A stretch of DNA of 64,000 nucleotides from an uncultured Veillonellaceae bacterium (GTDB lineage: Bacteria; Bacillota; Negativicutes; JARBTT01). The notes beneath the pieces were generated by a model. That model worked only from the letters and a program-made list of their open reading frames with translations, was not told the origin of the DNA and searched no databases. The stretch is taken from assembly GCA_963805085.1 (NCBI GenBank), contig CAWDTA010000003.1, positions 192,001 through 256,000 on the forward strand, written 5' to 3'. A program made the position numbers and the translations under genes. Below are positions 1 to 64,000 of the stretch, one piece after another (position 1 is the stretch's first letter; every line of letters begins with the position of its first letter).

Positions 1-1
1 G

Positions 2-3000
2 ATACAAGATAGAGCCTTTGAATCTGCAAAATATGATTATTTACCTCTTGCGAAAATACAAGCAGGTACTGAATTAAAGAGAGATTTAATAAATCATGTA
101 TTGATATATGAAAATATTCCTTTTGAAATAAAAAATAATGAAACAGAAAAAGGGACACAGTTTGATATTAAAGCATTCGAAATATCAGAGCAGACAAACT
201 ATAATTTTAATGTTTATGTGATGAGTATCGCAGGCATAGAGATGACTATCAAATTTACCTATAACAACAATATATACGACGAATATCAAGTAAAAAAGAT
301 AGAAGAACATTTCAAGAAGATACTGCAGCAAATAGCCGATAAGCCAGAAGAAAAAATATCATCAATCGAAATACTGTCTGATAGAGAAAAGGAACAAATA
401 CTTGATGAATTTAATAATACAAGAGAATATTATCCGAAAGATAAAACAGTCTATCAACTTTTCGAGGATCAAGTAAAGAAAACGCCGGATAATGTAGCAG
501 TAGTGTTTGAAGAAGATATACTTTCCTACAGACAATTAAATAATAGAGCCAACCAGCTTGCGAGGGTACTGCGAAAAAAAGGTGTGAAGTCAAATAGTAT
601 AGTTGGCATTATGGTAGAAAGATCTCTGGAAATGATCGTAGGTATCATGGGTATATTAAAAGCAGGAGGCACATATTTACCTATAAGTCCTGACTATCCG
701 GAAGAAAGAATATTGTATATGCTAGAGGATAGTAAAACTGACATCATCCTTACAGAGTCGAGCACGGCGCGTAGAATAGATTTTAAAGGCAAAAAATTTA
801 ATTTAGACAATGAGGCGCTGAATAAAGAAAAAACTGAAGATTTAGAAATGGCAGATAGCACATCTGATTTAGCTTATATAATGTATACATCAGGAACAAC
901 AGGAAAGCCAAAAGGAGTAATGATCCCTCATCAAGCATTGACGAATTTCCTCATTACCATGGGCAATAGACCTGGAATAAGTTCAAAAGATAAAATGCTA
1001 GCTGTAACAACATACTGTTTTGATATTGCTGGACTGGAATTATTCTTGCCTCTGATTAATGGTGCTCAATGCTGTATCTGTAGTACAGAAAAGACAAAAG
1101 ATGTGGAGAAGCTAAAACAAGAAATAAAAAGGGTAAAACCAACAATTATGCAAGCTACGCCGGTTACCTGGACAATGCTCTATCAGGCTGGATGGGAGAA
1201 TGAAGAAAAAACGAAAATCCTTTGTGGGGGCGAAGCACTTCCAGATAGATTAAAAAAATATTTTATTGATACCGGTAGTGATGTTTGGAATATGTTTGGT
1301 CCGACGGAGACAACTATTTGGTCGACTACTCAACAGATCAAAGAGAAAGAACCGATAAGTATTGGAAAGCCTATAGCAAATACGCAAATATATATACTGG
1401 ATAAGGATCTAAAACCTGCGCCGGTCGGTATTATGGGAGAATTATATATAGCAGGCGATGGGGTGGCTAGAGGGTATTTAAATAAACCAGAACTTACAGC
1501 AGAAAGATTCATTCAGAATCCTTTTAATGAAGAAACAAAACTCTATAAAACAGGCGATGTAGCCCGTTGGCTTTCCAATGGCAATATTGAGTTTATAGGA
1601 CGCATTGATCATCAAGTAAAGATACGAGGGTTCCGTATTGAATTGGGTGAAATTGAAAGCCAACTTAACAAGCATCAAGAGATAAAAGATAGTGTTGTAG
1701 TTGTGAAGGAACATGCAGGAATTAAACAGCTTGTAGCCTATTTTGTTCGAACCTATAATGATTGTAAGAACGAAGGCGAGGATAGGGCATTACTAGATGC
1801 ACAAATATTGCGTGACTATTTGCAAATGACTCTGCCTAACTATATGATTCCTGGAATGTTCGTGGAACTTGAAGCTATTCCCTTAACTTCCAATGAAAAG
1901 ATAGACAGAAAAGAATTAATGAGTCGAAAAATTGTGTTTACCGGGACTAAAAAAGAATCCCTTCCAAAATCAGCAATTGAAGAAAAAGTTTTAGAAATTT
2001 GGAAGGAAGTTCTTAATAGCGACGACATCAGTACAGAAGATGGGTTTTTTGAAGTGGGAGGAGACTCTTTTTCAGCAGTAAGTGTATCGGAAAAGATCAA
2101 GAATAATCTTAATTGCGATTTTAATGTAACGACATTATTTAAGTACTCCAATATTAAAGAAATCAGTAGATATATTACAGAAGTTAAAGAAAAAATTGCT
2201 GAATCTGCTGTAGAATCGAATGCGGGAACTGTCTTTGATGATTCCCATAAGGAGTCAATGTCTTTGAAAAAGGATGTAGAAGCACAAGTAATCCCTGATT
2301 ATTATGAAGAAAGTTTAGCCATTGTCGGCATTTCCTGTCAAGTCCCGGGAGCAAAAAACCATTATGAATTTTGGGGAAATTTAAGACAAGGTAAAGAAAG
2401 CACTAAATTTTTCACGAAAGAAGAACTTTACGCTTTTAGCCTGCCAGAAGAAATTGTTGAGAACCCTGACTATATTCCTGTGCAATCAGCAATAGAAGGA
2501 AAAGATCTGTTTGATCCGGGCTTCTTCAATATATCTCCCCGGGAAGTGGTATTAATGGATCCTCAAATGAGGAGCTTGCTGATTCATTCATGGAAAGCTC
2601 TGGAGGATGCGGGGTATGTTCCCGGACAGATTCCTGATACAAGTGTGTTTATGTCTGCAAGCAATAATTTTTATCAAGCATCAGCAATGACTCCTGCAAC
2701 ATTTCAAGTAACAAGAAATGTAAATGAATACATGGCTTGGATTTTGGGACAAGGCGGTACCATTCCCACCATGATTTCTTATAAACTAGGTTTAAAAGGA
2801 CCTAGTTTCTTTGTACATTCCAATTGTTCCTCAGCTTTAGCCGGATTATACTCAGCTTACCATAGTCTAATGTCGGGGGAAGTAAAGCATGCGCTGGTTG
2901 GAGCAGCCACCATATCGGCTGCGTCCAGCTTGGGGTATGTGCATCAACACGGATTGAATTTTTCCAGTGATGGACACATAAAAACCTTTGATGCTTCCGC

Positions 3001-5578
3001 CGATGGGATGATAGGAGGTGAAGGGGTTGCCGTTCTTCTACTTAAAAGAGCAGATGATGCAGTTAAAGATGGAGACCATATTTATGCTATTCTCAGAGGA
3101 ATTGGTATAAACAATGACGGGGCAGATAAAGTAGGCTTTTATGCTCCTAGTGTTAAAGGCCAGGTTGAGGTAATTGAAAAGGTATTGGATTCCAAAAAAA
3201 TTAATCCCGAATCAATTGGCTATGTTGAGGCTCATGGTACTGGAACAACAATAGGAGACTCTATAGAATTCGCTGCATTGAATGAAGTTTATCGAAAATA
3301 TACAACCCAAAAGCAATTTTGTGGACTGGGATCTGTTAAACCAAATATAGGACATTTAGACACTGCTTCAGGTTTGGCTGGATGTATCAAAGTTGCAATG
3401 ATTTTACAAAATAATGAAATTCCGCCATCAATAAATTATAGAGAACCAAATCCTATTTTTGAGTTAGATAAGTCACCATTTTATATTGTTAATAGACTTA
3501 AAAAATGGGAACAAAATACAGTTCCACATAGAGCAGCACTCAGCTCATTTGGCGTTGGTGGAACCAATACCCATGTAATCTTTGAACAATATCCGGTTGC
3601 TAAAGCATCGCCAAATATTGACCTAGGATATGAACCCAATAGTGTAGCTATTATTCCCCTATCTGCAAAAAATAATGATCGCCTTAAAGCCTACGCCAAA
3701 AAACTATTAGATTTTCTAAACAGGAATCCGAAAAATAAATCTGATGTCAATTTAATTGACTTGGCCTATACCTTTCAGGTAGGTAGAGAAGCAATGGATA
3801 GCAGAGTAATCTTTATTGTCAATAACATTGAAAAATTAACGGAAAATTTAAAAAGCTTCATCGATGGGAAAGAAGAAATCGAGGGGTGTTTCAGCGGCGA
3901 AAGAAAAGACGTACAAGATACTGCTAAATTATTGAAATTTGATGAAGATCCCAAAGAATTAATTGACAATTGGTTTGCAAAAGGAAATGTAGAAAAACTA
4001 GGTGAGCTTTGGGTTAATGGTCTGAATTTTGATTGGAATAAGCTATATGGCGATAATAAACCCCGCCGAATCAGCTTACCTACATATCCATTTACCGGTA
4101 GGCGCTACTGGATAACGGCAATAAATGCAGATGTTAACAATAAAATCAGAACTAAATCAATCGTTTCTACGATATCTGACAAACCAAACAGTATTTCTTT
4201 ACAATCTTTATCAAGTGATAAAATAAGTAAATCAGCTGAGCAAGTTGAGCCATCAGTTGCACTAGCGTCGACAAGTACTTTACGAGTACAACCAGAAAAC
4301 AGTTCCAAACCGGTGAGTTATAATCAAACAGCTAATATGGCGGAATCATTGCTAGAAACGCAATATGTAACGCAAAGTTCTGTTGAGCCAGCCGCCACTC
4401 CAGCACAGGTAAAGCAATCGCAGAGTTATATCTCAACAGAAACATTGCAGGAAGAGCTGACAACAAGTTTGGCAGAAGTTTTGTATATGGAACGGAATGA
4501 GGTCGATATTGACAAAAAATTCATTGATTTAGGTTTAGATTCGATTATCGGCGTAGAGTGGGTTAAGGTAATCAACAAACAATATGGCACAGCGATTCCG
4601 GCGACAAAAGTTTATGATTATCCTAGTATTCGCGAATTCACTGAATTCGTAGAATCAGAATTGAACAAACCAGGGGAGCAGTTGCTTAGCGATTCTTTGA
4701 CGACAGAGCAAGCAACGGAAAAAATCCAGATTCAAACCATTGAATTGCCGGCGACAGAAACAACAACTAGCAAGATGTCCACAGCTGAGCGAGTTGCCAC
4801 TCCAGCACAGGCAAAGCAATCGCAGAGTTATATCTCAACAGAAACATTGCAGGAAGAGCTGACAACGAGTTTGGCAGAAGTTTTGTATATGGAACGGAAT
4901 GAGGTCGATATTGACAAAAAATTCATTGATTTAGGTTTAGATTCGATTATCGGCGTAGAGTGGGTTAAGGTAATCAACAAACAATATGGCACAGCGATTC
5001 CGGCGACAAAAGTTTATGATTATCCTAGTATTCGAGAATTCACTGAATTCGTAGAAACAGAATTGAGCAAACCAGGGGAGCAGTTGCTTAGCGATTCTTT
5101 GACGCCAGATCAAGCAACGGAAAGAATCCAGATTCAAACCATTGAATTGCCGGCGACAGAAACAACAACTAGCAAGATGTCCACAGCTGAGCGAGTTGCC
5201 ACTCCAGCACAGGTAAAGCAATCGCAGAGTTATATCTCAACAGAAACATTGCAGGAAGAGCTGACAACAAGTTTGGCAGAAGTTTTGTATATGGAGCGGA
5301 ATGAGGTCGATATTAACAAAAAATTCATTGATTTAGGTTTAGATTCGATTATCGGCGTAGAGTGGGTTAAGGTAATCAACAAGCAATATGGCACAGCGAT
5401 TCCGGCGACAAAAGTTTATGATTATCCTAGTATTCGCGAATTCACTGAATTCGTAGAAACAGAATTGCATATTTCCACTCCAGCCATTTCCTTCGATGAA
5501 ATACTAAATCAAGTATATCAAGGAACTTTAGATGCTAAACTTGCTACTACCATCCTTCAACAGTTGAAGGAGAAATAA
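2..5578 (+). CDS. Hybrid NRPS/trans-AT PKS, 5'-partial: C (C-terminal part)-A (probably Gly)-PCP-KS-ACP-ACP-ACP (beta-branching type)
   Basis: The frame is open from base 2 (IQDRAFESAKYDYLPLAKIQ...), so the TTG at 101 is not the true start. A motifs: YTSGTTGKPKG, FDIAGLELFLP, NMFGPTETTIW, YKTGD. PCP GGDSF. KS SNCSS/HGTGT/GHLD. Three ACPs GLDSIIGVEW. The A-PCP-KS part resembles the Gly module and KS1 of bacillaene PksJ/BaeJ. Confidence 0.95.
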   Translation: MQDRAFESAKYDYLPLAKIQAGTELKRDLINHVLIYENIPFEIKNNETEKGTQFDIKAFEISEQTNYNFNVYVMSIAGIEMTIKFTYNNNIYDEYQVKKIEEHFKKILQQIADKPEEKISSIEILSDREKEQILDEFNNTREYYPKDKTVYQLFEDQVKKTPDNVAVVFEEDILSYRQLNNRANQLARVLRKKGVKSNSIVGIMVERSLEMIVGIMGILKAGGTYLPISPDYPEERILYMLEDSKTDIILTESSTARRIDFKGKKFNLDNEALNKEKTEDLEMADSTSDLAYIMYTSGTTGKPKGVMIPHQALTNFLITMGNRPGISSKDKMLAVTTYCFDIAGLELFLPLINGAQCCICSTEKTKDVEKLKQEIKRVKPTIMQATPVTWTMLYQAGWENEEKTKILCGGEALPDRLKKYFIDTGSDVWNMFGPTETTIWSTTQQIKEKEPISIGKPIANTQIYILDKDLKPAPVGIMGELYIAGDGVARGYLNKPELTAERFIQNPFNEETKLYKTGDVARWLSNGNIEFIGRIDHQVKIRGFRIELGEIESQLNKHQEIKDSVVVVKEHAGIKQLVAYFVRTYNDCKNEGEDRALLDAQILRDYLQMTLPNYMIPGMFVELEAIPLTSNEKIDRKELMSRKIVFTGTKKESLPKSAIEEKVLEIWKEVLNSDDISTEDGFFEVGGDSFSAVSVSEKIKNNLNCDFNVTTLFKYSNIKEISRYITEVKEKIAESAVESNAGTVFDDSHKESMSLKKDVEAQVIPDYYEESLAIVGISCQVPGAKNHYEFWGNLRQGKESTKFFTKEELYAFSLPEEIVENPDYIPVQSAIEGKDLFDPGFFNISPREVVLMDPQMRSLLIHSWKALEDAGYVPGQIPDTSVFMSASNNFYQASAMTPATFQVTRNVNEYMAWILGQGGTIPTMISYKLGLKGPSFFVHSNCSSALAGLYSAYHSLMSGEVKHALVGAATISAASSLGYVHQHGLNFSSDGHIKTFDASADGMIGGEGVAVLLLKRADDAVKDGDHIYAILRGIGINNDGADKVGFYAPSVKGQVEVIEKVLDSKKINPESIGYVEAHGTGTTIGDSIEFAALNEVYRKYTTQKQFCGLGSVKPNIGHLDTASGLAGCIKVAMILQNNEIPPSINYREPNPIFELDKSPFYIVNRLKKWEQNTVPHRAALSSFGVGGTNTHVIFEQYPVAKASPNIDLGYEPNSVAIIPLSAKNNDRLKAYAKKLLDFLNRNPKNKSDVNLIDLAYTFQVGREAMDSRVIFIVNNIEKLTENLKSFIDGKEEIEGCFSGERKDVQDTAKLLKFDEDPKELIDNWFAKGNVEKLGELWVNGLNFDWNKLYGDNKPRRISLPTYPFTGRRYWITAINADVNNKIRTKSIVSTISDKPNSISLQSLSSDKISKSAEQVEPSVALASTSTLRVQPENSSKPVSYNQTANMAESLLETQYVTQSSVEPAATPAQVKQSQSYISTETLQEELTTSLAEVLYMERNEVDIDKKFIDLGLDSIIGVEWVKVINKQYGTAIPATKVYDYPSIREFTEFVESELNKPGEQLLSDSLTTEQATEKIQIQTIELPATETTTSKMSTAERVATPAQAKQSQSYISTETLQEELTTSLAEVLYMERNEVDIDKKFIDLGLDSIIGVEWVKVINKQYGTAIPATKVYDYPSIREFTEFVETELSKPGEQLLSDSLTPDQATERIQIQTIELPATETTTSKMSTAERVATPAQVKQSQSYISTETLQEELTTSLAEVLYMERNEVDINKKFIDLGLDSIIGVEWVKVINKQYGTAIPATKVYDYPSIREFTEFVETELHISTPAISFDEILNQVYQGTLDAKLATTILQQLKEK
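4394..5468 (+). repeat. Tandem ~402-bp near-identical repeats (about 2.7 copies), each encoding a linker plus a beta-branching ACP
   Basis: gccactccagcacagg recurs at 4394, 4796 and 5198 (period 402 nt, 134 aa). Only scattered substitutions between copies. Confidence 0.95.
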
Positions 5579-5642
5579 AATATACACGGAGTATATTAGT
5601 AAAATCATCTACGTCAAGGATTTTCAAAGGAGGATTATTAAT

Positions 5643-8600
5643 ATGGATTATGAACAGATTTTACGTTCATTGCAAGCAAGGAAGATAAGTCCTGCAGATG
5701 CTAAAAAAGCATTAACATTACTAAATAAGGTACCTGAACAATCTTCAGTGATCCAGTCATCTGGAATATCTAATACACAAACTTTTTCCTTACAAGCGCC
5801 AAGTCAGAAAAAATTGCAATCAGTAACAAATAAAGATACAGCAAAAGAAATAGTAAATTTGTCACCGAAAAGAATAAATGTACCTAAAACGATTACTAAT
5901 CCTATTCCTCAAATTAATTCAGAAGCATCTGATTGTAAAGAAGCCATAGCCATTGTTGGAATGTCTGGCAGATATCCTGACGCAAATAATGTGAGTCAAT
6001 ATTGGGATAATTTACTTAATGCCAGAAATTCGATCAAAGAAATACCTAAATCTCGATGGGATGTAAGTCAGTATTATGACTCTCGACAATATCAGAAGGG
6101 GAAGGTATATTGCAAATGGCTTGGAATGTTAGATGATATAGAGTGTTTCGATCCATTGTTTTTTAATATTTCCCCGGCAGAAGCCGAAAGTATGGATCCG
6201 CAACATCGTCTTTTTTTGCAAGAAGGATATAGGGCATTTGAAGATGCTGGGTTTAATTGTCAGTCATTAAGTAAGAAAAATTGTGGTGTATATCTTGGGA
6301 TTATGAGTTGTGAATATAGCGCTGTGTTTGCGAAAAGTCAAGGGGGAGAAAATGTTGGCTCAACTGATCAAAGCTATTCTATAGCGGCGGCGCGTATTCC
6401 TTATTTTCTTAATCTTAAAGGGCCTGCAATACCGATTGATACAGCATGCTCCTCCTCTTTAGTGGCGACTCATTTAGCTTGCCAGGCATTATCAACCCAC
6501 GACATTGACATGGCATTAGTTGGCGGTGTAACTCTATACCTAATACCAGAGTCATATATCAGTATGTGTGCAGCTGGTATGCTGTCACCAGAGGGACAAT
6601 GTAAAGCCTTTGATAATGGCGCTAATGGCTTTGTTCCAGGCGAAGGTGTTGGCACATTGGTGTTAAAGAGATTAAAAGACGCTGAGGCCGATGGTGATCA
6701 TATTTATGGTGTTATCATTGGTTCAGGAATCAACCAGGATGGTAAAACAAATGGGATTACCGCTCCTAGTGCCAAGAGTCAAATGGAGTTGGTACGGAGT
6801 ATATACGATAAACACAAAATAAATCCTGAAAGCATCAGTTATGTAGAAATGCATGGAACGGGAACTAAATTAGGCGATCCTATTGAACTAGATGCATTGT
6901 CAACGGTTTTTAAAGAAAAAACAAATAAAAAGAATTTTTGTGCAATCGGTTCTGTTAAAAGCAATATTGGGCATACCTCTGCAGCAGCTGGTGTGGCAGG
7001 TATTCAAAAAGTATTAGCTTGTCTACAGCACAAAAAACTAGTGCCAACATTAAACTTTAAAGTGCCGAATGAACATTTTAATTTTAAAGAATCTCCGTTT
7101 TATGTCAATACTGAATCACGGGTCTGGGAGGCAGTAACAGGGATTCCGCGGCGTGCTTGTGTAAGTGCTTTTGGTTTTAGCGGGACGAACGCACATGTTG
7201 TCATTGAAGAATATCTTCCTCAAAATGCTGTTGCCAGCACACCGATTCCGATCAATACAAACAACCCGATATTATTTGTATTGTCTGCAAAAAGTAAAGA
7301 GCAATTAAAAGTCTATGCAAAGTGCATGAAGAACTGGATTGCATCACAGAAAGACCTAAACCTGACGGATATGGCTTATACCCTTCAAGCAGGCCGGGAA
7401 CCGATGGACTATCGCCTAGCGTTTTTGGCAGATTCGCAAGAGGCTTTGCTCAAAGCATTAACAGGCTTTATTGATAACAAGTCATTGGCAGGCGTTCTAA
7501 CTGATCAGATAAAAAGAGGTAAGGATGAAGTAACTGTCTTTGAAACGGATGAAGACGCCGTATCATTGCTGCAGACTTGGTTCCAAAAAAGAAGGTTTAA
7601 AAAAATAGCGCAGTTATGGGTAAAGGGATTGAACATAGATTGGAACCAACTCTACGGCGATATCAAGCCTCAACGTATCAGTATGCCTACGTATCCCTTT
7701 GCTAAGGAACGGTATTGGGTGACTGAGGGCAGCAGCCAGCCTGCAGGCAACACAGTAATAACCGCGAGACACGCGCCCTTCATTCATCCTCTGCTGCAAC
7801 AAAACACATCGGATTTTAATGAGCAGAGGTTTAGTTCGACCTTCACGGGGCAGGAGTTTTTTCTGACTGATCATGTGGTGCAGGGCCAGCGGGTGTTGCC
7901 CGGGGTTGCCTATCTTGAAATGGTTAGGGCGGCGGTGAAACAGGCAACAGGAGCCTCCTTAGAACAAGGACATACCAGAATTGAACTTAAAAATATAGTA
8001 TGGATCAGGCCTATTGTGGTAGGCAGTGAGCCGGTTAAAATTCACATTGGACTTTTTATAGAAGATAATGGAAAAATTGCCTATGAAATCTATAGTGAGT
8101 CTGTAGCTGACGACGCCGAGGTAGTACTACACAGCCAAGGCAGTGCGCTGCTATGTTCGACGGAAGAAGCTCCTTCCTTGGATCTTAAGGCATTAAAGAC
8201 CAAGTGCGGTCAAAGTAGTCTTTCGTCCGCTAAGTGCTACGAGATCTTTAAGGCGATAGGCATTGATTATGGTCCGGGGCACCAGGGAATTGAGATGGTA
8301 TATGCGGGCTCGGGTCAAGTATTGGCAAAACTTACTTTGCCTGCTTCATTAGCCGACACGCAGGAACAATTTATCCTGCATCCCAGTTTGCTAGATTCAG
8401 CCTTGCAGGCGTCCATCGGCTTTATGATGCTTGATAAAGATGCCAGCAGTGCAAGTTCTTTCAAGCCTGCTGTGCCCTTTGCACTTGATAGCCTTATAAT
8501 ATTTAGCAAATGCACTTCCGTCATGTGGGCTCTGATTAAGTATGGTGATAACAGCGCAAATGGAGACAAGGTGCAAAAATTTAATATCGATTTATGTGAC

Positions 8601-11600
8601 GAACAAGGGAAGGTTTGTGTGCAGTTAAACGGGCTTTCAACAAGAGTATTAGAAAGTGAAACGGGTTCGTTAGCAAACCAGAAAAGTCTCGGGACTTTGA
8701 TGATGGAGTCTGTCTGGCAAGAAAAAGCTGTTGCCCAGGAAGATATAGCTCCCGCCTATATCCAGCATCTGGTGATTCTTTGTGAACAAGGTGGAATTTC
8801 CCCGGATAGTATCGAAAATAGCATGAATGGAGTACACTGCTCTATCTTAGCGACTGAACAACAAGACATAGAGGAACGTTTTTCAGCCTATGCCGTTCAA
8901 GTATTTGAGAAAATTAAAAATATTCTTAAAGAAAAAAACAAGGGAAAAGTATTGATACAGATTGTAGTTTCTACTCAGAAGGAAGTGCAACTCTGCTGTG
9001 CCCTTGCCGGACTGTTGAAAACCGCCCAGCTGGAAAATCCTCAAATAATAGGCCAGATGATTGAAGTAGGGGCTGGGGAAGATGCAGAAAGTATCATAGA
9101 AAAATTGCAAGAGAACAGTTGCTCTCCCTCTGCTAATCAGATTCGCTATCAGGATGGTAGACGTTTGGTTAACGTTTGGAATGAAGTGGAGGAAGCTTCA
9201 ACGGAAGCAGTAAAGATCCCCTGGAAAGATCAGGGGGTCTATTTAATTTCCGGTGGTGCCGGTGGACTAGGGCTTATTTTTGCCCAAGAAATTGTACGTA
9301 AAGTCAAGGATGCAACCTTGATTCTTATGGGACGGTCTCAACTTGATGAAGAGAAGCAAACCAAGCTTAAGGAGTTGGAGTCCCTGGGGGGGCGCATCGT
9401 CTACAGGCAAGTGGATGTTACCAAAAAGAAAGCTGTCGACAACTTAATCCAAAGCATACGGGCTGACTTTGGTGGCATCAATGGCATCATCCATAGCTCT
9501 GGTGTAATTAAAGACAACTTTATCATCAAAAAGACGAAGGAGGAGTTCTTAGAAGTGTTGGCTCCCAAGGTGACCGGATTGGTGTATCTTGATCAGGCAA
9601 CCAAGGGGCAGCCCCTTGACTTTTTTATTATATTTTCTTCTGTGGCGGGAGTTGTTGGCAGTTTGGGACAGGCAGACTATTCAGCTGCCAATGCTTTTAT
9701 GAATGCCTATGCGAAGTATCGCAGCGATTTGACGACTTTAAACCAACGCCACGGTCAAACAATGTCAATCAGTTGGCCGCTGTGGCAAGAAGGCGGGATG
9801 CATGTTGATGTGGAAACCGAAAAGATGATGAGGCAAAACACGGGTATGATTGCCATGCAGACAGCAACCGGCATCCAGGCATTGTACCAAGGCTTGGCAT
9901 CTGGACAGGAGCAGGTCATGGTGATAGAAGGAGAACTTAAGAGGCTCCAAGAAGCAGTACTCTTCAAGCAAAAGGCCGAAACAGAAGCTCTAAAAGCACC
10001 TTATATTATAGAAGAAAACAAAGCGGTACTGTATATTGACCAAGATTCACTCCAGGAAAAAGCTGCGAATTATTTCAAAAGGTTACTATCTTCAGTCATC
10101 AAGCTGCCGGCGCATCGTATTGAAGCAGATGTTCCGATGGAACAATATGGGATAGATTCGATCATGGTCATGCAAATGACCAATCAATTGGAAAAAACAT
10201 TCGGTTCATTGTCAAAAACGTTATTTTTTGAATACCAAAACATTAAAGATTTAACCGGATATTTCTTGGAAGATTATCGCGAACAGCTAATAGAATTATT
10301 AGGATTTGAAGAGAAAACAGCCACGCCCGCCGATCTTCCTCAGGATTTTCCTGTTGTGACAGAGTCAGAAAAACTGGTTGCCAGCAGTCGTCGGCACCGC
10401 TCGCGTTTTGCATCTGTTCGTATGGAAACTCGGGAAGAAAAATCAAGGCGCTTGGATATTGCTATCATTGGTGTTTCCGGACGTTATCCCGGAGCAGAAA
10501 ATATTCGGGAGTTTTGGAAAAATTTACGGGACGGCAAGGATTGTATTACCGAAATTCCTAAAGACCGCTGGGATCACAGTCTGTACTTTGATGAAGATAA
10601 AAATAAACCGTGGAAAAACCTACAGCAAATGGGGTGGATTTCTTGAAGCGGAGTGGATCAATTCGATCCGTTATTTTTCAATATTTCACCCCGGGAAGCG
10701 GAAATCATGGATCCCCAGGAGCGTTTATTCTTGGAGTGTGTCTATGAAACCATGGAGGATGCGGGATATACCCGGGAAGCCCTTGGCTTGCATCAAGGAT
10801 TTGGTCTGGGAGGCAATGTTGGGGTCTATGTAGGGGTGATGTACGAAGAGTACCAACTCTATGGCGCCCAGGAACAGATTCAGGGCAAACCGGTTGCTCT
10901 TGCCGGAAATCCGGCATCGATAGCCAACCGGGTGTCATATTTTTGCAATTTCCATGGCCCCAGCATGGCGGTGGATACCATGTGTTCTTCCTCGTTGACG
11001 GCGATTCATCTGGCTTGTCAAAGCTTGCAACGAGGCGAATGTGAGCTGGCGATTGCGGGCGGTGTCAATGTCTCGATTCATCCCAACAAATATCTTACTG
11101 CTCGGCCAGGGCAAGTTTGTATCAAGCAAGGGGCGGTGTGAAAGCTTCGGGGAAGGAGGTGATGGCTATGTGCCGGGAGAAGGCGTGGGGGCGGTATTCT
11201 TAAACCATTGTCAAAAGCCATTGCCGATGGGGATCACATTTATGGCGTCATCAAAGGGACTGCCATCAATCATGGTGGGAAAACCAATGGATACACAGTT
11301 CCCAACCCCAATGCCCAAGCCGAAGTGATCGGGCAGGCCTTTAAGGAAGCAGGGATCGACTCCACGGGCAATCAGTTATATTGAAGCCCACGGCACCGGA
11401 ACATCTTTGGGAGATCCAATTGAAATCACGGGCTTGACCAAAGCCTTCCAGAAGAATACCCAAGATAAACAGTTCTGCGCCATCGGTTCGGCCAAGTCGA
11501 ACATCGGGCATTGTGAGAGCGCGGCGGGGATTGCCGGGGTTACAAAAGTATTATTGCAGCTTAAATATCGCCAATTGGTGCCTTCATTGCATTCCAAGAT

Positions 11601-13275
11601 ATTGAATCCCAATATTGATTTCGCCAATACCCCTTTTGTGGTTCAGCAAGAACTTACGGAATGGAAACGACCAGTGATTGAGCATGGTGGAGAAAAGAAA
11701 GAATATCCGCGAATTGCGGGCATATCGGCTTTTGGGGCGGGAGGAGCAAACGCCCATGTAGTGATTGAAGAATATATTCCCCAAGCAACGGAGCGACTTC
11801 AAATTGCAATTACCCCTCAGAATCCGGCAGTTATTGTTTTATCTGCCAAGCATGAAGATCGACTTCAAGAACAGGCACAACAATTATTAGAAGCAATCCG
11901 TGAACAGCAATTTTTAAACTTGGCTGATATGGCTTATACACTCCAGATTGGCCGTGAAGCAAAGGAAGAGCGTCTGGCCGTGGTTGTGGAATCAATCAAA
12001 CAACTTGAAGAAAAATTGGACAATTTCGTGAAAGGTCAGGATGATATTGAAGATCTTTATCGGGGGCAGGTCAAGCAAGATAAAGAAATGACAGCTTTAT
12101 TTACTGAAGATGAAGATATGACAAAAACGATCGACGCATGGATTGCTAAAGGAAAGTATGCGAAGCTTCTCGACCTATGGGTCAAAGGATTGTCATTTGA
12201 TTGGAACAAGCTGTATGGTGATACAAAACCTCATCGCATCAGTTTACCTACTTATCCATTTCTCAGGGACAGCTATTGGTTTCCAGAGTTTGAGATGAAA
12301 TTTGTTAGTGGAACGGAAGGGGCAGCCTTAGTAGGGAATACTCAACCAATTCCATCATCAGTCTCGCAAGAATCTTTGAAAATCAGCACCGTACAGCAAG
12401 GAATGACTATATCTAATATGTCTGATAAACCCCATGGTATCTCTTTACGATCTTTGTCAGACAACTCAAGATTAACAACTAACCCAGCGGGGCAAAACTT
12501 GCAATCGGTTCAATTAATGCCAACAGATATCCCTTCAGTTTCAGTGAGTAATATTTCACAGCCAATCAATGAGGCTGAACCTATGATAAATGTTCAAACA
12601 GCTGGTTCGGTGGAAATTTTACGGGAAGAATTGGCAACAAGCTTAGCGGAAGCCTTGTATATGAAGCCGAACGACATAGATCTTGATACAAAATTTATTG
12701 ATTTGGGGATGGATTCAATTATCGGCGTGGAATGGATTCAGACAATTAATAGTCGCTATGGAACTTCGATTGCAGCAACAAAAGTTTATGATTATCCGAC
12801 TATTAATGAATTCGCTAGTCATTTGGAAGCAAAACTTGCTAAACAAGGGAACAAAATCGTAAGTAATACAATGGTTTCGCTACCAAGTCTTCAGACATCT
12901 GAGCCAAGTGTCATCAAACCGCAGGTAAAACCAAAGCAATCAGTGGAAGCTTTACAGGAGGAACTGGCAACAAGCTTAGCGGAAGCTTTGTATATGAAGC
13001 CGAGCGACCTAGACATTGATACAAAATTTATTGATCTGGGGATGGATTCGATTATCGGCGTGGAATGGATTCAGACGATTAATAGTCGCTATGGAACTTC
13101 GATTGCAGCAACAAAAGTTTATGATTATCCGACTATTAATGAATTTGCTAAATTTATGGAAAAAGAATTGAGTAAATCAATTCCATCTCTTTCCTTGCAG
13201 GAAGTGCTGCAACAATTACAAAAAGGGACATTAGATAGGGATCAGGCGGATAAACTATTAAACCAAATTATGTAA
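5643..13275 (+). pseudogene. trans-AT PKS KS-DH-KR-ACP-KS-ACP-ACP, interrupted as read by 5 indels in the second KS (probably an intact gene with sequencing errors)
   Basis: AGGAGG RBS before ATG 5643. KS TACSSS/HGTGT/GHTSAAAG, DH DHVVQGQRVLPG...HPSLLDSALQ, KR GGAGGLG/GQADY, ACP GIDSIM. The second KS continues through ORF pieces 10378, 10653, 11041 and 11407 with frame changes near 10610, 10648, 11098, 11199 and 11360. It ends with two GMDSIIGVEW ACPs and a stop at 13275. Confidence 0.85.
12628..13150 (+). repeat. Duplicated beta-branching ACP coding sequence (2 copies, 333 bp apart)
   Basis: gaa(t/c)tggcaacaagcttagcggaagc at 12628 and 12961. Both ACPs read ...FIDLGMDSIIGVEWIQTINSRYGTSIAATKVYDYPTINEFA. 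Confidence 0.9.
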
Positions 13276-13328
13276 GAGAAAAATAAACAAAGAGAGAATA
13301 TAAAACTAATGTTAAAGGAGAAAAAAAT

Positions 13329-14585
13329 ATGATTAATGTTGGAATTGAAGCAATGAATGCTTTTGGCGGAACAGCTTATCTAGATGTGATGGAATTAGCT
13401 AGACATCGTCAATTGGATACCACAAGATTTGAAAATTTACTAATGAAAGAGAAGGCCGTAGCTTTGCCTTACGAAGATCCGGTTACCTATGCGGTCAATG
13501 CAGCTAAACCAATCATAGATGCACTCTCAGAGGCAGAGAAAAATCGGATTGAAATGTTGGTAACTTGCACAGAATCGGGGATTGATTTTGGAAAATCTAT
13601 GAGTACCTATATTCATCATTATTTAGGATTGAATCGAAATTGTCGCTTGTTTGAACTTAAAAATGCGTGTTATTCGGGAGTTGCAGGATTTCAGACTGCC
13701 GTGAATTTTATTCTATCTCAGGCTTCTCCTGGGGCCAAAGCTCTAGTGATTGCAACTGATATTTCCCGGTTTATTGCTGAAGAAGGCGGGGAAATGACTG
13801 CGGACTGGTCTTATGCAGAACCGAGTGCGGGCGCGGGAGCTGTGGCGGCTTTAGTTAGTGAAATGCCCCATGTATTTCAAGTGGATGTAGGAGCTAATGG
13901 ATACTATGGATATGAGGTGATGGATACTTGCCGCCCTACTCCTGATAGCGAAGCTGGGGATGCAGATTTATCTCTATTGTCCTATTTGGATTGTTGTGAA
14001 AACGCTTTTTTGGAATATAAAAAACGGGTTCCTGGCGTAGATTATCAAAAAACATTCCAGTATCTCGCTTTTCATACTCCTTTTGGTGGGATGGTGAAGG
14101 GAGCCCACCGTACGATGATGCGGAAAATGACCAAGGCAAAGCCTCCTGTGATAGAGGACGATTTCAAACAACGGGTGACGCCGGGAATGACTTATTGCCA
14201 ACGTGTCGGAAATATCATGGGTGCCACCATGTTGCTGTCACTGCTGAGTACTATAAATAACGGTCAGTTTGATTCTCCAAAGCGAATAGGCTGTTTTTCT
14301 TATGGTTCTGGTTGCTGTTCTGAGTTTTTCAGTGGAGTAACTACGGCGCAAGGGCAAGAAAGCCTGCATCGGTTTGGGTTTGAGCGTCAGCTTAATGAAC
14401 GTTATCGATTATCTATGGATGAATATACTGATACGTTGTATGGGAGTGGGATGGTGAGATTCGGCACTAGAAATACTAAGTTAGATTTAGATTTTATTCC
14501 AGGTGTAACGGCCTCGTGCCAAGGGAAAGGCCGATTGTTCCTAGATGAAATTAAAGAATTTCATCGTGAATATAGGTGGATCTAA
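13329..14585 (+). CDS. pksG: HMG-CoA synthase-like beta-branching enzyme (3-hydroxy-3-methylglutaryl-ACP synthase, PksG family)
   Basis: TESGIDFGKS, catalytic ELKNACYSG, FHTPF, VGNIMGA, FSYGSGCCSEFFSG. AAGGAG RBS upstream. Confidence 0.95.
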   Translation: MINVGIEAMNAFGGTAYLDVMELARHRQLDTTRFENLLMKEKAVALPYEDPVTYAVNAAKPIIDALSEAEKNRIEMLVTCTESGIDFGKSMSTYIHHYLGLNRNCRLFELKNACYSGVAGFQTAVNFILSQASPGAKALVIATDISRFIAEEGGEMTADWSYAEPSAGAGAVAALVSEMPHVFQVDVGANGYYGYEVMDTCRPTPDSEAGDADLSLLSYLDCCENAFLEYKKRVPGVDYQKTFQYLAFHTPFGGMVKGAHRTMMRKMTKAKPPVIEDDFKQRVTPGMTYCQRVGNIMGATMLLSLLSTINNGQFDSPKRIGCFSYGSGCCSEFFSGVTTAQGQESLHRFGFERQLNERYRLSMDEYTDTLYGSGMVRFGTRNTKLDLDFIPGVTASCQGKGRLFLDEIKEFHREYRWI

Positions 14586-15361
14586 TGAATTATCAGACGA
14601 TTAAGGTTCGTTTTCAAGAGTCAATATGTTTCTTGCAGTTTAACCGGCCTGAAGCCAATAATACGATCAATGATCTCTTGATTGAAGAATGTCATCATGT
14701 ATTGGCACTGTGTGAGGAATCGGCTACTATTTTGGTGTTGGAAGGCTCCCCGGAAGTCTTTTGTTTTGGGGCTGATTTCCAAGGAATACACCAAGGAATG
14801 CAGGAGAAAATTGGTGAACAACAACCAAGCACACGAACTCCGGAGCCTATGTATGATCTGTGGTTGAAATTGGCTACCGGATCGTTCATAACAATTTCCC
14901 ATGTCCGGGGAAAGGCCAATGCAGGAGGAGTAGGATTTGTTGCTGCTAGTGATATCGTGCTTGCCAATGAGACCGCACAGTTTAGTCTGTCCGAATTGTT
15001 ATTTGGACTTTTTCCTGCTTGTGTTATGCCATTTTTGATTCGTCGAATCGGATTTCAAAAAGCTCATTATTTGACATTGATGACTCAGCCGGTTTCGATT
15101 CAGCAGGCACATGCATGGGGCTTGGTTGATGCCTATGAAGTACAGAGCGAATCCTTGCTTCGCAAGCATTTACTTCGCCTCAGACGTTTATCCAAACCAG
15201 CCATATCGAGGTATAAACACTACATGAGTGAGCTTAATAATTCGCTGCTTCAATCCAAAGCAATGGCTTTAGCTGCTAACCAGGAGGTATTTTCTGACCC
15301 TCGTAATCTTGAGGGAATTTACTGGTATGTTGAAAAGGGAAAATTTCCGTGGGAGAGATGA
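14585..15361 (+). CDS. pksH: Enoyl-CoA hydratase ECH1 (HMG-ACP dehydratase, PksH family)
   Basis: Crotonase motifs FCFGADF, ANAGGVGFVAASD, FSLSELLFGLFPACV. ATG at 14585 overlaps the pksG stop (TAATG), consistent with translational coupling. Confidence 0.93.
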   Translation: MNYQTIKVRFQESICFLQFNRPEANNTINDLLIEECHHVLALCEESATILVLEGSPEVFCFGADFQGIHQGMQEKIGEQQPSTRTPEPMYDLWLKLATGSFITISHVRGKANAGGVGFVAASDIVLANETAQFSLSELLFGLFPACVMPFLIRRIGFQKAHYLTLMTQPVSIQQAHAWGLVDAYEVQSESLLRKHLLRLRRLSKPAISRYKHYMSELNNSLLQSKAMALAANQEVFSDPRNLEGIYWYVEKGKFPWER

Positions 15362-15365
15362 TATT

Positions 15366-18300
15366 ATGGGAATAAAGAGCAACAAAATGATAATAAAAAA
15401 AGAAGAAATTTTACGTGCAGTACAAGCAGGGGAAATAAGCCCTGAACAAGGATCAAAGGAACTAAGAGAAATGGCGGAAGAAACAGTAGTCAAACAGTTA
15501 AAACATAATTCATTGGATTCGTCTACAGAACAACATTCTACTAATAATTCAGTGCAACAAGCTGGCGTTGATTTCTATGAAGTAGAACCGGGTATTGTTC
15601 AATTGACAATGCAAGACCGAGTTAATAAAAATACGTTTTCCTATGAATTGATCTCTGGACTGATGAAATCGTTTGAAGTAATAAAGGACAATCCAAAATA
15701 CAAGGTTGTTATTCTAACTGGCTATGACAGTTATTTTGCCTCTGGTGGAACTAAAGAGGGTTTATTAGCCATATACGAAGGTAAGGCGAAATTTACCGAT
15801 ACTACCATTTATAGCCTTGCATTAGATTGTAAGATTCCGGTAATTGCTGCCATGCAAGGTCATGCGATTGGTGCTGGCTGGTCTATGGGGATGTTTTGTG
15901 ATTTTATTATTATGAGTCGAGAAAGTATTTATACCAGCAACTATATTAAATATGGTTTTACTCCGGGTGCTGGTGCAACATTAATTTTTCCAGAGAAACT
16001 GGGGGTTGGTTTAACTCAAGAAATTTTATTTACCGGAAAGAGATTTCACGGATCTGAATTGGAATCAAAAGGGATTCCTTTTCCGGTTTTGCCAAGAAAA
16101 GAAGTTCTCCCATACGCGATACAACTAGCAAAAACGTTATCAGATTCGCCTAGAGAAGCATTGATCGCATTAAAAGATCTTATGACTGAATCCATTAGAG
16201 AAAGGCTATCTTCTACCTATGAAAAAGAATTAAAAATGCATGAAAAAACTTTCGTAAATCAACCAGAAGTAAAAGAGAGGATTCAAATACAATATGGGCA
16301 GTCACCAGAAAATGATGATGACAAGAAATCTTTAGGATTAACTATGCACAAAGAAAAAAATATTCAAAGTGATACGAATCCTTCAATTGATTCTGTAGAT
16401 TCAAAAAAGGAAGGAGTATTTAAAGGGAATATAGAGATTCCTTCACAAGATTCAATTGCTATCATTGGCATGTCAGGACAATTTCCAAAGTCGAAAAACT
16501 TAGCTGAATTTTGGAATAATATCGCTCGGAGTAAAGATTGTATTTCTGAAATTCCCCAAACACGCTGGTCTATAGATAAGTTTTATGATCCTGACTCAAG
16601 AGTTCCAGGAAAAACCTATTGCAAATGCATGGGGGTTTTAGAGGACATTGATAAGTTTGATCCATTGTTTTTTGGTATTTCACCCGCAGAAGCAGAATTT
16701 ATGGATCCTCAGCAACGTCTATTTTTGGAAAACTGCTGGGGTTGTATTGAAGATGCTGGATTAAATCCTTCTTTATTATCTGGAAGCCGTTTTGGTGTTT
16801 TTGCGGGTTGCGCGCCTAGTGATTATGGGCAAGGACCAGGATTAAATGCTCAGGCATTTACGGGAGGAGCAAGTTCGATTCTAGCGGCAAGGATTTCGTA
16901 CTTGTTAAACTTGAAAGGCCCATGTTTAGCAATTGATACTGCGTGCTCCTCCTCTTTGGTGGCAATAGCCGAAGCTTGTAACAGTCTGATACTGCAAAAT
17001 ACTGATCTTGCATTAGCGGGTGGAGTATATGTTATGCCAGGCCCATCAATGCATATTCAGAGTAGTAAAACTGGAATGTTATCCCGAGATGGACGATGCT
17101 TTACCTTTGACAACAGGGCTAATGGTTTTGTTCCAGGAGAAGGAGTAGGAGTTGTTTTATTGAAACGACTCTCCGACGCAGTTCGGGATAATGATCCAAT
17201 TTATGGAGTGATTCGTGGTTGGGGAATTAATCAAGATGGAAAAACTAATGGGATTACTGCTCCGAGTGTAAATTCACAAATTCTCTTAGAAAAAGAAGTA
17301 TATCAACGTTTTGGAATTAATCCAGAAACAATATCTTTAGTAGAGGCTCATGGAACAGGGACAAAACTCGGTGATCCCATTGAAGTGGAAGCGCTTACTG
17401 AATCATTCCAGGCTTTTACACAGAAGAAGAACTATTGTGCGTTAGGATCAGTGAAAAGCAATATCGGTCACCTTTTATTAGCGTCAGGAGTAACTAGTGT
17501 AATTAAAGTATTACTTGCCTTGCAACACCGAATGTTGCCACCTACGATTAATTTTGAAACGTTAAATGAGCATATTTGTTTAGACAATACTCCGTTTTAT
17601 ATCAATACCAAATTACAACCTTGGGAAGTTACTTCAGGAACCCCTCGACGTGCTTGTGTAAGTGCTTTCGGGTTTAGCGGGACGAATGCCCATGTTGTTA
17701 TTGAAGAATATCCTTCCAACACAGCTAGAACACCAATCCTCACGAATACAAACAATCCGCTAATATTTGTATTGTCTGCAAAAAGTGAGGAACAATTAAA
17801 AGCCTATGCAGAATCCATGAAGAACTTCGCTGAATCACATGATGACTTCAATCTAGCAGATATGGCCTATACTTTACAGGTAGGGCGAGGCGCAATGGAT
17901 CATCGCTTGGCGTTTGTGGCGGATTCGAGAGATACTTTAGTGAAAGTATTAGGGGAGGTTGTAAATGATATTTCTTCGACAGAAATACTAGTAGGTCGGG
18001 TGAAAAAGAGGAAAAATGGAATGACGCAGGTAGAAGATACGAAAGCCTTGCTTCAAACTTGGATTCAGGAGAAGAAACTCAAAGAAATAGCACAATTATG
18101 GGTGAAAGGTTTTAATCTTGATTGGGACAAACTTTATATTGGTAGCAAACCTCGCCGAATAAGTCTACCCACCTATCCCTTTGCTAGGGAACACTATTGG
18201 ATACCAGAGAACAACATTGAATTGGCCGATACTACCGCTACAAATTCAGCTCAGGTATCCTCTATCCATCCTCTGTTACATCAAAACACCTCCGATTTTT

Positions 18301-21300
18301 CCGAACAACGTTTTAGTTCGACCTTGACGGGCCAAGAATTTTTTCTGGCGGATCATATTGTAAAAGGTCAACGGGTTTTGCCAGGGGTAGCCTATCTTGA
18401 AATGGCCCGGGCAGCAGTGGAGCAGGCAGTGGGAGCATTAGAAGAAGGGCAGACCGCAATACGGCTTAAAAACGTGGTTTGGGCTAGACCTATTGTCGTG
18501 GGTGACCAGCCGACCAAGGTGCACATTGGTCTGTTTCCCGAAGAAAACGGAGATATTACATATAACATTTATAGTGAATCAGATGCAGGTGACACAGAGC
18601 CAGTAGTATGCAGCCAAGGCAGCGCTGAATTAGGCTTGGTTTCAGAAGTCCCAGCATTGGATTTAAAGGCATTAAAGGCGCAGTGCTGCCAAAACACTTT
18701 TTCTTCCACCCAATGTTACGAGATATTTAGGGGCATGGAAATCAACTATGGTCCGGGACACCAGGGGATTGAGAAAGTATATGTAGGGTCTGGGCAGGTG
18801 TTGGCAAAGCTGTCATTACCTGCTTCAGTCTCCGATACTCAAAACCAATTCGTCCTGCATCCTAGTTTGGTAGATTCTGCTTTGCAGGCTTCGGTGGGTT
18901 TAATGATGGGCGATAGTAAGGATATGCCATCCGGCAGTAAAGCTCCTGTCAAGCCTTCTCTACCATTTGCTTTACGAGAACTTGAAGTCCGTAGCAGTTG
19001 TACTCCAATGATGTGGGCTTGGATTCAATACAGTGAGGGCAGCGCAGCAGAGGATAAAGTACAGAAGCTTGATGTCGATTTGTGCGACGAGCAAGGGAAT
19101 ATTTGTGTGAGGATGAAGGGATTTTCATTGCGAGTTCTAGAAGGAGAGCTTGGTTCGTTAAAGTCTTCGACAAATTTCGGAACTCTGATGTTGTACCCGG
19201 ACTGGAGAGAAAAAGATATTATTGAAGAAGCCCAAGTTCCTGACTATACTCAACATTTGGTGATGCTTTGTGAGCCGAATGAAGTTTTCCAAGAGAGCAT
19301 CGAAACTCAAATAAATGGAATACGTTGCATTACTTTGCAGTCCGAGCAGAAAGAACTCGGGGAACGATTTAATATCTATGCTGTTCAGCTGTTTAAAGAA
19401 ATCCAAAGCATCTTTAGGGAAAAACCAAAGGAGAAAGTATTGATTCAGGTTGTTGTTTTCAATCAAGAGGAACAGGAAATTTTTACCGGATTCTCTGGAA
19501 TATTGAAAACTGCTCAGCTTGAGAATCCTAAACTCATAGGGCAGCTTATTGAAGTTGAAGCGGCCGAAGATCCTATTTCAATTATAGAGAAACTGAAAGA
19601 AAATAGCCGCAGTCCAATCGATAACCATATTCGGTACCAGGATGGCAAACGTTTACTTGCTGCCCTATGTGAAGTGGAAGTTTCCCCGAAAATAGTGAAA
19701 ATTCCATGGAAAGATCAGGGGATTTATATGATTACTGGCGGTGCTGGAGGCCTAGGACTTACTTTTGCCAGAGAAATTGCTTATAAGGCCAAGGGTGTGA
19801 CCTTGATCCTAACGGGGCGATCCCCGTTGGATGAAAACAAGGAAGCCCAACTGAAAGAATTGCAGACCTTAGGTGCCAGGATCGAATACAAGCAAGTTGA
19901 TATGACTCAGAAGAAGGCTGTTGTCGACTTGATCCAAAGCATCAGGGAGGACTTCGGGAGTCTCAATGGCATCATCCATAGTGCTGGAGTCATTCGGGAC
20001 AACTTCATCCTTAAAAAGACTAAAGATGAGTTCTTAGAAGTTTTGGCTCCAAAGGTTAGCGGACTGGTCAATCTGGATCAGGCAAGCAATGATCTGCCGC
20101 TTGACTTCTTCATTCTCTTTTCCTCCATAGCAGGAAGGCTAGGCAACCCAGGTCAGGCAGACTACGCAGCCGCCAATGCCTTCATGGACGCCTATGCTAA
20201 GTATCGTAATGCTCTGGTGTTGACAAAACAACGACAAGGGCAAACGCTATCAATTGATTGGCCGCTGTGGCAAGAGGGCGGTATGCATGTTGATGAAGAA
20301 ACCGAAAAGAAGATGAGGCAGGACATAGGGATGATTGCTATGCAGACTTCAACTGGTATCAGAGCCTTGTATCAAGGATTAAGCTCCGGTAAGGATCAGG
20401 TCATGGTGATGGAAGGGGAGCTCAAACAGCTTCAGGCAACATTCTTGGGGCAGCCGTCCGGGAAAGAAGTTTTTAAGGCATCTTCCTCCATAGAAGGAAA
20501 TAAAGCAATGACAACAAATACACAAGAACTGCTTCAAGAAAAGGCTGTAAATTACTTCAAAAAGCTGCTTTCTTCAGTCATCAAGCTGCCACCGTATCGA
20601 ATCGAAGAGGATGCTCCAATGGAAAAATATGGGGTTGATTCGATCATGGGTATGCAATTAACCAATCAATTAGAAGAAACATTTGGATCGTTATCAAAAA
20701 CGTTATTTTTTGAATACCAAAACATTAAAGATTTAACCGGATATTTTCTCGAATCCTATCAAAATAAACTGATAGAATTGCTGGGGATTGAGGAGGAAGT
20801 AGCAGAAACAACCGAAAATACTACAGTTGTGCTAGAGCCTAAAAAATCCGTCCTGAGTAGTCGCAGGCGCTCTCGTTTTGCGGAATTTCGCACAGTAGCT
20901 CGGGAAGAAAAAACAACAGGAACTATGGATATCGCCATTATTGGTGTTTCCGGACGTTACCCCGGGTCGCGAAATATTCAGGAGTTCTGGACGAACCTGC
21001 AGGGTGGCAATGATTGTATTACAGAAATTCCTAAAGACCGCTGGGATCATAGCTTGTATTTCGATGAAGATAAGAACAAGCTAGGAAAAACTTACTGCAA
21101 GTGGGGAGGGTTTTTAGAAGATGTAGATCAATTTGATCCGTTGTTCTTCAATATCTCACCGCGGGATGCAGAGATTATGGATCCTATGACGCGTCTGTTC
21201 TTAGAGACCGTTTGGAATTTACTTGAAGACGCAGGATATACACGGGAGACCTTGCAGCAGATATATCAAGCAAGAGTTGGAGTTTATGTTGGTGCTATGT

Positions 21301-24023
21301 ATCAACAATATCAGTCTTTCGATTCAGATATTATTAGAGAATCGGCAATTTCTGTATCTTCTTACAGCTTTATTGCAAATAGAGTTTCTCATTATTTTAA
21401 TCTCCAAGGTCCCAGCATAGCTATTGATACTATGTGTTCATCTGCTTCCAATGCGATTCATATGGCTTGTGAAAGTCTGATAAAAGGAGAGTGTCAGATA
21501 GCCATTGCCGGAGGAGTTAATCTTTCAATTCATCCTAAAAAATACCTAGGCTTAAGCTTGTCTCAAATGCTTGGCAGCCATATTAACAGCAGAAGTTTTG
21601 GTAATGGAGACGGATATCTCCCTTCTGAAGGCGTGGGCGCCGTATTATTGAAACCGCTTGATAGGGCAATCAGGGATAAGGATTCTATTCTAGCCATTAT
21701 TAAATCGACAGCAATCAATCATGGAGGACGTTCTAATGGATTTTCTGTTCCTAATCCAAATGCACAGGCACAACTAATTGAAGAAAATTTTAACAAATCA
21801 GGAATTGATCCACGGACTATTAGTTATGTCGAAGCTGCCGCGAATGGATCTGCATTAGGGGATCCTATTGAGGTCGCCGCATTGAGTAAAGCTTTTCAGA
21901 AATTTACGACTGATCAACAATTTTGTGCGATTGGGTCTGTAAAATCCAATATTGGACACGCCGAAGCAGCTTCAGGAATTTCCCAACTTACCAAAGTTAT
22001 TTTACAATTGCAGCATCAACAATTGGTTCCATCGATTAAAGCGGAACCATTGAATCCCAATATAAACTTTAACAATACTCCGTTTTATTTACAAAAAGAA
22101 CTTCAGGAATGGAAGCGCCCAGTGGTGAGCATCGACGGGAATGAGCGCGAGATTCCGAGACGCGCAACAGTTAGTTCATTTGGGGCAGGAGGATCGAATG
22201 TCCATTTTATATTGGAAGAATATATACCTCTTAAAGAAAAAACAATTCCGATTCACATCAATCCAGTAGTTCAGCCACAAATTGTTATCTTTTCAGCTAG
22301 GAACTCCAATAGATTACAAGCAGTTGTCCAACAGATTCTTGAATTTGTAGAAGAACAAAAGGATATTTCCTTGGTTAGTCTTGCTTATACCCTTCAACTG
22401 GGGCGTGAAGCGATGGAATCTCGTGTGGCAATGGTAGCGAGTAATCGGGAACAGTTAATCCAAGGCATGAAGGAGTATTTGAAATCGGTTAAAGAAGACA
22501 GCAGAGAAAAGACCTCTATACCTATTTTTACAGGAGATCTGGAAGAGGAATATTCTGAGGTTAGAAACTTGCTTTCAGGGAAGCTGGCAGAGACTGTAGT
22601 ACAAACACTTTTAACAGAAAATAATATCGAAAAGATAGCACTCTATTGGACCCAAGGAGGAAAGATTCCATGGAATTTGTTCCATAAAGGGGAAAGATTC
22701 CACATGATATCTTTGCCTACCTATCCCTTTGAGAGAAGGCGGTGTTGGATTAAGTCAAAAAAAGAGACGGGATTGAATGTACAGTCGCATATAGATAATA
22801 TTATAGACTTTGTTGCAACGAAGGATGATACATCCATTGCCGACCGTATAGTTGATATCGTATCCGGCTTATTAGGAATGACGGCTTCTGAACTCAATAC
22901 TAATAGACCGTTGGAACAATATGGCTTTGATTCAATTCTTTTACTGTCATTACTCCAACGATTGCAGTATCAGGTAGATCCGTCTCTCACTTTGGATAGG
23001 TTGAGGAAATTTAGAACAACACAGGACATTATAAATAGTTTACGGCTACAAATAGGAGACGAATCAATATTGCAGAGTCAACAAGCTGTAAATTCTGTTC
23101 CAAAAGCTAAAAAATCAGTTCTTGAAAACTGCCCCGAATTTCCGGAACTGATTCATCTCAATTTAAGTACTAAAGGAAAACCAGTATTTTGGTTTCATGG
23201 AGGATTAGGTGGAGTAGAAGCATATCAAGGAATTGCTAAGAAGAGTCAACGCCCTTTTTATGGGATTCAAGCACGAGGCTGGATGAGTGATGAATCCCCA
23301 TTACAAGGGATTCAGGTGATGGCTGCGTATTATGTGGATATTATACGATCAGTGCAACCGGAAGGTCCTTATGATCTGGGTGGATATTCTTTAGGTGGTA
23401 GTATAGCATATGAAGTCACGCGTCAATTACAAGAGTTGGGGCAAGTGGTTGATACGATTGTCATGGTAGATTCACTAGATAGCACTCAATTGAAAAAAGC
23501 AGAAATTTTTCCAAAAACCGTGATTTTACAAACAGTTAACATGGCATTAGTATCTACAATTTTACAAGAACCAGAAAAAATAGCTCATACGCTTATCCAT
23601 CGGGATGAAGTGAACTCAAATGTAGCGGATGAAGAGTTTTTTAAGCAAGTGATAACGCTTGCAAAAAAACGCGGATTGACCAAACAGGAAAATCAATTGC
23701 ATGCTCAGATTGAGCAAAGCATAAGGGTTCAACAGGCATATGAAATAAAAAATTGTTTAGTTTTGCCGCTACTTGATCCTCAAGCGGTAACTTGTTACTA
23801 TTTTCGTAATAAAAGCGGATTGTTTTTTGGCGAATTAAAACCATATTTTACACTAGCAATTGATGAATTTGAATTAGAAAACATAAATTATTGGGAAGAG
23901 TGGGCGCGACAGCTTCCCAATTTCAACATGACGGATGTGGATTCTTCCAATCATTTAGTGTTGTTGTCTGAAACTAAGTCATTTGAAGCAATCGCTGCTT
24001 TTTGTGAAAAATTTTATTCATAA
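15366..24023 (+). CDS. trans-AT PKS, terminal protein: docking-ECH2-KS-DH-KR-ACP-KS0-ACP-TE
   Basis: Likely start is ATG 15366 after GGGAGAG. PksI-like ECH (GYDSYFASGGTKEGL, MQGHAIGAG, YGFTPGAGAT) at ~15570-16290. KS TACSSS/HGTGT, DH DHIVKGQRVLPG, KR GQADY, ACP GVDSIM. KS0 has EAAANGS (~21831) in place of HGTGT. ACP GFDSIL. TE GYSLG (~23382). Confidence 0.95.
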   Translation: MGIKSNKMIIKKEEILRAVQAGEISPEQGSKELREMAEETVVKQLKHNSLDSSTEQHSTNNSVQQAGVDFYEVEPGIVQLTMQDRVNKNTFSYELISGLMKSFEVIKDNPKYKVVILTGYDSYFASGGTKEGLLAIYEGKAKFTDTTIYSLALDCKIPVIAAMQGHAIGAGWSMGMFCDFIIMSRESIYTSNYIKYGFTPGAGATLIFPEKLGVGLTQEILFTGKRFHGSELESKGIPFPVLPRKEVLPYAIQLAKTLSDSPREALIALKDLMTESIRERLSSTYEKELKMHEKTFVNQPEVKERIQIQYGQSPENDDDKKSLGLTMHKEKNIQSDTNPSIDSVDSKKEGVFKGNIEIPSQDSIAIIGMSGQFPKSKNLAEFWNNIARSKDCISEIPQTRWSIDKFYDPDSRVPGKTYCKCMGVLEDIDKFDPLFFGISPAEAEFMDPQQRLFLENCWGCIEDAGLNPSLLSGSRFGVFAGCAPSDYGQGPGLNAQAFTGGASSILAARISYLLNLKGPCLAIDTACSSSLVAIAEACNSLILQNTDLALAGGVYVMPGPSMHIQSSKTGMLSRDGRCFTFDNRANGFVPGEGVGVVLLKRLSDAVRDNDPIYGVIRGWGINQDGKTNGITAPSVNSQILLEKEVYQRFGINPETISLVEAHGTGTKLGDPIEVEALTESFQAFTQKKNYCALGSVKSNIGHLLLASGVTSVIKVLLALQHRMLPPTINFETLNEHICLDNTPFYINTKLQPWEVTSGTPRRACVSAFGFSGTNAHVVIEEYPSNTARTPILTNTNNPLIFVLSAKSEEQLKAYAESMKNFAESHDDFNLADMAYTLQVGRGAMDHRLAFVADSRDTLVKVLGEVVNDISSTEILVGRVKKRKNGMTQVEDTKALLQTWIQEKKLKEIAQLWVKGFNLDWDKLYIGSKPRRISLPTYPFAREHYWIPENNIELADTTATNSAQVSSIHPLLHQNTSDFSEQRFSSTLTGQEFFLADHIVKGQRVLPGVAYLEMARAAVEQAVGALEEGQTAIRLKNVVWARPIVVGDQPTKVHIGLFPEENGDITYNIYSESDAGDTEPVVCSQGSAELGLVSEVPALDLKALKAQCCQNTFSSTQCYEIFRGMEINYGPGHQGIEKVYVGSGQVLAKLSLPASVSDTQNQFVLHPSLVDSALQASVGLMMGDSKDMPSGSKAPVKPSLPFALRELEVRSSCTPMMWAWIQYSEGSAAEDKVQKLDVDLCDEQGNICVRMKGFSLRVLEGELGSLKSSTNFGTLMLYPDWREKDIIEEAQVPDYTQHLVMLCEPNEVFQESIETQINGIRCITLQSEQKELGERFNIYAVQLFKEIQSIFREKPKEKVLIQVVVFNQEEQEIFTGFSGILKTAQLENPKLIGQLIEVEAAEDPISIIEKLKENSRSPIDNHIRYQDGKRLLAALCEVEVSPKIVKIPWKDQGIYMITGGAGGLGLTFAREIAYKAKGVTLILTGRSPLDENKEAQLKELQTLGARIEYKQVDMTQKKAVVDLIQSIREDFGSLNGIIHSAGVIRDNFILKKTKDEFLEVLAPKVSGLVNLDQASNDLPLDFFILFSSIAGRLGNPGQADYAAANAFMDAYAKYRNALVLTKQRQGQTLSIDWPLWQEGGMHVDEETEKKMRQDIGMIAMQTSTGIRALYQGLSSGKDQVMVMEGELKQLQATFLGQPSGKEVFKASSSIEGNKAMTTNTQELLQEKAVNYFKKLLSSVIKLPPYRIEEDAPMEKYGVDSIMGMQLTNQLEETFGSLSKTLFFEYQNIKDLTGYFLESYQNKLIELLGIEEEVAETTENTTVVLEPKKSVLSSRRRSRFAEFRTVAREEKTTGTMDIAIIGVSGRYPGSRNIQEFWTNLQGGNDCITEIPKDRWDHSLYFDEDKNKLGKTYCKWGGFLEDVDQFDPLFFNISPRDAEIMDPMTRLFLETVWNLLEDAGYTRETLQQIYQARVGVYVGAMYQQYQSFDSDIIRESAISVSSYSFIANRVSHYFNLQGPSIAIDTMCSSASNAIHMACESLIKGECQIAIAGGVNLSIHPKKYLGLSLSQMLGSHINSRSFGNGDGYLPSEGVGAVLLKPLDRAIRDKDSILAIIKSTAINHGGRSNGFSVPNPNAQAQLIEENFNKSGIDPRTISYVEAAANGSALGDPIEVAALSKAFQKFTTDQQFCAIGSVKSNIGHAEAASGISQLTKVILQLQHQQLVPSIKAEPLNPNINFNNTPFYLQKELQEWKRPVVSIDGNEREIPRRATVSSFGAGGSNVHFILEEYIPLKEKTIPIHINPVVQPQIVIFSARNSNRLQAVVQQILEFVEEQKDISLVSLAYTLQLGREAMESRVAMVASNREQLIQGMKEYLKSVKEDSREKTSIPIFTGDLEEEYSEVRNLLSGKLAETVVQTLLTENNIEKIALYWTQGGKIPWNLFHKGERFHMISLPTYPFERRRCWIKSKKETGLNVQSHIDNIIDFVATKDDTSIADRIVDIVSGLLGMTASELNTNRPLEQYGFDSILLLSLLQRLQYQVDPSLTLDRLRKFRTTQDIINSLRLQIGDESILQSQQAVNSVPKAKKSVLENCPEFPELIHLNLSTKGKPVFWFHGGLGGVEAYQGIAKKSQRPFYGIQARGWMSDESPLQGIQVMAAYYVDIIRSVQPEGPYDLGGYSLGGSIAYEVTRQLQELGQVVDTIVMVDSLDSTQLKKAEIFPKTVILQTVNMALVSTILQEPEKIAHTLIHRDEVNSNVADEEFFKQVITLAKKRGLTKQENQLHAQIEQSIRVQQAYEIKNCLVLPLLDPQAVTCYYFRNKSGLFFGELKPYFTLAIDEFELENINYWEEWARQLPNFNMTDVDSSNHLVLLSETKSFEAIAAFCEKFYS

Positions 24024-24057
24024 GAATTGGCATTTTCCTATTACCCTTTAGAGATTG

Positions 24058-24144
24058 TTTCCCGAATCGACAGTGGTATGCACATATCAGCGTTCATGCC
24101 ACCGGACTATTCGGGAAAACCATCTTATTTCGAGGAATAAGATG
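24058..24144 (+). terminator. Two adjacent hairpins downstream of the TE gene (possible terminator or 3' structure)
   Basis: tttcccgaat (24058-24067) pairs with attcgggaaa (24109-24118), with inner gtggtatg/catgccac. catcttatt (24121-24129) pairs with aataagatg (24136-24144). The following U tract is weak (atttca). Confidence 0.4.
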
Positions 24145-24202
24145 ATTTCATGACGACCTTCGAATAGGGAAGCTAAAGTTAGATCGTTTTTTACAATGTT
24201 AT

Positions 24203-24231
24203 TTGATACCTAATACAACATTTTATATAGT
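24203..24231 (+). promoter_or_regulatory. Putative sigmaA promoter for the FAAL-PKS operon
   Basis: TTGATA (24203-24208), 17-nt spacer, TATAGT (24226-24231). An inverted aatgtt...aacatt pair flanks the -35 box. Confidence 0.45.
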
Positions 24232-24295
24232 GCATCATTAGTAAGACGGGTTCTGGTTTTCGTAACCGCGCAGAACCTGCCTTACTAATGATACA
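24231..24295. other. Long inverted repeat/hairpin (25-bp stem) in the leader of the FAAL-PKS gene
   Basis: tgcatcattagtaagacgggttctg pairs with cagaacctgccttactaatgataca (2 mismatches, 1 G-U). The loop is gttttcgtaaccgcg. Confidence 0.8.
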
Positions 24296-24430
24296 AAAAA
24301 GTAGACAGAATATCCTAAATAGAGCCTTAGGCATTGTTGTTGTCCAGACCCTACTTGATTTATCATCAACAAAATGGTTTGGGGAGAATCACCGAAAAAT
24401 CTTTATTATTTTTTTTTAGGGGGAAAATAT

Positions 24431-27400
24431 ATGAAACAGGAAACGGATCATACAGGTGTATTTTTACTTGCAAAATTATTTGAACTTCATGAACAATTGC
24501 CAGAAAAAAGGCTGTTTACTTTTCAACAAGAAAAGGAAGCTCCTGATTTTCTTACCGTAAAGGCTCTTGTCAATAAAACAAAAATTCTCGGCAGTATTCT
24601 TCAGCAGAAGTTGGCACCTCAAGAAAAAGTATTGCTTCTTTTCCCCCAGGGGTTGGGATACATTTACAGTCTGCTGGCATGTTGGTATGCGAATGTTATA
24701 GCCATCCCAATTCAAATTGCGGAAGTGGCCGAACAAGAGCAAGTTTTAGCAAAAATTAGTGCGATTCTTATCGATTCACAGGCGGCATGCATTATAACAG
24801 ATACTAACTTAAAAGAATTTCTTACAACGCAACAAGTGGTTAATCAAATGCCAATATTGAATATTGACGAATTACCTTCTGATGATTTAAGCAACAGGAA
24901 AGTAAGACCGCAAGCTCCGTCAGACATTGCTCTTTTACTCTATACTTCTGGTTCTATATCTCAACCCAAAGGGGTTATGCTCAGTCACAGCAACTTATTG
25001 TCGCAAGCCTTCATGGGAGCAACTCATTGGAAAGTGAACCAGGAAAGTTGTATTGTTTCCTGGATGCCGCAATTTCATAACTTTGGGCTCTTTTTTAATC
25101 TATTGAGTCCGCTCTTAACAGGCGCCTCCAGTGTAATTTTGTCACCAAGCAGCTTTATTAAAAACCCGAAAGTATGGTTAAAGACAATTGATCAGTATCA
25201 GGCTACCCATACTGCTGCCCCTAACTTTGCCTTTGATTACTGTTGTTCCTCGATTAATGCAGTGACTTTAAAAGAGTGCTCTCTTCACTCTCTTCAGGTC
25301 ATTGTCTGCGGTGGCGAGCCGGTTTGTAAAGAAACTTATGAAAACTTTACAAAAAAATTCAAAACTTTGGGACTCCGAAAAAATATTTTTTGCGCTCACT
25401 ATGGTTTATCGGAAACGGGTTCTGTTACCACTAGCAAGCCAAGTCAACCCTTACGTTTTCTTTCTTTAGATATTTCTCTCTTGGGAGAAGGGAAAATCAA
25501 ACACACAAATCAGAAGAAGAAAAGCAAATCCGTGGCTAGTTGTGGTGAGATTGACGAAACTATACAAATATTGATTGTTCGTCCGGAAACTTGTGTGCCG
25601 TGCGTTCCAGGTGAAATAGGTGAAATCTGGATACAATCACCTTCTGTCGCCATGGGTTACCTGAATCGGCCGGAAGAAACAGAAAGCACCTTTTCCAGAG
25701 TCCTCAGCACTACAAATGAAGGAGAATTCTTCCGATCCGGAGACCTGGGCTTTATTGAAAACAACCAGTTATTTGTTGTCGGGCGGGAGAAAGAGGTAAT
25801 CATTATTCATGGCAAAAATCATCATCCTGTTGATATTGAATGGACAATTAAAAAACATATCCCGAATCTTACCCTGCCGATGGCAGTCTTCTCTTGTGAA
25901 ATAAATCAGCAGGAAAAGGTGGTGGTGGTACAAGAAGTTGAAACAGCAACGCATGATACGGTGTATAAAAAACGAATCGGTGAGATATTGGCCGCCGTAT
26001 CAAAAACTCATGAAATTGAAGTATATGAAATTGTTTTTATTGAAAAAGGAATGATTCCGAAAACAGGCAGTGGTAAAGTCCAGAGAAAACTATGCCGCAA
26101 TTTATATATAAATCAAGAATTGTCGGTTCTTTACAAATATCAGCACAGAGGCGCTGGCGTACAATCCAAAGTCAAAACTTCGCCACCTCAACTAGATGGT
26201 GACATTCTGGCAATCTTAAAACAGCAGGTCTTTCTCCCCGTTCTCAGCACTGATCTTGCTGGACTGGAAGAGGTAGCGACGTTTAGTCAATTGGGGCTGG
26301 ATTCAATCCAATATATACAGATTTCCAAGAGAATTGAAACTGTTTTTGATATTGAGTTTGCTCCGGTTATACTGTTTAAATATTCCTGCTTTACGGAGCT
26401 GGTAGAATATCTTTCCTCACAAATAGAGAAACGGCAAAGTCAAGGAATTGATCCGATTAAAGCCCAAGCTGATATATGCGCAGATACTTCAAAAGTGAGA
26501 GAAACAAGTATTGCTATAATTGGCGTTCATTATAATTTCCCAGGGGGAACCAGCAATTCGGATGATTTTTGGGAAAGTCTCATGCAACAAAAAGATTGCA
26601 TTACGCCGATAGCAGAAAGCCGGCCGCAGATTGTAGCAGATTGTCAAAATTATAACGGTATGCTTGAATCTTTCCCGCCTTGGGGGGGATTTATTAAAGA
26701 TGTTGAATTATTTGATGCTCCTTTTTTTGGTATATCGCCACTTGAGGCTGAGAGTATGGATCCTCAACAACGCAAAGTGTTAGAACTTATCTGGAGTGTT
26801 ATCGAAAATAGTGGCTACAACCCTTATAAATTGGCAGGCAAAGACATCGGCCTATTCGTAGGAGCACATAACAGTGAGTATGCGGAACTGGTTGCAAGCC
26901 AACCTGAGCTCATTGATACTTATGGAGCTTATCTGGATACAGGACTCCATATGAGTATGATCGCTCATCGGATTTCCCGTTGGTTTAATTTCCGTGGTCC
27001 TAGCGAAGTTGTTAATACTGCTTGTTCCAGTTCATTGGTGGCAATTCACCATGCTGTGGAATCAATTTATCGAGGAGAAAGCAGTATGGCCATTGCCGGA
27101 GGGATTAATCTTATATTGGCATCTCGTACGTATCGAGCCAGTAATAAAGCCGGCATGTTGTCAAAGGACGGACGCTGTAAAACTTTTGATGAAGCGGCAG
27201 ATGGATTTGTGCGTGCAGAAGGATATGGTGCTGTGCTGCTCAAACCATATAGACAAGCTATTGAAGACAAGGACACTATTTATGGCGTTATAAAAGGGGT
27301 TGTCATTAATCATGACGGGCATTCCAATTCACTACGGGCTCCGAATCTCAATGCACAAAAAGAGCTAATTAAAGCAGCTTATCAAAAGTCCGGTCTACCT

Positions 27401-30400
27401 GTCGAAACCATCAGTTATATTGAAACTCATGGCACAGGTACACCGTTAGGCGACCCTATTGAAATTCAAGCGCTTCAGGAGGCATTTCGAGAAATCAATC
27501 CGGATCTTCCTCGTGCTTTCTGCGGACTGGGAACGGTCAAAACCAATATTGGGCATTGTGAATCGGCCGCAGGTATAGCCGGTTTGGTTAAAATACTACT
27601 TTCCATGAAGTATGGGACTCTTCCCGGTATTCTTCATTTTAAGAAGCTCAACCCTTACATTTCCTTGCAGAATAGTCCCTTCTTTATCGTGGAACAAACT
27701 AAGGAATGGAAGAGATTTAAGGATTCAAGGGGAAAGGATATTCCTCGCAGGGCAGGGATTAGTTCCTTTGGATTCGGCGGTGCTAATGCTCATGTAGTCC
27801 TTGAAGAACATATTTCGGACAGTACTACAGAGCAGATCCCTTTGCTGATGGATAATAATAAGATGGCAATTATTCCTATATCTGCGAAAACGCAAGCATG
27901 TTTGCGGACCTATGCGCAAGAACTCCATGCTTTTTTAAGCAAATCTACTGCCCAAGAACAAAACCTCCGTTATAAATTAGGAGATATTACTTTGTTGGAT
28001 TTGGCCTATACATTACAAGTGGGACGAGCAGCAATGGAAGAACGAATTGCCTTTTTGGTGGATGGAATTTCAGAATTAATGCGAAAGCTGGAGGCATTTA
28101 TACAAAATAAAAGCGATATAGATAATTGCTGGCAAGGTCATGTCAAACAAGGTAAAAATATGGTCGCGTTATTAGGGAACGATGAAGATTCTCAAGAACT
28201 GGTGCATAAATGGGTTGCGAAAAGTAAGCTTGACAAAGTCGTTCAATATTGGGTTCAAGGAGGCACAATCGAGTGGGACCTGTTGTATGATCAAGTAAAA
28301 CCACGTCGCATTAACTTACCGACGTATCCATTTGCCAAGATACGTTATTGGATACCCAAGCTTAATGCTTCTCAGGCTAACAGTACAGCGAGAGTGGGAC
28401 TAGTTAAAACTCCTGCGGGACATCATGGGACAATGATGCTTGAGCCTGGTTGGAAGGAACAGGCTATTACCCTAGGAAGCACAGTGCCTGACTATGAACA
28501 GCATCTGGTAATACTCTGTGAGCCAGCGGCAGTGTTAGGTGAAAGGATCGAATCTTACATAAACGGGGTGCGCTGTCTTGTTTTGACATCCGAGGAAGAT
28601 AACATAGCAGAGCGATTTCAGATCTATGCTTCCCGGATCTTTGAAGAGATTCATTGCATGTTTAATGGCAGCCATAAAGGTAAGCTGCTGATCCAGATTA
28701 TAGTTGTCAACCAGGCAGAAAAGTATCTTTTTTCCGGACTGTCTGGTATGTTGAAAACTGCTCACTTAGAGAATCCGAAATGTAACGGACAGTTGATTGA
28801 AATGGAAGCGGAAGTAAATTCTGATGAGATAATAGAACGGCTAGAAGAGAATAGCCTGAGTCCTATGGATCACCATATCCGCTATCAAGACGGCAAACGC
28901 TACATTGCTGATTGGAGGAAACAAGAATTTTCTCAGGAAGTAGCGGGGATCCCCTGGAAAAACCAGGGGGTCTATTTAATTACTGGCGGCACCGGCGGTC
29001 TGGGCCAAATTTTTGCCAGAGAAATTGTGAATAAAGTCAAAGATACGACTTTGATCCTCACGGGGAGATCTGTGCTGAGTGCGTTCAAGCAAGGCGAGTT
29101 AAAAGAATTGGAAACTTTGGGTGCTCGAATCGAATACAAACAAATCGATGTGACCCGAAAGGAAGCGGTTAATAATTTAATCCAATATATTCGGAAAAAT
29201 TATGGACATCTCCATGGCATCATCCATAGTGCAGGTGTGAGTAAAGCCAATTTCATTCGCAAGAAAACCCAAGAAGAATTGCAGGAGGTGCTGGCTCCCA
29301 AGGTTGCCGGAGTCGTGAATCTGGATCAGGCCAGCCGGGATCTGCCCCTCGACTTTTTTGTACTTTTTTCTTCCATAGCAGGAAGCTTAGGCGTTGTAGG
29401 CCAGGCCGATTATGCGGCAGCGAATGCCTTTATGGACGCCTATGCCAAGTATCGCAATACTATGGTGGCGTCGAAAGAACGCCACGGTCAAACCCTGTCA
29501 ATCAACTGGCCGCTGTGGCAAGAAGGCGGAATGCGCATTGATGCAGAAACAGCAAAGACGATGCAGCAAAACACGGGGATGATTGCTATGCAAACCACAA
29601 CTGGTATCTGGGCCTTTTATCAAGCCTTAGCCTCTGGCAAGGCGCAAGTGATGGTAACGGAAGGTGATTTATTGCACATGCAGGCACAATTGTTGGAAGT
29701 TTTGCCCGAAGTGCATTCATCATATACCGCACAGGTTCCTGCTGCCCCCGTGGAACCATGGCTGTTGCGAGAAAAAATCTTACATCGGCTCAAAGTTCTA
29801 TTTGGAGAAGTTACAAAAATCAGTGTTGCGGGGATTGATCCCGAAGAGCCACTGGAGCGCTATGGGTTAGATTCAATCTTGATTACTCAGCTCAATCAGA
29901 AACTTGACGGTATCTTTGGAGAATTGTCAAAAACTATATTCTATGAGTACCAGACGTTGAACGCGCTGGTAGAATATTTTACTGCAGAATATCCACAGAA
30001 ATGTCTGCAGTGGATCGGACTCGAAGATCAGGTTCAGCCAATACAGGAAAAGTCAACAATGTCGCCTGCCACAGACAAAATGCCTGTGCTGGCCTCATTG
30101 AAAACAGGTAAGAAACTAACTCCCAATAATAGCGTCTATGAACCGATTGCCATCATTGGTATAAGTGGGCGTTATCCAAAAGCAAAAACATTAAAAGAGT
30201 ATTGGGATATTTTAAAAACAGGCCAGGATTGTATTACCGAAATTCCCCACGAGCGTTGGTCGATAGAGGGATTCTATCATGCAGATCCTCAAGAAGCTGT
30301 GGCACAAGGAAAAAGCTATAGCAAATGGGGTGGTTTTATCGAAGGATTCGCCGATTTTGATCCTCTCTTTTTTAGTATTGCGCCCCGGGACGCGATTAAT

Positions 30401-33400
30401 ATTGATCCCCAAGAACGGTTGTTCCTAGAAGTTTGTTGGGAAGTAATAGAAGATGCAGGATACACTAGGGAGCAGCTTGGAGGTGAGTATAATCGGCGGG
30501 TTGGTGTTTTTGCCGGGATTAACAAAACAGGTTTTGAGTTATACGGCCCCGATCTATGGAAACAAGGGAAACTGGCTTATCCTCGTACGTCCTTTGGATC
30601 GGTTGCGAATAGGGTTTCCTATCTCCTCAATTTACAAGGTCCCAGTATGCCGATTGATACGATGTGCTCTTCCTCGTTAACAGCGATTCACGAAGCCTGT
30701 GAACATATTCATCGTGGAGAATGTGAAATGGCGATTGCCGGCGGAGTGAATTTGTACCTGCATTCTTCAAACTATATTGATCTCTGTCATATACACATGC
30801 TATCTGTAGATGGAAAATGCAAAAGCTTTGGCCTGGGGGGGGACGGCTTCGTACCTGGTGAAGGAGTTGGCGTTGTTTTACTGAAGCCTTTGTCACAAGC
30901 GACTGCAGATGGGGATCATATTTATGCTGTAATTCGAGGGACCAGTATTAACCATGGCGGAAAAACGAATGGATATACAGTGCCAAATCCGATCGCCCAG
31001 GGCGATCTCATTCGCTTGGCCCTAGATAAAGCAGGGGTTGATGCCCGGGCCGTCAGTTATATCGAAGCACATGGAACAGGGACAGCACTTGGCGATCCGA
31101 TTGAAATCGCAGGATTAAGCCAGGCATTCAAAAAGGATACTCAAGATACAGGATTTTGTGCCATTGGTTCCGTAAAATCAAATATTGGCCATTTGGAGGC
31201 GGCAGCAGGAATTGCAGGAATTACCAAAATCGTGCTGCAAATGAAACATCAGCAGATCGTTCCCAGCCTGTATGCTACGGAATTGAATCCGAATATTAAT
31301 TTTGCCAAAACCCCTTTTGTAGTTCAGCAGGCGTTGGTAGAATGGAAACGACCAGTGGTTGAGATAAATGGGGAAACCAAGGAATATCCAAGGATTGCTG
31401 GCATTTCGTCCTTTGGTGCAGGTGGATCAAACGCCCATGTAGTGATGGAGGAATACATTCCACAAAATCTGGAGCGGCATTGCGGAGCCATCAATCCACA
31501 AAATCCAGCCATTATCGTGCTGTCGGCTAAGAATGAAGAACGGCTCCAAGTGCAGGTACAGCAATTGTTGACCGCGATTCAGGAGCAGCAATTTATAGAT
31601 AGTAATTTAATTGATATCGCCTATACGTTACAAGTAGGACGTGAGGCTCTGGAAGAACGCTTGGCAATGCTTGTAGGATCAGTCAAAGAGCTGGTGGAAA
31701 AATTGAATAAATTTATAAAAGGGCAGGATGGCGTGATAGATCTGTATCGAGGACAGGTCCAGAATAATAAGGAAACTTTTGCTGCGCTAGCAATGGATGA
31801 AGAAATGCAGGAAACCATTAAAAAGTGGATTCAGCGCAAAAAGTATGCGAAACTTCTCGGCCTTTGGGTTAAGGGATTCTTTGTTGATTGGAATAAGCTT
31901 TATGTCGATACCAAACCTCGTCGCGTCAGTTTGCCTACGTATTCCTTTGCCAAGGAACGCTATTGGTTGCCGGAGATTTATGCCCAACCTATCTGCAGCC
32001 CAGCGACAACATTAGGCATGAGTGCTGCAATACATCCACTATTGCAGCAAAATACATCAGACTTTTCCGAACAGCGCTTTACATCAACCTTTACTGGTCA
32101 GGAGTTTTTCCTGGCGGATCATGTAGTGAAGGGGCAGCGGGTTTTACCTGGGGTGGCCTATCTTGAAATGGCCCGGGCCGCGGTGAAGCAAGCAACAGGA
32201 GCTCTAGAAGAAGATCAGACAGGGATACGGCTGGAAAATGTAGTATGGGTTCGACCTGTTGTGGTGGGAGAACAGCCGATAAAGGTGCACATTGGGCTCT
32301 TCCCTGAAGATAACGGCGAGATTACCTTTGAGATATATAGTGATTCAGAAGAGGCTGGCACCGAGCCTATAGTGCACAGCCAGGGTAGAGTCGTGCTGGG
32401 ATCGGTTCGAAAAGCGCAGGTTTTGGATCTGCCAGCCTTACAAGCTCAGTGTAGCCAAAGTACTCTGTCATCCAGTCAATGCTACGAGGCTTTTAAGGTG
32501 ATGGGGATCGGCTATGGATCAGCATACCGAGGAATTGAAATGGTTTATGTAGGTTCGGATCAGGTCTTGGCAAAATTATCTTTGCCTTTATCCGTTTCCA
32601 ATACCCAGGAACAGTTTGTCCTCCATCCCAGTTTGATGGATTCGGCATTACAGGCGTCACTGGGACTGATCATGAGTTCTGGTGATGGAATCATCAGAAC
32701 GGCTCCCCTCGAACCAGCCTTGCCCTTTGCTTTGCAGGAGATTGAGATTCTTGGCAATTGCACCTCTGCGATGTGGACGCTGATTCGTTATGCTGACGGC
32801 AGTAAAGCTGGGGATAAGGTGCAGAAACTTGATATTGATTTGTATGACGTTCAAGGGAATGCTTGTGTGCGAATGAAGGGATTATCATTCAGAGTGCTGG
32901 AGGGAGAGGTGGTTTCAGTAAGATCCTCGGCCATACCCGGGACGTTAATGCTGCACCCTTGCTGGAAAGAACAAGCAGTTATCCGAGAAATCATCGTTCC
33001 TGACTATGTTCAGCATGTGGTAGTGCTCTGTGAAATCAATAATATTTCTCCGGAAACTATCGAAACTCAAATAAACGGGGTGCGCTGCCTCACACCAGCG
33101 TCTAAATATAAAGGCATTGGGGAACGGTTCCAAGACTATGCCACCCAAGTGTTTGAAGAAATCCAGAGCATTCTTAAGGTCAAGCCTGCGGAACATGTGT
33201 TAGTACAGATTGTCACTTGCAATCAAGGAGAACAACAACTTTTCGCTGGAATTTTAGGACTATTGAAAACAGCCCAATTAGAAAATCCTAAGCTATTCGG
33301 GCAACTGGTTGAAATAGAACCAGATGAAGCTACGGAAGGAATCATCGAGAAACTGCAGGAGAACAGCCAGAAATCCATGGATAATCGTGTGCGCTACAAA

Positions 33401-36400
33401 GATGGCAAACGATATGTGGCCGTATTACGTGAATTGGAAACTTCCCGTGAAGCAGTAGGGATTCCTTGGAAAGACCAGGGTATCTACCTGATTACTGGCG
33501 GTGCCGGCAGGTTGGGACTCATTTTTGCTAAAGAAATTGCGCATCAAGTTGGGGATGCTACACTGGTTCTCACGGGCAGATCGCCCCTTGACGAGAAGAA
33601 GAAAGCTGAGCTAAAGGAGCTGCAGGATTTTGGTACTCGGATCGAATATAGGCAAGTGGACGTGACCAAAGAGAAGGCGGTTGTTAACTTAATCCAAAGC
33701 ATCCAGGCTGACTTTGGCGGTATCAACGGCATCATCCATAGTGCGGGCGTGATTCAGGACAACTTTATCATTAAAAAAACTAGGGAAGACCTACAAGAAG
33801 TGTTGGCTCCTAAAGTCACTGGTTTGGTGCATCTGGATCGGGCGAGCCGGGAGTTGAAGCTCGACTTTTTCATCCTCTTTTCCTCCATAGCAGGAAGACT
33901 AGGCAACCCAGCTCAGGCCGATTACGCGGCTGCCAATGCCTTTATGGATGCCTATGCCAAGTATCGCAATACTCTGGTGTCATCAAAACAATGCCACGGT
34001 CAAACCTTGTCAATTAACTGGCCTCTGTGGCAAGAGGGGGGGATGCGCGTTGATGCAGAAAATGAAAAGATGATGAGGCAAAGTACAGGTATGATTGCCA
34101 TGCAGACATCAACTGGCATCAGAACTTTGTATCAAAGCATAGCCTTTGCCAAAGATCAGGTGATGGTGCTGGAAGGCAATGTGGTGCAATTAAGGCACTG
34201 GCTAGAATTGAATTTGGCCTCCCGCAAGATCACAAACCCAAAAGAAAAAAACAGTGCAGTTGATGATTCCCTAGAAGTACAAACCTTGAATTTTGTTAAA
34301 GAAATTCTGGCGAATGAAATTAAACTATCCCAAGAAAGGATTCAGATAGATATTCCGTTTGAAAAATATGGAGTAGATTCTATTGTGCAAATGAATCTGA
34401 TCCGAGAGATAGAGAAGGTAACAGGTGAGCTTTCAAAAACCCTACTATTTGAATATAGCAATATTCAGGAACTAGTAGAATATCTTGTGAAAAATCATGG
34501 AAATAAGTTGATGGAATCGATTGCATTAGAAAACGATAAAGTTTTAAAGCAAGAGACAGCTATCCTCCCGGGATTTTCGGAAGATAAATCCCAAACTTTG
34601 CAAAAGAGGCACCGTTTTACAAACTTCACAAAAGCAGAATCTTCCTTAACAATACAAAAAACAGAAGATATTGCAATAATTGGCATTAGCGGACGCTATC
34701 CCTTATCAAATACGCTGGAAGAACTCTGGGAGCATTTGAAAGATGGAGATAATTGTATTACTGAAGCTCCCGCGGATCGATGGAATATTTCGTTAACCAC
34801 GGTATTGACCGAAGATCAATTACAGCATCAAAATCAAAGGTATTATGGTGGTTTCTTAGATCATATTAATCACTTTGACCATAATTTGTTTGAATTTGCT
34901 CAAGAGCAGGTGATAGAACTTTCCCCGGAACTTCGATTATTTCTGGAGATTGCCTGGGAAACCTTTGAGGATGCAGGTTATAGCAAAACGTTGTTGCAAG
35001 AGCTGCAAACTAGAAATCACAGCGGGGTTGGGGTATTTGTAGGAACCATGTATAATCAATATTCTTGGACGATTCCTTCGTTGGAACAAGCAGTGCTAAG
35101 CTCTAATTCAACTGACTGGCAAATTGCCAATCGTACTTCTCATTTCTTTAATCTCACCGGCCCAAGTATAGCAGTCAATTCCGCGTGTTCCAGTTCTTTA
35201 ACCGCAATTCATCTGGCTTGTGAAAGTCTAAAACAGAGGAGTTGTTCTATGGCCATAGCCGGTGGGGTTAATTTAACGTTAGATCCCTCTAAATATAAAG
35301 GGCTACAACAGATAAAATTTTTAGGGAGTGGCAACCAAAGTAAAAGTTTTGGAACTGGTAATGGATATATTCCAGGGGAAGGTGTAGGTGCAGTACTGCT
35401 AAAACCGCTTTCTCTAGCGATTAAAGATGGTGATCGGATTCATGCGGTAATTAAAAGCAGCTTTATCAATCACAGTGGGGGCCGACAGGCGTATACCGCT
35501 CCCGAGCCAAAGCAGCAGGCTCAATTGATTACAGAGTCAATGCGGCGTTCGGAAATTGATCCGCTAACCATTGGTTATGTTGAATCAGCGGCTAATGGTT
35601 CGGATTTGGGGGATCCCATTGAGATAGTTGCCCTCAATAATGCGTTCAAGCGATATACCGAAAAACAACAATTTTGTGCACTGGGGTCTGTTAAATCTAA
35701 TCTAGGACACTTGGAAGCAGCCTCCGGAATTTCTCAGCTTAGCAAAGTAATCTTACAAATGAAACACAAAACATTGGTACCAACGATCAATGCGAATCCT
35801 CAAAATCCCAATATCAAGTTGGAACACACTGCGTTTTATCTTCAAAAAGAAACCAGGCCATGGAATCAAACTATTGATGCTCACACTGGAAAAAAACTAC
35901 CCCGAAGGAGCATGATTAATTCCTTTGGCGCAGGAGGAGCTTACGCGAATTTGATTATCGAAGAATTCATGGGAGAAGTTCCAATGAAGGGGTTGAGTAT
36001 ATCTTTACCACCGGAGCAACTCATCATATTTTCAGCAAAAACGAAATGGAGTATGATGAGGTATATTGAAAAAATGCAAGAATTTTTGCAGAAAAACTCC
36101 TCTGTTGACATAGCCGATGTTGCTCGATTATTACAAAAAGTCAACCATAACCTGGAGTATAGGGCTACGATTATAGTGTCGTCTATCCGAGAGTTTGTTG
36201 AAAAACTAAATCTTCTCCAAGAATCAAGAGACAATTTGACAGATTCAAATATTTGTATCTCTTCAGGATTTGAAATGGATACTAATGATACAAAGTCATT
36301 AATTATACAGCAAGCATTGGAAAAAAAGGATGTAAGGCAATTAGCACAGCTTTGGATAGCCGGTGCAACAATAGATTTTGGGCAACTTAATGAGAATTCG

Positions 36401-36604
36401 GGGACTCCCGCGATAGATTTACCCAAATATGCTTTTGAACATCATATTACGTTTGATTTTAATAATAATTATCTGATAAATAAGGAAGATGAAACTGCAA
36501 AATGTGATGACGAGTTTTATCGAATTCTTTTAGAGAAAATAGCCAAAGGTGAATTATCAGAAGATGAGTTTGCAGATGCAATTAATCTGGCAATTATTGA
36601 ATAA
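24431..36604 (+). CDS. trans-AT PKS loading protein: FAAL-ACP-KS-KR-ACP-KS-DH-KR-ACP-KS0
   Basis: ATG 24431 after AGGGGGA. Fatty acyl-AMP ligase motifs LYTSGS..PKGV, SWMPQFHNFGL, APNFAF, HYGLSE plus an insertion, RSGDLG, SGKVQR. ACP GLDSIQ. KS1 and KS2 have C/H/H. Two KRs and one DH (DHVVKGQRVLPG). The terminal KS has ESAANGS (~35582), so it is a KS0. C-terminal docking helices. Confidence 0.95.
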   Translation: MKQETDHTGVFLLAKLFELHEQLPEKRLFTFQQEKEAPDFLTVKALVNKTKILGSILQQKLAPQEKVLLLFPQGLGYIYSLLACWYANVIAIPIQIAEVAEQEQVLAKISAILIDSQAACIITDTNLKEFLTTQQVVNQMPILNIDELPSDDLSNRKVRPQAPSDIALLLYTSGSISQPKGVMLSHSNLLSQAFMGATHWKVNQESCIVSWMPQFHNFGLFFNLLSPLLTGASSVILSPSSFIKNPKVWLKTIDQYQATHTAAPNFAFDYCCSSINAVTLKECSLHSLQVIVCGGEPVCKETYENFTKKFKTLGLRKNIFCAHYGLSETGSVTTSKPSQPLRFLSLDISLLGEGKIKHTNQKKKSKSVASCGEIDETIQILIVRPETCVPCVPGEIGEIWIQSPSVAMGYLNRPEETESTFSRVLSTTNEGEFFRSGDLGFIENNQLFVVGREKEVIIIHGKNHHPVDIEWTIKKHIPNLTLPMAVFSCEINQQEKVVVVQEVETATHDTVYKKRIGEILAAVSKTHEIEVYEIVFIEKGMIPKTGSGKVQRKLCRNLYINQELSVLYKYQHRGAGVQSKVKTSPPQLDGDILAILKQQVFLPVLSTDLAGLEEVATFSQLGLDSIQYIQISKRIETVFDIEFAPVILFKYSCFTELVEYLSSQIEKRQSQGIDPIKAQADICADTSKVRETSIAIIGVHYNFPGGTSNSDDFWESLMQQKDCITPIAESRPQIVADCQNYNGMLESFPPWGGFIKDVELFDAPFFGISPLEAESMDPQQRKVLELIWSVIENSGYNPYKLAGKDIGLFVGAHNSEYAELVASQPELIDTYGAYLDTGLHMSMIAHRISRWFNFRGPSEVVNTACSSSLVAIHHAVESIYRGESSMAIAGGINLILASRTYRASNKAGMLSKDGRCKTFDEAADGFVRAEGYGAVLLKPYRQAIEDKDTIYGVIKGVVINHDGHSNSLRAPNLNAQKELIKAAYQKSGLPVETISYIETHGTGTPLGDPIEIQALQEAFREINPDLPRAFCGLGTVKTNIGHCESAAGIAGLVKILLSMKYGTLPGILHFKKLNPYISLQNSPFFIVEQTKEWKRFKDSRGKDIPRRAGISSFGFGGANAHVVLEEHISDSTTEQIPLLMDNNKMAIIPISAKTQACLRTYAQELHAFLSKSTAQEQNLRYKLGDITLLDLAYTLQVGRAAMEERIAFLVDGISELMRKLEAFIQNKSDIDNCWQGHVKQGKNMVALLGNDEDSQELVHKWVAKSKLDKVVQYWVQGGTIEWDLLYDQVKPRRINLPTYPFAKIRYWIPKLNASQANSTARVGLVKTPAGHHGTMMLEPGWKEQAITLGSTVPDYEQHLVILCEPAAVLGERIESYINGVRCLVLTSEEDNIAERFQIYASRIFEEIHCMFNGSHKGKLLIQIIVVNQAEKYLFSGLSGMLKTAHLENPKCNGQLIEMEAEVNSDEIIERLEENSLSPMDHHIRYQDGKRYIADWRKQEFSQEVAGIPWKNQGVYLITGGTGGLGQIFAREIVNKVKDTTLILTGRSVLSAFKQGELKELETLGARIEYKQIDVTRKEAVNNLIQYIRKNYGHLHGIIHSAGVSKANFIRKKTQEELQEVLAPKVAGVVNLDQASRDLPLDFFVLFSSIAGSLGVVGQADYAAANAFMDAYAKYRNTMVASKERHGQTLSINWPLWQEGGMRIDAETAKTMQQNTGMIAMQTTTGIWAFYQALASGKAQVMVTEGDLLHMQAQLLEVLPEVHSSYTAQVPAAPVEPWLLREKILHRLKVLFGEVTKISVAGIDPEEPLERYGLDSILITQLNQKLDGIFGELSKTIFYEYQTLNALVEYFTAEYPQKCLQWIGLEDQVQPIQEKSTMSPATDKMPVLASLKTGKKLTPNNSVYEPIAIIGISGRYPKAKTLKEYWDILKTGQDCITEIPHERWSIEGFYHADPQEAVAQGKSYSKWGGFIEGFADFDPLFFSIAPRDAINIDPQERLFLEVCWEVIEDAGYTREQLGGEYNRRVGVFAGINKTGFELYGPDLWKQGKLAYPRTSFGSVANRVSYLLNLQGPSMPIDTMCSSSLTAIHEACEHIHRGECEMAIAGGVNLYLHSSNYIDLCHIHMLSVDGKCKSFGLGGDGFVPGEGVGVVLLKPLSQATADGDHIYAVIRGTSINHGGKTNGYTVPNPIAQGDLIRLALDKAGVDARAVSYIEAHGTGTALGDPIEIAGLSQAFKKDTQDTGFCAIGSVKSNIGHLEAAAGIAGITKIVLQMKHQQIVPSLYATELNPNINFAKTPFVVQQALVEWKRPVVEINGETKEYPRIAGISSFGAGGSNAHVVMEEYIPQNLERHCGAINPQNPAIIVLSAKNEERLQVQVQQLLTAIQEQQFIDSNLIDIAYTLQVGREALEERLAMLVGSVKELVEKLNKFIKGQDGVIDLYRGQVQNNKETFAALAMDEEMQETIKKWIQRKKYAKLLGLWVKGFFVDWNKLYVDTKPRRVSLPTYSFAKERYWLPEIYAQPICSPATTLGMSAAIHPLLQQNTSDFSEQRFTSTFTGQEFFLADHVVKGQRVLPGVAYLEMARAAVKQATGALEEDQTGIRLENVVWVRPVVVGEQPIKVHIGLFPEDNGEITFEIYSDSEEAGTEPIVHSQGRVVLGSVRKAQVLDLPALQAQCSQSTLSSSQCYEAFKVMGIGYGSAYRGIEMVYVGSDQVLAKLSLPLSVSNTQEQFVLHPSLMDSALQASLGLIMSSGDGIIRTAPLEPALPFALQEIEILGNCTSAMWTLIRYADGSKAGDKVQKLDIDLYDVQGNACVRMKGLSFRVLEGEVVSVRSSAIPGTLMLHPCWKEQAVIREIIVPDYVQHVVVLCEINNISPETIETQINGVRCLTPASKYKGIGERFQDYATQVFEEIQSILKVKPAEHVLVQIVTCNQGEQQLFAGILGLLKTAQLENPKLFGQLVEIEPDEATEGIIEKLQENSQKSMDNRVRYKDGKRYVAVLRELETSREAVGIPWKDQGIYLITGGAGRLGLIFAKEIAHQVGDATLVLTGRSPLDEKKKAELKELQDFGTRIEYRQVDVTKEKAVVNLIQSIQADFGGINGIIHSAGVIQDNFIIKKTREDLQEVLAPKVTGLVHLDRASRELKLDFFILFSSIAGRLGNPAQADYAAANAFMDAYAKYRNTLVSSKQCHGQTLSINWPLWQEGGMRVDAENEKMMRQSTGMIAMQTSTGIRTLYQSIAFAKDQVMVLEGNVVQLRHWLELNLASRKITNPKEKNSAVDDSLEVQTLNFVKEILANEIKLSQERIQIDIPFEKYGVDSIVQMNLIREIEKVTGELSKTLLFEYSNIQELVEYLVKNHGNKLMESIALENDKVLKQETAILPGFSEDKSQTLQKRHRFTNFTKAESSLTIQKTEDIAIIGISGRYPLSNTLEELWEHLKDGDNCITEAPADRWNISLTTVLTEDQLQHQNQRYYGGFLDHINHFDHNLFEFAQEQVIELSPELRLFLEIAWETFEDAGYSKTLLQELQTRNHSGVGVFVGTMYNQYSWTIPSLEQAVLSSNSTDWQIANRTSHFFNLTGPSIAVNSACSSSLTAIHLACESLKQRSCSMAIAGGVNLTLDPSKYKGLQQIKFLGSGNQSKSFGTGNGYIPGEGVGAVLLKPLSLAIKDGDRIHAVIKSSFINHSGGRQAYTAPEPKQQAQLITESMRRSEIDPLTIGYVESAANGSDLGDPIEIVALNNAFKRYTEKQQFCALGSVKSNLGHLEAASGISQLSKVILQMKHKTLVPTINANPQNPNIKLEHTAFYLQKETRPWNQTIDAHTGKKLPRRSMINSFGAGGAYANLIIEEFMGEVPMKGLSISLPPEQLIIFSAKTKWSMMRYIEKMQEFLQKNSSVDIADVARLLQKVNHNLEYRATIIVSSIREFVEKLNLLQESRDNLTDSNICISSGFEMDTNDTKSLIIQQALEKKDVRQLAQLWIAGATIDFGQLNENSGTPAIDLPKYAFEHHITFDFNNNYLINKEDETAKCDDEFYRILLEKIAKGELSEDEFADAINLAIIE

Positions 36605-36681
36605 CCTTTATAAAGATTCGACTGCCATTTTGCTGGGTAAAGTACCATGTCCAGCATGTGTTAGAAGGGGGAGAAATAGAA

Positions 36682-39600
36682 ATGGATAATCAACTTAGTT
36701 CTTTATATCAACAGATAAGAGAAAGAAAAATAAGTCAAGAAGAAGCTTTGCGGCAAATTAAGGGATTTACGGATCAGTATTGCCTCAAAACTACTATGTC
36801 ATCGAACCTTGGGAATGATCGTAATTTTGTTCCTGAAATTTATGTATATGAGGAACCTTATCTGAGAGATCATACAGTTTACAATGAACGAGTACTCCTC
36901 GGAGTGACTTATGGCAGCTTAGCAATCAATGCTTTTTTTCATATTTTCCCAAAAGAAAACAACGTTCATCTTCATCGTCTAAGTTTTACCAAAGCTGTTC
37001 AAGTACAAAAAAATCAATGCGTGGAAGTTCAAGTTGAAGCAGTTCCCAAAGGACCCATAATGGATTTTCAAGTTAGGTATCGTTATGCATTATCTGCGAC
37101 ATGGGTTTTGGCTGCTTCGGGCAATTTACAACAAGGTTCCTTTGAAATGAGAAAAATAGATATAGAAAATATCAAAGATTCTCTACTAGAATTGCACCAT
37201 TTTAGTCCGATTTATACAAGCAATCCAGCTATTGGATTGGGTGACAGCTTTAAACCTATCACTCATATTTTTACGGGAAAAGATCAGGTGCTTGCAAGGG
37301 TTGTATTAAGTCAAACAACACGAGCGGAAAAGCATGAGTATGTTTTGCATCCACTCATTATCAATAGTGCTTTTCTGGCAGTGAATTCTTTACTCAAAAA
37401 AGCAGATATGGAAGAAGGCTTTTTACCATTTGGAATTAAAGATATGTATTGCAAAAAAAACGGTAGGCTAGAACAATGTTGGGTGCTTGTAAGATTAGTC
37501 AAGAATTCAGGAGAAATGATTATTTTTGATGCAGAGGTAATTGATGATCAGTCGCAGGTTGTGGCCCATCTTGCAGGATGCTCTATAAAACGACTGCGTT
37601 CTGAAGGACAAGTTTCTTTACAAGATCATTTGATGGTCGATTTTCCAGAATTACAACAGCAAAAACGGATGGCTACAGAAGGAAATCAATTGGAAAAATT
37701 GACAAATACGACCGATCTTAAGAATAAAATAAAAAAATATTTAATTCATAAGGTAAGTAAGATTATACCTGAATTTTTAAACCTTCAGAACTTTACGGCG
37801 AACCTCATGGACTTGGGATTGCAATCTTCCCAGCTGATTGCAATGACTGATGAGATTAAACAGGAAACAAACGTTGAATTATATCCAACGTTATTTTTCG
37901 AATACCCTAGTATTGAAGAACTTGTGGAATACTTTGCGCAAGAGCACCAAGAATCATTCATTCAATTATTAGGAATTGATGAAAAAAAATCTCGGGTTTC
38001 TGAGAATATCCCTAAAGTTCAAACATTCATTCCCTCAAAGGACGCTCAGGAAAATTTACAATCCAAGCCTATATTGCAAATACCTACTAATACATACGCG
38101 GAGCCAAGTAGAGATGATATTGCGATAATTGGGATGCATGGTTTGTTTGCAGAGGCTTCTCATTTGAATCAGTTCTGGCAAAATCTATGTGATAAAAAAG
38201 ATTTAATAAAGGAAATCCCTATTGATCATTGGAATTATCAGCCTTGGTATGATAAGAACCCGGAAACAAAAGATAAAACCTATTGTAAATGGGGGAGCTT
38301 TATCGATGATGTCGATAAATTTGATGCCGATTTTTTTAATATTTCTCGCCGCGAAGCTGAGTGGATGGATCCCCAGCTTCGATTATTGTTGCAAAGTATT
38401 TACTCCACAGGAGAGGATGCCGGGTATATCAATCAATTGCGAGGGACGAATACAGGCGTATTTGTGGGGGTCTGTTTTCATGATTACGCGGATAAGATTG
38501 CGGAGATGAACATACCTGTGGATCCCTATATGGGAACAGGAAATGTACAAACGGTAATCGCTAATCGTGTTTCATTTTTATTTGACTTTACGGGTCCCAG
38601 CATTGCCGTAGATACGGCCTGTTCCTCTTCTTTGTTTGCTTTACATTATGCCTGTCAGGCTTTGCGCAATAAAGAATGTAATATGGCTTTTGTGGGAGGC
38701 GTAAATTTGCTTTTGGCTTCTGCTCATTATCGTTATTTTTCCAGTATTGGCGCTTTATCACCCACGGGACGTTGTCATACTTTTGATGAAGCGGCCGATG
38801 GCTATGTTCCGGGGGAATGCATTGCCAGTATCTTGTTGAAACCATTAGAGCAAGCCAGAAGAGATGGCGATCATATTTATGCAGTTATTAAAGGTTCAGC
38901 CGCTTTGCATGGGGGATATACCCCTTCTTTAACCGCACCGAGTGTTGAAGGTGAAGAAAATGTTATTTTGAAAGCATGGGAAGATGCTGGAATCAATCCT
39001 GAAACCCTAACTTATATCGAAGCCCATGGTACAGGCACAAAACTAGGCGATCCGATTGAAATTAACAGTCTAAAAAAAGCATTCAAGAGATTTACCGATA
39101 AAGAGCAATTCTGTGCAGTAGGATCTGCCAAGGCCCATATCGGTCATGCTGAAGGTGCAGCAGGAATTGCAGCAATTATAAAAGTTATTATGCAAATGAA
39201 ACAAAAGCAAATCCCTGCTATGCCGCAGTTTAAAAAGTTGAATCCGTACATTCAGTTGGCTAAATCAGCGCTTTATATTAATCATGAAATTGAAGAATGG
39301 AAAAGCTCGTCCGGCATACCAAGGCGGGCCGGAGTGAATTCTTTTGGCTTTTCAGGGGCCAATGCCCATGTTGTGATCGAAGAATACATACCTAAAGAAC
39401 AGGTACAATCTCCAATTACGGTCACTACCGGGAATCCGGCTATTATTGTACTGTCAGCCAAGAATAAAGAACGACTCCAAGAACAGGTGCAGCAATTATT
39501 GGCTGCAATCCAGACACAGCAGTTTACGGATAGCGATTTGACTGACATGGCTTACACTCTCCAAGTAGGGCGCGAGGCAATGGAAGAGCGCCTGGGATTA

Positions 39601-42600
39601 ATTGTAGGATCCATCGAAGAACTTGAAGAGAAATTACAGGGGTTTGTGGAAGGTAAGGATGGTATTGAAGATCTATACCAGGGACAGGTCAAACAGAATA
39701 AAGATACTGTTGCCCTGTTTGCGGCAGATGAAGATTTACAAAATGCAGTTGAGTTTTGGGTAAGCAAGGAAAAATATGAGAAACTTCTAACTTTCTGGGT
39801 TAAGGGTCTCGTTTTCGATTGGAACAAACTTTATGGCGACAACAAGCCTCAGCGTATCAGTCTGCCAACCTATCCTTTTGCTAGAGAACGTTATTGGATA
39901 CATGAGGCAGAAACGAAAGCAAGGCAAACCATATCTGCCGCTATTCATCCTTTGTTGCAGCAAAACACCTCCGACTTCTACGAACAGCGATTTAGTTCGA
40001 CATTTACAGGTCAGGAGTTTTTCCTAGCCGATCATGTTGTGAAAGGTCAACGGGTTTTGCCCGGAGTTACCTATCTTGAAATGGCTCGTGAGGCGGTGGA
40101 GCAGGCAGTAGGAGCCTTGGAAGAAAGGCAGACTGGGATACAGCTTAAAAAGGTGGTATGGGTTCGCCCCATTATTGTAGGGGAACAACCGAAGCAGGTA
40201 CACATCAGGCTGTTCCCGGAAGAAAACGGGGAAATTGTCTATGAAATCTATAGCGAGACGGAAGGAAACGATGCAGAAACTGTAATGCACAGCCAGGGCA
40301 AAGCGGTACTGATGAAGATCGGCGAGGTTCCAACCCTAGATATTCAGGCATTAATAGCCCAGTGCAGTCAAAGCACACTCTCCGTTGATCAATGCTACAA
40401 GCATATACTGTCAACAGGTCTTGATATCGGTTCACGTCTCCAGGGAATAGAGAAGCTTTATGTAGGTTCGGGGCAAGTGCTGGCCAAGCTCGTCCTGCAA
40501 CCCGACGTCTACGACACGCAATCCCAGTTTTTTTTGCATCCCAGTCTAATGGATTCAGCCTTGCAAGCTTCGGTAGGTTTTTTGTTTGGCCATTTAGATA
40601 CAGATAAACCGGTACTGCCTTTCTCTGTTGAAGAGCTTGAGATTTTTGGACGATGTACCCCTGTGATGTGGGCCTTGGTCCACCAACACGAGGAAAATGC
40701 AGCAGGGGATAAAGTACTAAAATTTGATATCGATTTATGCGACGACCGAGGGAATGTCTGCGTAAGAATGAGGAAACTTTTATTTAGAATACTGGAAGGC
40801 GAAGTGAGTTTGTCAGACACTGCGATAATCTCCGAGACACTGATGCTTGAGCCAAATTGGAAAGAAGAAGCCATCGTCCAGAAAGCCATAGTTTCTGATT
40901 TTACCCAACATCTGGTAATACTATGTGAGCTGGATGATGTGATTCGGGAAAGCATTGAAAATCGCATGAACGGAATACGCTGTCTTAGCCTTAATTCCCA
41001 ATGGATGGGCATTGAGGAACGATTTCAGATCTATACAGCAAAGGTGTTTGAAGAGATTCAAAACATTTTCAAGAGTAAGCCAGTGGGGAAGGTATTAGTC
41101 CAAATTGTCGTATGTAGCCATGAGGAGCAGCAACTTTTCTCTGGGCTTTCGGGACTTTTGAACACCGCCTGTCTGGAACATACAAAACTAATAGGACAGT
41201 TAATAGAAATAGAACTAGGTGAAAATGCAGAAAGCATCGTTGAAAAACTTAGAGAGAACAGCCAAAGTCAGAATGATAAGCAAATTCGGTATCAAGGTGG
41301 AAAGCGGTATGTTGTCGGTTGGCGCGAAATTGCAGCTACCCAGGCCGAAGCAAAAATCCCTTGGCAGGACCGGGGAATCTATTTAATTACAGGCGGCGCA
41401 GGTGGTTTAGGACTCATTTTTGCTAAAGAAATTGTGCATCAAGCTAAGGATGTGACTTTGATCCTCACGGGAAGATCTCCACTGCATGGTCTGAAAGAAG
41501 TTAAGTTGCAAGAATTGGAAGTCCTGGGTACCCGAGTTATATACAAGCAGGCTGACGTGACCCAAAGGCAAGTGGTCGCCGACTTAATTCAGAGTATCCA
41601 GAAAGAGTTCGGCAGTATCAATGGCATCATTCACGGAGCGGGAGTAATAAAAGACAACTTCATCCTAGGAAAAACTAAAGAAGAACTACAAGAGGTTTTG
41701 GCGCCTAAGGTTTCAGGATTGGTGAATCTGGATCAAGCCACCAAAGATATAAAACTCGATTTCTTCATACTCTTTTCCTCGTTGGCAGGAATCCTAGGAA
41801 ATCCGGGGCAAGCCGATTATGCAGCGGCCAACGCTTTTATGGACGCTTATGCAAGGTATCGAAATGCTCTGGTGGACGTAAAACAACGACAAGGTCAAAC
41901 CCTGTCAATTAATTGGCCGCTATGGAAAGAAGGCGGCATGTGTATTGATCTAGAAACCGAAACTATGATGCGACAAAGCATGGGGATGATCGCCATGCAG
42001 ACTTCGACTGGTATTTTGGCCTTGTATCAGGGCTTAGCCTCCGGTTTAGATCAATGTATGGTAACGGAAGGCAACCTTGCACGCATGAAGCAAAAACTGC
42101 TTTCGCCGATTCCTGTCAGTGTACAACCTGAGCCAGTTTATCAAGTGTCCGATTCCATAAAGAAAATTGATACTGACAGCCTGCTGGACAAAGTGCAAGC
42201 AACTTTAGTACAAGTAATTTCCAAGTTGGTCAAAGTGGAGAGTGGAGCTATTGATTTGGCTGCTGAGCTTAGTAATTATGGATTTGATTCGATTACCTTA
42301 ACTGAATTTGCTAATAAGCTCAACAAGGAATACAAGCTTGAACTGACCCCAGCTATATTTTTTGAACATTCAAACATCCATAGTTTTGCTGAATACTTGA
42401 TTAAAGAACATCAAGCTGTGTTTGCCACAAAATTTGCGGTTCAGAGCAGGGGTGAGATTTCTGAAAAAGTGATGAAAGACAAAGAGGAAAAAAGCCCATC
42501 TGACAAGGGGCGTCGTTCACGGTTTGAAAAAATGCTGGCATTATCCGCAGCAAAACCAAATGCAAGTACCCCTGAGCCCATTGCAATTGTAGGTATGAGT

Positions 42601-45600
42601 GGGAAATTTCCGATGGCCAGGGATATCGATGAATTTTGGCAAAACTTACGCGATGGTAAAGATTGTATCACCGAAATTCCTAGAGAGCGTTGGGATTGGC
42701 AGGAGTATTATGGTGATCCTACCAAAGAAGCGAATAAAACTAACATCAAATGGGGTGGATTTATTGATGGAATAGATGAGTTTGACCCGCTATTCTTCGG
42801 GATTTCACCCCGGGAAGCACAACTGATGGATCCGCAGCAGCGTCTGTTGATGACCTATGTCTGGAAGGCCATTGAAGATGCCGGCTATGCGGCACAAAGC
42901 CTCTCAGGAACTCAAACAGGCATTTTTGTGGGTACAGCAAGCTTGGGTTACAGCAGTTTGGTTTCCAAGGCGAATGTATCCATTGAAGGCTATACTTCGA
43001 CCGGTACAGCGCCTTCAGTAGGACCGAACCGAATGAGCTATTTACTCAATATTCATGGGCCCAGTGAACCTATTGAAACTGCTTGTTCTAGTTCATTAAT
43101 CGCGATTTATCGGGCAGTGAGCGCTATAGAGAATGGTAGCTGTGAGATGGCGATTGCTGGTGGAGTCAATACGATAGTGACACCAGAGCTTTACATCAGT
43201 TTCAACAAAGCTGGTATGCTCTGTGAAGATGGACGGTGCAAAACCTTTTCGAATCAAGCCAATGGTTATGTGCGAGGCGAAGGGGTCGGGATGATTTTGC
43301 TGAAAAAGCTAAAAGATGCGGAAGCAGCTGGGGATCATATTTATGGAATTATCCGGAGTAGTGCTGAAAACCATGGAGGTCGCGCCAATTCGCTAACAGC
43401 ACCCAATCCGAAGGCTCAGGCGGACTTATTGCAAGCTGCCTACACCAAGGCAGGAATTGATCCGAGGACCATCAGTTATATTGAAGCCCATGGAACAGGG
43501 ACTGAACTAGGTGATCCAATTGAGATCAATGGGTTAAAAATGGCTTTTCAAGAACTGTACCAGGCCACAGGAAAGACTCAGATAGTAAGCAGGCATTGCG
43601 GGGTAGGGTCAGTGAAGAGTAATATTGGGCATTTGGAACTGGCTGCGGGTATCGCGGGGGTAATAAAAGTTCTATTGCAGCTCAAACATAAGACCCTAGT
43701 TAAAAGTCTGCACTCTGATACTATTAATCCATATATTGAGCTTAACAATAGTCCCTTTTATATAGTCCAGGAAACAAAGGAATGGAAAGCATTACAAGAT
43801 CTTCAAGGTCAAGATCTTCCTCGGCGGGCTGGAGTAAGTGCGTTTGGGTTCGGGGGGGCCAATGCCCATGTTGTGATCGAAGAATATATACCTAAAGAAC
43901 AGGTACAATCTCCAATTATGGTCACTGCCGGGGATCCGGCTATTATTGTACTGTCAGCCAAGAATAAAGAACGACTCCAAGAACAGGTGCAGCAATTATT
44001 GGCTGCAATCCAGACACAGCAGTTTCCGGATAGCGATTTGACTGACATGGCTTACACTCTCCAAGTAGGGCGCGAGGCCATGGAAGAGCGCCTGGGATTA
44101 ATTGTAGGATCCATCGAAGAACTTGAAGAGAAATTACAGGGGTTTGTGGAAGGTAAGGATGGTATTGAAGATCTATACCAGGGACAGGTCAAACAGAATA
44201 AAGATACTGTTGCCCTGTTTGCGGCAGATGAAGATTTACAAAATGCAGTTGAGTTTTGGGTAAGCAAGGAAAAATATGAGAAACTTCTAACTTTCTGGGT
44301 TAAGGGTCTCGTTTTCGATTGGAACAAACTTTATGGCGGCAACAAGCCTCAGCGTATCAGTCTGCCAACCTATCCTTTTGCCAGAGAACGTTATTGGGTC
44401 CCCGAGAAAGACACCGACTCTGCCAGCAGCAGCAATATGCGAGTGCTGGAACCAGGAACGCTAGTTCTACATCCTTGCTGGAAAGAAGAAGCCGTTGCCT
44501 ATAAAGCCACAGCCCCTGACTATGTTCAGCGTGTAGTGATGTTCTGTGAGCCAAATGACATTTCTCTGAGAGTTATCGAAACCAAAATAAACGGGGTACG
44601 TTGCCTAACACTGGCATCCAAGCACAAAGGCATCGAGAAACGATTCCAAGACTATTCCATTCAAGTGTTTGAAGAAATCCAAGGTATCCTTAAAGCCAAG
44701 CTTACGGGACAGGTGTTGGTTCAGATTATCGTTGCCAATCAGGAGGAACAGCAATTGTTTACTGGCCTGTCCGGATTTTTGCAAACAGCTCAATTGGAGA
44801 ATCCAAAACTAAGCGGACAACTGATTGAGATAGAACCGGATAAAGATGAGGAAGAAATCATAGATAAACTGCAGGAAAACAGTCGGAATGCCGTGGATAA
44901 TCGTGTTCGGTATCAGGATGGCAAACGATATGTGGGTGTCTTAAGTGAACTGGAAACTTCCCGTGAAGCAGTAAGGATTCCTTGGAAAGACCGGGGTATC
45001 TACCTGATTAGCGGCGGTGCCGGTGGCTTGGGATTCATTTTTGCCAAAGAAATTGTGCAAAAAGTCAAAGATGCTACGCTGATCCTTACGGGCAGATCAC
45101 CGCTTAATGAGGATAAGGAAACCAGACTAAAGGAATTGCAAGCCTTAGGTGCTCGGATCGAATACAGGCAAGTGGATGTGACCCAAGAAAGGGCGGTTGT
45201 TAGCTTAATCCAAAGCATTCAGGTGAACTTTGGTAGTCTCCATGGCATCATCCATAGTGCGGGCGTGATAAAAGACAACTTCATCATTAAAAAAAACAGG
45301 GAAGAATTGCAAGAAGTGCTGGCTCCTAAGGTCGCCGGTCTGGTGCATTTGGATCAGGCGAGCCGGGAGTTGCCGCTCGACTTTTTCATCCTCTTTTCCT
45401 CCATAGCAGGAAGACTAGGCAACCTAGGTCAGGCCGATTACGCGGCTGCCAATGCCTTTATGGATGCCTATGCCAAGTATCGCAATACTCTGGTGGCATC
45501 AAACCAACGTCACGGTCAAACCTTGTCAATCAACTGGCCCCTTTGGCAAGAGGGCGGCATGCGCATCGACGCAGAAATCCAAAAGACGATGCGGCAAAAC

Positions 45601-48600
45601 ACGGGTATGACTGCCATGCAAACCTCAACTGGCATCTGGGCCTTTTACCAAGCTGTAGCCTCCGGTAAGGAGCAAGTAATGGTGACAAAAGGCGATCTGT
45701 CACGCAGGCAAGCACACCTGTTAGAAACTTCCCCAAAAGTTCATGAATATACAGAGGAGGCATCTACTCTCCATGTGGAACCATGGTTGCTGAGAGAAAA
45801 AACATTACATCAGCTCAAAGTACTATTTGGGGAAACTGCTAAAATGAGTGTTGTCGGGATTGATCCCGAAGAACTCCTGGAAAGCTATGGGATAGATTCA
45901 ATTATGATTACCCAGCTTAATCAAAAACTTGACGGCGTCTTTGGAGAATTGTCAAAAACTTTATTCTATGAATACCAAACTTTGAACGCGTTGGCAGAAT
46001 ATTTTACGGCAGAATATCCACAGAAATGTCTGCAGTGGACCGGACTTGGAGAGCAGGTTCAGCCAATACAGGATAAGTCAACAATATCAATGTCCGTTGG
46101 TGAATTTCCTGTACTGACATCATTGAAAAAAGACAAAACGCTAACTCGTGACTTTATGGAGAGGAATCCCGATAATGGCATTTGCGAACCGATTGCCATC
46201 ATTGGCATGAGTGGGCGCTATCCAAAAGCAAAAACATTAAAAGAGTATTGGGATATTTTAAAAACAGGCCAAGATTGTATTAGCGAAATTCCTCAAGAGC
46301 GTTGGTCAATAGAAGGATTTTATCATTCGGATTTCCAAGAAGCTGTGGCACAAGGAAAAAGCTATAGCAAATGGGGTGGCTTTGTTGAAGAATTTGCCGA
46401 TTTTGATCCGCTATTCTTCAATATTTCCCCCTTAGAAGCGATCAATATGGATCCTCAAGAACGATTGTTCATTGAAGCTTGTTGGACGGTATTAGAGGAT
46501 GCAGGATACACCAAAGAGCAACTTGGAGAACAATATGATAGGCGAGTTGGTGTTTTTGCAGGGATTACCAAAACAGGTTTTGAGTTATATGGCCCCGATT
46601 TGTGGAAACAGGGCGAACAAGTTTATCCTTGTACTTCATTTGGATCGGTTGCGAATAGAATCTCCTATCTGCTTAATTTGCAAGGTCCAAGCATGCCGAT
46701 TGATACGATGTGTTCTTCCTCGTTAACAGCCATTCATGAAGCATGTGAACATCTTTACCGTGGAGAATGTGAAATGGCGATTGCGGGTGGAGTGAATTTG
46801 TATCTGCATCCTTCAAGCTATATCAGACTTTGTAATAATCATATGTTATCTGTGGATGGAAAATGCAAAAGCTTTGGTCAAGGAGGTAACGGATTTGTAC
46901 CTGGAGAAGGAGTGGGCACTGTTTTACTGAAACGGTTATCGCAGGCGATTGCAGATGGTGATCATATTTATGCTGTAATTCGAGGGACAAGTATTAACCA
47001 CGGCGGAAAAACGAATGGATATACAGTACCTAATCCAATAGCCCAAGGGGATCTCATTCGAGCGGCGTTGGATAAAGCTGGAATTGATGCTCGGGCCGTC
47101 AGTTATATAGAAGCACATGGAACAGGGACAGCACTTGGTGATCCAATTGAAGTTGCAGGATTAAGCCAAGCATTCCAAAAGGATACCCAAGACACAGGAT
47201 TTTGTGCAATTGGTTCCGCAAAATCAAATATTGGACATTTGGAAGCAGCAGCAGGGATTGCAGGAGTTGCCAAAATCGTGCTGCAAATGAAAAATCAAGA
47301 GATTGTTCCCAGCCTGCATGCCAAAGAATTGAATCCCAATATTAATTTTGGAAAAACTCCTTTTGTAGTTCAGAGGGAACTGGCAGAATGGAAACGACCG
47401 GTGGTTGAGATTAACGGAGAAAGCAAGGAATATCCAAGAATTGCTGGTATTTCATCTTTTGGTGCTGGCGGATCAAACGCGCACATCGTGCTGGAAGAAT
47501 ACATTCCTAAAAATCAGGAACGGTGTTTAACAGCAATCATTCTACAAAACCCAGCTATTATCGTGCTGTCGGCAAAGAATGAAGAACGGCTCCAAGTGCA
47601 GGTACAGCAATTGTTGTCCGCGATTCAGGAACAGAAATTTGCGGATAGTGAATTGACCGACATGGCCTACACGCTGCAAGTAGGACGTGAAGCCATGGAA
47701 GAACGTCTGGCCATGATCGTAGGATCGGTCAAAGAATTGGCAGAAAAACTGCAGGGCTTTGTAGAAGAACGTGATGGTATAGAGAATCTATACCGGGGAC
47801 AGGTTAAACGCAATAAAAAGGCGTTAGCTGTTTTTGCAGCGGATGAAGATATGGAAAAAACGATTGAGGCTTGGGTAACCAAAGGAAAATATGTAAAACT
47901 TCTGGATCTTTGGGTCAAGGGACTTGTTTTTGATTGGAACAAGCTTTATGGCGATATTAAACCTCAACGCATCAGTCTACCTACGTATCCTTTTGCAAGG
48001 GAACGTTATTGGTTACCTGAAATTCATGCCAAATCTGCTGGTAGCCCGGTAGTAAACTCAGCCGTATTTGCCAAAATACACCCACTATTGCATCAAAATA
48101 CATCCGACCTTTCCGAACAGCGATTTACATCCACCTTTACTGGTCAGGAGTTTTTCCTGGCGGATCATGTAGTGAAGGGGCAAAGGATCTTACCTGGGGT
48201 GGCCTATCTTGAAATGGCTCGGGCCGCAGTGGAACAGGCAACGGGAGCTTTAGAAGAAGATCAGACAGGGATACAGCTCAAAAATGTAGTATGGGTTCGA
48301 CCAATCGCAGTAGGGGAAAAGCCGTCTAAGGTACACATCGGACTTTTCCCTGAAGATAGCGGAGAGATTGCCTTTGAAATATATAGCGATTCAGAAGAGG
48401 CTGGCGCCGAGCCCGTAGTGCACAGCCAGGGCAATGCCAAGCTGATTTCTGTGCTAAAAGCACCGGTTTTGGATCTGCCGGACTTACAAGCTCAGTGCAG
48501 CCAAAGCAATCTATCATCCAGTCAATACTACGAGGCATTTAAGGTGATGGGGATCGACTATGGACCGGCACACCAAGGAATTGAAATGGTATATGTAGGA

Positions 48601-51600
48601 CAGGAACAGGTACTGGCTAAGCTGACTTTACCTGCGACTGTCTCCGATACGAAAGACCAATTCATTCTGCATCCAAGTCTGATGGATGCGGCTTTACAGG
48701 CATCTTTAATGATAAGTGCCAGTGACGTTAAACTAGCCCTGCCATTTGCATTGCAAGAACTTAAAATTTTCGAGAAATGCACTTCCAGCATGTGGGCGCT
48801 AGTTCGCTACAATGAAGGCAGCAAAGCTAAAGACAAGTTGAAGAAAATGGATATTGATCTATGTGACGAGCAAGGGCGTGTTTGTGTACGGATGAAAGGC
48901 CTTTCATCACGGGTGTTGGAAGGAGAAGTGGACTCAATAGCAGATACGGAAGCGATTGGAACGCTGATGCTTCAACCTAGTTGGCAAGAACAACCCGTTG
49001 ATTCGGAAGCAACAATGCCTGAGTATGACCGACATCTAGTGATGTTATGTGAACCACATGACATTTCTCAAGAAGACATCGAAAATCAAATAAATGGAGT
49101 ACGTTGCCTCAACATGCAAGCAGAACAGGAAGGCATAGAATCACGATTTAACAACTATGCCGTTCAAGCCTTTGAGCAAATTAAAAATATTCTTAAAGAA
49201 AAGCATATGGGCAAAGTGTTGGTTCAAATTATCGTTACCAATCAAGGAGAACAACAACTTTTCGCTGGACTTTCAGGACTATTGAAAACAGCCCAACTAG
49301 AAAATCCGAAACTCATAGGACAATTAATTGAAATGGAATCAGGGAAAAAGATAGAAGAAATCATAGAAAAACTGAAGGAGAACAGCAGAAGACCAATTGA
49401 CAATCATATTAGCTACCAGGAAAATAAACGCTACGTTGCCAGTTGGAACAAAGTGGATGTTTCCAAAGAAACAGTAAAGATCCCCTGGAAAGACCAAGGG
49501 GTCTATTTAATTACTGGCGGTGCTGGCGGACTGGGACTTATATTTGCCAAAGAGATTGCGCATAAAGTCAAAGATGCGACGCTGATCCTTACAGGTCGAA
49601 CTTCACTTAAAAAAGACAAGCAAGTTAAACTTAAGGAATTGGAAGAGTTGGGCGCCAAAATCGTATACAAGCAAGTAGATATGACGCAAAAAGAAGCGGT
49701 TGTTGATTTAATTGAAAGTATCAGGAAGGACTTTAAAAATCTTAACGGCATCATCCATAGTGCAGGAGTGATTAAAGACAACTTTATTCTTAAAAAGACT
49801 AAGGAAGAACTGCAAGCAGTTTTAGCTCCTAAAGTCACTGGTTTGGTGCATTTGGATCAGGCGAGCAAGGAGTTGACACTCGACTTTTTCATCCTCTTTT
49901 CCTCCATAGCAGGAAGACTAGGCAACCCAGGTCAGGCCGATTACGCGGCTGCCAATGCCTTTGTGGATGGCTATGCCAAGTATCGCAATACTTTGGTGGC
50001 ATCAAAACAATGCCACGGTCAAACCTTGTCGATCAACTGGCCGTTGTGGCAAGAGGGGGGGATGCACGTTGATGCGGAAACTGAAAAGATGATGAGGCAA
50101 AGTACAGGGATGATTGCCATGCAGACATCAACTGGTATCAGAACTTTGTATCAAAGCATAGCCTTTGGGAAAGATCAGGTGATGGTGATGGAAGGGGAAC
50201 TCAAACGGCTTCAGACAGCATTTTTGAAACGACAGACCGGAACAAAAATCCAAAAAACACCTTATACTATAGAAGAAAATAAGGCAGTAACGGGCATTGA
50301 ACAAGACTTGTTCAAGGAAAAAGCTGCAAATTACTTCAAAAATTTGCTGACTTCACTTATCAGGCTACCAGCGCACCGCATTGAAACAGATGCTCCTCTG
50401 GAACAATACGGGATCGATTCGATTATGGTCATGCAAATGACCAATCAATTAGAAAAAGTATTTGGTTCATTACCAAAAACATTATTTTTTGAATACCAAA
50501 ACATTAAAGAGTTAACCGGATATTTCTTGGAAAACTATCGTGATCAGCTAACAGAAATATTAGAAATTGATGATAAAGCAGTGGTGCATGTTAATGATTT
50601 ACAATGCTCTACAGTTGAGACAACGATGGGAAAACCGGTATCCAGCACTCGCCGCCGCCCGCGTTTTGTATCGCTTCGTATGGAAAACAGGGAAGAAAAA
50701 GAGGCCTTGGACATTGCCATCATTGGTGTATCCGGGCGCTATCCTCAGGCGGGTAGTATTCAGGAATTTTGGCATAATCTAAGGGACGGCAAGGATTGTA
50801 TTACCGAAATACCTAAAGAACGCTGGGACCACAGTTTGTACTTCGATGAAGATAAAAATACGCCTGGAAAAACCTACAGTAAGTGGGGGGGGTTTTTAAA
50901 CGGTGTGGATCAATTCGATCCGCTATTTTTCAATATTTCACCGCGCGAAGCACAAATTATGGATCCTCAGGAGCGTTTGTTTCTGGAGTGTGTCTATGAA
51001 ACCTTAGAGGACGCGGGATATACCCGAAAAGCCCTTGGCTTACATCAGGATTTTGGTCTGGGAGGTAATGTGGGGGTCTATGTAGGGGTGATGTACGAAG
51101 AGTACCAACTCTACGGTGTTCAGGAACAGATTCAGGGTAGGCCGTTTGCTGTCCCCGCAAACCCAGCGTCCATAGCCAACCGGGTGTCATATTTTTGCAA
51201 CTTCCATGGACCCAGTATGGCGGTGGACACCATGTGTTCTTCCTCGTTGACGGCAATCCATTTGGCCTGTCAGAGCTTGCAACGCGGCGGATGCGAGGTG
51301 GCGATTGCGGGCGGCGTCAATGTCTCTGTGCACCCAAACAAATATCTGCTGCTTAGTCAGGGAAAGTTTGCATCAAGCAAGGGGCAGTGTGAAAGCTTTG
51401 GGCAGGGAGGCGACGGCTATGTACCGGGAGAAGGCGTAGGAGCAGTGTTACTTAAAACTCTATCTAAAGCCGTTGCCGACGGAGACCACATTTATGGCAT
51501 TATCAAAGGGACCGCCATAAATCATGGGGGGAAAACCAATGGCTACACAGTTCCCAATCCTAATGCCCAAGCCAGTGTCATTGGACGATCATTTAAAAAT

Positions 51601-54600
51601 GCAGGGATTGATCCTAGGACGATCAGCTATATTGAGGCGCATGGCACCGGAACTTCCTTAGGGGATCCGATTGAAATCGCGGGTTTGACGAAAACTTTTC
51701 AGGAATATACCCAAGATAAACAGTTTTGCGCCATCGGATCGGTTAAGTCAAACATCGGGCATTGTGAGAGTGCGGCAGGCATTGCCGGGTTAACGAAAAT
51801 ATTATTGCAACTCAAATATCGCCAATTAGTACCTTCGTTGCATTCTGAGATACTGAACCCCAACATTGATTTTGCTAATACTCCTTTTGTGGTTCAGCAA
51901 GAACTTACGGAATGGAAACGGCCGGTGATAGAAAAAGGTGGAGAATCCAAAGAATATCCGCGAATTGCCGGCATCTCGGCGTTTGGGGCGGGAGGAGCAA
52001 ATGCCCACATAGTGATCGAAGAATATATATCCAAAGACCTAGCACGACCTCCAATTACGATTAACGCGGGGAAACAGGCAATTATTTTGTCGGCAAAGAA
52101 TGAAGAACAACTCCGCGAGCAGGTGCAGCAAATGTTGACCGCGATTGGAGAACAGCAATTCACAGATAGCGAGTTAGTCGACATGGCTTACACACTCCAG
52201 GTGGGCCGGGAAGCCATGGAAGAGCGGCTGGCGATATTCGTTGGATCCATCAAGGAGCTTGAAGAAAAGCTGAAAAGTTATGTCGATGGCCAGGTAAGTA
52301 TAGGAAATCTGTACCGGGGACAAGTGAAGCGCAATAAAGCAACTATGGATTTTTTTGCTATGGATGAAGACATGACAAAAATCATTGATACCTGGATTAT
52401 CAAAGGAAAGTATGAAAAAATTCTTGAGCTTTGGGTCAGGGGTCTCGTTATTGATTGGAACCGTCTGTATGTCGATAGCAAGCCTCGACGCATCAGCATG
52501 CCTACCTATCCTTTTGCCAAAGAACGTTATTGGTTATTTGATGGGCAAAATGAGGCGGGTAGTATAGCAAGTCAGGCCACTCTTTCCTCTAGGTCTGAAG
52601 ATACTTCTGTACGGCGGGTAATGTGTTATTTACAAAAACAATGGGAGCTTTGCTTCGCAACTTCAACTCCAATATTGAATCGGACTATTGCAATATTAAC
52701 AACGCAAGAAACTATGGAATTGGCGATACAGGTCGCTCAGCATTTCCCCAAGAGCCAAATATTAGATCTCCATGATCTTGAATCACAACTTCAGCAATCG
52801 GAAAAACACTGGAAAGAGTATGGTGGCTGTGTGGATTTGATTGGTTGTGGAAAGGAAAAAAACGAATTGCCGAATTGGATGGCATGGCTTCAACAAATGA
52901 TTGAGTATGGCCATCGAGAGGGGTTGATGATGCTCTGTGTGACAAAAGGACTGGAATCTTATCAGAATATTGCTGTCAATTTATCCGGGGCTTCTCGGGC
53001 AGGATTGTATCGAATGCTGCAAAGTGAATATGGGCATCTGCGTTCACGACATATGGATGCGGATCCGTCCACTGGTGAGCAGGTGTTGGCTCAGCAAATT
53101 GTTTCCGAGTTTTTTATGGAAAGTGAGGACTCAGAAATTTGCTATCGGGATGAAAAGCGTTATCGATCTTATCTGGGAGAAACTGAAAAAGGTGATGATA
53201 GTGGTGAGACTTTAGTATTTCCAGATGGACATGTGTTATGGATTACTGGTGGAACACGAGGTATAGGATACTTATGCGCTCAGCATTTTGTAACAAATCA
53301 CGGTGTCAGACGCTTGGTGCTTACGGGACGGGAGACAATACCGCCTCGGGAAGAATGGGATGCTTATAAGCATCAAAATACCTCCATCGCCAAAAAAATT
53401 CAGGCCATACGGTCCTTAGAAGCCAAGGGAGCAGAAGTTGAGGTGTTGTCTGTTTCATTAACGGATGAGCATGCTGTACAAAAGAGCCTGCAAGAGATTA
53501 AAAGTACTATGGGACCCATTGGAGGAATCATTCATTGTGCGGGAACCGATGATATGAAAAATCCCGCATTTATTCGGAAATCTGTCAGAGAAATTCTAAA
53601 GGTATTGGATCCCAAGATTGCTGGACTCGATATACTATATCAAAGCTTTGACAAGGAGCCTTTGCAGTTCTTTGTCTTGTTTTCATCGGTATCGGCGATT
53701 ATTCCCGCTTTAGCTGCAGGACAAAGTGATTATGCCATGGCCAACGCCTATATGGATTATGTTGCCGAAACGAAAATTCATGCCTATCCAATCGTCAGCA
53801 TTCAGTGGCCTAGTTGGAAAGAGACAGGCATGGGCGAAGTCAAAAGCAGAGTCTATCAACAAACTGGTTTGCTGAATCTTACGAATGAAGAAGGCTTACA
53901 GCTATTGGATCAGATTATATCTAGGAAGATAGGTCCCGTAGTGCTGCCGGCAATGGTCGATCCAGAGTTGTGGAAGCCTTATCAACTAATGCAACGCAGA
54001 AAACAAGAAAGTTTTGCAGCGAATATTCAGCCTCGTGACTCTATCGCTACGGAATCGTTAAAGGCCTCCGATGTCCTTTTGACGGTAACTCAAAGCTGGT
54101 TAATTGATTTGTTTTCTCAAGAATTAAAGATGGATCCATCAAAGTTGGAGATAGATACACCGTTTCAAGATTATGGTGTAGATTCAATCTTATTGACCCA
54201 AATATGGCGATCCATTAAAGAATTGCTGACAAACGAACTAGATCCCTCAATTCTATTTGAATATTCAACCATTGAGTCTCTGGCAGCATGGCTTGTGAGT
54301 AATCACGCTTCTTCTTTATCCAAAATCTTGAATACCATGAGTTCGGAACAATATGGCCCTCCGACTCATCAAGATTCATCGCCTCCCGCACCCTCAATCA
54401 CATCAGACTCTTCAAAGAGCCAGAAATTGCAAAGGGGATCTCGCATTTATAGGAATTCCAAGCCATTGGATATTGCAGTGATTGGACTTTCTTGCCGTTT
54501 TCCGGGAGCAAATACTTTAGAGGAGTACTGGCAGTTATTATTGGAAGGGCGCTCGGCGATTCGTTCCGTGCCCCGGGAGCGCTGGGGCTACTTAAGTAAT

Positions 54601-55848
54601 TTTTTTGCAGGATTGATCGACAATAGTACGCAATTTGATGCAAAATTCTTTTTGATTCCGGAAAACGATGTTAGAGCAATGGATCCACAGGCATTGGTGG
54701 TACTGGAAGAAAGCCTGAAGCTATGGTATCATGCCGGGTATTCCCAGCAAGAATTAAAGGGAAAACAGGTAGGTGTTTATCTTGGTGGTCGCAGTCAGCA
54801 TCGCCCTGATCAATCCAGTCTTCGGCAAGCACTAAATCCCATTGTCACCGTAGGACAAAACTATTTAGCGGCAAATATCTCACGATTTTTTGATCTTCGG
54901 GGACCAAGTATTGTTGTGGATACTGCCTGTTCCTCAGCATTAGTGGCTATGAATATGGCTATTCAGGCCTTAAATAATGGTGAGATTGAATCTGCCCTCG
55001 TTGGCGGGGTGAGTCTGTTAAATACGGATGTATCCCATCGGTTATTTCAACAGCGAGGAATTTTAAATCCGAATCCATTCTTTCATATCTTTGATCAACG
55101 TTCCGATGGAGTCGTGTTGGGAGAAGGCGTGGGTATGGTTTTATTAAAAACAGTCGATCAGGCACTTGAAGATGGTGATCATATTTATGCCGTAATTAAA
55201 GGGGTAGCCATCAATAATGATGGGCGAACCGCAGGTCCGGCAACTCCTAATTTACATGCTCAGAAAGAAGTTCTGCAAACAGCGTTAGCGAGGAGTGGTA
55301 AGAAGCCGGAAGAAATTATCTATATTGAAGCAAACGGCTCTGGCTCTGAGGTTACGGATTTGCTTGAACTCAAGGCCATTCAATCCGTTTACCGATCCTC
55401 CAACACATCTCCCTTAGCATTAGGGTCGATAAAACCCAATATTGGACATCCGTTATGCGCCGAAGGTATTGCGAGTTTTATTAAAGTGGTGTTGATGCTT
55501 CAACATCAACAATTTGTTCCCTTTTTGTCAGGTCAACAATCCATGACACATTATAATATCGAAGCTTCTCCTTTTTATTTCAATCATAAGCCCGCCCAAT
55601 GGACAAATACTTCCCGGATTGCTGCGATAAACTGTTTTGCCGATGGCGGCACCAATGCCCATGTGATTTTGGAAGCCTGGGAGGATTCGGCTTCTCGACC
55701 AATCAAACGGCATCCTAACCCGTCTCCGGAAATAAATAGGCAACAGTTCGGACAAACAGACTTAAAAAAATCACCGTATGAAAATAAAACACAAGATCAC
55801 CAAACTAACAACGCTACAGAAAAAGTAATCTGGGAAATGTTTAATTAG
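36682..55848 (+). CDS. trans-AT PKS: enoyl-isomerase (DH*)-ACP-KS-DH-KR-ACP-KS-KR-ACP-KS-DH-KR-ACP-KS-KR-ACP-KS0
   Basis: Likely start is ATG 36682 after AGGGGGAG. The N-terminal hot-dog domain has HTVYNERVLL and HPLIINSAF. Four KSs carry HGTGT. The terminal KS has EANGSGS (~55327) and GHPLCAEG, so it is a KS0. ACP serines in GLQSS, GFDSI, GIDSI, GIDSI, GVDSI. Confidence 0.95.
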   Translation: MDNQLSSLYQQIRERKISQEEALRQIKGFTDQYCLKTTMSSNLGNDRNFVPEIYVYEEPYLRDHTVYNERVLLGVTYGSLAINAFFHIFPKENNVHLHRLSFTKAVQVQKNQCVEVQVEAVPKGPIMDFQVRYRYALSATWVLAASGNLQQGSFEMRKIDIENIKDSLLELHHFSPIYTSNPAIGLGDSFKPITHIFTGKDQVLARVVLSQTTRAEKHEYVLHPLIINSAFLAVNSLLKKADMEEGFLPFGIKDMYCKKNGRLEQCWVLVRLVKNSGEMIIFDAEVIDDQSQVVAHLAGCSIKRLRSEGQVSLQDHLMVDFPELQQQKRMATEGNQLEKLTNTTDLKNKIKKYLIHKVSKIIPEFLNLQNFTANLMDLGLQSSQLIAMTDEIKQETNVELYPTLFFEYPSIEELVEYFAQEHQESFIQLLGIDEKKSRVSENIPKVQTFIPSKDAQENLQSKPILQIPTNTYAEPSRDDIAIIGMHGLFAEASHLNQFWQNLCDKKDLIKEIPIDHWNYQPWYDKNPETKDKTYCKWGSFIDDVDKFDADFFNISRREAEWMDPQLRLLLQSIYSTGEDAGYINQLRGTNTGVFVGVCFHDYADKIAEMNIPVDPYMGTGNVQTVIANRVSFLFDFTGPSIAVDTACSSSLFALHYACQALRNKECNMAFVGGVNLLLASAHYRYFSSIGALSPTGRCHTFDEAADGYVPGECIASILLKPLEQARRDGDHIYAVIKGSAALHGGYTPSLTAPSVEGEENVILKAWEDAGINPETLTYIEAHGTGTKLGDPIEINSLKKAFKRFTDKEQFCAVGSAKAHIGHAEGAAGIAAIIKVIMQMKQKQIPAMPQFKKLNPYIQLAKSALYINHEIEEWKSSSGIPRRAGVNSFGFSGANAHVVIEEYIPKEQVQSPITVTTGNPAIIVLSAKNKERLQEQVQQLLAAIQTQQFTDSDLTDMAYTLQVGREAMEERLGLIVGSIEELEEKLQGFVEGKDGIEDLYQGQVKQNKDTVALFAADEDLQNAVEFWVSKEKYEKLLTFWVKGLVFDWNKLYGDNKPQRISLPTYPFARERYWIHEAETKARQTISAAIHPLLQQNTSDFYEQRFSSTFTGQEFFLADHVVKGQRVLPGVTYLEMAREAVEQAVGALEERQTGIQLKKVVWVRPIIVGEQPKQVHIRLFPEENGEIVYEIYSETEGNDAETVMHSQGKAVLMKIGEVPTLDIQALIAQCSQSTLSVDQCYKHILSTGLDIGSRLQGIEKLYVGSGQVLAKLVLQPDVYDTQSQFFLHPSLMDSALQASVGFLFGHLDTDKPVLPFSVEELEIFGRCTPVMWALVHQHEENAAGDKVLKFDIDLCDDRGNVCVRMRKLLFRILEGEVSLSDTAIISETLMLEPNWKEEAIVQKAIVSDFTQHLVILCELDDVIRESIENRMNGIRCLSLNSQWMGIEERFQIYTAKVFEEIQNIFKSKPVGKVLVQIVVCSHEEQQLFSGLSGLLNTACLEHTKLIGQLIEIELGENAESIVEKLRENSQSQNDKQIRYQGGKRYVVGWREIAATQAEAKIPWQDRGIYLITGGAGGLGLIFAKEIVHQAKDVTLILTGRSPLHGLKEVKLQELEVLGTRVIYKQADVTQRQVVADLIQSIQKEFGSINGIIHGAGVIKDNFILGKTKEELQEVLAPKVSGLVNLDQATKDIKLDFFILFSSLAGILGNPGQADYAAANAFMDAYARYRNALVDVKQRQGQTLSINWPLWKEGGMCIDLETETMMRQSMGMIAMQTSTGILALYQGLASGLDQCMVTEGNLARMKQKLLSPIPVSVQPEPVYQVSDSIKKIDTDSLLDKVQATLVQVISKLVKVESGAIDLAAELSNYGFDSITLTEFANKLNKEYKLELTPAIFFEHSNIHSFAEYLIKEHQAVFATKFAVQSRGEISEKVMKDKEEKSPSDKGRRSRFEKMLALSAAKPNASTPEPIAIVGMSGKFPMARDIDEFWQNLRDGKDCITEIPRERWDWQEYYGDPTKEANKTNIKWGGFIDGIDEFDPLFFGISPREAQLMDPQQRLLMTYVWKAIEDAGYAAQSLSGTQTGIFVGTASLGYSSLVSKANVSIEGYTSTGTAPSVGPNRMSYLLNIHGPSEPIETACSSSLIAIYRAVSAIENGSCEMAIAGGVNTIVTPELYISFNKAGMLCEDGRCKTFSNQANGYVRGEGVGMILLKKLKDAEAAGDHIYGIIRSSAENHGGRANSLTAPNPKAQADLLQAAYTKAGIDPRTISYIEAHGTGTELGDPIEINGLKMAFQELYQATGKTQIVSRHCGVGSVKSNIGHLELAAGIAGVIKVLLQLKHKTLVKSLHSDTINPYIELNNSPFYIVQETKEWKALQDLQGQDLPRRAGVSAFGFGGANAHVVIEEYIPKEQVQSPIMVTAGDPAIIVLSAKNKERLQEQVQQLLAAIQTQQFPDSDLTDMAYTLQVGREAMEERLGLIVGSIEELEEKLQGFVEGKDGIEDLYQGQVKQNKDTVALFAADEDLQNAVEFWVSKEKYEKLLTFWVKGLVFDWNKLYGGNKPQRISLPTYPFARERYWVPEKDTDSASSSNMRVLEPGTLVLHPCWKEEAVAYKATAPDYVQRVVMFCEPNDISLRVIETKINGVRCLTLASKHKGIEKRFQDYSIQVFEEIQGILKAKLTGQVLVQIIVANQEEQQLFTGLSGFLQTAQLENPKLSGQLIEIEPDKDEEEIIDKLQENSRNAVDNRVRYQDGKRYVGVLSELETSREAVRIPWKDRGIYLISGGAGGLGFIFAKEIVQKVKDATLILTGRSPLNEDKETRLKELQALGARIEYRQVDVTQERAVVSLIQSIQVNFGSLHGIIHSAGVIKDNFIIKKNREELQEVLAPKVAGLVHLDQASRELPLDFFILFSSIAGRLGNLGQADYAAANAFMDAYAKYRNTLVASNQRHGQTLSINWPLWQEGGMRIDAEIQKTMRQNTGMTAMQTSTGIWAFYQAVASGKEQVMVTKGDLSRRQAHLLETSPKVHEYTEEASTLHVEPWLLREKTLHQLKVLFGETAKMSVVGIDPEELLESYGIDSIMITQLNQKLDGVFGELSKTLFYEYQTLNALAEYFTAEYPQKCLQWTGLGEQVQPIQDKSTISMSVGEFPVLTSLKKDKTLTRDFMERNPDNGICEPIAIIGMSGRYPKAKTLKEYWDILKTGQDCISEIPQERWSIEGFYHSDFQEAVAQGKSYSKWGGFVEEFADFDPLFFNISPLEAINMDPQERLFIEACWTVLEDAGYTKEQLGEQYDRRVGVFAGITKTGFELYGPDLWKQGEQVYPCTSFGSVANRISYLLNLQGPSMPIDTMCSSSLTAIHEACEHLYRGECEMAIAGGVNLYLHPSSYIRLCNNHMLSVDGKCKSFGQGGNGFVPGEGVGTVLLKRLSQAIADGDHIYAVIRGTSINHGGKTNGYTVPNPIAQGDLIRAALDKAGIDARAVSYIEAHGTGTALGDPIEVAGLSQAFQKDTQDTGFCAIGSAKSNIGHLEAAAGIAGVAKIVLQMKNQEIVPSLHAKELNPNINFGKTPFVVQRELAEWKRPVVEINGESKEYPRIAGISSFGAGGSNAHIVLEEYIPKNQERCLTAIILQNPAIIVLSAKNEERLQVQVQQLLSAIQEQKFADSELTDMAYTLQVGREAMEERLAMIVGSVKELAEKLQGFVEERDGIENLYRGQVKRNKKALAVFAADEDMEKTIEAWVTKGKYVKLLDLWVKGLVFDWNKLYGDIKPQRISLPTYPFARERYWLPEIHAKSAGSPVVNSAVFAKIHPLLHQNTSDLSEQRFTSTFTGQEFFLADHVVKGQRILPGVAYLEMARAAVEQATGALEEDQTGIQLKNVVWVRPIAVGEKPSKVHIGLFPEDSGEIAFEIYSDSEEAGAEPVVHSQGNAKLISVLKAPVLDLPDLQAQCSQSNLSSSQYYEAFKVMGIDYGPAHQGIEMVYVGQEQVLAKLTLPATVSDTKDQFILHPSLMDAALQASLMISASDVKLALPFALQELKIFEKCTSSMWALVRYNEGSKAKDKLKKMDIDLCDEQGRVCVRMKGLSSRVLEGEVDSIADTEAIGTLMLQPSWQEQPVDSEATMPEYDRHLVMLCEPHDISQEDIENQINGVRCLNMQAEQEGIESRFNNYAVQAFEQIKNILKEKHMGKVLVQIIVTNQGEQQLFAGLSGLLKTAQLENPKLIGQLIEMESGKKIEEIIEKLKENSRRPIDNHISYQENKRYVASWNKVDVSKETVKIPWKDQGVYLITGGAGGLGLIFAKEIAHKVKDATLILTGRTSLKKDKQVKLKELEELGAKIVYKQVDMTQKEAVVDLIESIRKDFKNLNGIIHSAGVIKDNFILKKTKEELQAVLAPKVTGLVHLDQASKELTLDFFILFSSIAGRLGNPGQADYAAANAFVDGYAKYRNTLVASKQCHGQTLSINWPLWQEGGMHVDAETEKMMRQSTGMIAMQTSTGIRTLYQSIAFGKDQVMVMEGELKRLQTAFLKRQTGTKIQKTPYTIEENKAVTGIEQDLFKEKAANYFKNLLTSLIRLPAHRIETDAPLEQYGIDSIMVMQMTNQLEKVFGSLPKTLFFEYQNIKELTGYFLENYRDQLTEILEIDDKAVVHVNDLQCSTVETTMGKPVSSTRRRPRFVSLRMENREEKEALDIAIIGVSGRYPQAGSIQEFWHNLRDGKDCITEIPKERWDHSLYFDEDKNTPGKTYSKWGGFLNGVDQFDPLFFNISPREAQIMDPQERLFLECVYETLEDAGYTRKALGLHQDFGLGGNVGVYVGVMYEEYQLYGVQEQIQGRPFAVPANPASIANRVSYFCNFHGPSMAVDTMCSSSLTAIHLACQSLQRGGCEVAIAGGVNVSVHPNKYLLLSQGKFASSKGQCESFGQGGDGYVPGEGVGAVLLKTLSKAVADGDHIYGIIKGTAINHGGKTNGYTVPNPNAQASVIGRSFKNAGIDPRTISYIEAHGTGTSLGDPIEIAGLTKTFQEYTQDKQFCAIGSVKSNIGHCESAAGIAGLTKILLQLKYRQLVPSLHSEILNPNIDFANTPFVVQQELTEWKRPVIEKGGESKEYPRIAGISAFGAGGANAHIVIEEYISKDLARPPITINAGKQAIILSAKNEEQLREQVQQMLTAIGEQQFTDSELVDMAYTLQVGREAMEERLAIFVGSIKELEEKLKSYVDGQVSIGNLYRGQVKRNKATMDFFAMDEDMTKIIDTWIIKGKYEKILELWVRGLVIDWNRLYVDSKPRRISMPTYPFAKERYWLFDGQNEAGSIASQATLSSRSEDTSVRRVMCYLQKQWELCFATSTPILNRTIAILTTQETMELAIQVAQHFPKSQILDLHDLESQLQQSEKHWKEYGGCVDLIGCGKEKNELPNWMAWLQQMIEYGHREGLMMLCVTKGLESYQNIAVNLSGASRAGLYRMLQSEYGHLRSRHMDADPSTGEQVLAQQIVSEFFMESEDSEICYRDEKRYRSYLGETEKGDDSGETLVFPDGHVLWITGGTRGIGYLCAQHFVTNHGVRRLVLTGRETIPPREEWDAYKHQNTSIAKKIQAIRSLEAKGAEVEVLSVSLTDEHAVQKSLQEIKSTMGPIGGIIHCAGTDDMKNPAFIRKSVREILKVLDPKIAGLDILYQSFDKEPLQFFVLFSSVSAIIPALAAGQSDYAMANAYMDYVAETKIHAYPIVSIQWPSWKETGMGEVKSRVYQQTGLLNLTNEEGLQLLDQIISRKIGPVVLPAMVDPELWKPYQLMQRRKQESFAANIQPRDSIATESLKASDVLLTVTQSWLIDLFSQELKMDPSKLEIDTPFQDYGVDSILLTQIWRSIKELLTNELDPSILFEYSTIESLAAWLVSNHASSLSKILNTMSSEQYGPPTHQDSSPPAPSITSDSSKSQKLQRGSRIYRNSKPLDIAVIGLSCRFPGANTLEEYWQLLLEGRSAIRSVPRERWGYLSNFFAGLIDNSTQFDAKFFLIPENDVRAMDPQALVVLEESLKLWYHAGYSQQELKGKQVGVYLGGRSQHRPDQSSLRQALNPIVTVGQNYLAANISRFFDLRGPSIVVDTACSSALVAMNMAIQALNNGEIESALVGGVSLLNTDVSHRLFQQRGILNPNPFFHIFDQRSDGVVLGEGVGMVLLKTVDQALEDGDHIYAVIKGVAINNDGRTAGPATPNLHAQKEVLQTALARSGKKPEEIIYIEANGSGSEVTDLLELKAIQSVYRSSNTSPLALGSIKPNIGHPLCAEGIASFIKVVLMLQHQQFVPFLSGQQSMTHYNIEASPFYFNHKPAQWTNTSRIAAINCFADGGTNAHVILEAWEDSASRPIKRHPNPSPEINRQQFGQTDLKKSPYENKTQDHQTNNATEKVIWEMFN
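39355..39897 (+). repeat. ~540-bp near-identical intragenic duplicate, copy 1 (KS C-terminus plus flanking subdomain)
   Basis: Matches 43855-44397, offset by exactly 4500 nt, from GANAHVVIEE to LPTYPFARERYW with few substitutions. Confidence 0.9.
43855..44397 (+). repeat. ~540-bp near-identical intragenic duplicate, copy 2
   Basis: Matches 39355-39897. The antisense ORFs 39552..39827 and 44052..44327 are almost identical for the same reason. Confidence 0.9.
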
Positions 55849-55860
55849 GAGGGAAAGTCA

Positions 55861-58800
55861 ATGATATATGAAACGTTTAATCTATCTACAAAAAACCCTA
55901 TTATAAGTAATCACAGTGCATATGGACAAGAGTTGTTGCCTGGTCTAGCTTATATCGATCTTATATTCCAATTCTTTAAAAAGCATTATTATTCTTATAA
56001 TGAGTTTGAACTGCGTAATTTGTCTATATATAACCCGTTAATTGTTGGAAAGAATTATGATGTTCTGCTTACCCTTCAGTGTTCGGAAATCAGAGAGGGG
56101 CAATGGCATATTGTTGTGGAGGGGCAAGAACGACGCAATGATGGAACCGTAGTCTTGAATAAAAAACGGTATGTTACTGCTGAAATGCATAAAATAGGTT
56201 CCGTAATATTTGGTGAAACCTTAGATCTTAATCAAATAGAACACTTGGCAAAGAGCGTTGGCAGCTTAGACGAAGTTTACGAGCAATGCCAGCTTCAAGA
56301 CTTGGTACATACTGGTTTGATGAAAGCAGAAGGTAAGATTTACGAGGGCGAGACAGCGAGCTTCATTGATATTTCACTAGGGCAGGAGGCGCAGCCCGGT
56401 GCAGAAAGTTTTCTGTTTCACCCGGCCCTTATTGATGGCAGTGCCATAGGATCGAGGACACTGTTGTCCGCCCTAGTCAAAGGGGAAGAACGCTTGTTTT
56501 TACCTCTTTTCTACGAATCCTTTCGTGCCTCAGAACTCATACAACAACGATGTTTAACGCGGATTCAAACGTCAGCGTTGGTGCGTAAAAAAGAGCTTTT
56601 GTATATGACGATGGAATTTTTTAATGAATCCGGCAAGAAAGTGGCGGAATTGAGAAATTTTATCAGTAAATTAGTTCGAGGCGCCGAATTAATTAATCCT
56701 AACCTAAAAAACACGTTTCAAATGGAGGCAGCGAATTTCAGCCGATCTTTATTGACCAGTTTCCAAGAGCCGAGCAATGTGGAGAATGACCTCAACCTAG
56801 TAACGACTGCTGAAACTGAATTTTTTTTACAGCAGTTGATGGCAGATCGATTAAAGAAACCAATAGAGCAAATCGAAACTCAGGTTGGATATTATGAAAT
56901 GGGATTGAATTCACCTGGATTATTGGAGATTGTCCAAGAGATAGAAACAAAAATTGGTGTTGCCTTATCCCCAACGTTATTGTTTGAATATACGACCATT
57001 GCTGAACTGTCAGCCTATCTTACCGAGAATTACCCCTCAAAGTTTAGACAATACTCTGCTGTGACGCGGGAGGTTGAACAGGAGATGCTGGGTAACGCAA
57101 CTGCGCAAGCTCCCAGTACGGATAGTGAGGTAGGGAATGGCGTGTTATCGAACGATAATACGGAAGAAGGACGAGCTGCAGCAATGCCTGCAATCGAGCA
57201 AGACATTGCCATTATAGGAATGGCGGGACGCTATCCAAAAGCAATAAACCTTCAGGAATTTTGGACTAATTTAAAAACGGGCAAAGACTGTATCAGTGAA
57301 ATTCCAAAATCACGTTGGGATTGGAAATTGTATGAAGGGGTAAAATCACCCTCAGGAAAAAACATCTCTAAATGGGGTGGCTTTATAGATGATCCGGACT
57401 GCTTTGATCCTCAATTCTTTCGAGTAACACCGCGGGAAGCAGAATTAATGGATCCTCAAGAGCGTTTGTTTTTGGAGAATTGTTGGGAAGCAATAGAAGA
57501 TGCTGGTTATACGCCTAAAACGCTGGTTATGCCGCAAGGTCCTAATAAAAGGCACCATGTAGGTGTATTTGTTGGTGTAATGCATAAAGATTATACCCAA
57601 ATCGGAGCCGAAGCTGCGTTACATGGTCAGGTAGTTCCGTTATCATTGAATTATGCGTCAATTGCCAATCGGGTCTCTTATTTCTGCAATTTTCATGGCC
57701 CTAGCATGGCGGTAGATACGGTGTGTTCTTCTTCGCTTACTGCCGTGCATTTGGCTTTAGAGAGTATCAGGCATGGTGAATGCGAGGTTGCTCTGGCAGG
57801 CGGAGTGAATTTATCCTTACATCCCAATAAATATCTAACCTATGGGTTAATGGATATGCATTCCAGCGATGGTTATTGTCATACCTTCGGCAAAGAAGGC
57901 GATGGTTTTGTTTCAGGAGAAGGCGTTGGTACGGTTCTGTTAAAGCCGCTACACAAAGCGGTTCAAGACGGGGATCACATTTATTCGGTCATTAAAGGCA
58001 GTACCATCAATCATGGGGGAACTGTGAGCGGGATGACGGTACCAAGTCCGATTGCTCAGGCAGATATGATTACGGCATGTATAAAAAAAGCCAAGGTTCA
58101 TCCACGGACGATCAGCTATGTCGAAGCCCAGGGGACAGGAACGTCATTAGGTGATCCTATTGAAATTGAAGGGTTAGCGAAAGCCTTTCGTCTATATACT
58201 CAGGATTTACAATATTGTTCAATTGGTTCCGTTAAGTCAAATATCGGGCATGCTGAGTCCGCTGGAGGCATTGGTGCTTTGACTAAGGTAGCACTCCAAC
58301 TTTACTATAAAACCTTGGTACCATCACTGCATTCAGAGAAATTAAATCCGCATATAGATTTTAAACAGTCCCCGTTTTTTGTACAGCAGGAAACCGAGGA
58401 ATGGAAGAAGCCAGTATTGGTGGAAGATGGTAGACAGGTCATCTATCCTCGTCGGGCTGGGCTAAATTCTTATGGTGCTACTGGATCAAACGCTCATGTC
58501 ATACTGGAGGAATACATCCCCAAACAAACGCGCCAACAAAATCTGGCAGTGCTCAGTAAAAATGACAGTCTCACAATCATTCCGCTTTCTGCTAAGGACA
58601 AAGAGCGGCTGCACGCGTATGTTAAGAAATTATTGGAGTATCTTAAAGAATTTCCGTCAGACAAGAATCTTTATCATGGAGAAATCAATATATCAGAATT
58701 AGCTTATACCTTGCAGGTGGGACGAGAATCCATGGAAGATCGGGTAGTATTTCTCGTAAAGGATATTCCACAGCTCATTGAAAAATTAGAAGCATATGGT

Positions 58801-61416
58801 GAAGGTAAGGAAGTGATCAATAATTGTTGGTGGGGAGATGGCAAGCACAGCAAAGAAACAATAGATCTCTTAAATGATCAAGAATCTCTGGATTTGATTA
58901 ATAAATGGATGATAAACGGCAAGACCCAAAAAATTGCGGAATTGTGGGTAAAAGGTTTTGCGATAGATTGGAATCTGTTTTATAGAGACACTAAGCCTTG
59001 CCGCATTAGTCTGCCTACTTATCCATTTGCTAGGGAGCGCTATTGGGTGACCGAGAACAGGAGTGGGTCTGACGGCAGCAACATAACTAGACTCAAGCAA
59101 CAGAACGGAACAGAAGCCCTAAAAACACTTGATACTCAAGAAGAAATCAAAGCAGTACCGGCTATTGAACAAGATGGGGTTCAGGAAAAAGCCGCCAATT
59201 ACTTCAAAAAGCTGCTGGCTCCCGTTTGCAAGCTGCCGATATACCGCATTGAAGCGGATGTGCAATTGGAACAATACGGGGTCGATTCTATCATGGGCAT
59301 GCAAATGATCAAGAAATTAGAAAAACTATTTGGATCATTACCTAAAACTTTAATATTTGAATACAAAACCATTAAAGATTTAACCGGATATTTTTTGGAG
59401 AACTATCGTGACCGATTGACAGAACTGTGGGGAATTGAGGATAAAGCAGCAGTCGCCGCCGAAGATTCTCAGGATTCAAAAAATTGGACAGAACCGGAAA
59501 AACTAGCCTTTGGCACTCGCCGACGTCCACTACGTTTTGCATCACTTCGTATGAAACCTCAGGATAAAAAAGCGTCCATGGATATTGCCATTATTGGTGT
59601 GTCCGGACGCTATCCCCAAGCGGGTAATATTCAGGAATTTTGGAACAACTTGCAAGGCGGTACTGATTGTATTACCGAAATCCCTAAAGACCGCTGGAAT
59701 CATAGCTTGTACTTCGATGAAGATAAGAACAAGCCAGGAAAAACTTCTTGTAAGTGGGGAGGCTTTATAGAAGATGTAGATCAATTTGATCCGCTTTTTT
59801 TCAATATCGCATTGCAGGAGGCAGAGATTATGGATCCTATGACTCGTCTTTTTTTGGAGACCGTTTGGAATTTATTTGAAGATTCAGGATATACGCGAGA
59901 GACTCTAGAGCGTGAATATCAATCCAGGGTTGGAGTTTATGTTGGTGCAATGTATCAGCAATATCATTGGTTTCATTCAGATATTATTAGAGAATCGGCA
60001 ATCTCTTTATCTTCTTATAGCTATCTTGCAAATAAAATTTCTCATTATTTTAATCTCCAAGGCCCTAGCATAGCTATTGATACCATGTGTTCATCTTCTG
60101 CCATTGCGATTCATATGGCTTGTGAGAGTTTGATAAAGGGAGATTGTCAGATGGCCATTGCCGGAGGCGTAAATCTTTCGATTCATCCGAAGAAATACTT
60201 GGCATTAAGCCCTACGCATCTACTTGCCAGCCAGATTAACAGCAGAAGTTTTGGAGATGGAGACGGGTATCTTCCTGCAGAAGGTGTTGGCGCCGTATTA
60301 TTAAAACCGCTTACGAATGCCATTCGAGATCGGGATTTAGTCCTGGCTGTAATAAAATCGACAGCAACTAATCATGGTGGGGCTAGCGCATATGGTGTCC
60401 CCAACCCGGATATACAAGCACGATTGATTGAGGAGAATTTTATAAAAGCGGAGATCAACCCTCGAACGATCAGTTATGTTGAAGCTTTTGCTGTTGGATC
60501 GCCATTAGGGGATCCGATTGAGGTCACCGCTTTAAATAAAGCCTTTCAGAAATTCACGACTGACCAGCAATTTTGTGCGATTGGCTCGGTAAAATCCAAT
60601 ATTGGTCACGCCGAAGCGGCTTCAGGGATTTCTCAATTGACTAAAGTGGTATTACAATTACAGAATAAAAAGTTAGTTCCTTCCATTAAAGCAGATCCTC
60701 TGAATCCCAATATAAATTTCGAGAATACTCCATTTTACCTACAGCGAGAACTCCAAGAATGGAAACGGCCTGTGGTAAAGATCGATGGCGAAGAACGTGA
60801 GTATCCTAGGCGGGCAACGGTGAGCTCCTTTGGGGGGGGCGGATCAAATGTGCATTTGATTGTCGAAGAATATATTTCAGGGCAAGAAAAAACAGTTCAT
60901 ACCAGCGCGGCAACCTCGCCTCAGATTGTGGTCTTTTCAGCAAAGAAACGTGATCAATTGCAGGTTGTTGTCGAGCAAATGCTTGAATTTATTAAACTGC
61001 AAAAGGAGCTTATTTTGCCTGATTTTGCTTATACCCTCCAAGTAGGGCGCGAAGCAATGGAATATCGGTTAGCAATGGTAGTGAATAACCGGGAAGAGCT
61101 AATTCAGGGGCTGAAGGAGTCTTTAGAATCATTTGAGGAAGGCAAGGAAACAGAAAAATTTATACCCAGTTTTACAGGAAATCTGGAAGTAGATCTTTTG
61201 AATATTAAGAGGCTGTTTTCCGGAAATTTAGGGGAGACCATGGTTAAAATGTTGGTGGAAGAAAAGAACCTTGAGAAAATCGCACTCTATTGGGCTCAAG
61301 GAGGTAAAATTCCATGGAAATCACTCCATGAAGGCCAGGAAGTCCGTAAGATATCCTTGCCAACCTATCCTTTTAAGAAACAACGCTGTTGGATCGAATC
61401 TCAGCCCGAGTTATAA
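55861..61416 (+). CDS. trans-AT PKS: DH-ACP-KS0(H>Q)-ACP-KS0
   Basis: AGGAGG RBS overlaps the upstream stop. PksL-type N-terminal DH HSAYGQELLPG...HPALIDGS. ACP GLNSPG. KS TVCSSS but EAQGTGT (CAG at 58129). ACP GVDSIM. KS TMCSSS but EAFAVGS (~60481). The protein ends LPTYPFKKQRCWIESQPEL. Confidence 0.93.
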   Translation: MIYETFNLSTKNPIISNHSAYGQELLPGLAYIDLIFQFFKKHYYSYNEFELRNLSIYNPLIVGKNYDVLLTLQCSEIREGQWHIVVEGQERRNDGTVVLNKKRYVTAEMHKIGSVIFGETLDLNQIEHLAKSVGSLDEVYEQCQLQDLVHTGLMKAEGKIYEGETASFIDISLGQEAQPGAESFLFHPALIDGSAIGSRTLLSALVKGEERLFLPLFYESFRASELIQQRCLTRIQTSALVRKKELLYMTMEFFNESGKKVAELRNFISKLVRGAELINPNLKNTFQMEAANFSRSLLTSFQEPSNVENDLNLVTTAETEFFLQQLMADRLKKPIEQIETQVGYYEMGLNSPGLLEIVQEIETKIGVALSPTLLFEYTTIAELSAYLTENYPSKFRQYSAVTREVEQEMLGNATAQAPSTDSEVGNGVLSNDNTEEGRAAAMPAIEQDIAIIGMAGRYPKAINLQEFWTNLKTGKDCISEIPKSRWDWKLYEGVKSPSGKNISKWGGFIDDPDCFDPQFFRVTPREAELMDPQERLFLENCWEAIEDAGYTPKTLVMPQGPNKRHHVGVFVGVMHKDYTQIGAEAALHGQVVPLSLNYASIANRVSYFCNFHGPSMAVDTVCSSSLTAVHLALESIRHGECEVALAGGVNLSLHPNKYLTYGLMDMHSSDGYCHTFGKEGDGFVSGEGVGTVLLKPLHKAVQDGDHIYSVIKGSTINHGGTVSGMTVPSPIAQADMITACIKKAKVHPRTISYVEAQGTGTSLGDPIEIEGLAKAFRLYTQDLQYCSIGSVKSNIGHAESAGGIGALTKVALQLYYKTLVPSLHSEKLNPHIDFKQSPFFVQQETEEWKKPVLVEDGRQVIYPRRAGLNSYGATGSNAHVILEEYIPKQTRQQNLAVLSKNDSLTIIPLSAKDKERLHAYVKKLLEYLKEFPSDKNLYHGEINISELAYTLQVGRESMEDRVVFLVKDIPQLIEKLEAYGEGKEVINNCWWGDGKHSKETIDLLNDQESLDLINKWMINGKTQKIAELWVKGFAIDWNLFYRDTKPCRISLPTYPFARERYWVTENRSGSDGSNITRLKQQNGTEALKTLDTQEEIKAVPAIEQDGVQEKAANYFKKLLAPVCKLPIYRIEADVQLEQYGVDSIMGMQMIKKLEKLFGSLPKTLIFEYKTIKDLTGYFLENYRDRLTELWGIEDKAAVAAEDSQDSKNWTEPEKLAFGTRRRPLRFASLRMKPQDKKASMDIAIIGVSGRYPQAGNIQEFWNNLQGGTDCITEIPKDRWNHSLYFDEDKNKPGKTSCKWGGFIEDVDQFDPLFFNIALQEAEIMDPMTRLFLETVWNLFEDSGYTRETLEREYQSRVGVYVGAMYQQYHWFHSDIIRESAISLSSYSYLANKISHYFNLQGPSIAIDTMCSSSAIAIHMACESLIKGDCQMAIAGGVNLSIHPKKYLALSPTHLLASQINSRSFGDGDGYLPAEGVGAVLLKPLTNAIRDRDLVLAVIKSTATNHGGASAYGVPNPDIQARLIEENFIKAEINPRTISYVEAFAVGSPLGDPIEVTALNKAFQKFTTDQQFCAIGSVKSNIGHAEAASGISQLTKVVLQLQNKKLVPSIKADPLNPNINFENTPFYLQRELQEWKRPVVKIDGEEREYPRRATVSSFGGGGSNVHLIVEEYISGQEKTVHTSAATSPQIVVFSAKKRDQLQVVVEQMLEFIKLQKELILPDFAYTLQVGREAMEYRLAMVVNNREELIQGLKESLESFEEGKETEKFIPSFTGNLEVDLLNIKRLFSGNLGETMVKMLVEEKNLEKIALYWAQGGKIPWKSLHEGQEVRKISLPTYPFKKQRCWIESQPEL

Positions 61417-61549
61417 AAAATATATATTCCTAAAACCTATCCTTCAAAAATGATCCAACCCTAAAGAGAGAGGAGGTGAGGTTTTTTTATGGCCTCGTAA
61501 TCTTTCAAAACAAGTATTGTCTTTAAAACATTAGGAAGGGAGAGAAGCA

Positions 61550-62299
61550 ATGATGAAATCTGCAGTTGATTTACGTGAGGTCGAACCGGGCATTGTTCAA
61601 ATGACAATGCAAGACCGAGTTAATAAAAATACGTTGTCCTATGAATTGTCCATGGGCCTGATTGAAGCATTTAAATCTATTCAAGATAATTCAAGTTATA
61701 AGGTGGTGATCTTAACCGGATACGACAGCTACTTTTGTACCGGCGGAACTCAAGAAGGTTTATTATCCATATTTGAAAATAAAACAAGTTTTACCGATGT
61801 TAATCTCTATAGTCTTGCATTGGAGTGTAAAATACCTGTAATTGCTGCGATGCAAGGGCATGGAATTGGTGGTGGATTTGCTCTAGGCTTATATGCTGAT
61901 TTTGTGGTTTTGAGCAGGGAAAGTGTTTATAGCACTAATTTTATGAAATATGGCTTTACGCCAGGAATGGGGGCAACTTACATTGTGACTAAGAAACTAG
62001 GATTTAGTTTGGGAGAGGAAATGTTATTAAATGCTGGTACTTTCCGCGGAGCGGAACTTGAAAAACGGGGAATTTCATTTCCTGTATTACCACGGGAAAA
62101 AGTTATGGCTTATGCGCTTGAGTTGGCGCAACAGCTAGCTGAAAAACCAAGATTTTCATTAATCACATTAAAGGATCATCTGGTAGCTCCCCTTCGAAAA
62201 GAATTACCTGAAATTATTGAAAAAGAGATCATAATGCATGATAAGACGTTTCATCAGCCAGAGGTTAAAGATCGAATTAACACATTATTTGGAAAGTAG
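61550..62299 (+). CDS. pksI: Free-standing enoyl-CoA hydratase ECH2 (methylglutaconyl-ACP decarboxylase, PksI family)
   Basis: MQDRVNKNT, GYDSYFCTGGTQEGL, MQGHGIGGG, NFMKYGFTPGMGAT, MHDKTFHQPEV. Confidence 0.93.
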   Translation: MMKSAVDLREVEPGIVQMTMQDRVNKNTLSYELSMGLIEAFKSIQDNSSYKVVILTGYDSYFCTGGTQEGLLSIFENKTSFTDVNLYSLALECKIPVIAAMQGHGIGGGFALGLYADFVVLSRESVYSTNFMKYGFTPGMGATYIVTKKLGFSLGEEMLLNAGTFRGAELEKRGISFPVLPREKVMAYALELAQQLAEKPRFSLITLKDHLVAPLRKELPEIIEKEIIMHDKTFHQPEVKDRINTLFGK

Positions 62300-62357
62300 T
62301 GGTGCGAATGAGAGATTTACAGTAAACTTCAATTTATTGAGGAAGGAGATTATACGT

Positions 62358-63212
62358 GTGCTTAATCTAAAAGCAAAAAATCAACCTGTCAAAGCGGCTC
62401 CTAAAAAGTATGCGCGTAGCATATGGTTAATTACATGTCTTTTTGGAGTAATCATGTTAGGGGCAGGTTGTGCTTCACGCGATGGCAAGGAGTACCAGAA
62501 AACCTTTTCTATAGAACCAGGAACTGTTCTGCAGATTTACAACAAAAATGGAGATATTGATGTAAGCAGTTGGGATCATGATTATGTTGAAGTAGCTCTC
62601 AAGCCCAACGATTGGTTTACTAGTTTCCTGAAGGGGTTCTTGAAAGAGCCAAGTATTGATGTTACAGAAGGTAATGAATTTGTTATCCGGACTCTTTATA
62701 ATACGGGATTATCCAAGATTATTCCCGTACGGTATCGGATCTCAGTGCCCAAAAAAATGTTGGTTACACATGTGGAAACCTCCATCGGGAAAATCAATGT
62801 AGAAAATGTGTCGGGGGATGTCGACGCCAAAACATCCATAGGTGAAATTCAAATCCATAAAGTGAGCGGTTTCGTTAAGGCCGTAACCAGTAATGGTAAC
62901 ATTGATATTACTGAGGTAGGCGGATTATACGAAGCATGTAATGATATAGGGGGGATTTCAGTAGAGGTTCCGGCTATTCGAGAAAACATGGAGATAAGAT
63001 CCCAAGTCGGCAGCGTTACAGTTTCCCTTTCTTCGGATATTGTTGCACAACTGGAGGCAAGTACCTCCATCGGAAGTATTGCTTATACCGATTTGCCGTT
63101 AAGTGTAAGCGAATCAGCTAAAACAAGGCTGACCGGGAGCCTTGGAGAAGGCAGTAATAGAATAAAAATTGAAAATTCTGTGGGCTCTATAACCTTGAAG
63201 AAGCTGTTATGA
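62358..63212 (+). CDS. Putative lipoprotein, DUF4097/adhesin-like beta-strand repeat family
   Basis: GTG start after GAGGAAGGAG. Lys-rich N-region, hydrophobic stretch and lipobox-like LGAG-C. Repeated (T/N)S(I/N/V)G.I.(V/I) units. Family call is by motif recognition only. Confidence 0.7.
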   Translation: MLNLKAKNQPVKAAPKKYARSIWLITCLFGVIMLGAGCASRDGKEYQKTFSIEPGTVLQIYNKNGDIDVSSWDHDYVEVALKPNDWFTSFLKGFLKEPSIDVTEGNEFVIRTLYNTGLSKIIPVRYRISVPKKMLVTHVETSIGKINVENVSGDVDAKTSIGEIQIHKVSGFVKAVTSNGNIDITEVGGLYEACNDIGGISVEVPAIRENMEIRSQVGSVTVSLSSDIVAQLEASTSIGSIAYTDLPLSVSESAKTRLTGSLGEGSNRIKIENSVGSITLKKLL

Positions 63213-63296
63213 TATGCAATTTTAGTAATTGGCTTGATGATCAAGGGGGATAATTCAGAAACAACAAGTCACTTGTACTTGGAAAAATTCCCAAAG

Positions 63297-63305
63297 TGCT
63301 ATGAT
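63297..63305 (+). promoter_or_regulatory. Possible extended -10 promoter (TGcTATGAT) upstream of the KS-decarboxylase gene
   Basis: TG-n-TATGAT about 30 nt upstream of ATG 63334. No -35 box at 17-nt spacing. Confidence 0.3.
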
Positions 63306-63333
63306 TTGGATAGAACTAAAGGAGGATTAACCA

Positions 63334-64000
63334 ATGTGTAATATGAAAAATCAAGATCAGTCTGAGCTAGTTATTACTGGTATTGGGATTACTTCAGCTA
63401 TTGGTCAAGGAAAAAAAGCTTTTACCTCTGCTTTGATGCAAGGGCAGCACGCTTTTGGAGTAATGCAACGGCCCTATCGACAAAATGGAACAGCTTTTAT
63501 TGGTGCTGAGATACCTGATTTATCCTATCCGGAGAGTATTTCTAAAAAGGTACTGCGAACAGCATCATTTTCGAGTCAAGTGGCTTTGGCCACTATTCAT
63601 GAAGCTTGGGAAGAAGCAAATTTGGATGCAGTGGATCCAAAGCGTATTGGATTAATAGTTGGAGGATCCAACATACAGCAACGAGAGTTGATAAAAACCT
63701 ATGAAAGCTATAAAGATCGTCCTCACGTTATACGGCCAACTTATGGAATGACTTTTATGGACAGTGATTTATGTGGGCTTTGTACAGAACATTTTGGAAT
63801 TCGAGGTTGTGCATATACGTTGGGCGGCGCTTCGGCTAGTGGACAGCTGGCGATTCTACAAGCAGCACAAACCATTGAAACAGGTCAAGTGGATGTATGC
63901 ATTGCTGTGGGAGCCTTGATGGATATTTCTTACTTGGAATGCCAGGCATTAAGGTCTTTAGGTGCTATGGGGACAGATCAATATGCCAATGAGCCAGCGC
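63334..64000 (+). CDS. pksF: Free-standing KS-type malonyl-ACP decarboxylase of the beta-branching cassette (PksF family), 3'-partial
   Basis: Absent from the ORF track because it has no stop in the window. AGGAGG RBS, then MCNMKNQDQSELVITGIGITSAIGQG...RIGLIVGGSN...FMDSDLCG...TLGGASASGQLA. The active-site Cys is replaced by Ser (TCG at 63832). Confidence 0.92.
   Translation, partial: MCNMKNQDQSELVITGIGITSAIGQGKKAFTSALMQGQHAFGVMQRPYRQNGTAFIGAEIPDLSYPESISKKVLRTASFSSQVALATIHEAWEEANLDAVDPKRIGLIVGGSNIQQRELIKTYESYKDRPHVIRPTYGMTFMDSDLCGLCTEHFGIRGCAYTLGGASASGQLAILQAAQTIETGQVDVCIAVGALMDISYLECQALRSLGAMGTDQYANEPA

What the first reader, a model, noticed from the sequence alone, without database searches (positions are those of the whole stretch)
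1..64000. Apparently uncharacterised FAAL-primed trans-AT PKS/NRPS assembly line, with the initiation half encoded downstream of the termination half
Seen: the only loading domain (FAAL-ACP, 24431) lies downstream of the only TE (ends 24023). The FAAL line ends in a bare KS0 (61416) with no release domain, while the TE line starts in NRPS modules off the left edge. The beta-branching genes are split between the halves: pksG/pksH sit in the first half and pksI/pksF follow the second, although only the first half has Trp-flagged branching ACPs. Inference: this is one non-colinear pathway, acyl starter -> 6 ketide extensions -> peptide (ending X-Gly) -> 4 extensions with two beta-branches -> TE, giving a lipo-polyketide-peptide-polyene. 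The architecture does not match bacillaene, difficidin, macrolactin or kalimantacin as I know them.
Basis: partly seen in the sequence, partly recalled or inferred. Interest (0 to 1): 0.85.

Follow-up and report, generated by a model that had tools for sequence, protein, structure and literature searches.

The report
Orphan two-line trans-AT polyketide supercluster
The window is most of a very large, uncharacterised polyketide-peptide antibiotic-type gene cluster from an uncultured bacterium, built from two assembly lines, one of which has lost its own release domain and may now feed the other.

Summary
The window holds most of an orphan trans-AT PKS/NRPS cluster of about 104 kb (C3:154242-257902), which starts 36 kb upstream of the window. 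The FAAL-ACP gene starts 408 bp after the only TE gene. The FAAL line ends in an ACP-less, non-elongating KS. HMGS and ECH1 sit in the TE line. A free ECH2, a PksF-type KS, an AT and an ACP follow the FAAL line. Only five ACPs, all in the TE line, carry the Trp flag.

Corrections:
- The TE line does not start in NRPS modules. It starts with a KS-first PKS gene that has no loader, followed by 7 KS and then Thr-Ser-Gly.
- One KS (window 10446-11365) is frameshifted. This is almost certainly an assembly error.

Comparative result: a complete relative genome (G060) has the same two lines, but there the FAAL line ends in its own KS0-ACP-TE. A Pelosinus MAG (G006) probably does too. The "initiation half" therefore descends from a self-contained line that lost modules and its ACP-TE.

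The single non-colinear pathway remains the best reading here (about 0.45). Two separate products is a serious rival (about 0.3). No characterised match was found; MIBiG could not be run. This is a new member of a known kind, of moderate interest.

The parts
2..5578 (+). 3' part of gene g08 (whole gene C3:191036-197578): (C)-A(Gly)-PCP-KS-ACP-ACP-ACP. The three ACP serines are near 4541, 4943 and 5345, and all are Trp-flagged. This is beta-branch site 1.
   Evidence: Pfam. Domain map. The specificity code read is D-I-L-Q-L-G-M-I-W-K; the assignment to Gly is recalled. Trp flag.
5643..13275 (+). Gene g09/g10: KS-DH-KR-ACP-KS-ACP-ACP. It reads as three ORFs in this assembly (5643-10646, 10653-11141, 11407-13275). 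The two ACP serines are near 12715 and 13048, both Trp-flagged. This is beta-branch site 2.
   Evidence: The orthologues are single ORFs of 2565 aa in L061 and 2548 aa in G006.
10446..11365 (+). Patch of 10 small indels relative to L061, giving five frame changes inside an otherwise intact C-H-H KS. This is most likely an assembly error.
   Evidence: In this patch dN/dS is 0.10. rpoB and rpoC of the same assembly are also split across frames.
13329..14585 (+). HMG-CoA-synthase-like enzyme (PksG type).
   Evidence: Pfam. NCBIfam (best hit HMG-CoA-S_prok, below cut-off). 89% identical in G006.
14576..15361 (+). ECH1 (PksH-type dehydratase).
   Evidence: Pfam. NCBIfam PRK07112, 416 bits against a cut-off of 250.
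15309..24023 (+). Gene g13: ECH2-KS-DH-KR-ACP-KS0-ACP-TE. The TE is at about 23178-24017 and has a GYSLG serine.
24431..36604 (+). Gene g14: FAAL-ACP-KS-KR-ACP-KS-DH-KR-ACP-KS0. The ORF is open from 24374.
   Evidence: The best NCBIfam hits are fatty-acid--AMP ligases, all below cut-off.
36658..55848 (+). Gene g15: DH*(Asp->Asn)-ACP-KS-DH-KR-ACP-KS-KR-ACP-KS-DH-KR-ACP-KS-KR-ACP-KS0.
55861..61416 (+). Gene g16: DH-ACP-KS(His->Gln)-ACP-KS0. The terminal KS0 is at about 59575-60690. The protein ends 7 residues after the flanking-subdomain motif, with no ACP, TE or docking tail.
   Evidence: The relative P0002 has the same end plus an extra DH. G060 protein B4 is the long form with ACP-TE.
61550..62299 (+). 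Free-standing ECH2 (PksI type).
   Evidence: Pfam. NCBIfam PRK07110, 388 bits against a cut-off of 215.
62238..63212 (+). DUF4097 / LiaG-like protein with a hydrophobic N-terminal segment. Its role is unknown.
   Evidence: It is conserved next to the cluster in G006 (two copies) and G060 (two genes).
63334..64000 (+). 5' part of the PksF-type decarboxylating KS (active-site Cys->Ser). The gene ends at window 64572. A FabD-type AT (64703-65557) and an AcpK-type ACP (about 65654-65902) follow, outside the window.

Best explanation
The window is the 3' 64 kb of an orphan trans-AT PKS/NRPS supercluster of about 104 kb (C3:154242-257902). The host is an uncultured bacterium whose kin place it in the class Negativicutes. 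The cluster has two co-oriented assembly lines that share one FabD-type AT, one PPTase and one beta-branching cassette.

Line B (g14-g16) is primed by a FAAL-ACP with a fatty acid and makes six malonyl extensions. Their order is OH, ene, shifted ene, ene, OH, ene, ene. It ends in two non-elongating KS, and the last one has no carrier or release domain.

Line A (g03-g13) starts with a KS and has no loader. It makes five extensions (OH, then four enes), adds Thr, Ser and Gly, and then makes four more extensions. Two HMGS-type beta-branches are installed on Trp-flagged tandem ACPs. A KS0-ACP-TE releases the chain.

Shown: the domain content, motifs, gene order, homologues and selection.

Inferred: in this genome line B hands its chain to the first KS of line A. 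That would give one lipo-polyene-tripeptide-polyketide with 15 extensions. The arrangement would be a secondary merger of two ancestral lines, because relatives keep a KS0-ACP-TE on line B.
For: Extent and parts:
- There is only one loader, one TE and one intact AT. An AT remnant covering 53 of 319 profile positions lies upstream of g03.

KS, ACP and DH motifs:
- Of 21 intact modular KS, 7 lack the HGTGT His. The broken KS keeps C/H/H, so 15 of 22 KS are elongating.
- The Trp flag is on 5 of 28 carrier domains, all in line A after Gly.
- Specificity codes were read. Their meaning is recalled.
- A metagenome protein (P0244) has the Thr and Ser modules fused in that order, at 91% and 90% identity.
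- DH motifs: the first DH of g03 has His->Tyr, and the N-terminal DH* of g15 has Asp->Asn.

Independent support for the gene order and gene ends:
- L061 (96.3% identity over 33 kb) has TE followed by FAAL and an intact g09/g10.
- P0002 ends at the same KS0 as g16.
- The g03 orthologue in G006 starts at the same Met and is KS-first. G060 protein A1 is also KS-first.

Both lines are under purifying selection against L061. dN/dS is 0.17-0.19 for g09/g10 and g13, 0.25 for the FAAL gene and 0.34 for the 5' end of g15. A TE-less line B is therefore still in use and needs an outlet, and line A lacks a loader.
Against: - In G060 the orthologous FAAL line is complete: four genes ending KS0-ACP-TE. G006 has a matching ...KS-ACP-TE at a contig start. 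The two lines can therefore work without a covalent hand-off, and line A runs without a visible loader there too.
- The terminal KS0 of g16 has no ACP after it, and g03 has none before its KS. A KS0-to-KS transfer has no precedent that I know of.
- g16 lacks the C-terminal tail that the other KS-ending subunits carry.
- The first KS of g03 is not in the clade of this cluster's enoyl-accepting KS. Its nearest paralogue, at only 49%, is the KS that follows FAAL-ACP.
- The tail of line B looks reduced compared with relatives: KS His->Gln, loss of KR, DH, about 17 kb of modules and the ACP-TE. That would also fit decay.
Confidence: 0.45

Rival explanations
1. There are two separate products, or two chains joined only after release. 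Line A is primed on its own, for instance with acetyl-ACP made by the PksF-type KS and the AcpK-type ACP. Line B is released in trans, for instance by the MBL-fold hydrolase g01 or by slow hydrolysis.
For: G060 keeps a TE on each line, and its line A is KS-first with no loader. G006 appears to be the same. In G060 the PksF-type KS gene lies 1.6 kb upstream of the first line-A gene, the nearest cluster gene listed on that side. An MBL-fold gene is conserved at the head of the cluster in G000 and G060. The first KS of g03 is nearest to the starter-accepting KS, although only at 49%.
Against: Line B in G000 and in P0002 has no release domain, yet it is intact and under purifying selection. No second loader, free C domain or second TE exists in C3:144-272 kb. 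The A-plus-B pairing is kept in three families, which suggests a functional link.
Confidence: 0.3
2. Line B is a decaying relic in this lineage, and only line A makes a product.
For: The tail of line B shows stepwise reduction: an elongating KS in G060 becomes His->Gln here, the KR is lost, the DH is present in P0002 but lost in G000, about 17 kb of modules is missing and the ACP-TE is missing.
Against: About 37 kb of line-B ORFs have no stop or frameshift. dN/dS against L061 is 0.25-0.34, not about 1. The FAAL, ACP and six C-H-H KS motifs are intact.
Confidence: 0.1
3. The cluster belongs to an already characterised compound family (bacillaene, difficidin, macrolactin, kalimantacin or another MIBiG entry).
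For: It shares generic parts with bacillaene-type clusters: PksB-, PksF-, PksG-, PksH-, PksI- and AcpK-like genes and polyene-forming modules.
Against: No curated NCBIfam pathway model is reached by any of the 14 proteins scanned. The best Bacillus velezensis hit to g16 is 55% identical over half of the query. Only 3 of 301 genomes of the class have the FAAL at E<=1e-100. The four paper searches aimed at a known product found no product for such a cluster. MIBiG itself could not be searched.
Confidence: 0.05

Closest known systems
Homologous superclusters in G060 (a complete genome; proteins on a contig of the same length are named Methylomusa anaerophila by their source) and G006/L020 (record titled as an uncultured Pelosinus sp. 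MAG)
   Same: Both have a KS-first line A. It contains a DH-ACP-KS0-ACP subunit, C-A-PCP subunits, tandem Trp-flag ACPs (read in G060 only), HMGS, ECH1 and a last gene with ECH2 fused to it that ends in a TE. DUF4097 genes and a FAAL-primed line B follow, all on one strand. Protein identities to G000 are 50-89%.
   Different: Line B ends in KS0-ACP-TE. This is contiguous in G060 and only inferred for G006. Line A is longer in G060. They have one NRPS module fewer, and the last gene of line A is ECH2-KS-ACP-TE without the extra module. The accessory genes sit in other places, and G060 also has a trans-ER.
Bacillaene synthase (pksX/bae) of Bacillus (features recalled, not tested)
   Same: It is a trans-AT PKS/NRPS hybrid with polyene-forming DH-KR modules, KS0-DH modules and a beta-branching cassette of AcpK, PksF, PksG, PksH and PksI plus an MBL-fold PksB. 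NCBIfam models of these accessory types are hit above cut-off here.
   Different: It has no FAAL loader, different amino acids, one beta-branch, colinear genes and a single line. Only domain-level similarity is seen, 55% over half of g16.
Curacin/jamaicamide-type beta-branching layout (recalled)
   Same: Tandem ACPs are followed by HMGS, ECH1 and an ECH2 fused to the N-terminus of the next synthase.
   Different: Those are cis-AT cyanobacterial lines. Here the line is trans-AT, has two branch sites and has an extra free ECH2.
Enacyloxin chain release by a C-terminal KS0 (Masschelein et al. 2019; I saw the title only, in the reference list of PMC13324335; the mechanism is recalled)
   Same: A synthase subunit ends in a non-elongating KS that has to pass the chain to another polypeptide.
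   Different: Enacyloxin uses a free PCP plus a free C domain. No free C domain is present here, and the only free carrier matches the AcpK-type model PRK07117.

Membership tests
trans-AT modular PKS | Multimodular synthases whose modules lack integrated AT domains | tested here: met
   No Acyl_transf_1 hit in any of the 11 megasynthase ORFs. RhiE-like KS linkers are present throughout.
trans-AT modular PKS | Free-standing AT encoded in the cluster | tested here: met
   The 284-aa protein at C3:256703-257557 scores 384.8 bits on TIGR00128 (fabD), against a cut-off of 260.9. It has a GHSLG motif.
HMGS beta-branching cassette | Donor ACP, Cys-less KS, HMGS, ECH1 and ECH2 | tested here: met
   PRK07117 ACP, PRK07103 KS with Cys->Ser, PRK07112 ECH1 and PRK07110 ECH2 (two copies, one fused to g13) are all above cut-off. 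HMGS is found by Pfam only.
HMGS beta-branching cassette | Acceptor ACPs carrying Trp six residues after the Ser (rule recalled from Haines et al. 2013) | tested here: met
   5 of 28 carrier domains carry it, in two tandem sets.
FAAL-ACP loading module | An adenylating domain of the fatty-acyl-AMP-ligase type directly followed by an ACP at the N-terminus of a synthase | tested here: inconclusive
   The four best full-length single-enzyme NCBIfam hits are fatty-acid/fatty-acyl-AMP ligase models (299-356 bits), but all are below their cut-offs. The ACP serine is at residue 644. The substrate was not tested.
   There is no ACP after the g16 KS0, none before the g03 KS, and no docking tail on g16. 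Orthologous lines carry their own TE.
Enacyloxin-type KS0 transacylation release | A free PCP plus a free C domain that take the chain from the terminal KS0 | tested here: not met
   No free C domain among the ORFs scanned by Pfam or by domain seeds, nor among the other ORFs of 50 aa or more read by eye, in C3:150-264 kb. The one free carrier is AcpK-type.
Bacillaene, difficidin, macrolactin or kalimantacin BGCs | The same module order and the same loader | not testable with these tools
   No MIBiG, antiSMASH or TransATor was available. No curated pathway model is reached. The mismatch in module order is recalled only.

The most novel reading that the evidence does not exclude
Two ancestrally separate trans-AT assembly lines have merged into one in this lineage through loss of the upstream line's ACP-TE. 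The chain would now cross from a subunit ending in an ACP-less KS0 to a KS-first subunit. That would be a hand-off mode not described for modular PKSs, and a natural example of assembly-line fusion by domain loss.
Probability: 0.2. Interest if true: 0.7.

Novelty: new member of a known kind. Interest (0 to 1): 0.45.

Why it matters
Negativicutes and other anaerobes have almost no characterised modular polyketides. The two paper searches that named Negativicutes or Pelosinus returned 5 papers, and none of the listed titles or abstract openings names a trans-AT product from the class. The one relevant hit was a type III PKS paper, of which I saw the abstract only. This cluster family is present in 3 of 301 sampled genomes of the class. 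It encodes a very large lipo-polyene-peptide-polyketide, or a pair of them.

One relative appears to be a complete, named genome, so the chemistry could be tested. Comparing the three versions gives a natural series: module loss, a DH indel between 96%-identical proteins, an exact 3.8-kb module duplication, and loss of a release domain. That series bears on how assembly lines evolve and might be re-joined.

Orphan trans-AT clusters and non-colinear gene order are both common, so the interest is moderate rather than high.

Tried and rejected
- Public reads: the two runs found held only 5-6% of the sampled words. Their contigs covered 9884-10395 only, not the frameshift patch, so they say nothing about it.
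- Complex prediction of the g16 KS0 tail (residues 1230-1851) with the g03 N-terminus (residues 1-75) gave no answer (score 0.19, mark 0.34).
- G039, which had many KS hits, turned out to hold an unrelated trans-AT PKS without FAAL or NRPS.
- G001 (same genus, 84% complete) gave only weak KS-level hits and no FAAL match.
- I considered that the Thr and Ser modules (g06, g07) act as parallel alternatives. Their C domains are 99% identical, their first 35 residues are identical, and they have similar tails. I rejected this as the leading reading because P0244 has them fused in series.
- I considered that the broken KS is a real pseudogene. I rejected that because the indels cluster in 920 nt of a cluster of about 104 kb, dN/dS there is 0.10, rpoB and rpoC are broken in the same way, and two relatives have the KS intact.
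- TE identities (64-73% in all pairs) could not tell whether the g13 TE is of the line-A or line-B type.
- The tree of the cluster's own KS domains did not place the first KS of g03 clearly.
- Paper PMC6774797 is not held. No supplements were read. I did not read the transPACT paper (PMC7930024, seen as a listing only), and it may list these clusters.
Full report
**Where the window lies.** The window is G000:C3:192001-256000 in a 4.21-Mb, 5-contig assembly with 37-39% G+C. All large ORFs in the window are on the + strand. The cluster region is 36-46% G+C.

The PKS genes run well beyond the left edge. ORF listing of the flanks, Pfam scans and a domain map made with the cluster's own domains as seeds give the following order.

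| Gene | Position (C3) | Content |
|---|---|---|
| efflux genes | 148665-152970 | TolC-like OEP, HlyD adaptor, MacB-type ABC efflux |
| transposase fragment | 153323-153853 (- strand) | ISL3 fragment |
| g01 | 154242- | MBL-fold hydrolase |
| g02 | 155477- | PPTase |
| AT remnant | 156391-156663 | 53 of 319 Acyl_transf_1 profile positions |
| g03 | 156788-167992 | KS-DH-KR-ACP-KS-DH-KR-ACP-KS |
| g04 | 167940-180563 | DH-KR-ACP-KS-DH-KR-ACP-KS-KR-ACP-KS |
| g05 | 180524-184132 | DH-ACP-KS-ACP |
| g06 | 184134-187478 | C-A-PCP |
| g07 | 187670-191017 | C-A-PCP |
| g08 | 191036-197578 | C-A-PCP-KS-ACPx3 |
| g09/g10 | 197643-205275 | KS-DH-KR-ACP-KS-ACPx2 |
| g11 | 205329-206585 | HMGS |
| g12 | 206576-207361 | ECH1 |
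| g13 | 207309-216023 | ECH2-KS-DH-KR-ACP-KS-ACP-TE |
| g14 | 216374-228604 | FAAL-ACP-KS-KR-ACP-KS-DH-KR-ACP-KS |
| g15 | 228658-247848 | five KS |
| g16 | 247861-253416 | DH-ACP-KS-ACP-KS |
| g17 | 253550-254299 | ECH2 |
| g18 | 254238-255212 | DUF4097 |
| g19 | 255334-256572 | PksF-type KS |
| g20 | 256703-257557 | FabD-type AT |
| g21 | within the ORF at 257639-257902 | 83-aa ACP |

5-oxoprolinase-type genes follow g21. The core is therefore about 104 kb and the window holds its last 64 kb.

- KS active sites. An alignment of 21 intact modular KS shows that 7 lack the HGTGT histidine. These are the last KS of g14, g15, g04 and g16, the KS of g05, the second KS of g13, and the first KS of g16 (His->Gln). 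g19 has Ser in place of the active-site Cys.
- Carrier domains. Of 28 inspected, five have Trp six residues after the serine: the three of g08 and the two of g10.
- Accessory genes. NCBIfam places g12, g17, the g13 N-terminus, g19, g20 and g21 above the curated cut-offs of the PksH-, PksI-, PksF-, FabD- and AcpK-type models. The FAAL domain hits fatty-acid--AMP ligase models best, but below cut-off.
- Other domains. Pfam found no methyltransferase, ER or aminotransferase domain.

**The broken KS.** The KS between the g09 ACP and the g10 ACPs is read in three ORFs with five frame changes, although its Cys, HGTGT and NIGH motifs are intact.

- Against an independent metagenome contig (L061, 96.3% identical over C3:197282-230369), G000 has 10 small indels within 10446-11365. 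Every other indel in the 33 kb is intergenic or in frame.
- The orthologue is one ORF of 2565 aa in L061 and of 2548 aa in G006.
- Substitutions in this patch are strongly biased to synonymous changes: dN/dS 0.10, dS 0.50.
- The same assembly has rpoB and rpoC split over several frames, and its estimated completeness is only 83%.

I conclude that the break is an assembly artefact. Public reads did not cover it.

**What the two lines should make.** The domain and motif facts below are shown. The chemistry drawn from them is inferred.

Line B:
1. FAAL-ACP loading.
2. KS-KR, giving a beta-OH.
3. KS-DH-KR, giving an ene.
4. KS0 plus a DH whose Asp is Asn. I recall this pattern from double-bond-shifting modules.
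5. KS-DH-KR.
6. KS-KR.
7. KS-DH-KR.
8. KS-KR followed by KS0-DH. I recall this as a dehydrating bimodule.
9. KS(Gln)-ACP.
10. KS0.

This is six extensions.

Line A:
1. KS with a DH whose His is Tyr, plus KR, giving a likely beta-OH. The next KS is 96% and 86% identical to the two KS that follow KR-only modules.
2. Three KS-DH-KR modules.
3. KS-KR followed by KS0-DH.
4. KS0-ACP.
5. Three NRPS modules.
6. KS-ACPx3, the first beta-branch.
7. KS-DH-KR.
8. KS-ACPx2, the second beta-branch, with an ECH2 in cis.
9. KS-DH-KR.
10. KS0-ACP-TE.

The specificity residues read from an alignment are:
- g06: D-F-W-N-I-G-M-V-H-K
- g07: D-V-W-H-F-S-L-I-D-K
- g08: D-I-L-Q-L-G-M-I-W-K

From memory these are the Thr, Ser and Gly codes.

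g06 and g07 share 99%-identical C domains, an identical first 35 residues and similar tails. That raised the idea of parallel use. A metagenome protein of 2215 aa (P0244) is g06 fused to g07, at 91% and 90% identity, which supports serial Thr-Ser.

**Relatives.**
- A scan of species genomes with the FAAL-ACP returned 23 loci. Pelosinus is in the class Negativicutes, and G006 is "same class" as G000.
- On that contig the order is g05-like, C-A-PCP-(C-like), C-A-PCP-KS-ACPs, KS-DH-KR-ACP-KS-ACPs, HMGS, ECH1, ECH2-KS-ACP-TE, ECH2, DUF4097 x2, PksF-KS, then the FAAL gene. The FAAL gene therefore lies after the TE gene there too.
- The g03 orthologue of G006 lies on another contig. It starts at the same Met, is KS-first, and has an intact AT gene upstream.
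- In a sample of 301 genomes of the class, 3 have the FAAL at E<=1e-100: G000, G006 and G060.

**The decisive comparison.** G060 is a one-contig genome. Its contig length equals that of the contig carrying proteins whose source names them Methylomusa anaerophila. Its region reads, in order:
- MBL, PPTase, AT, an AT remnant fused to a trans-ER, AT, PksF-KS.
- Line A: a KS-first gene of 5126 aa; a gene of 9220 aa; a g05-like gene; C-A-PCP; C-A-PCP-KS-DH-KR-ACP-KS-ACPx3; HMGS; ECH1; ECH2-KS-TE.
- Small genes and two DUF4097 genes.
- Line B, in four adjoining or slightly overlapping genes: FAAL (4453 aa), then 3428 aa, 5056 aa and 7955 aa. The last ends in KS0-(ACP)-TE.

Tiled comparison shows the following.
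- g14 and g15 are collinear with B1-B3.
- g16 residues 1-1000 match the start of B4, and residues 1072-1851 match its last ACP-KS0. g16 is therefore B4 minus about 17 kb of internal modules and minus the ACP-TE.
- The first KS of B4 has HGTGT in G060, but Gln in G000 and in P0002.
- P0002 is 96% identical to g16. It still has a whole DH that g16 lacks, and it ends at the same residue.
- The KS0 of g16 and the KS0 before the g13 TE are 81% identical to each other. They are 79-84% identical to the line-B terminal KS0 of G060 and to the KS0 of a "...KS-ACP-TE" ORF at the start of G006 contig C12.

**How it most likely works here.** In G000 line B has no release domain and line A has no loader. 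No second loader, TE or free C domain exists within C3:144-272 kb.

Both lines are under purifying selection relative to L061:

| Gene | dN/dS |
|---|---|
| g09/g10 | 0.17 |
| g13 | 0.19 |
| g14 | 0.25 |
| g15 5' end | 0.34 |
| HMGS | 0.05 |
| ECH1 | 0.06 |

A TE-less line B is therefore being maintained and needs an outlet. The simplest outlet is the first KS of line A. That would give one chain of 15 extensions, a fatty-acyl starter and Thr-Ser-Gly.

I give this 0.45. The physical path is unexplained: there is no ACP after the KS0, none before the g03 KS, and no docking tail on g16. A fold test gave no answer. The relatives also show that both lines can carry their own TE while line A still has no loader.

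The main rival (0.3) is two products, with line A primed independently and line B released in trans. A decaying line B gets 0.1. A known compound family gets 0.05.

**Comparison with what is known.** No curated pathway model was reached by the 14 proteins scanned. The best Bacillus velezensis hit to g16 is 55% over half of its length.

The four paper searches aimed at a known product found no product assigned to such a cluster or to any Negativicutes trans-AT PKS. I saw listings and abstracts only. A fifth search was for the enacyloxin KS0 mechanism. From PMC13324335 I saw passages on docking domains and the title of the enacyloxin KS0 paper.

MIBiG, antiSMASH and TransATor were not available, so "uncharacterised" is not proven.

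**Verdict.** The cluster is real, large and orphan. The single-pathway reading is possible but weaker than stated, and it is best seen as a derived merger of two lines. Novelty: a new member of a known kind. Interest: 0.45.

Noticed in passing
G000:C4:95473-103128: rpoB and rpoC of this assembly are each split over several reading frames with internal stops. The assembly therefore carries local patches of indel errors, and its estimated completeness is 83%.
   Followed up: partly
G000:C3:168779-172582 and 173294-177097 (upstream of the window): A 3804-bp tandem repeat at 99.95% identity duplicates a whole DH-KR-ACP-KS module inside g04. It could be a very recent module duplication or an assembly effect.
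   Followed up: no
G000:C3:184121-185914 and 187657-189450: The 5' 1.8 kb of the Thr and Ser NRPS genes, including 13 nt upstream of each start, is 97.3% identical, while their A domains are only 53% identical. A metagenome protein (P0244) has the two genes fused.
   Followed up: partly
window 58.9-59.2 kb (g16, between the first KS linker and the second ACP): A protein from another MAG (P0002), 96% identical to g16, has a complete 307-aa DH domain inserted here that G000 lacks. This is an in-frame domain indel between very close relatives.
   Followed up: yes
G000:C3:156391-156663: A remnant of an AT gene (the first 53 of 319 profile positions) lies directly upstream of the KS-first gene g03. 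G006 has an intact AT at the same place, and G060 has ATs and a trans-ER upstream of line A.
   Followed up: partly
G000:C3:148665-153853: A TolC-like outer-membrane protein, an HlyD adaptor, a MacB-type ABC efflux pump and an ISL3 transposase fragment lie just upstream of the cluster. They could serve export or self-resistance, and the outer-membrane protein fits a diderm host.
   Followed up: no
G000:C2:1121000-1135500, C2:1491000-1496800 and C2:1051414-1053132: Further KS-containing loci and a second FAAL-like gene (37% identical) lie elsewhere in the genome.
   Followed up: no
window 10000-12000 compared with the rest of 5-38 kb: Divergence from L061 is mosaic. dS is about 0.50 in the KS patch, 0.12-0.17 over the window part of line A, and 0.045 in the FAAL gene. 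This suggests recombination between lineages inside the cluster.
   Followed up: partly
G060:C1:4480001-4521400 (locus L063-L065): Another trans-AT PKS cluster, with an AT-containing 762-aa gene, begins about 12 kb after the line-B TE gene in G060.
   Followed up: no
window 1-64000: The cluster is 36-46% G+C in 4-kb windows (40-46% in all but the first), against 37-39% for the contigs. That is compatible with horizontal acquisition.
   Followed up: no
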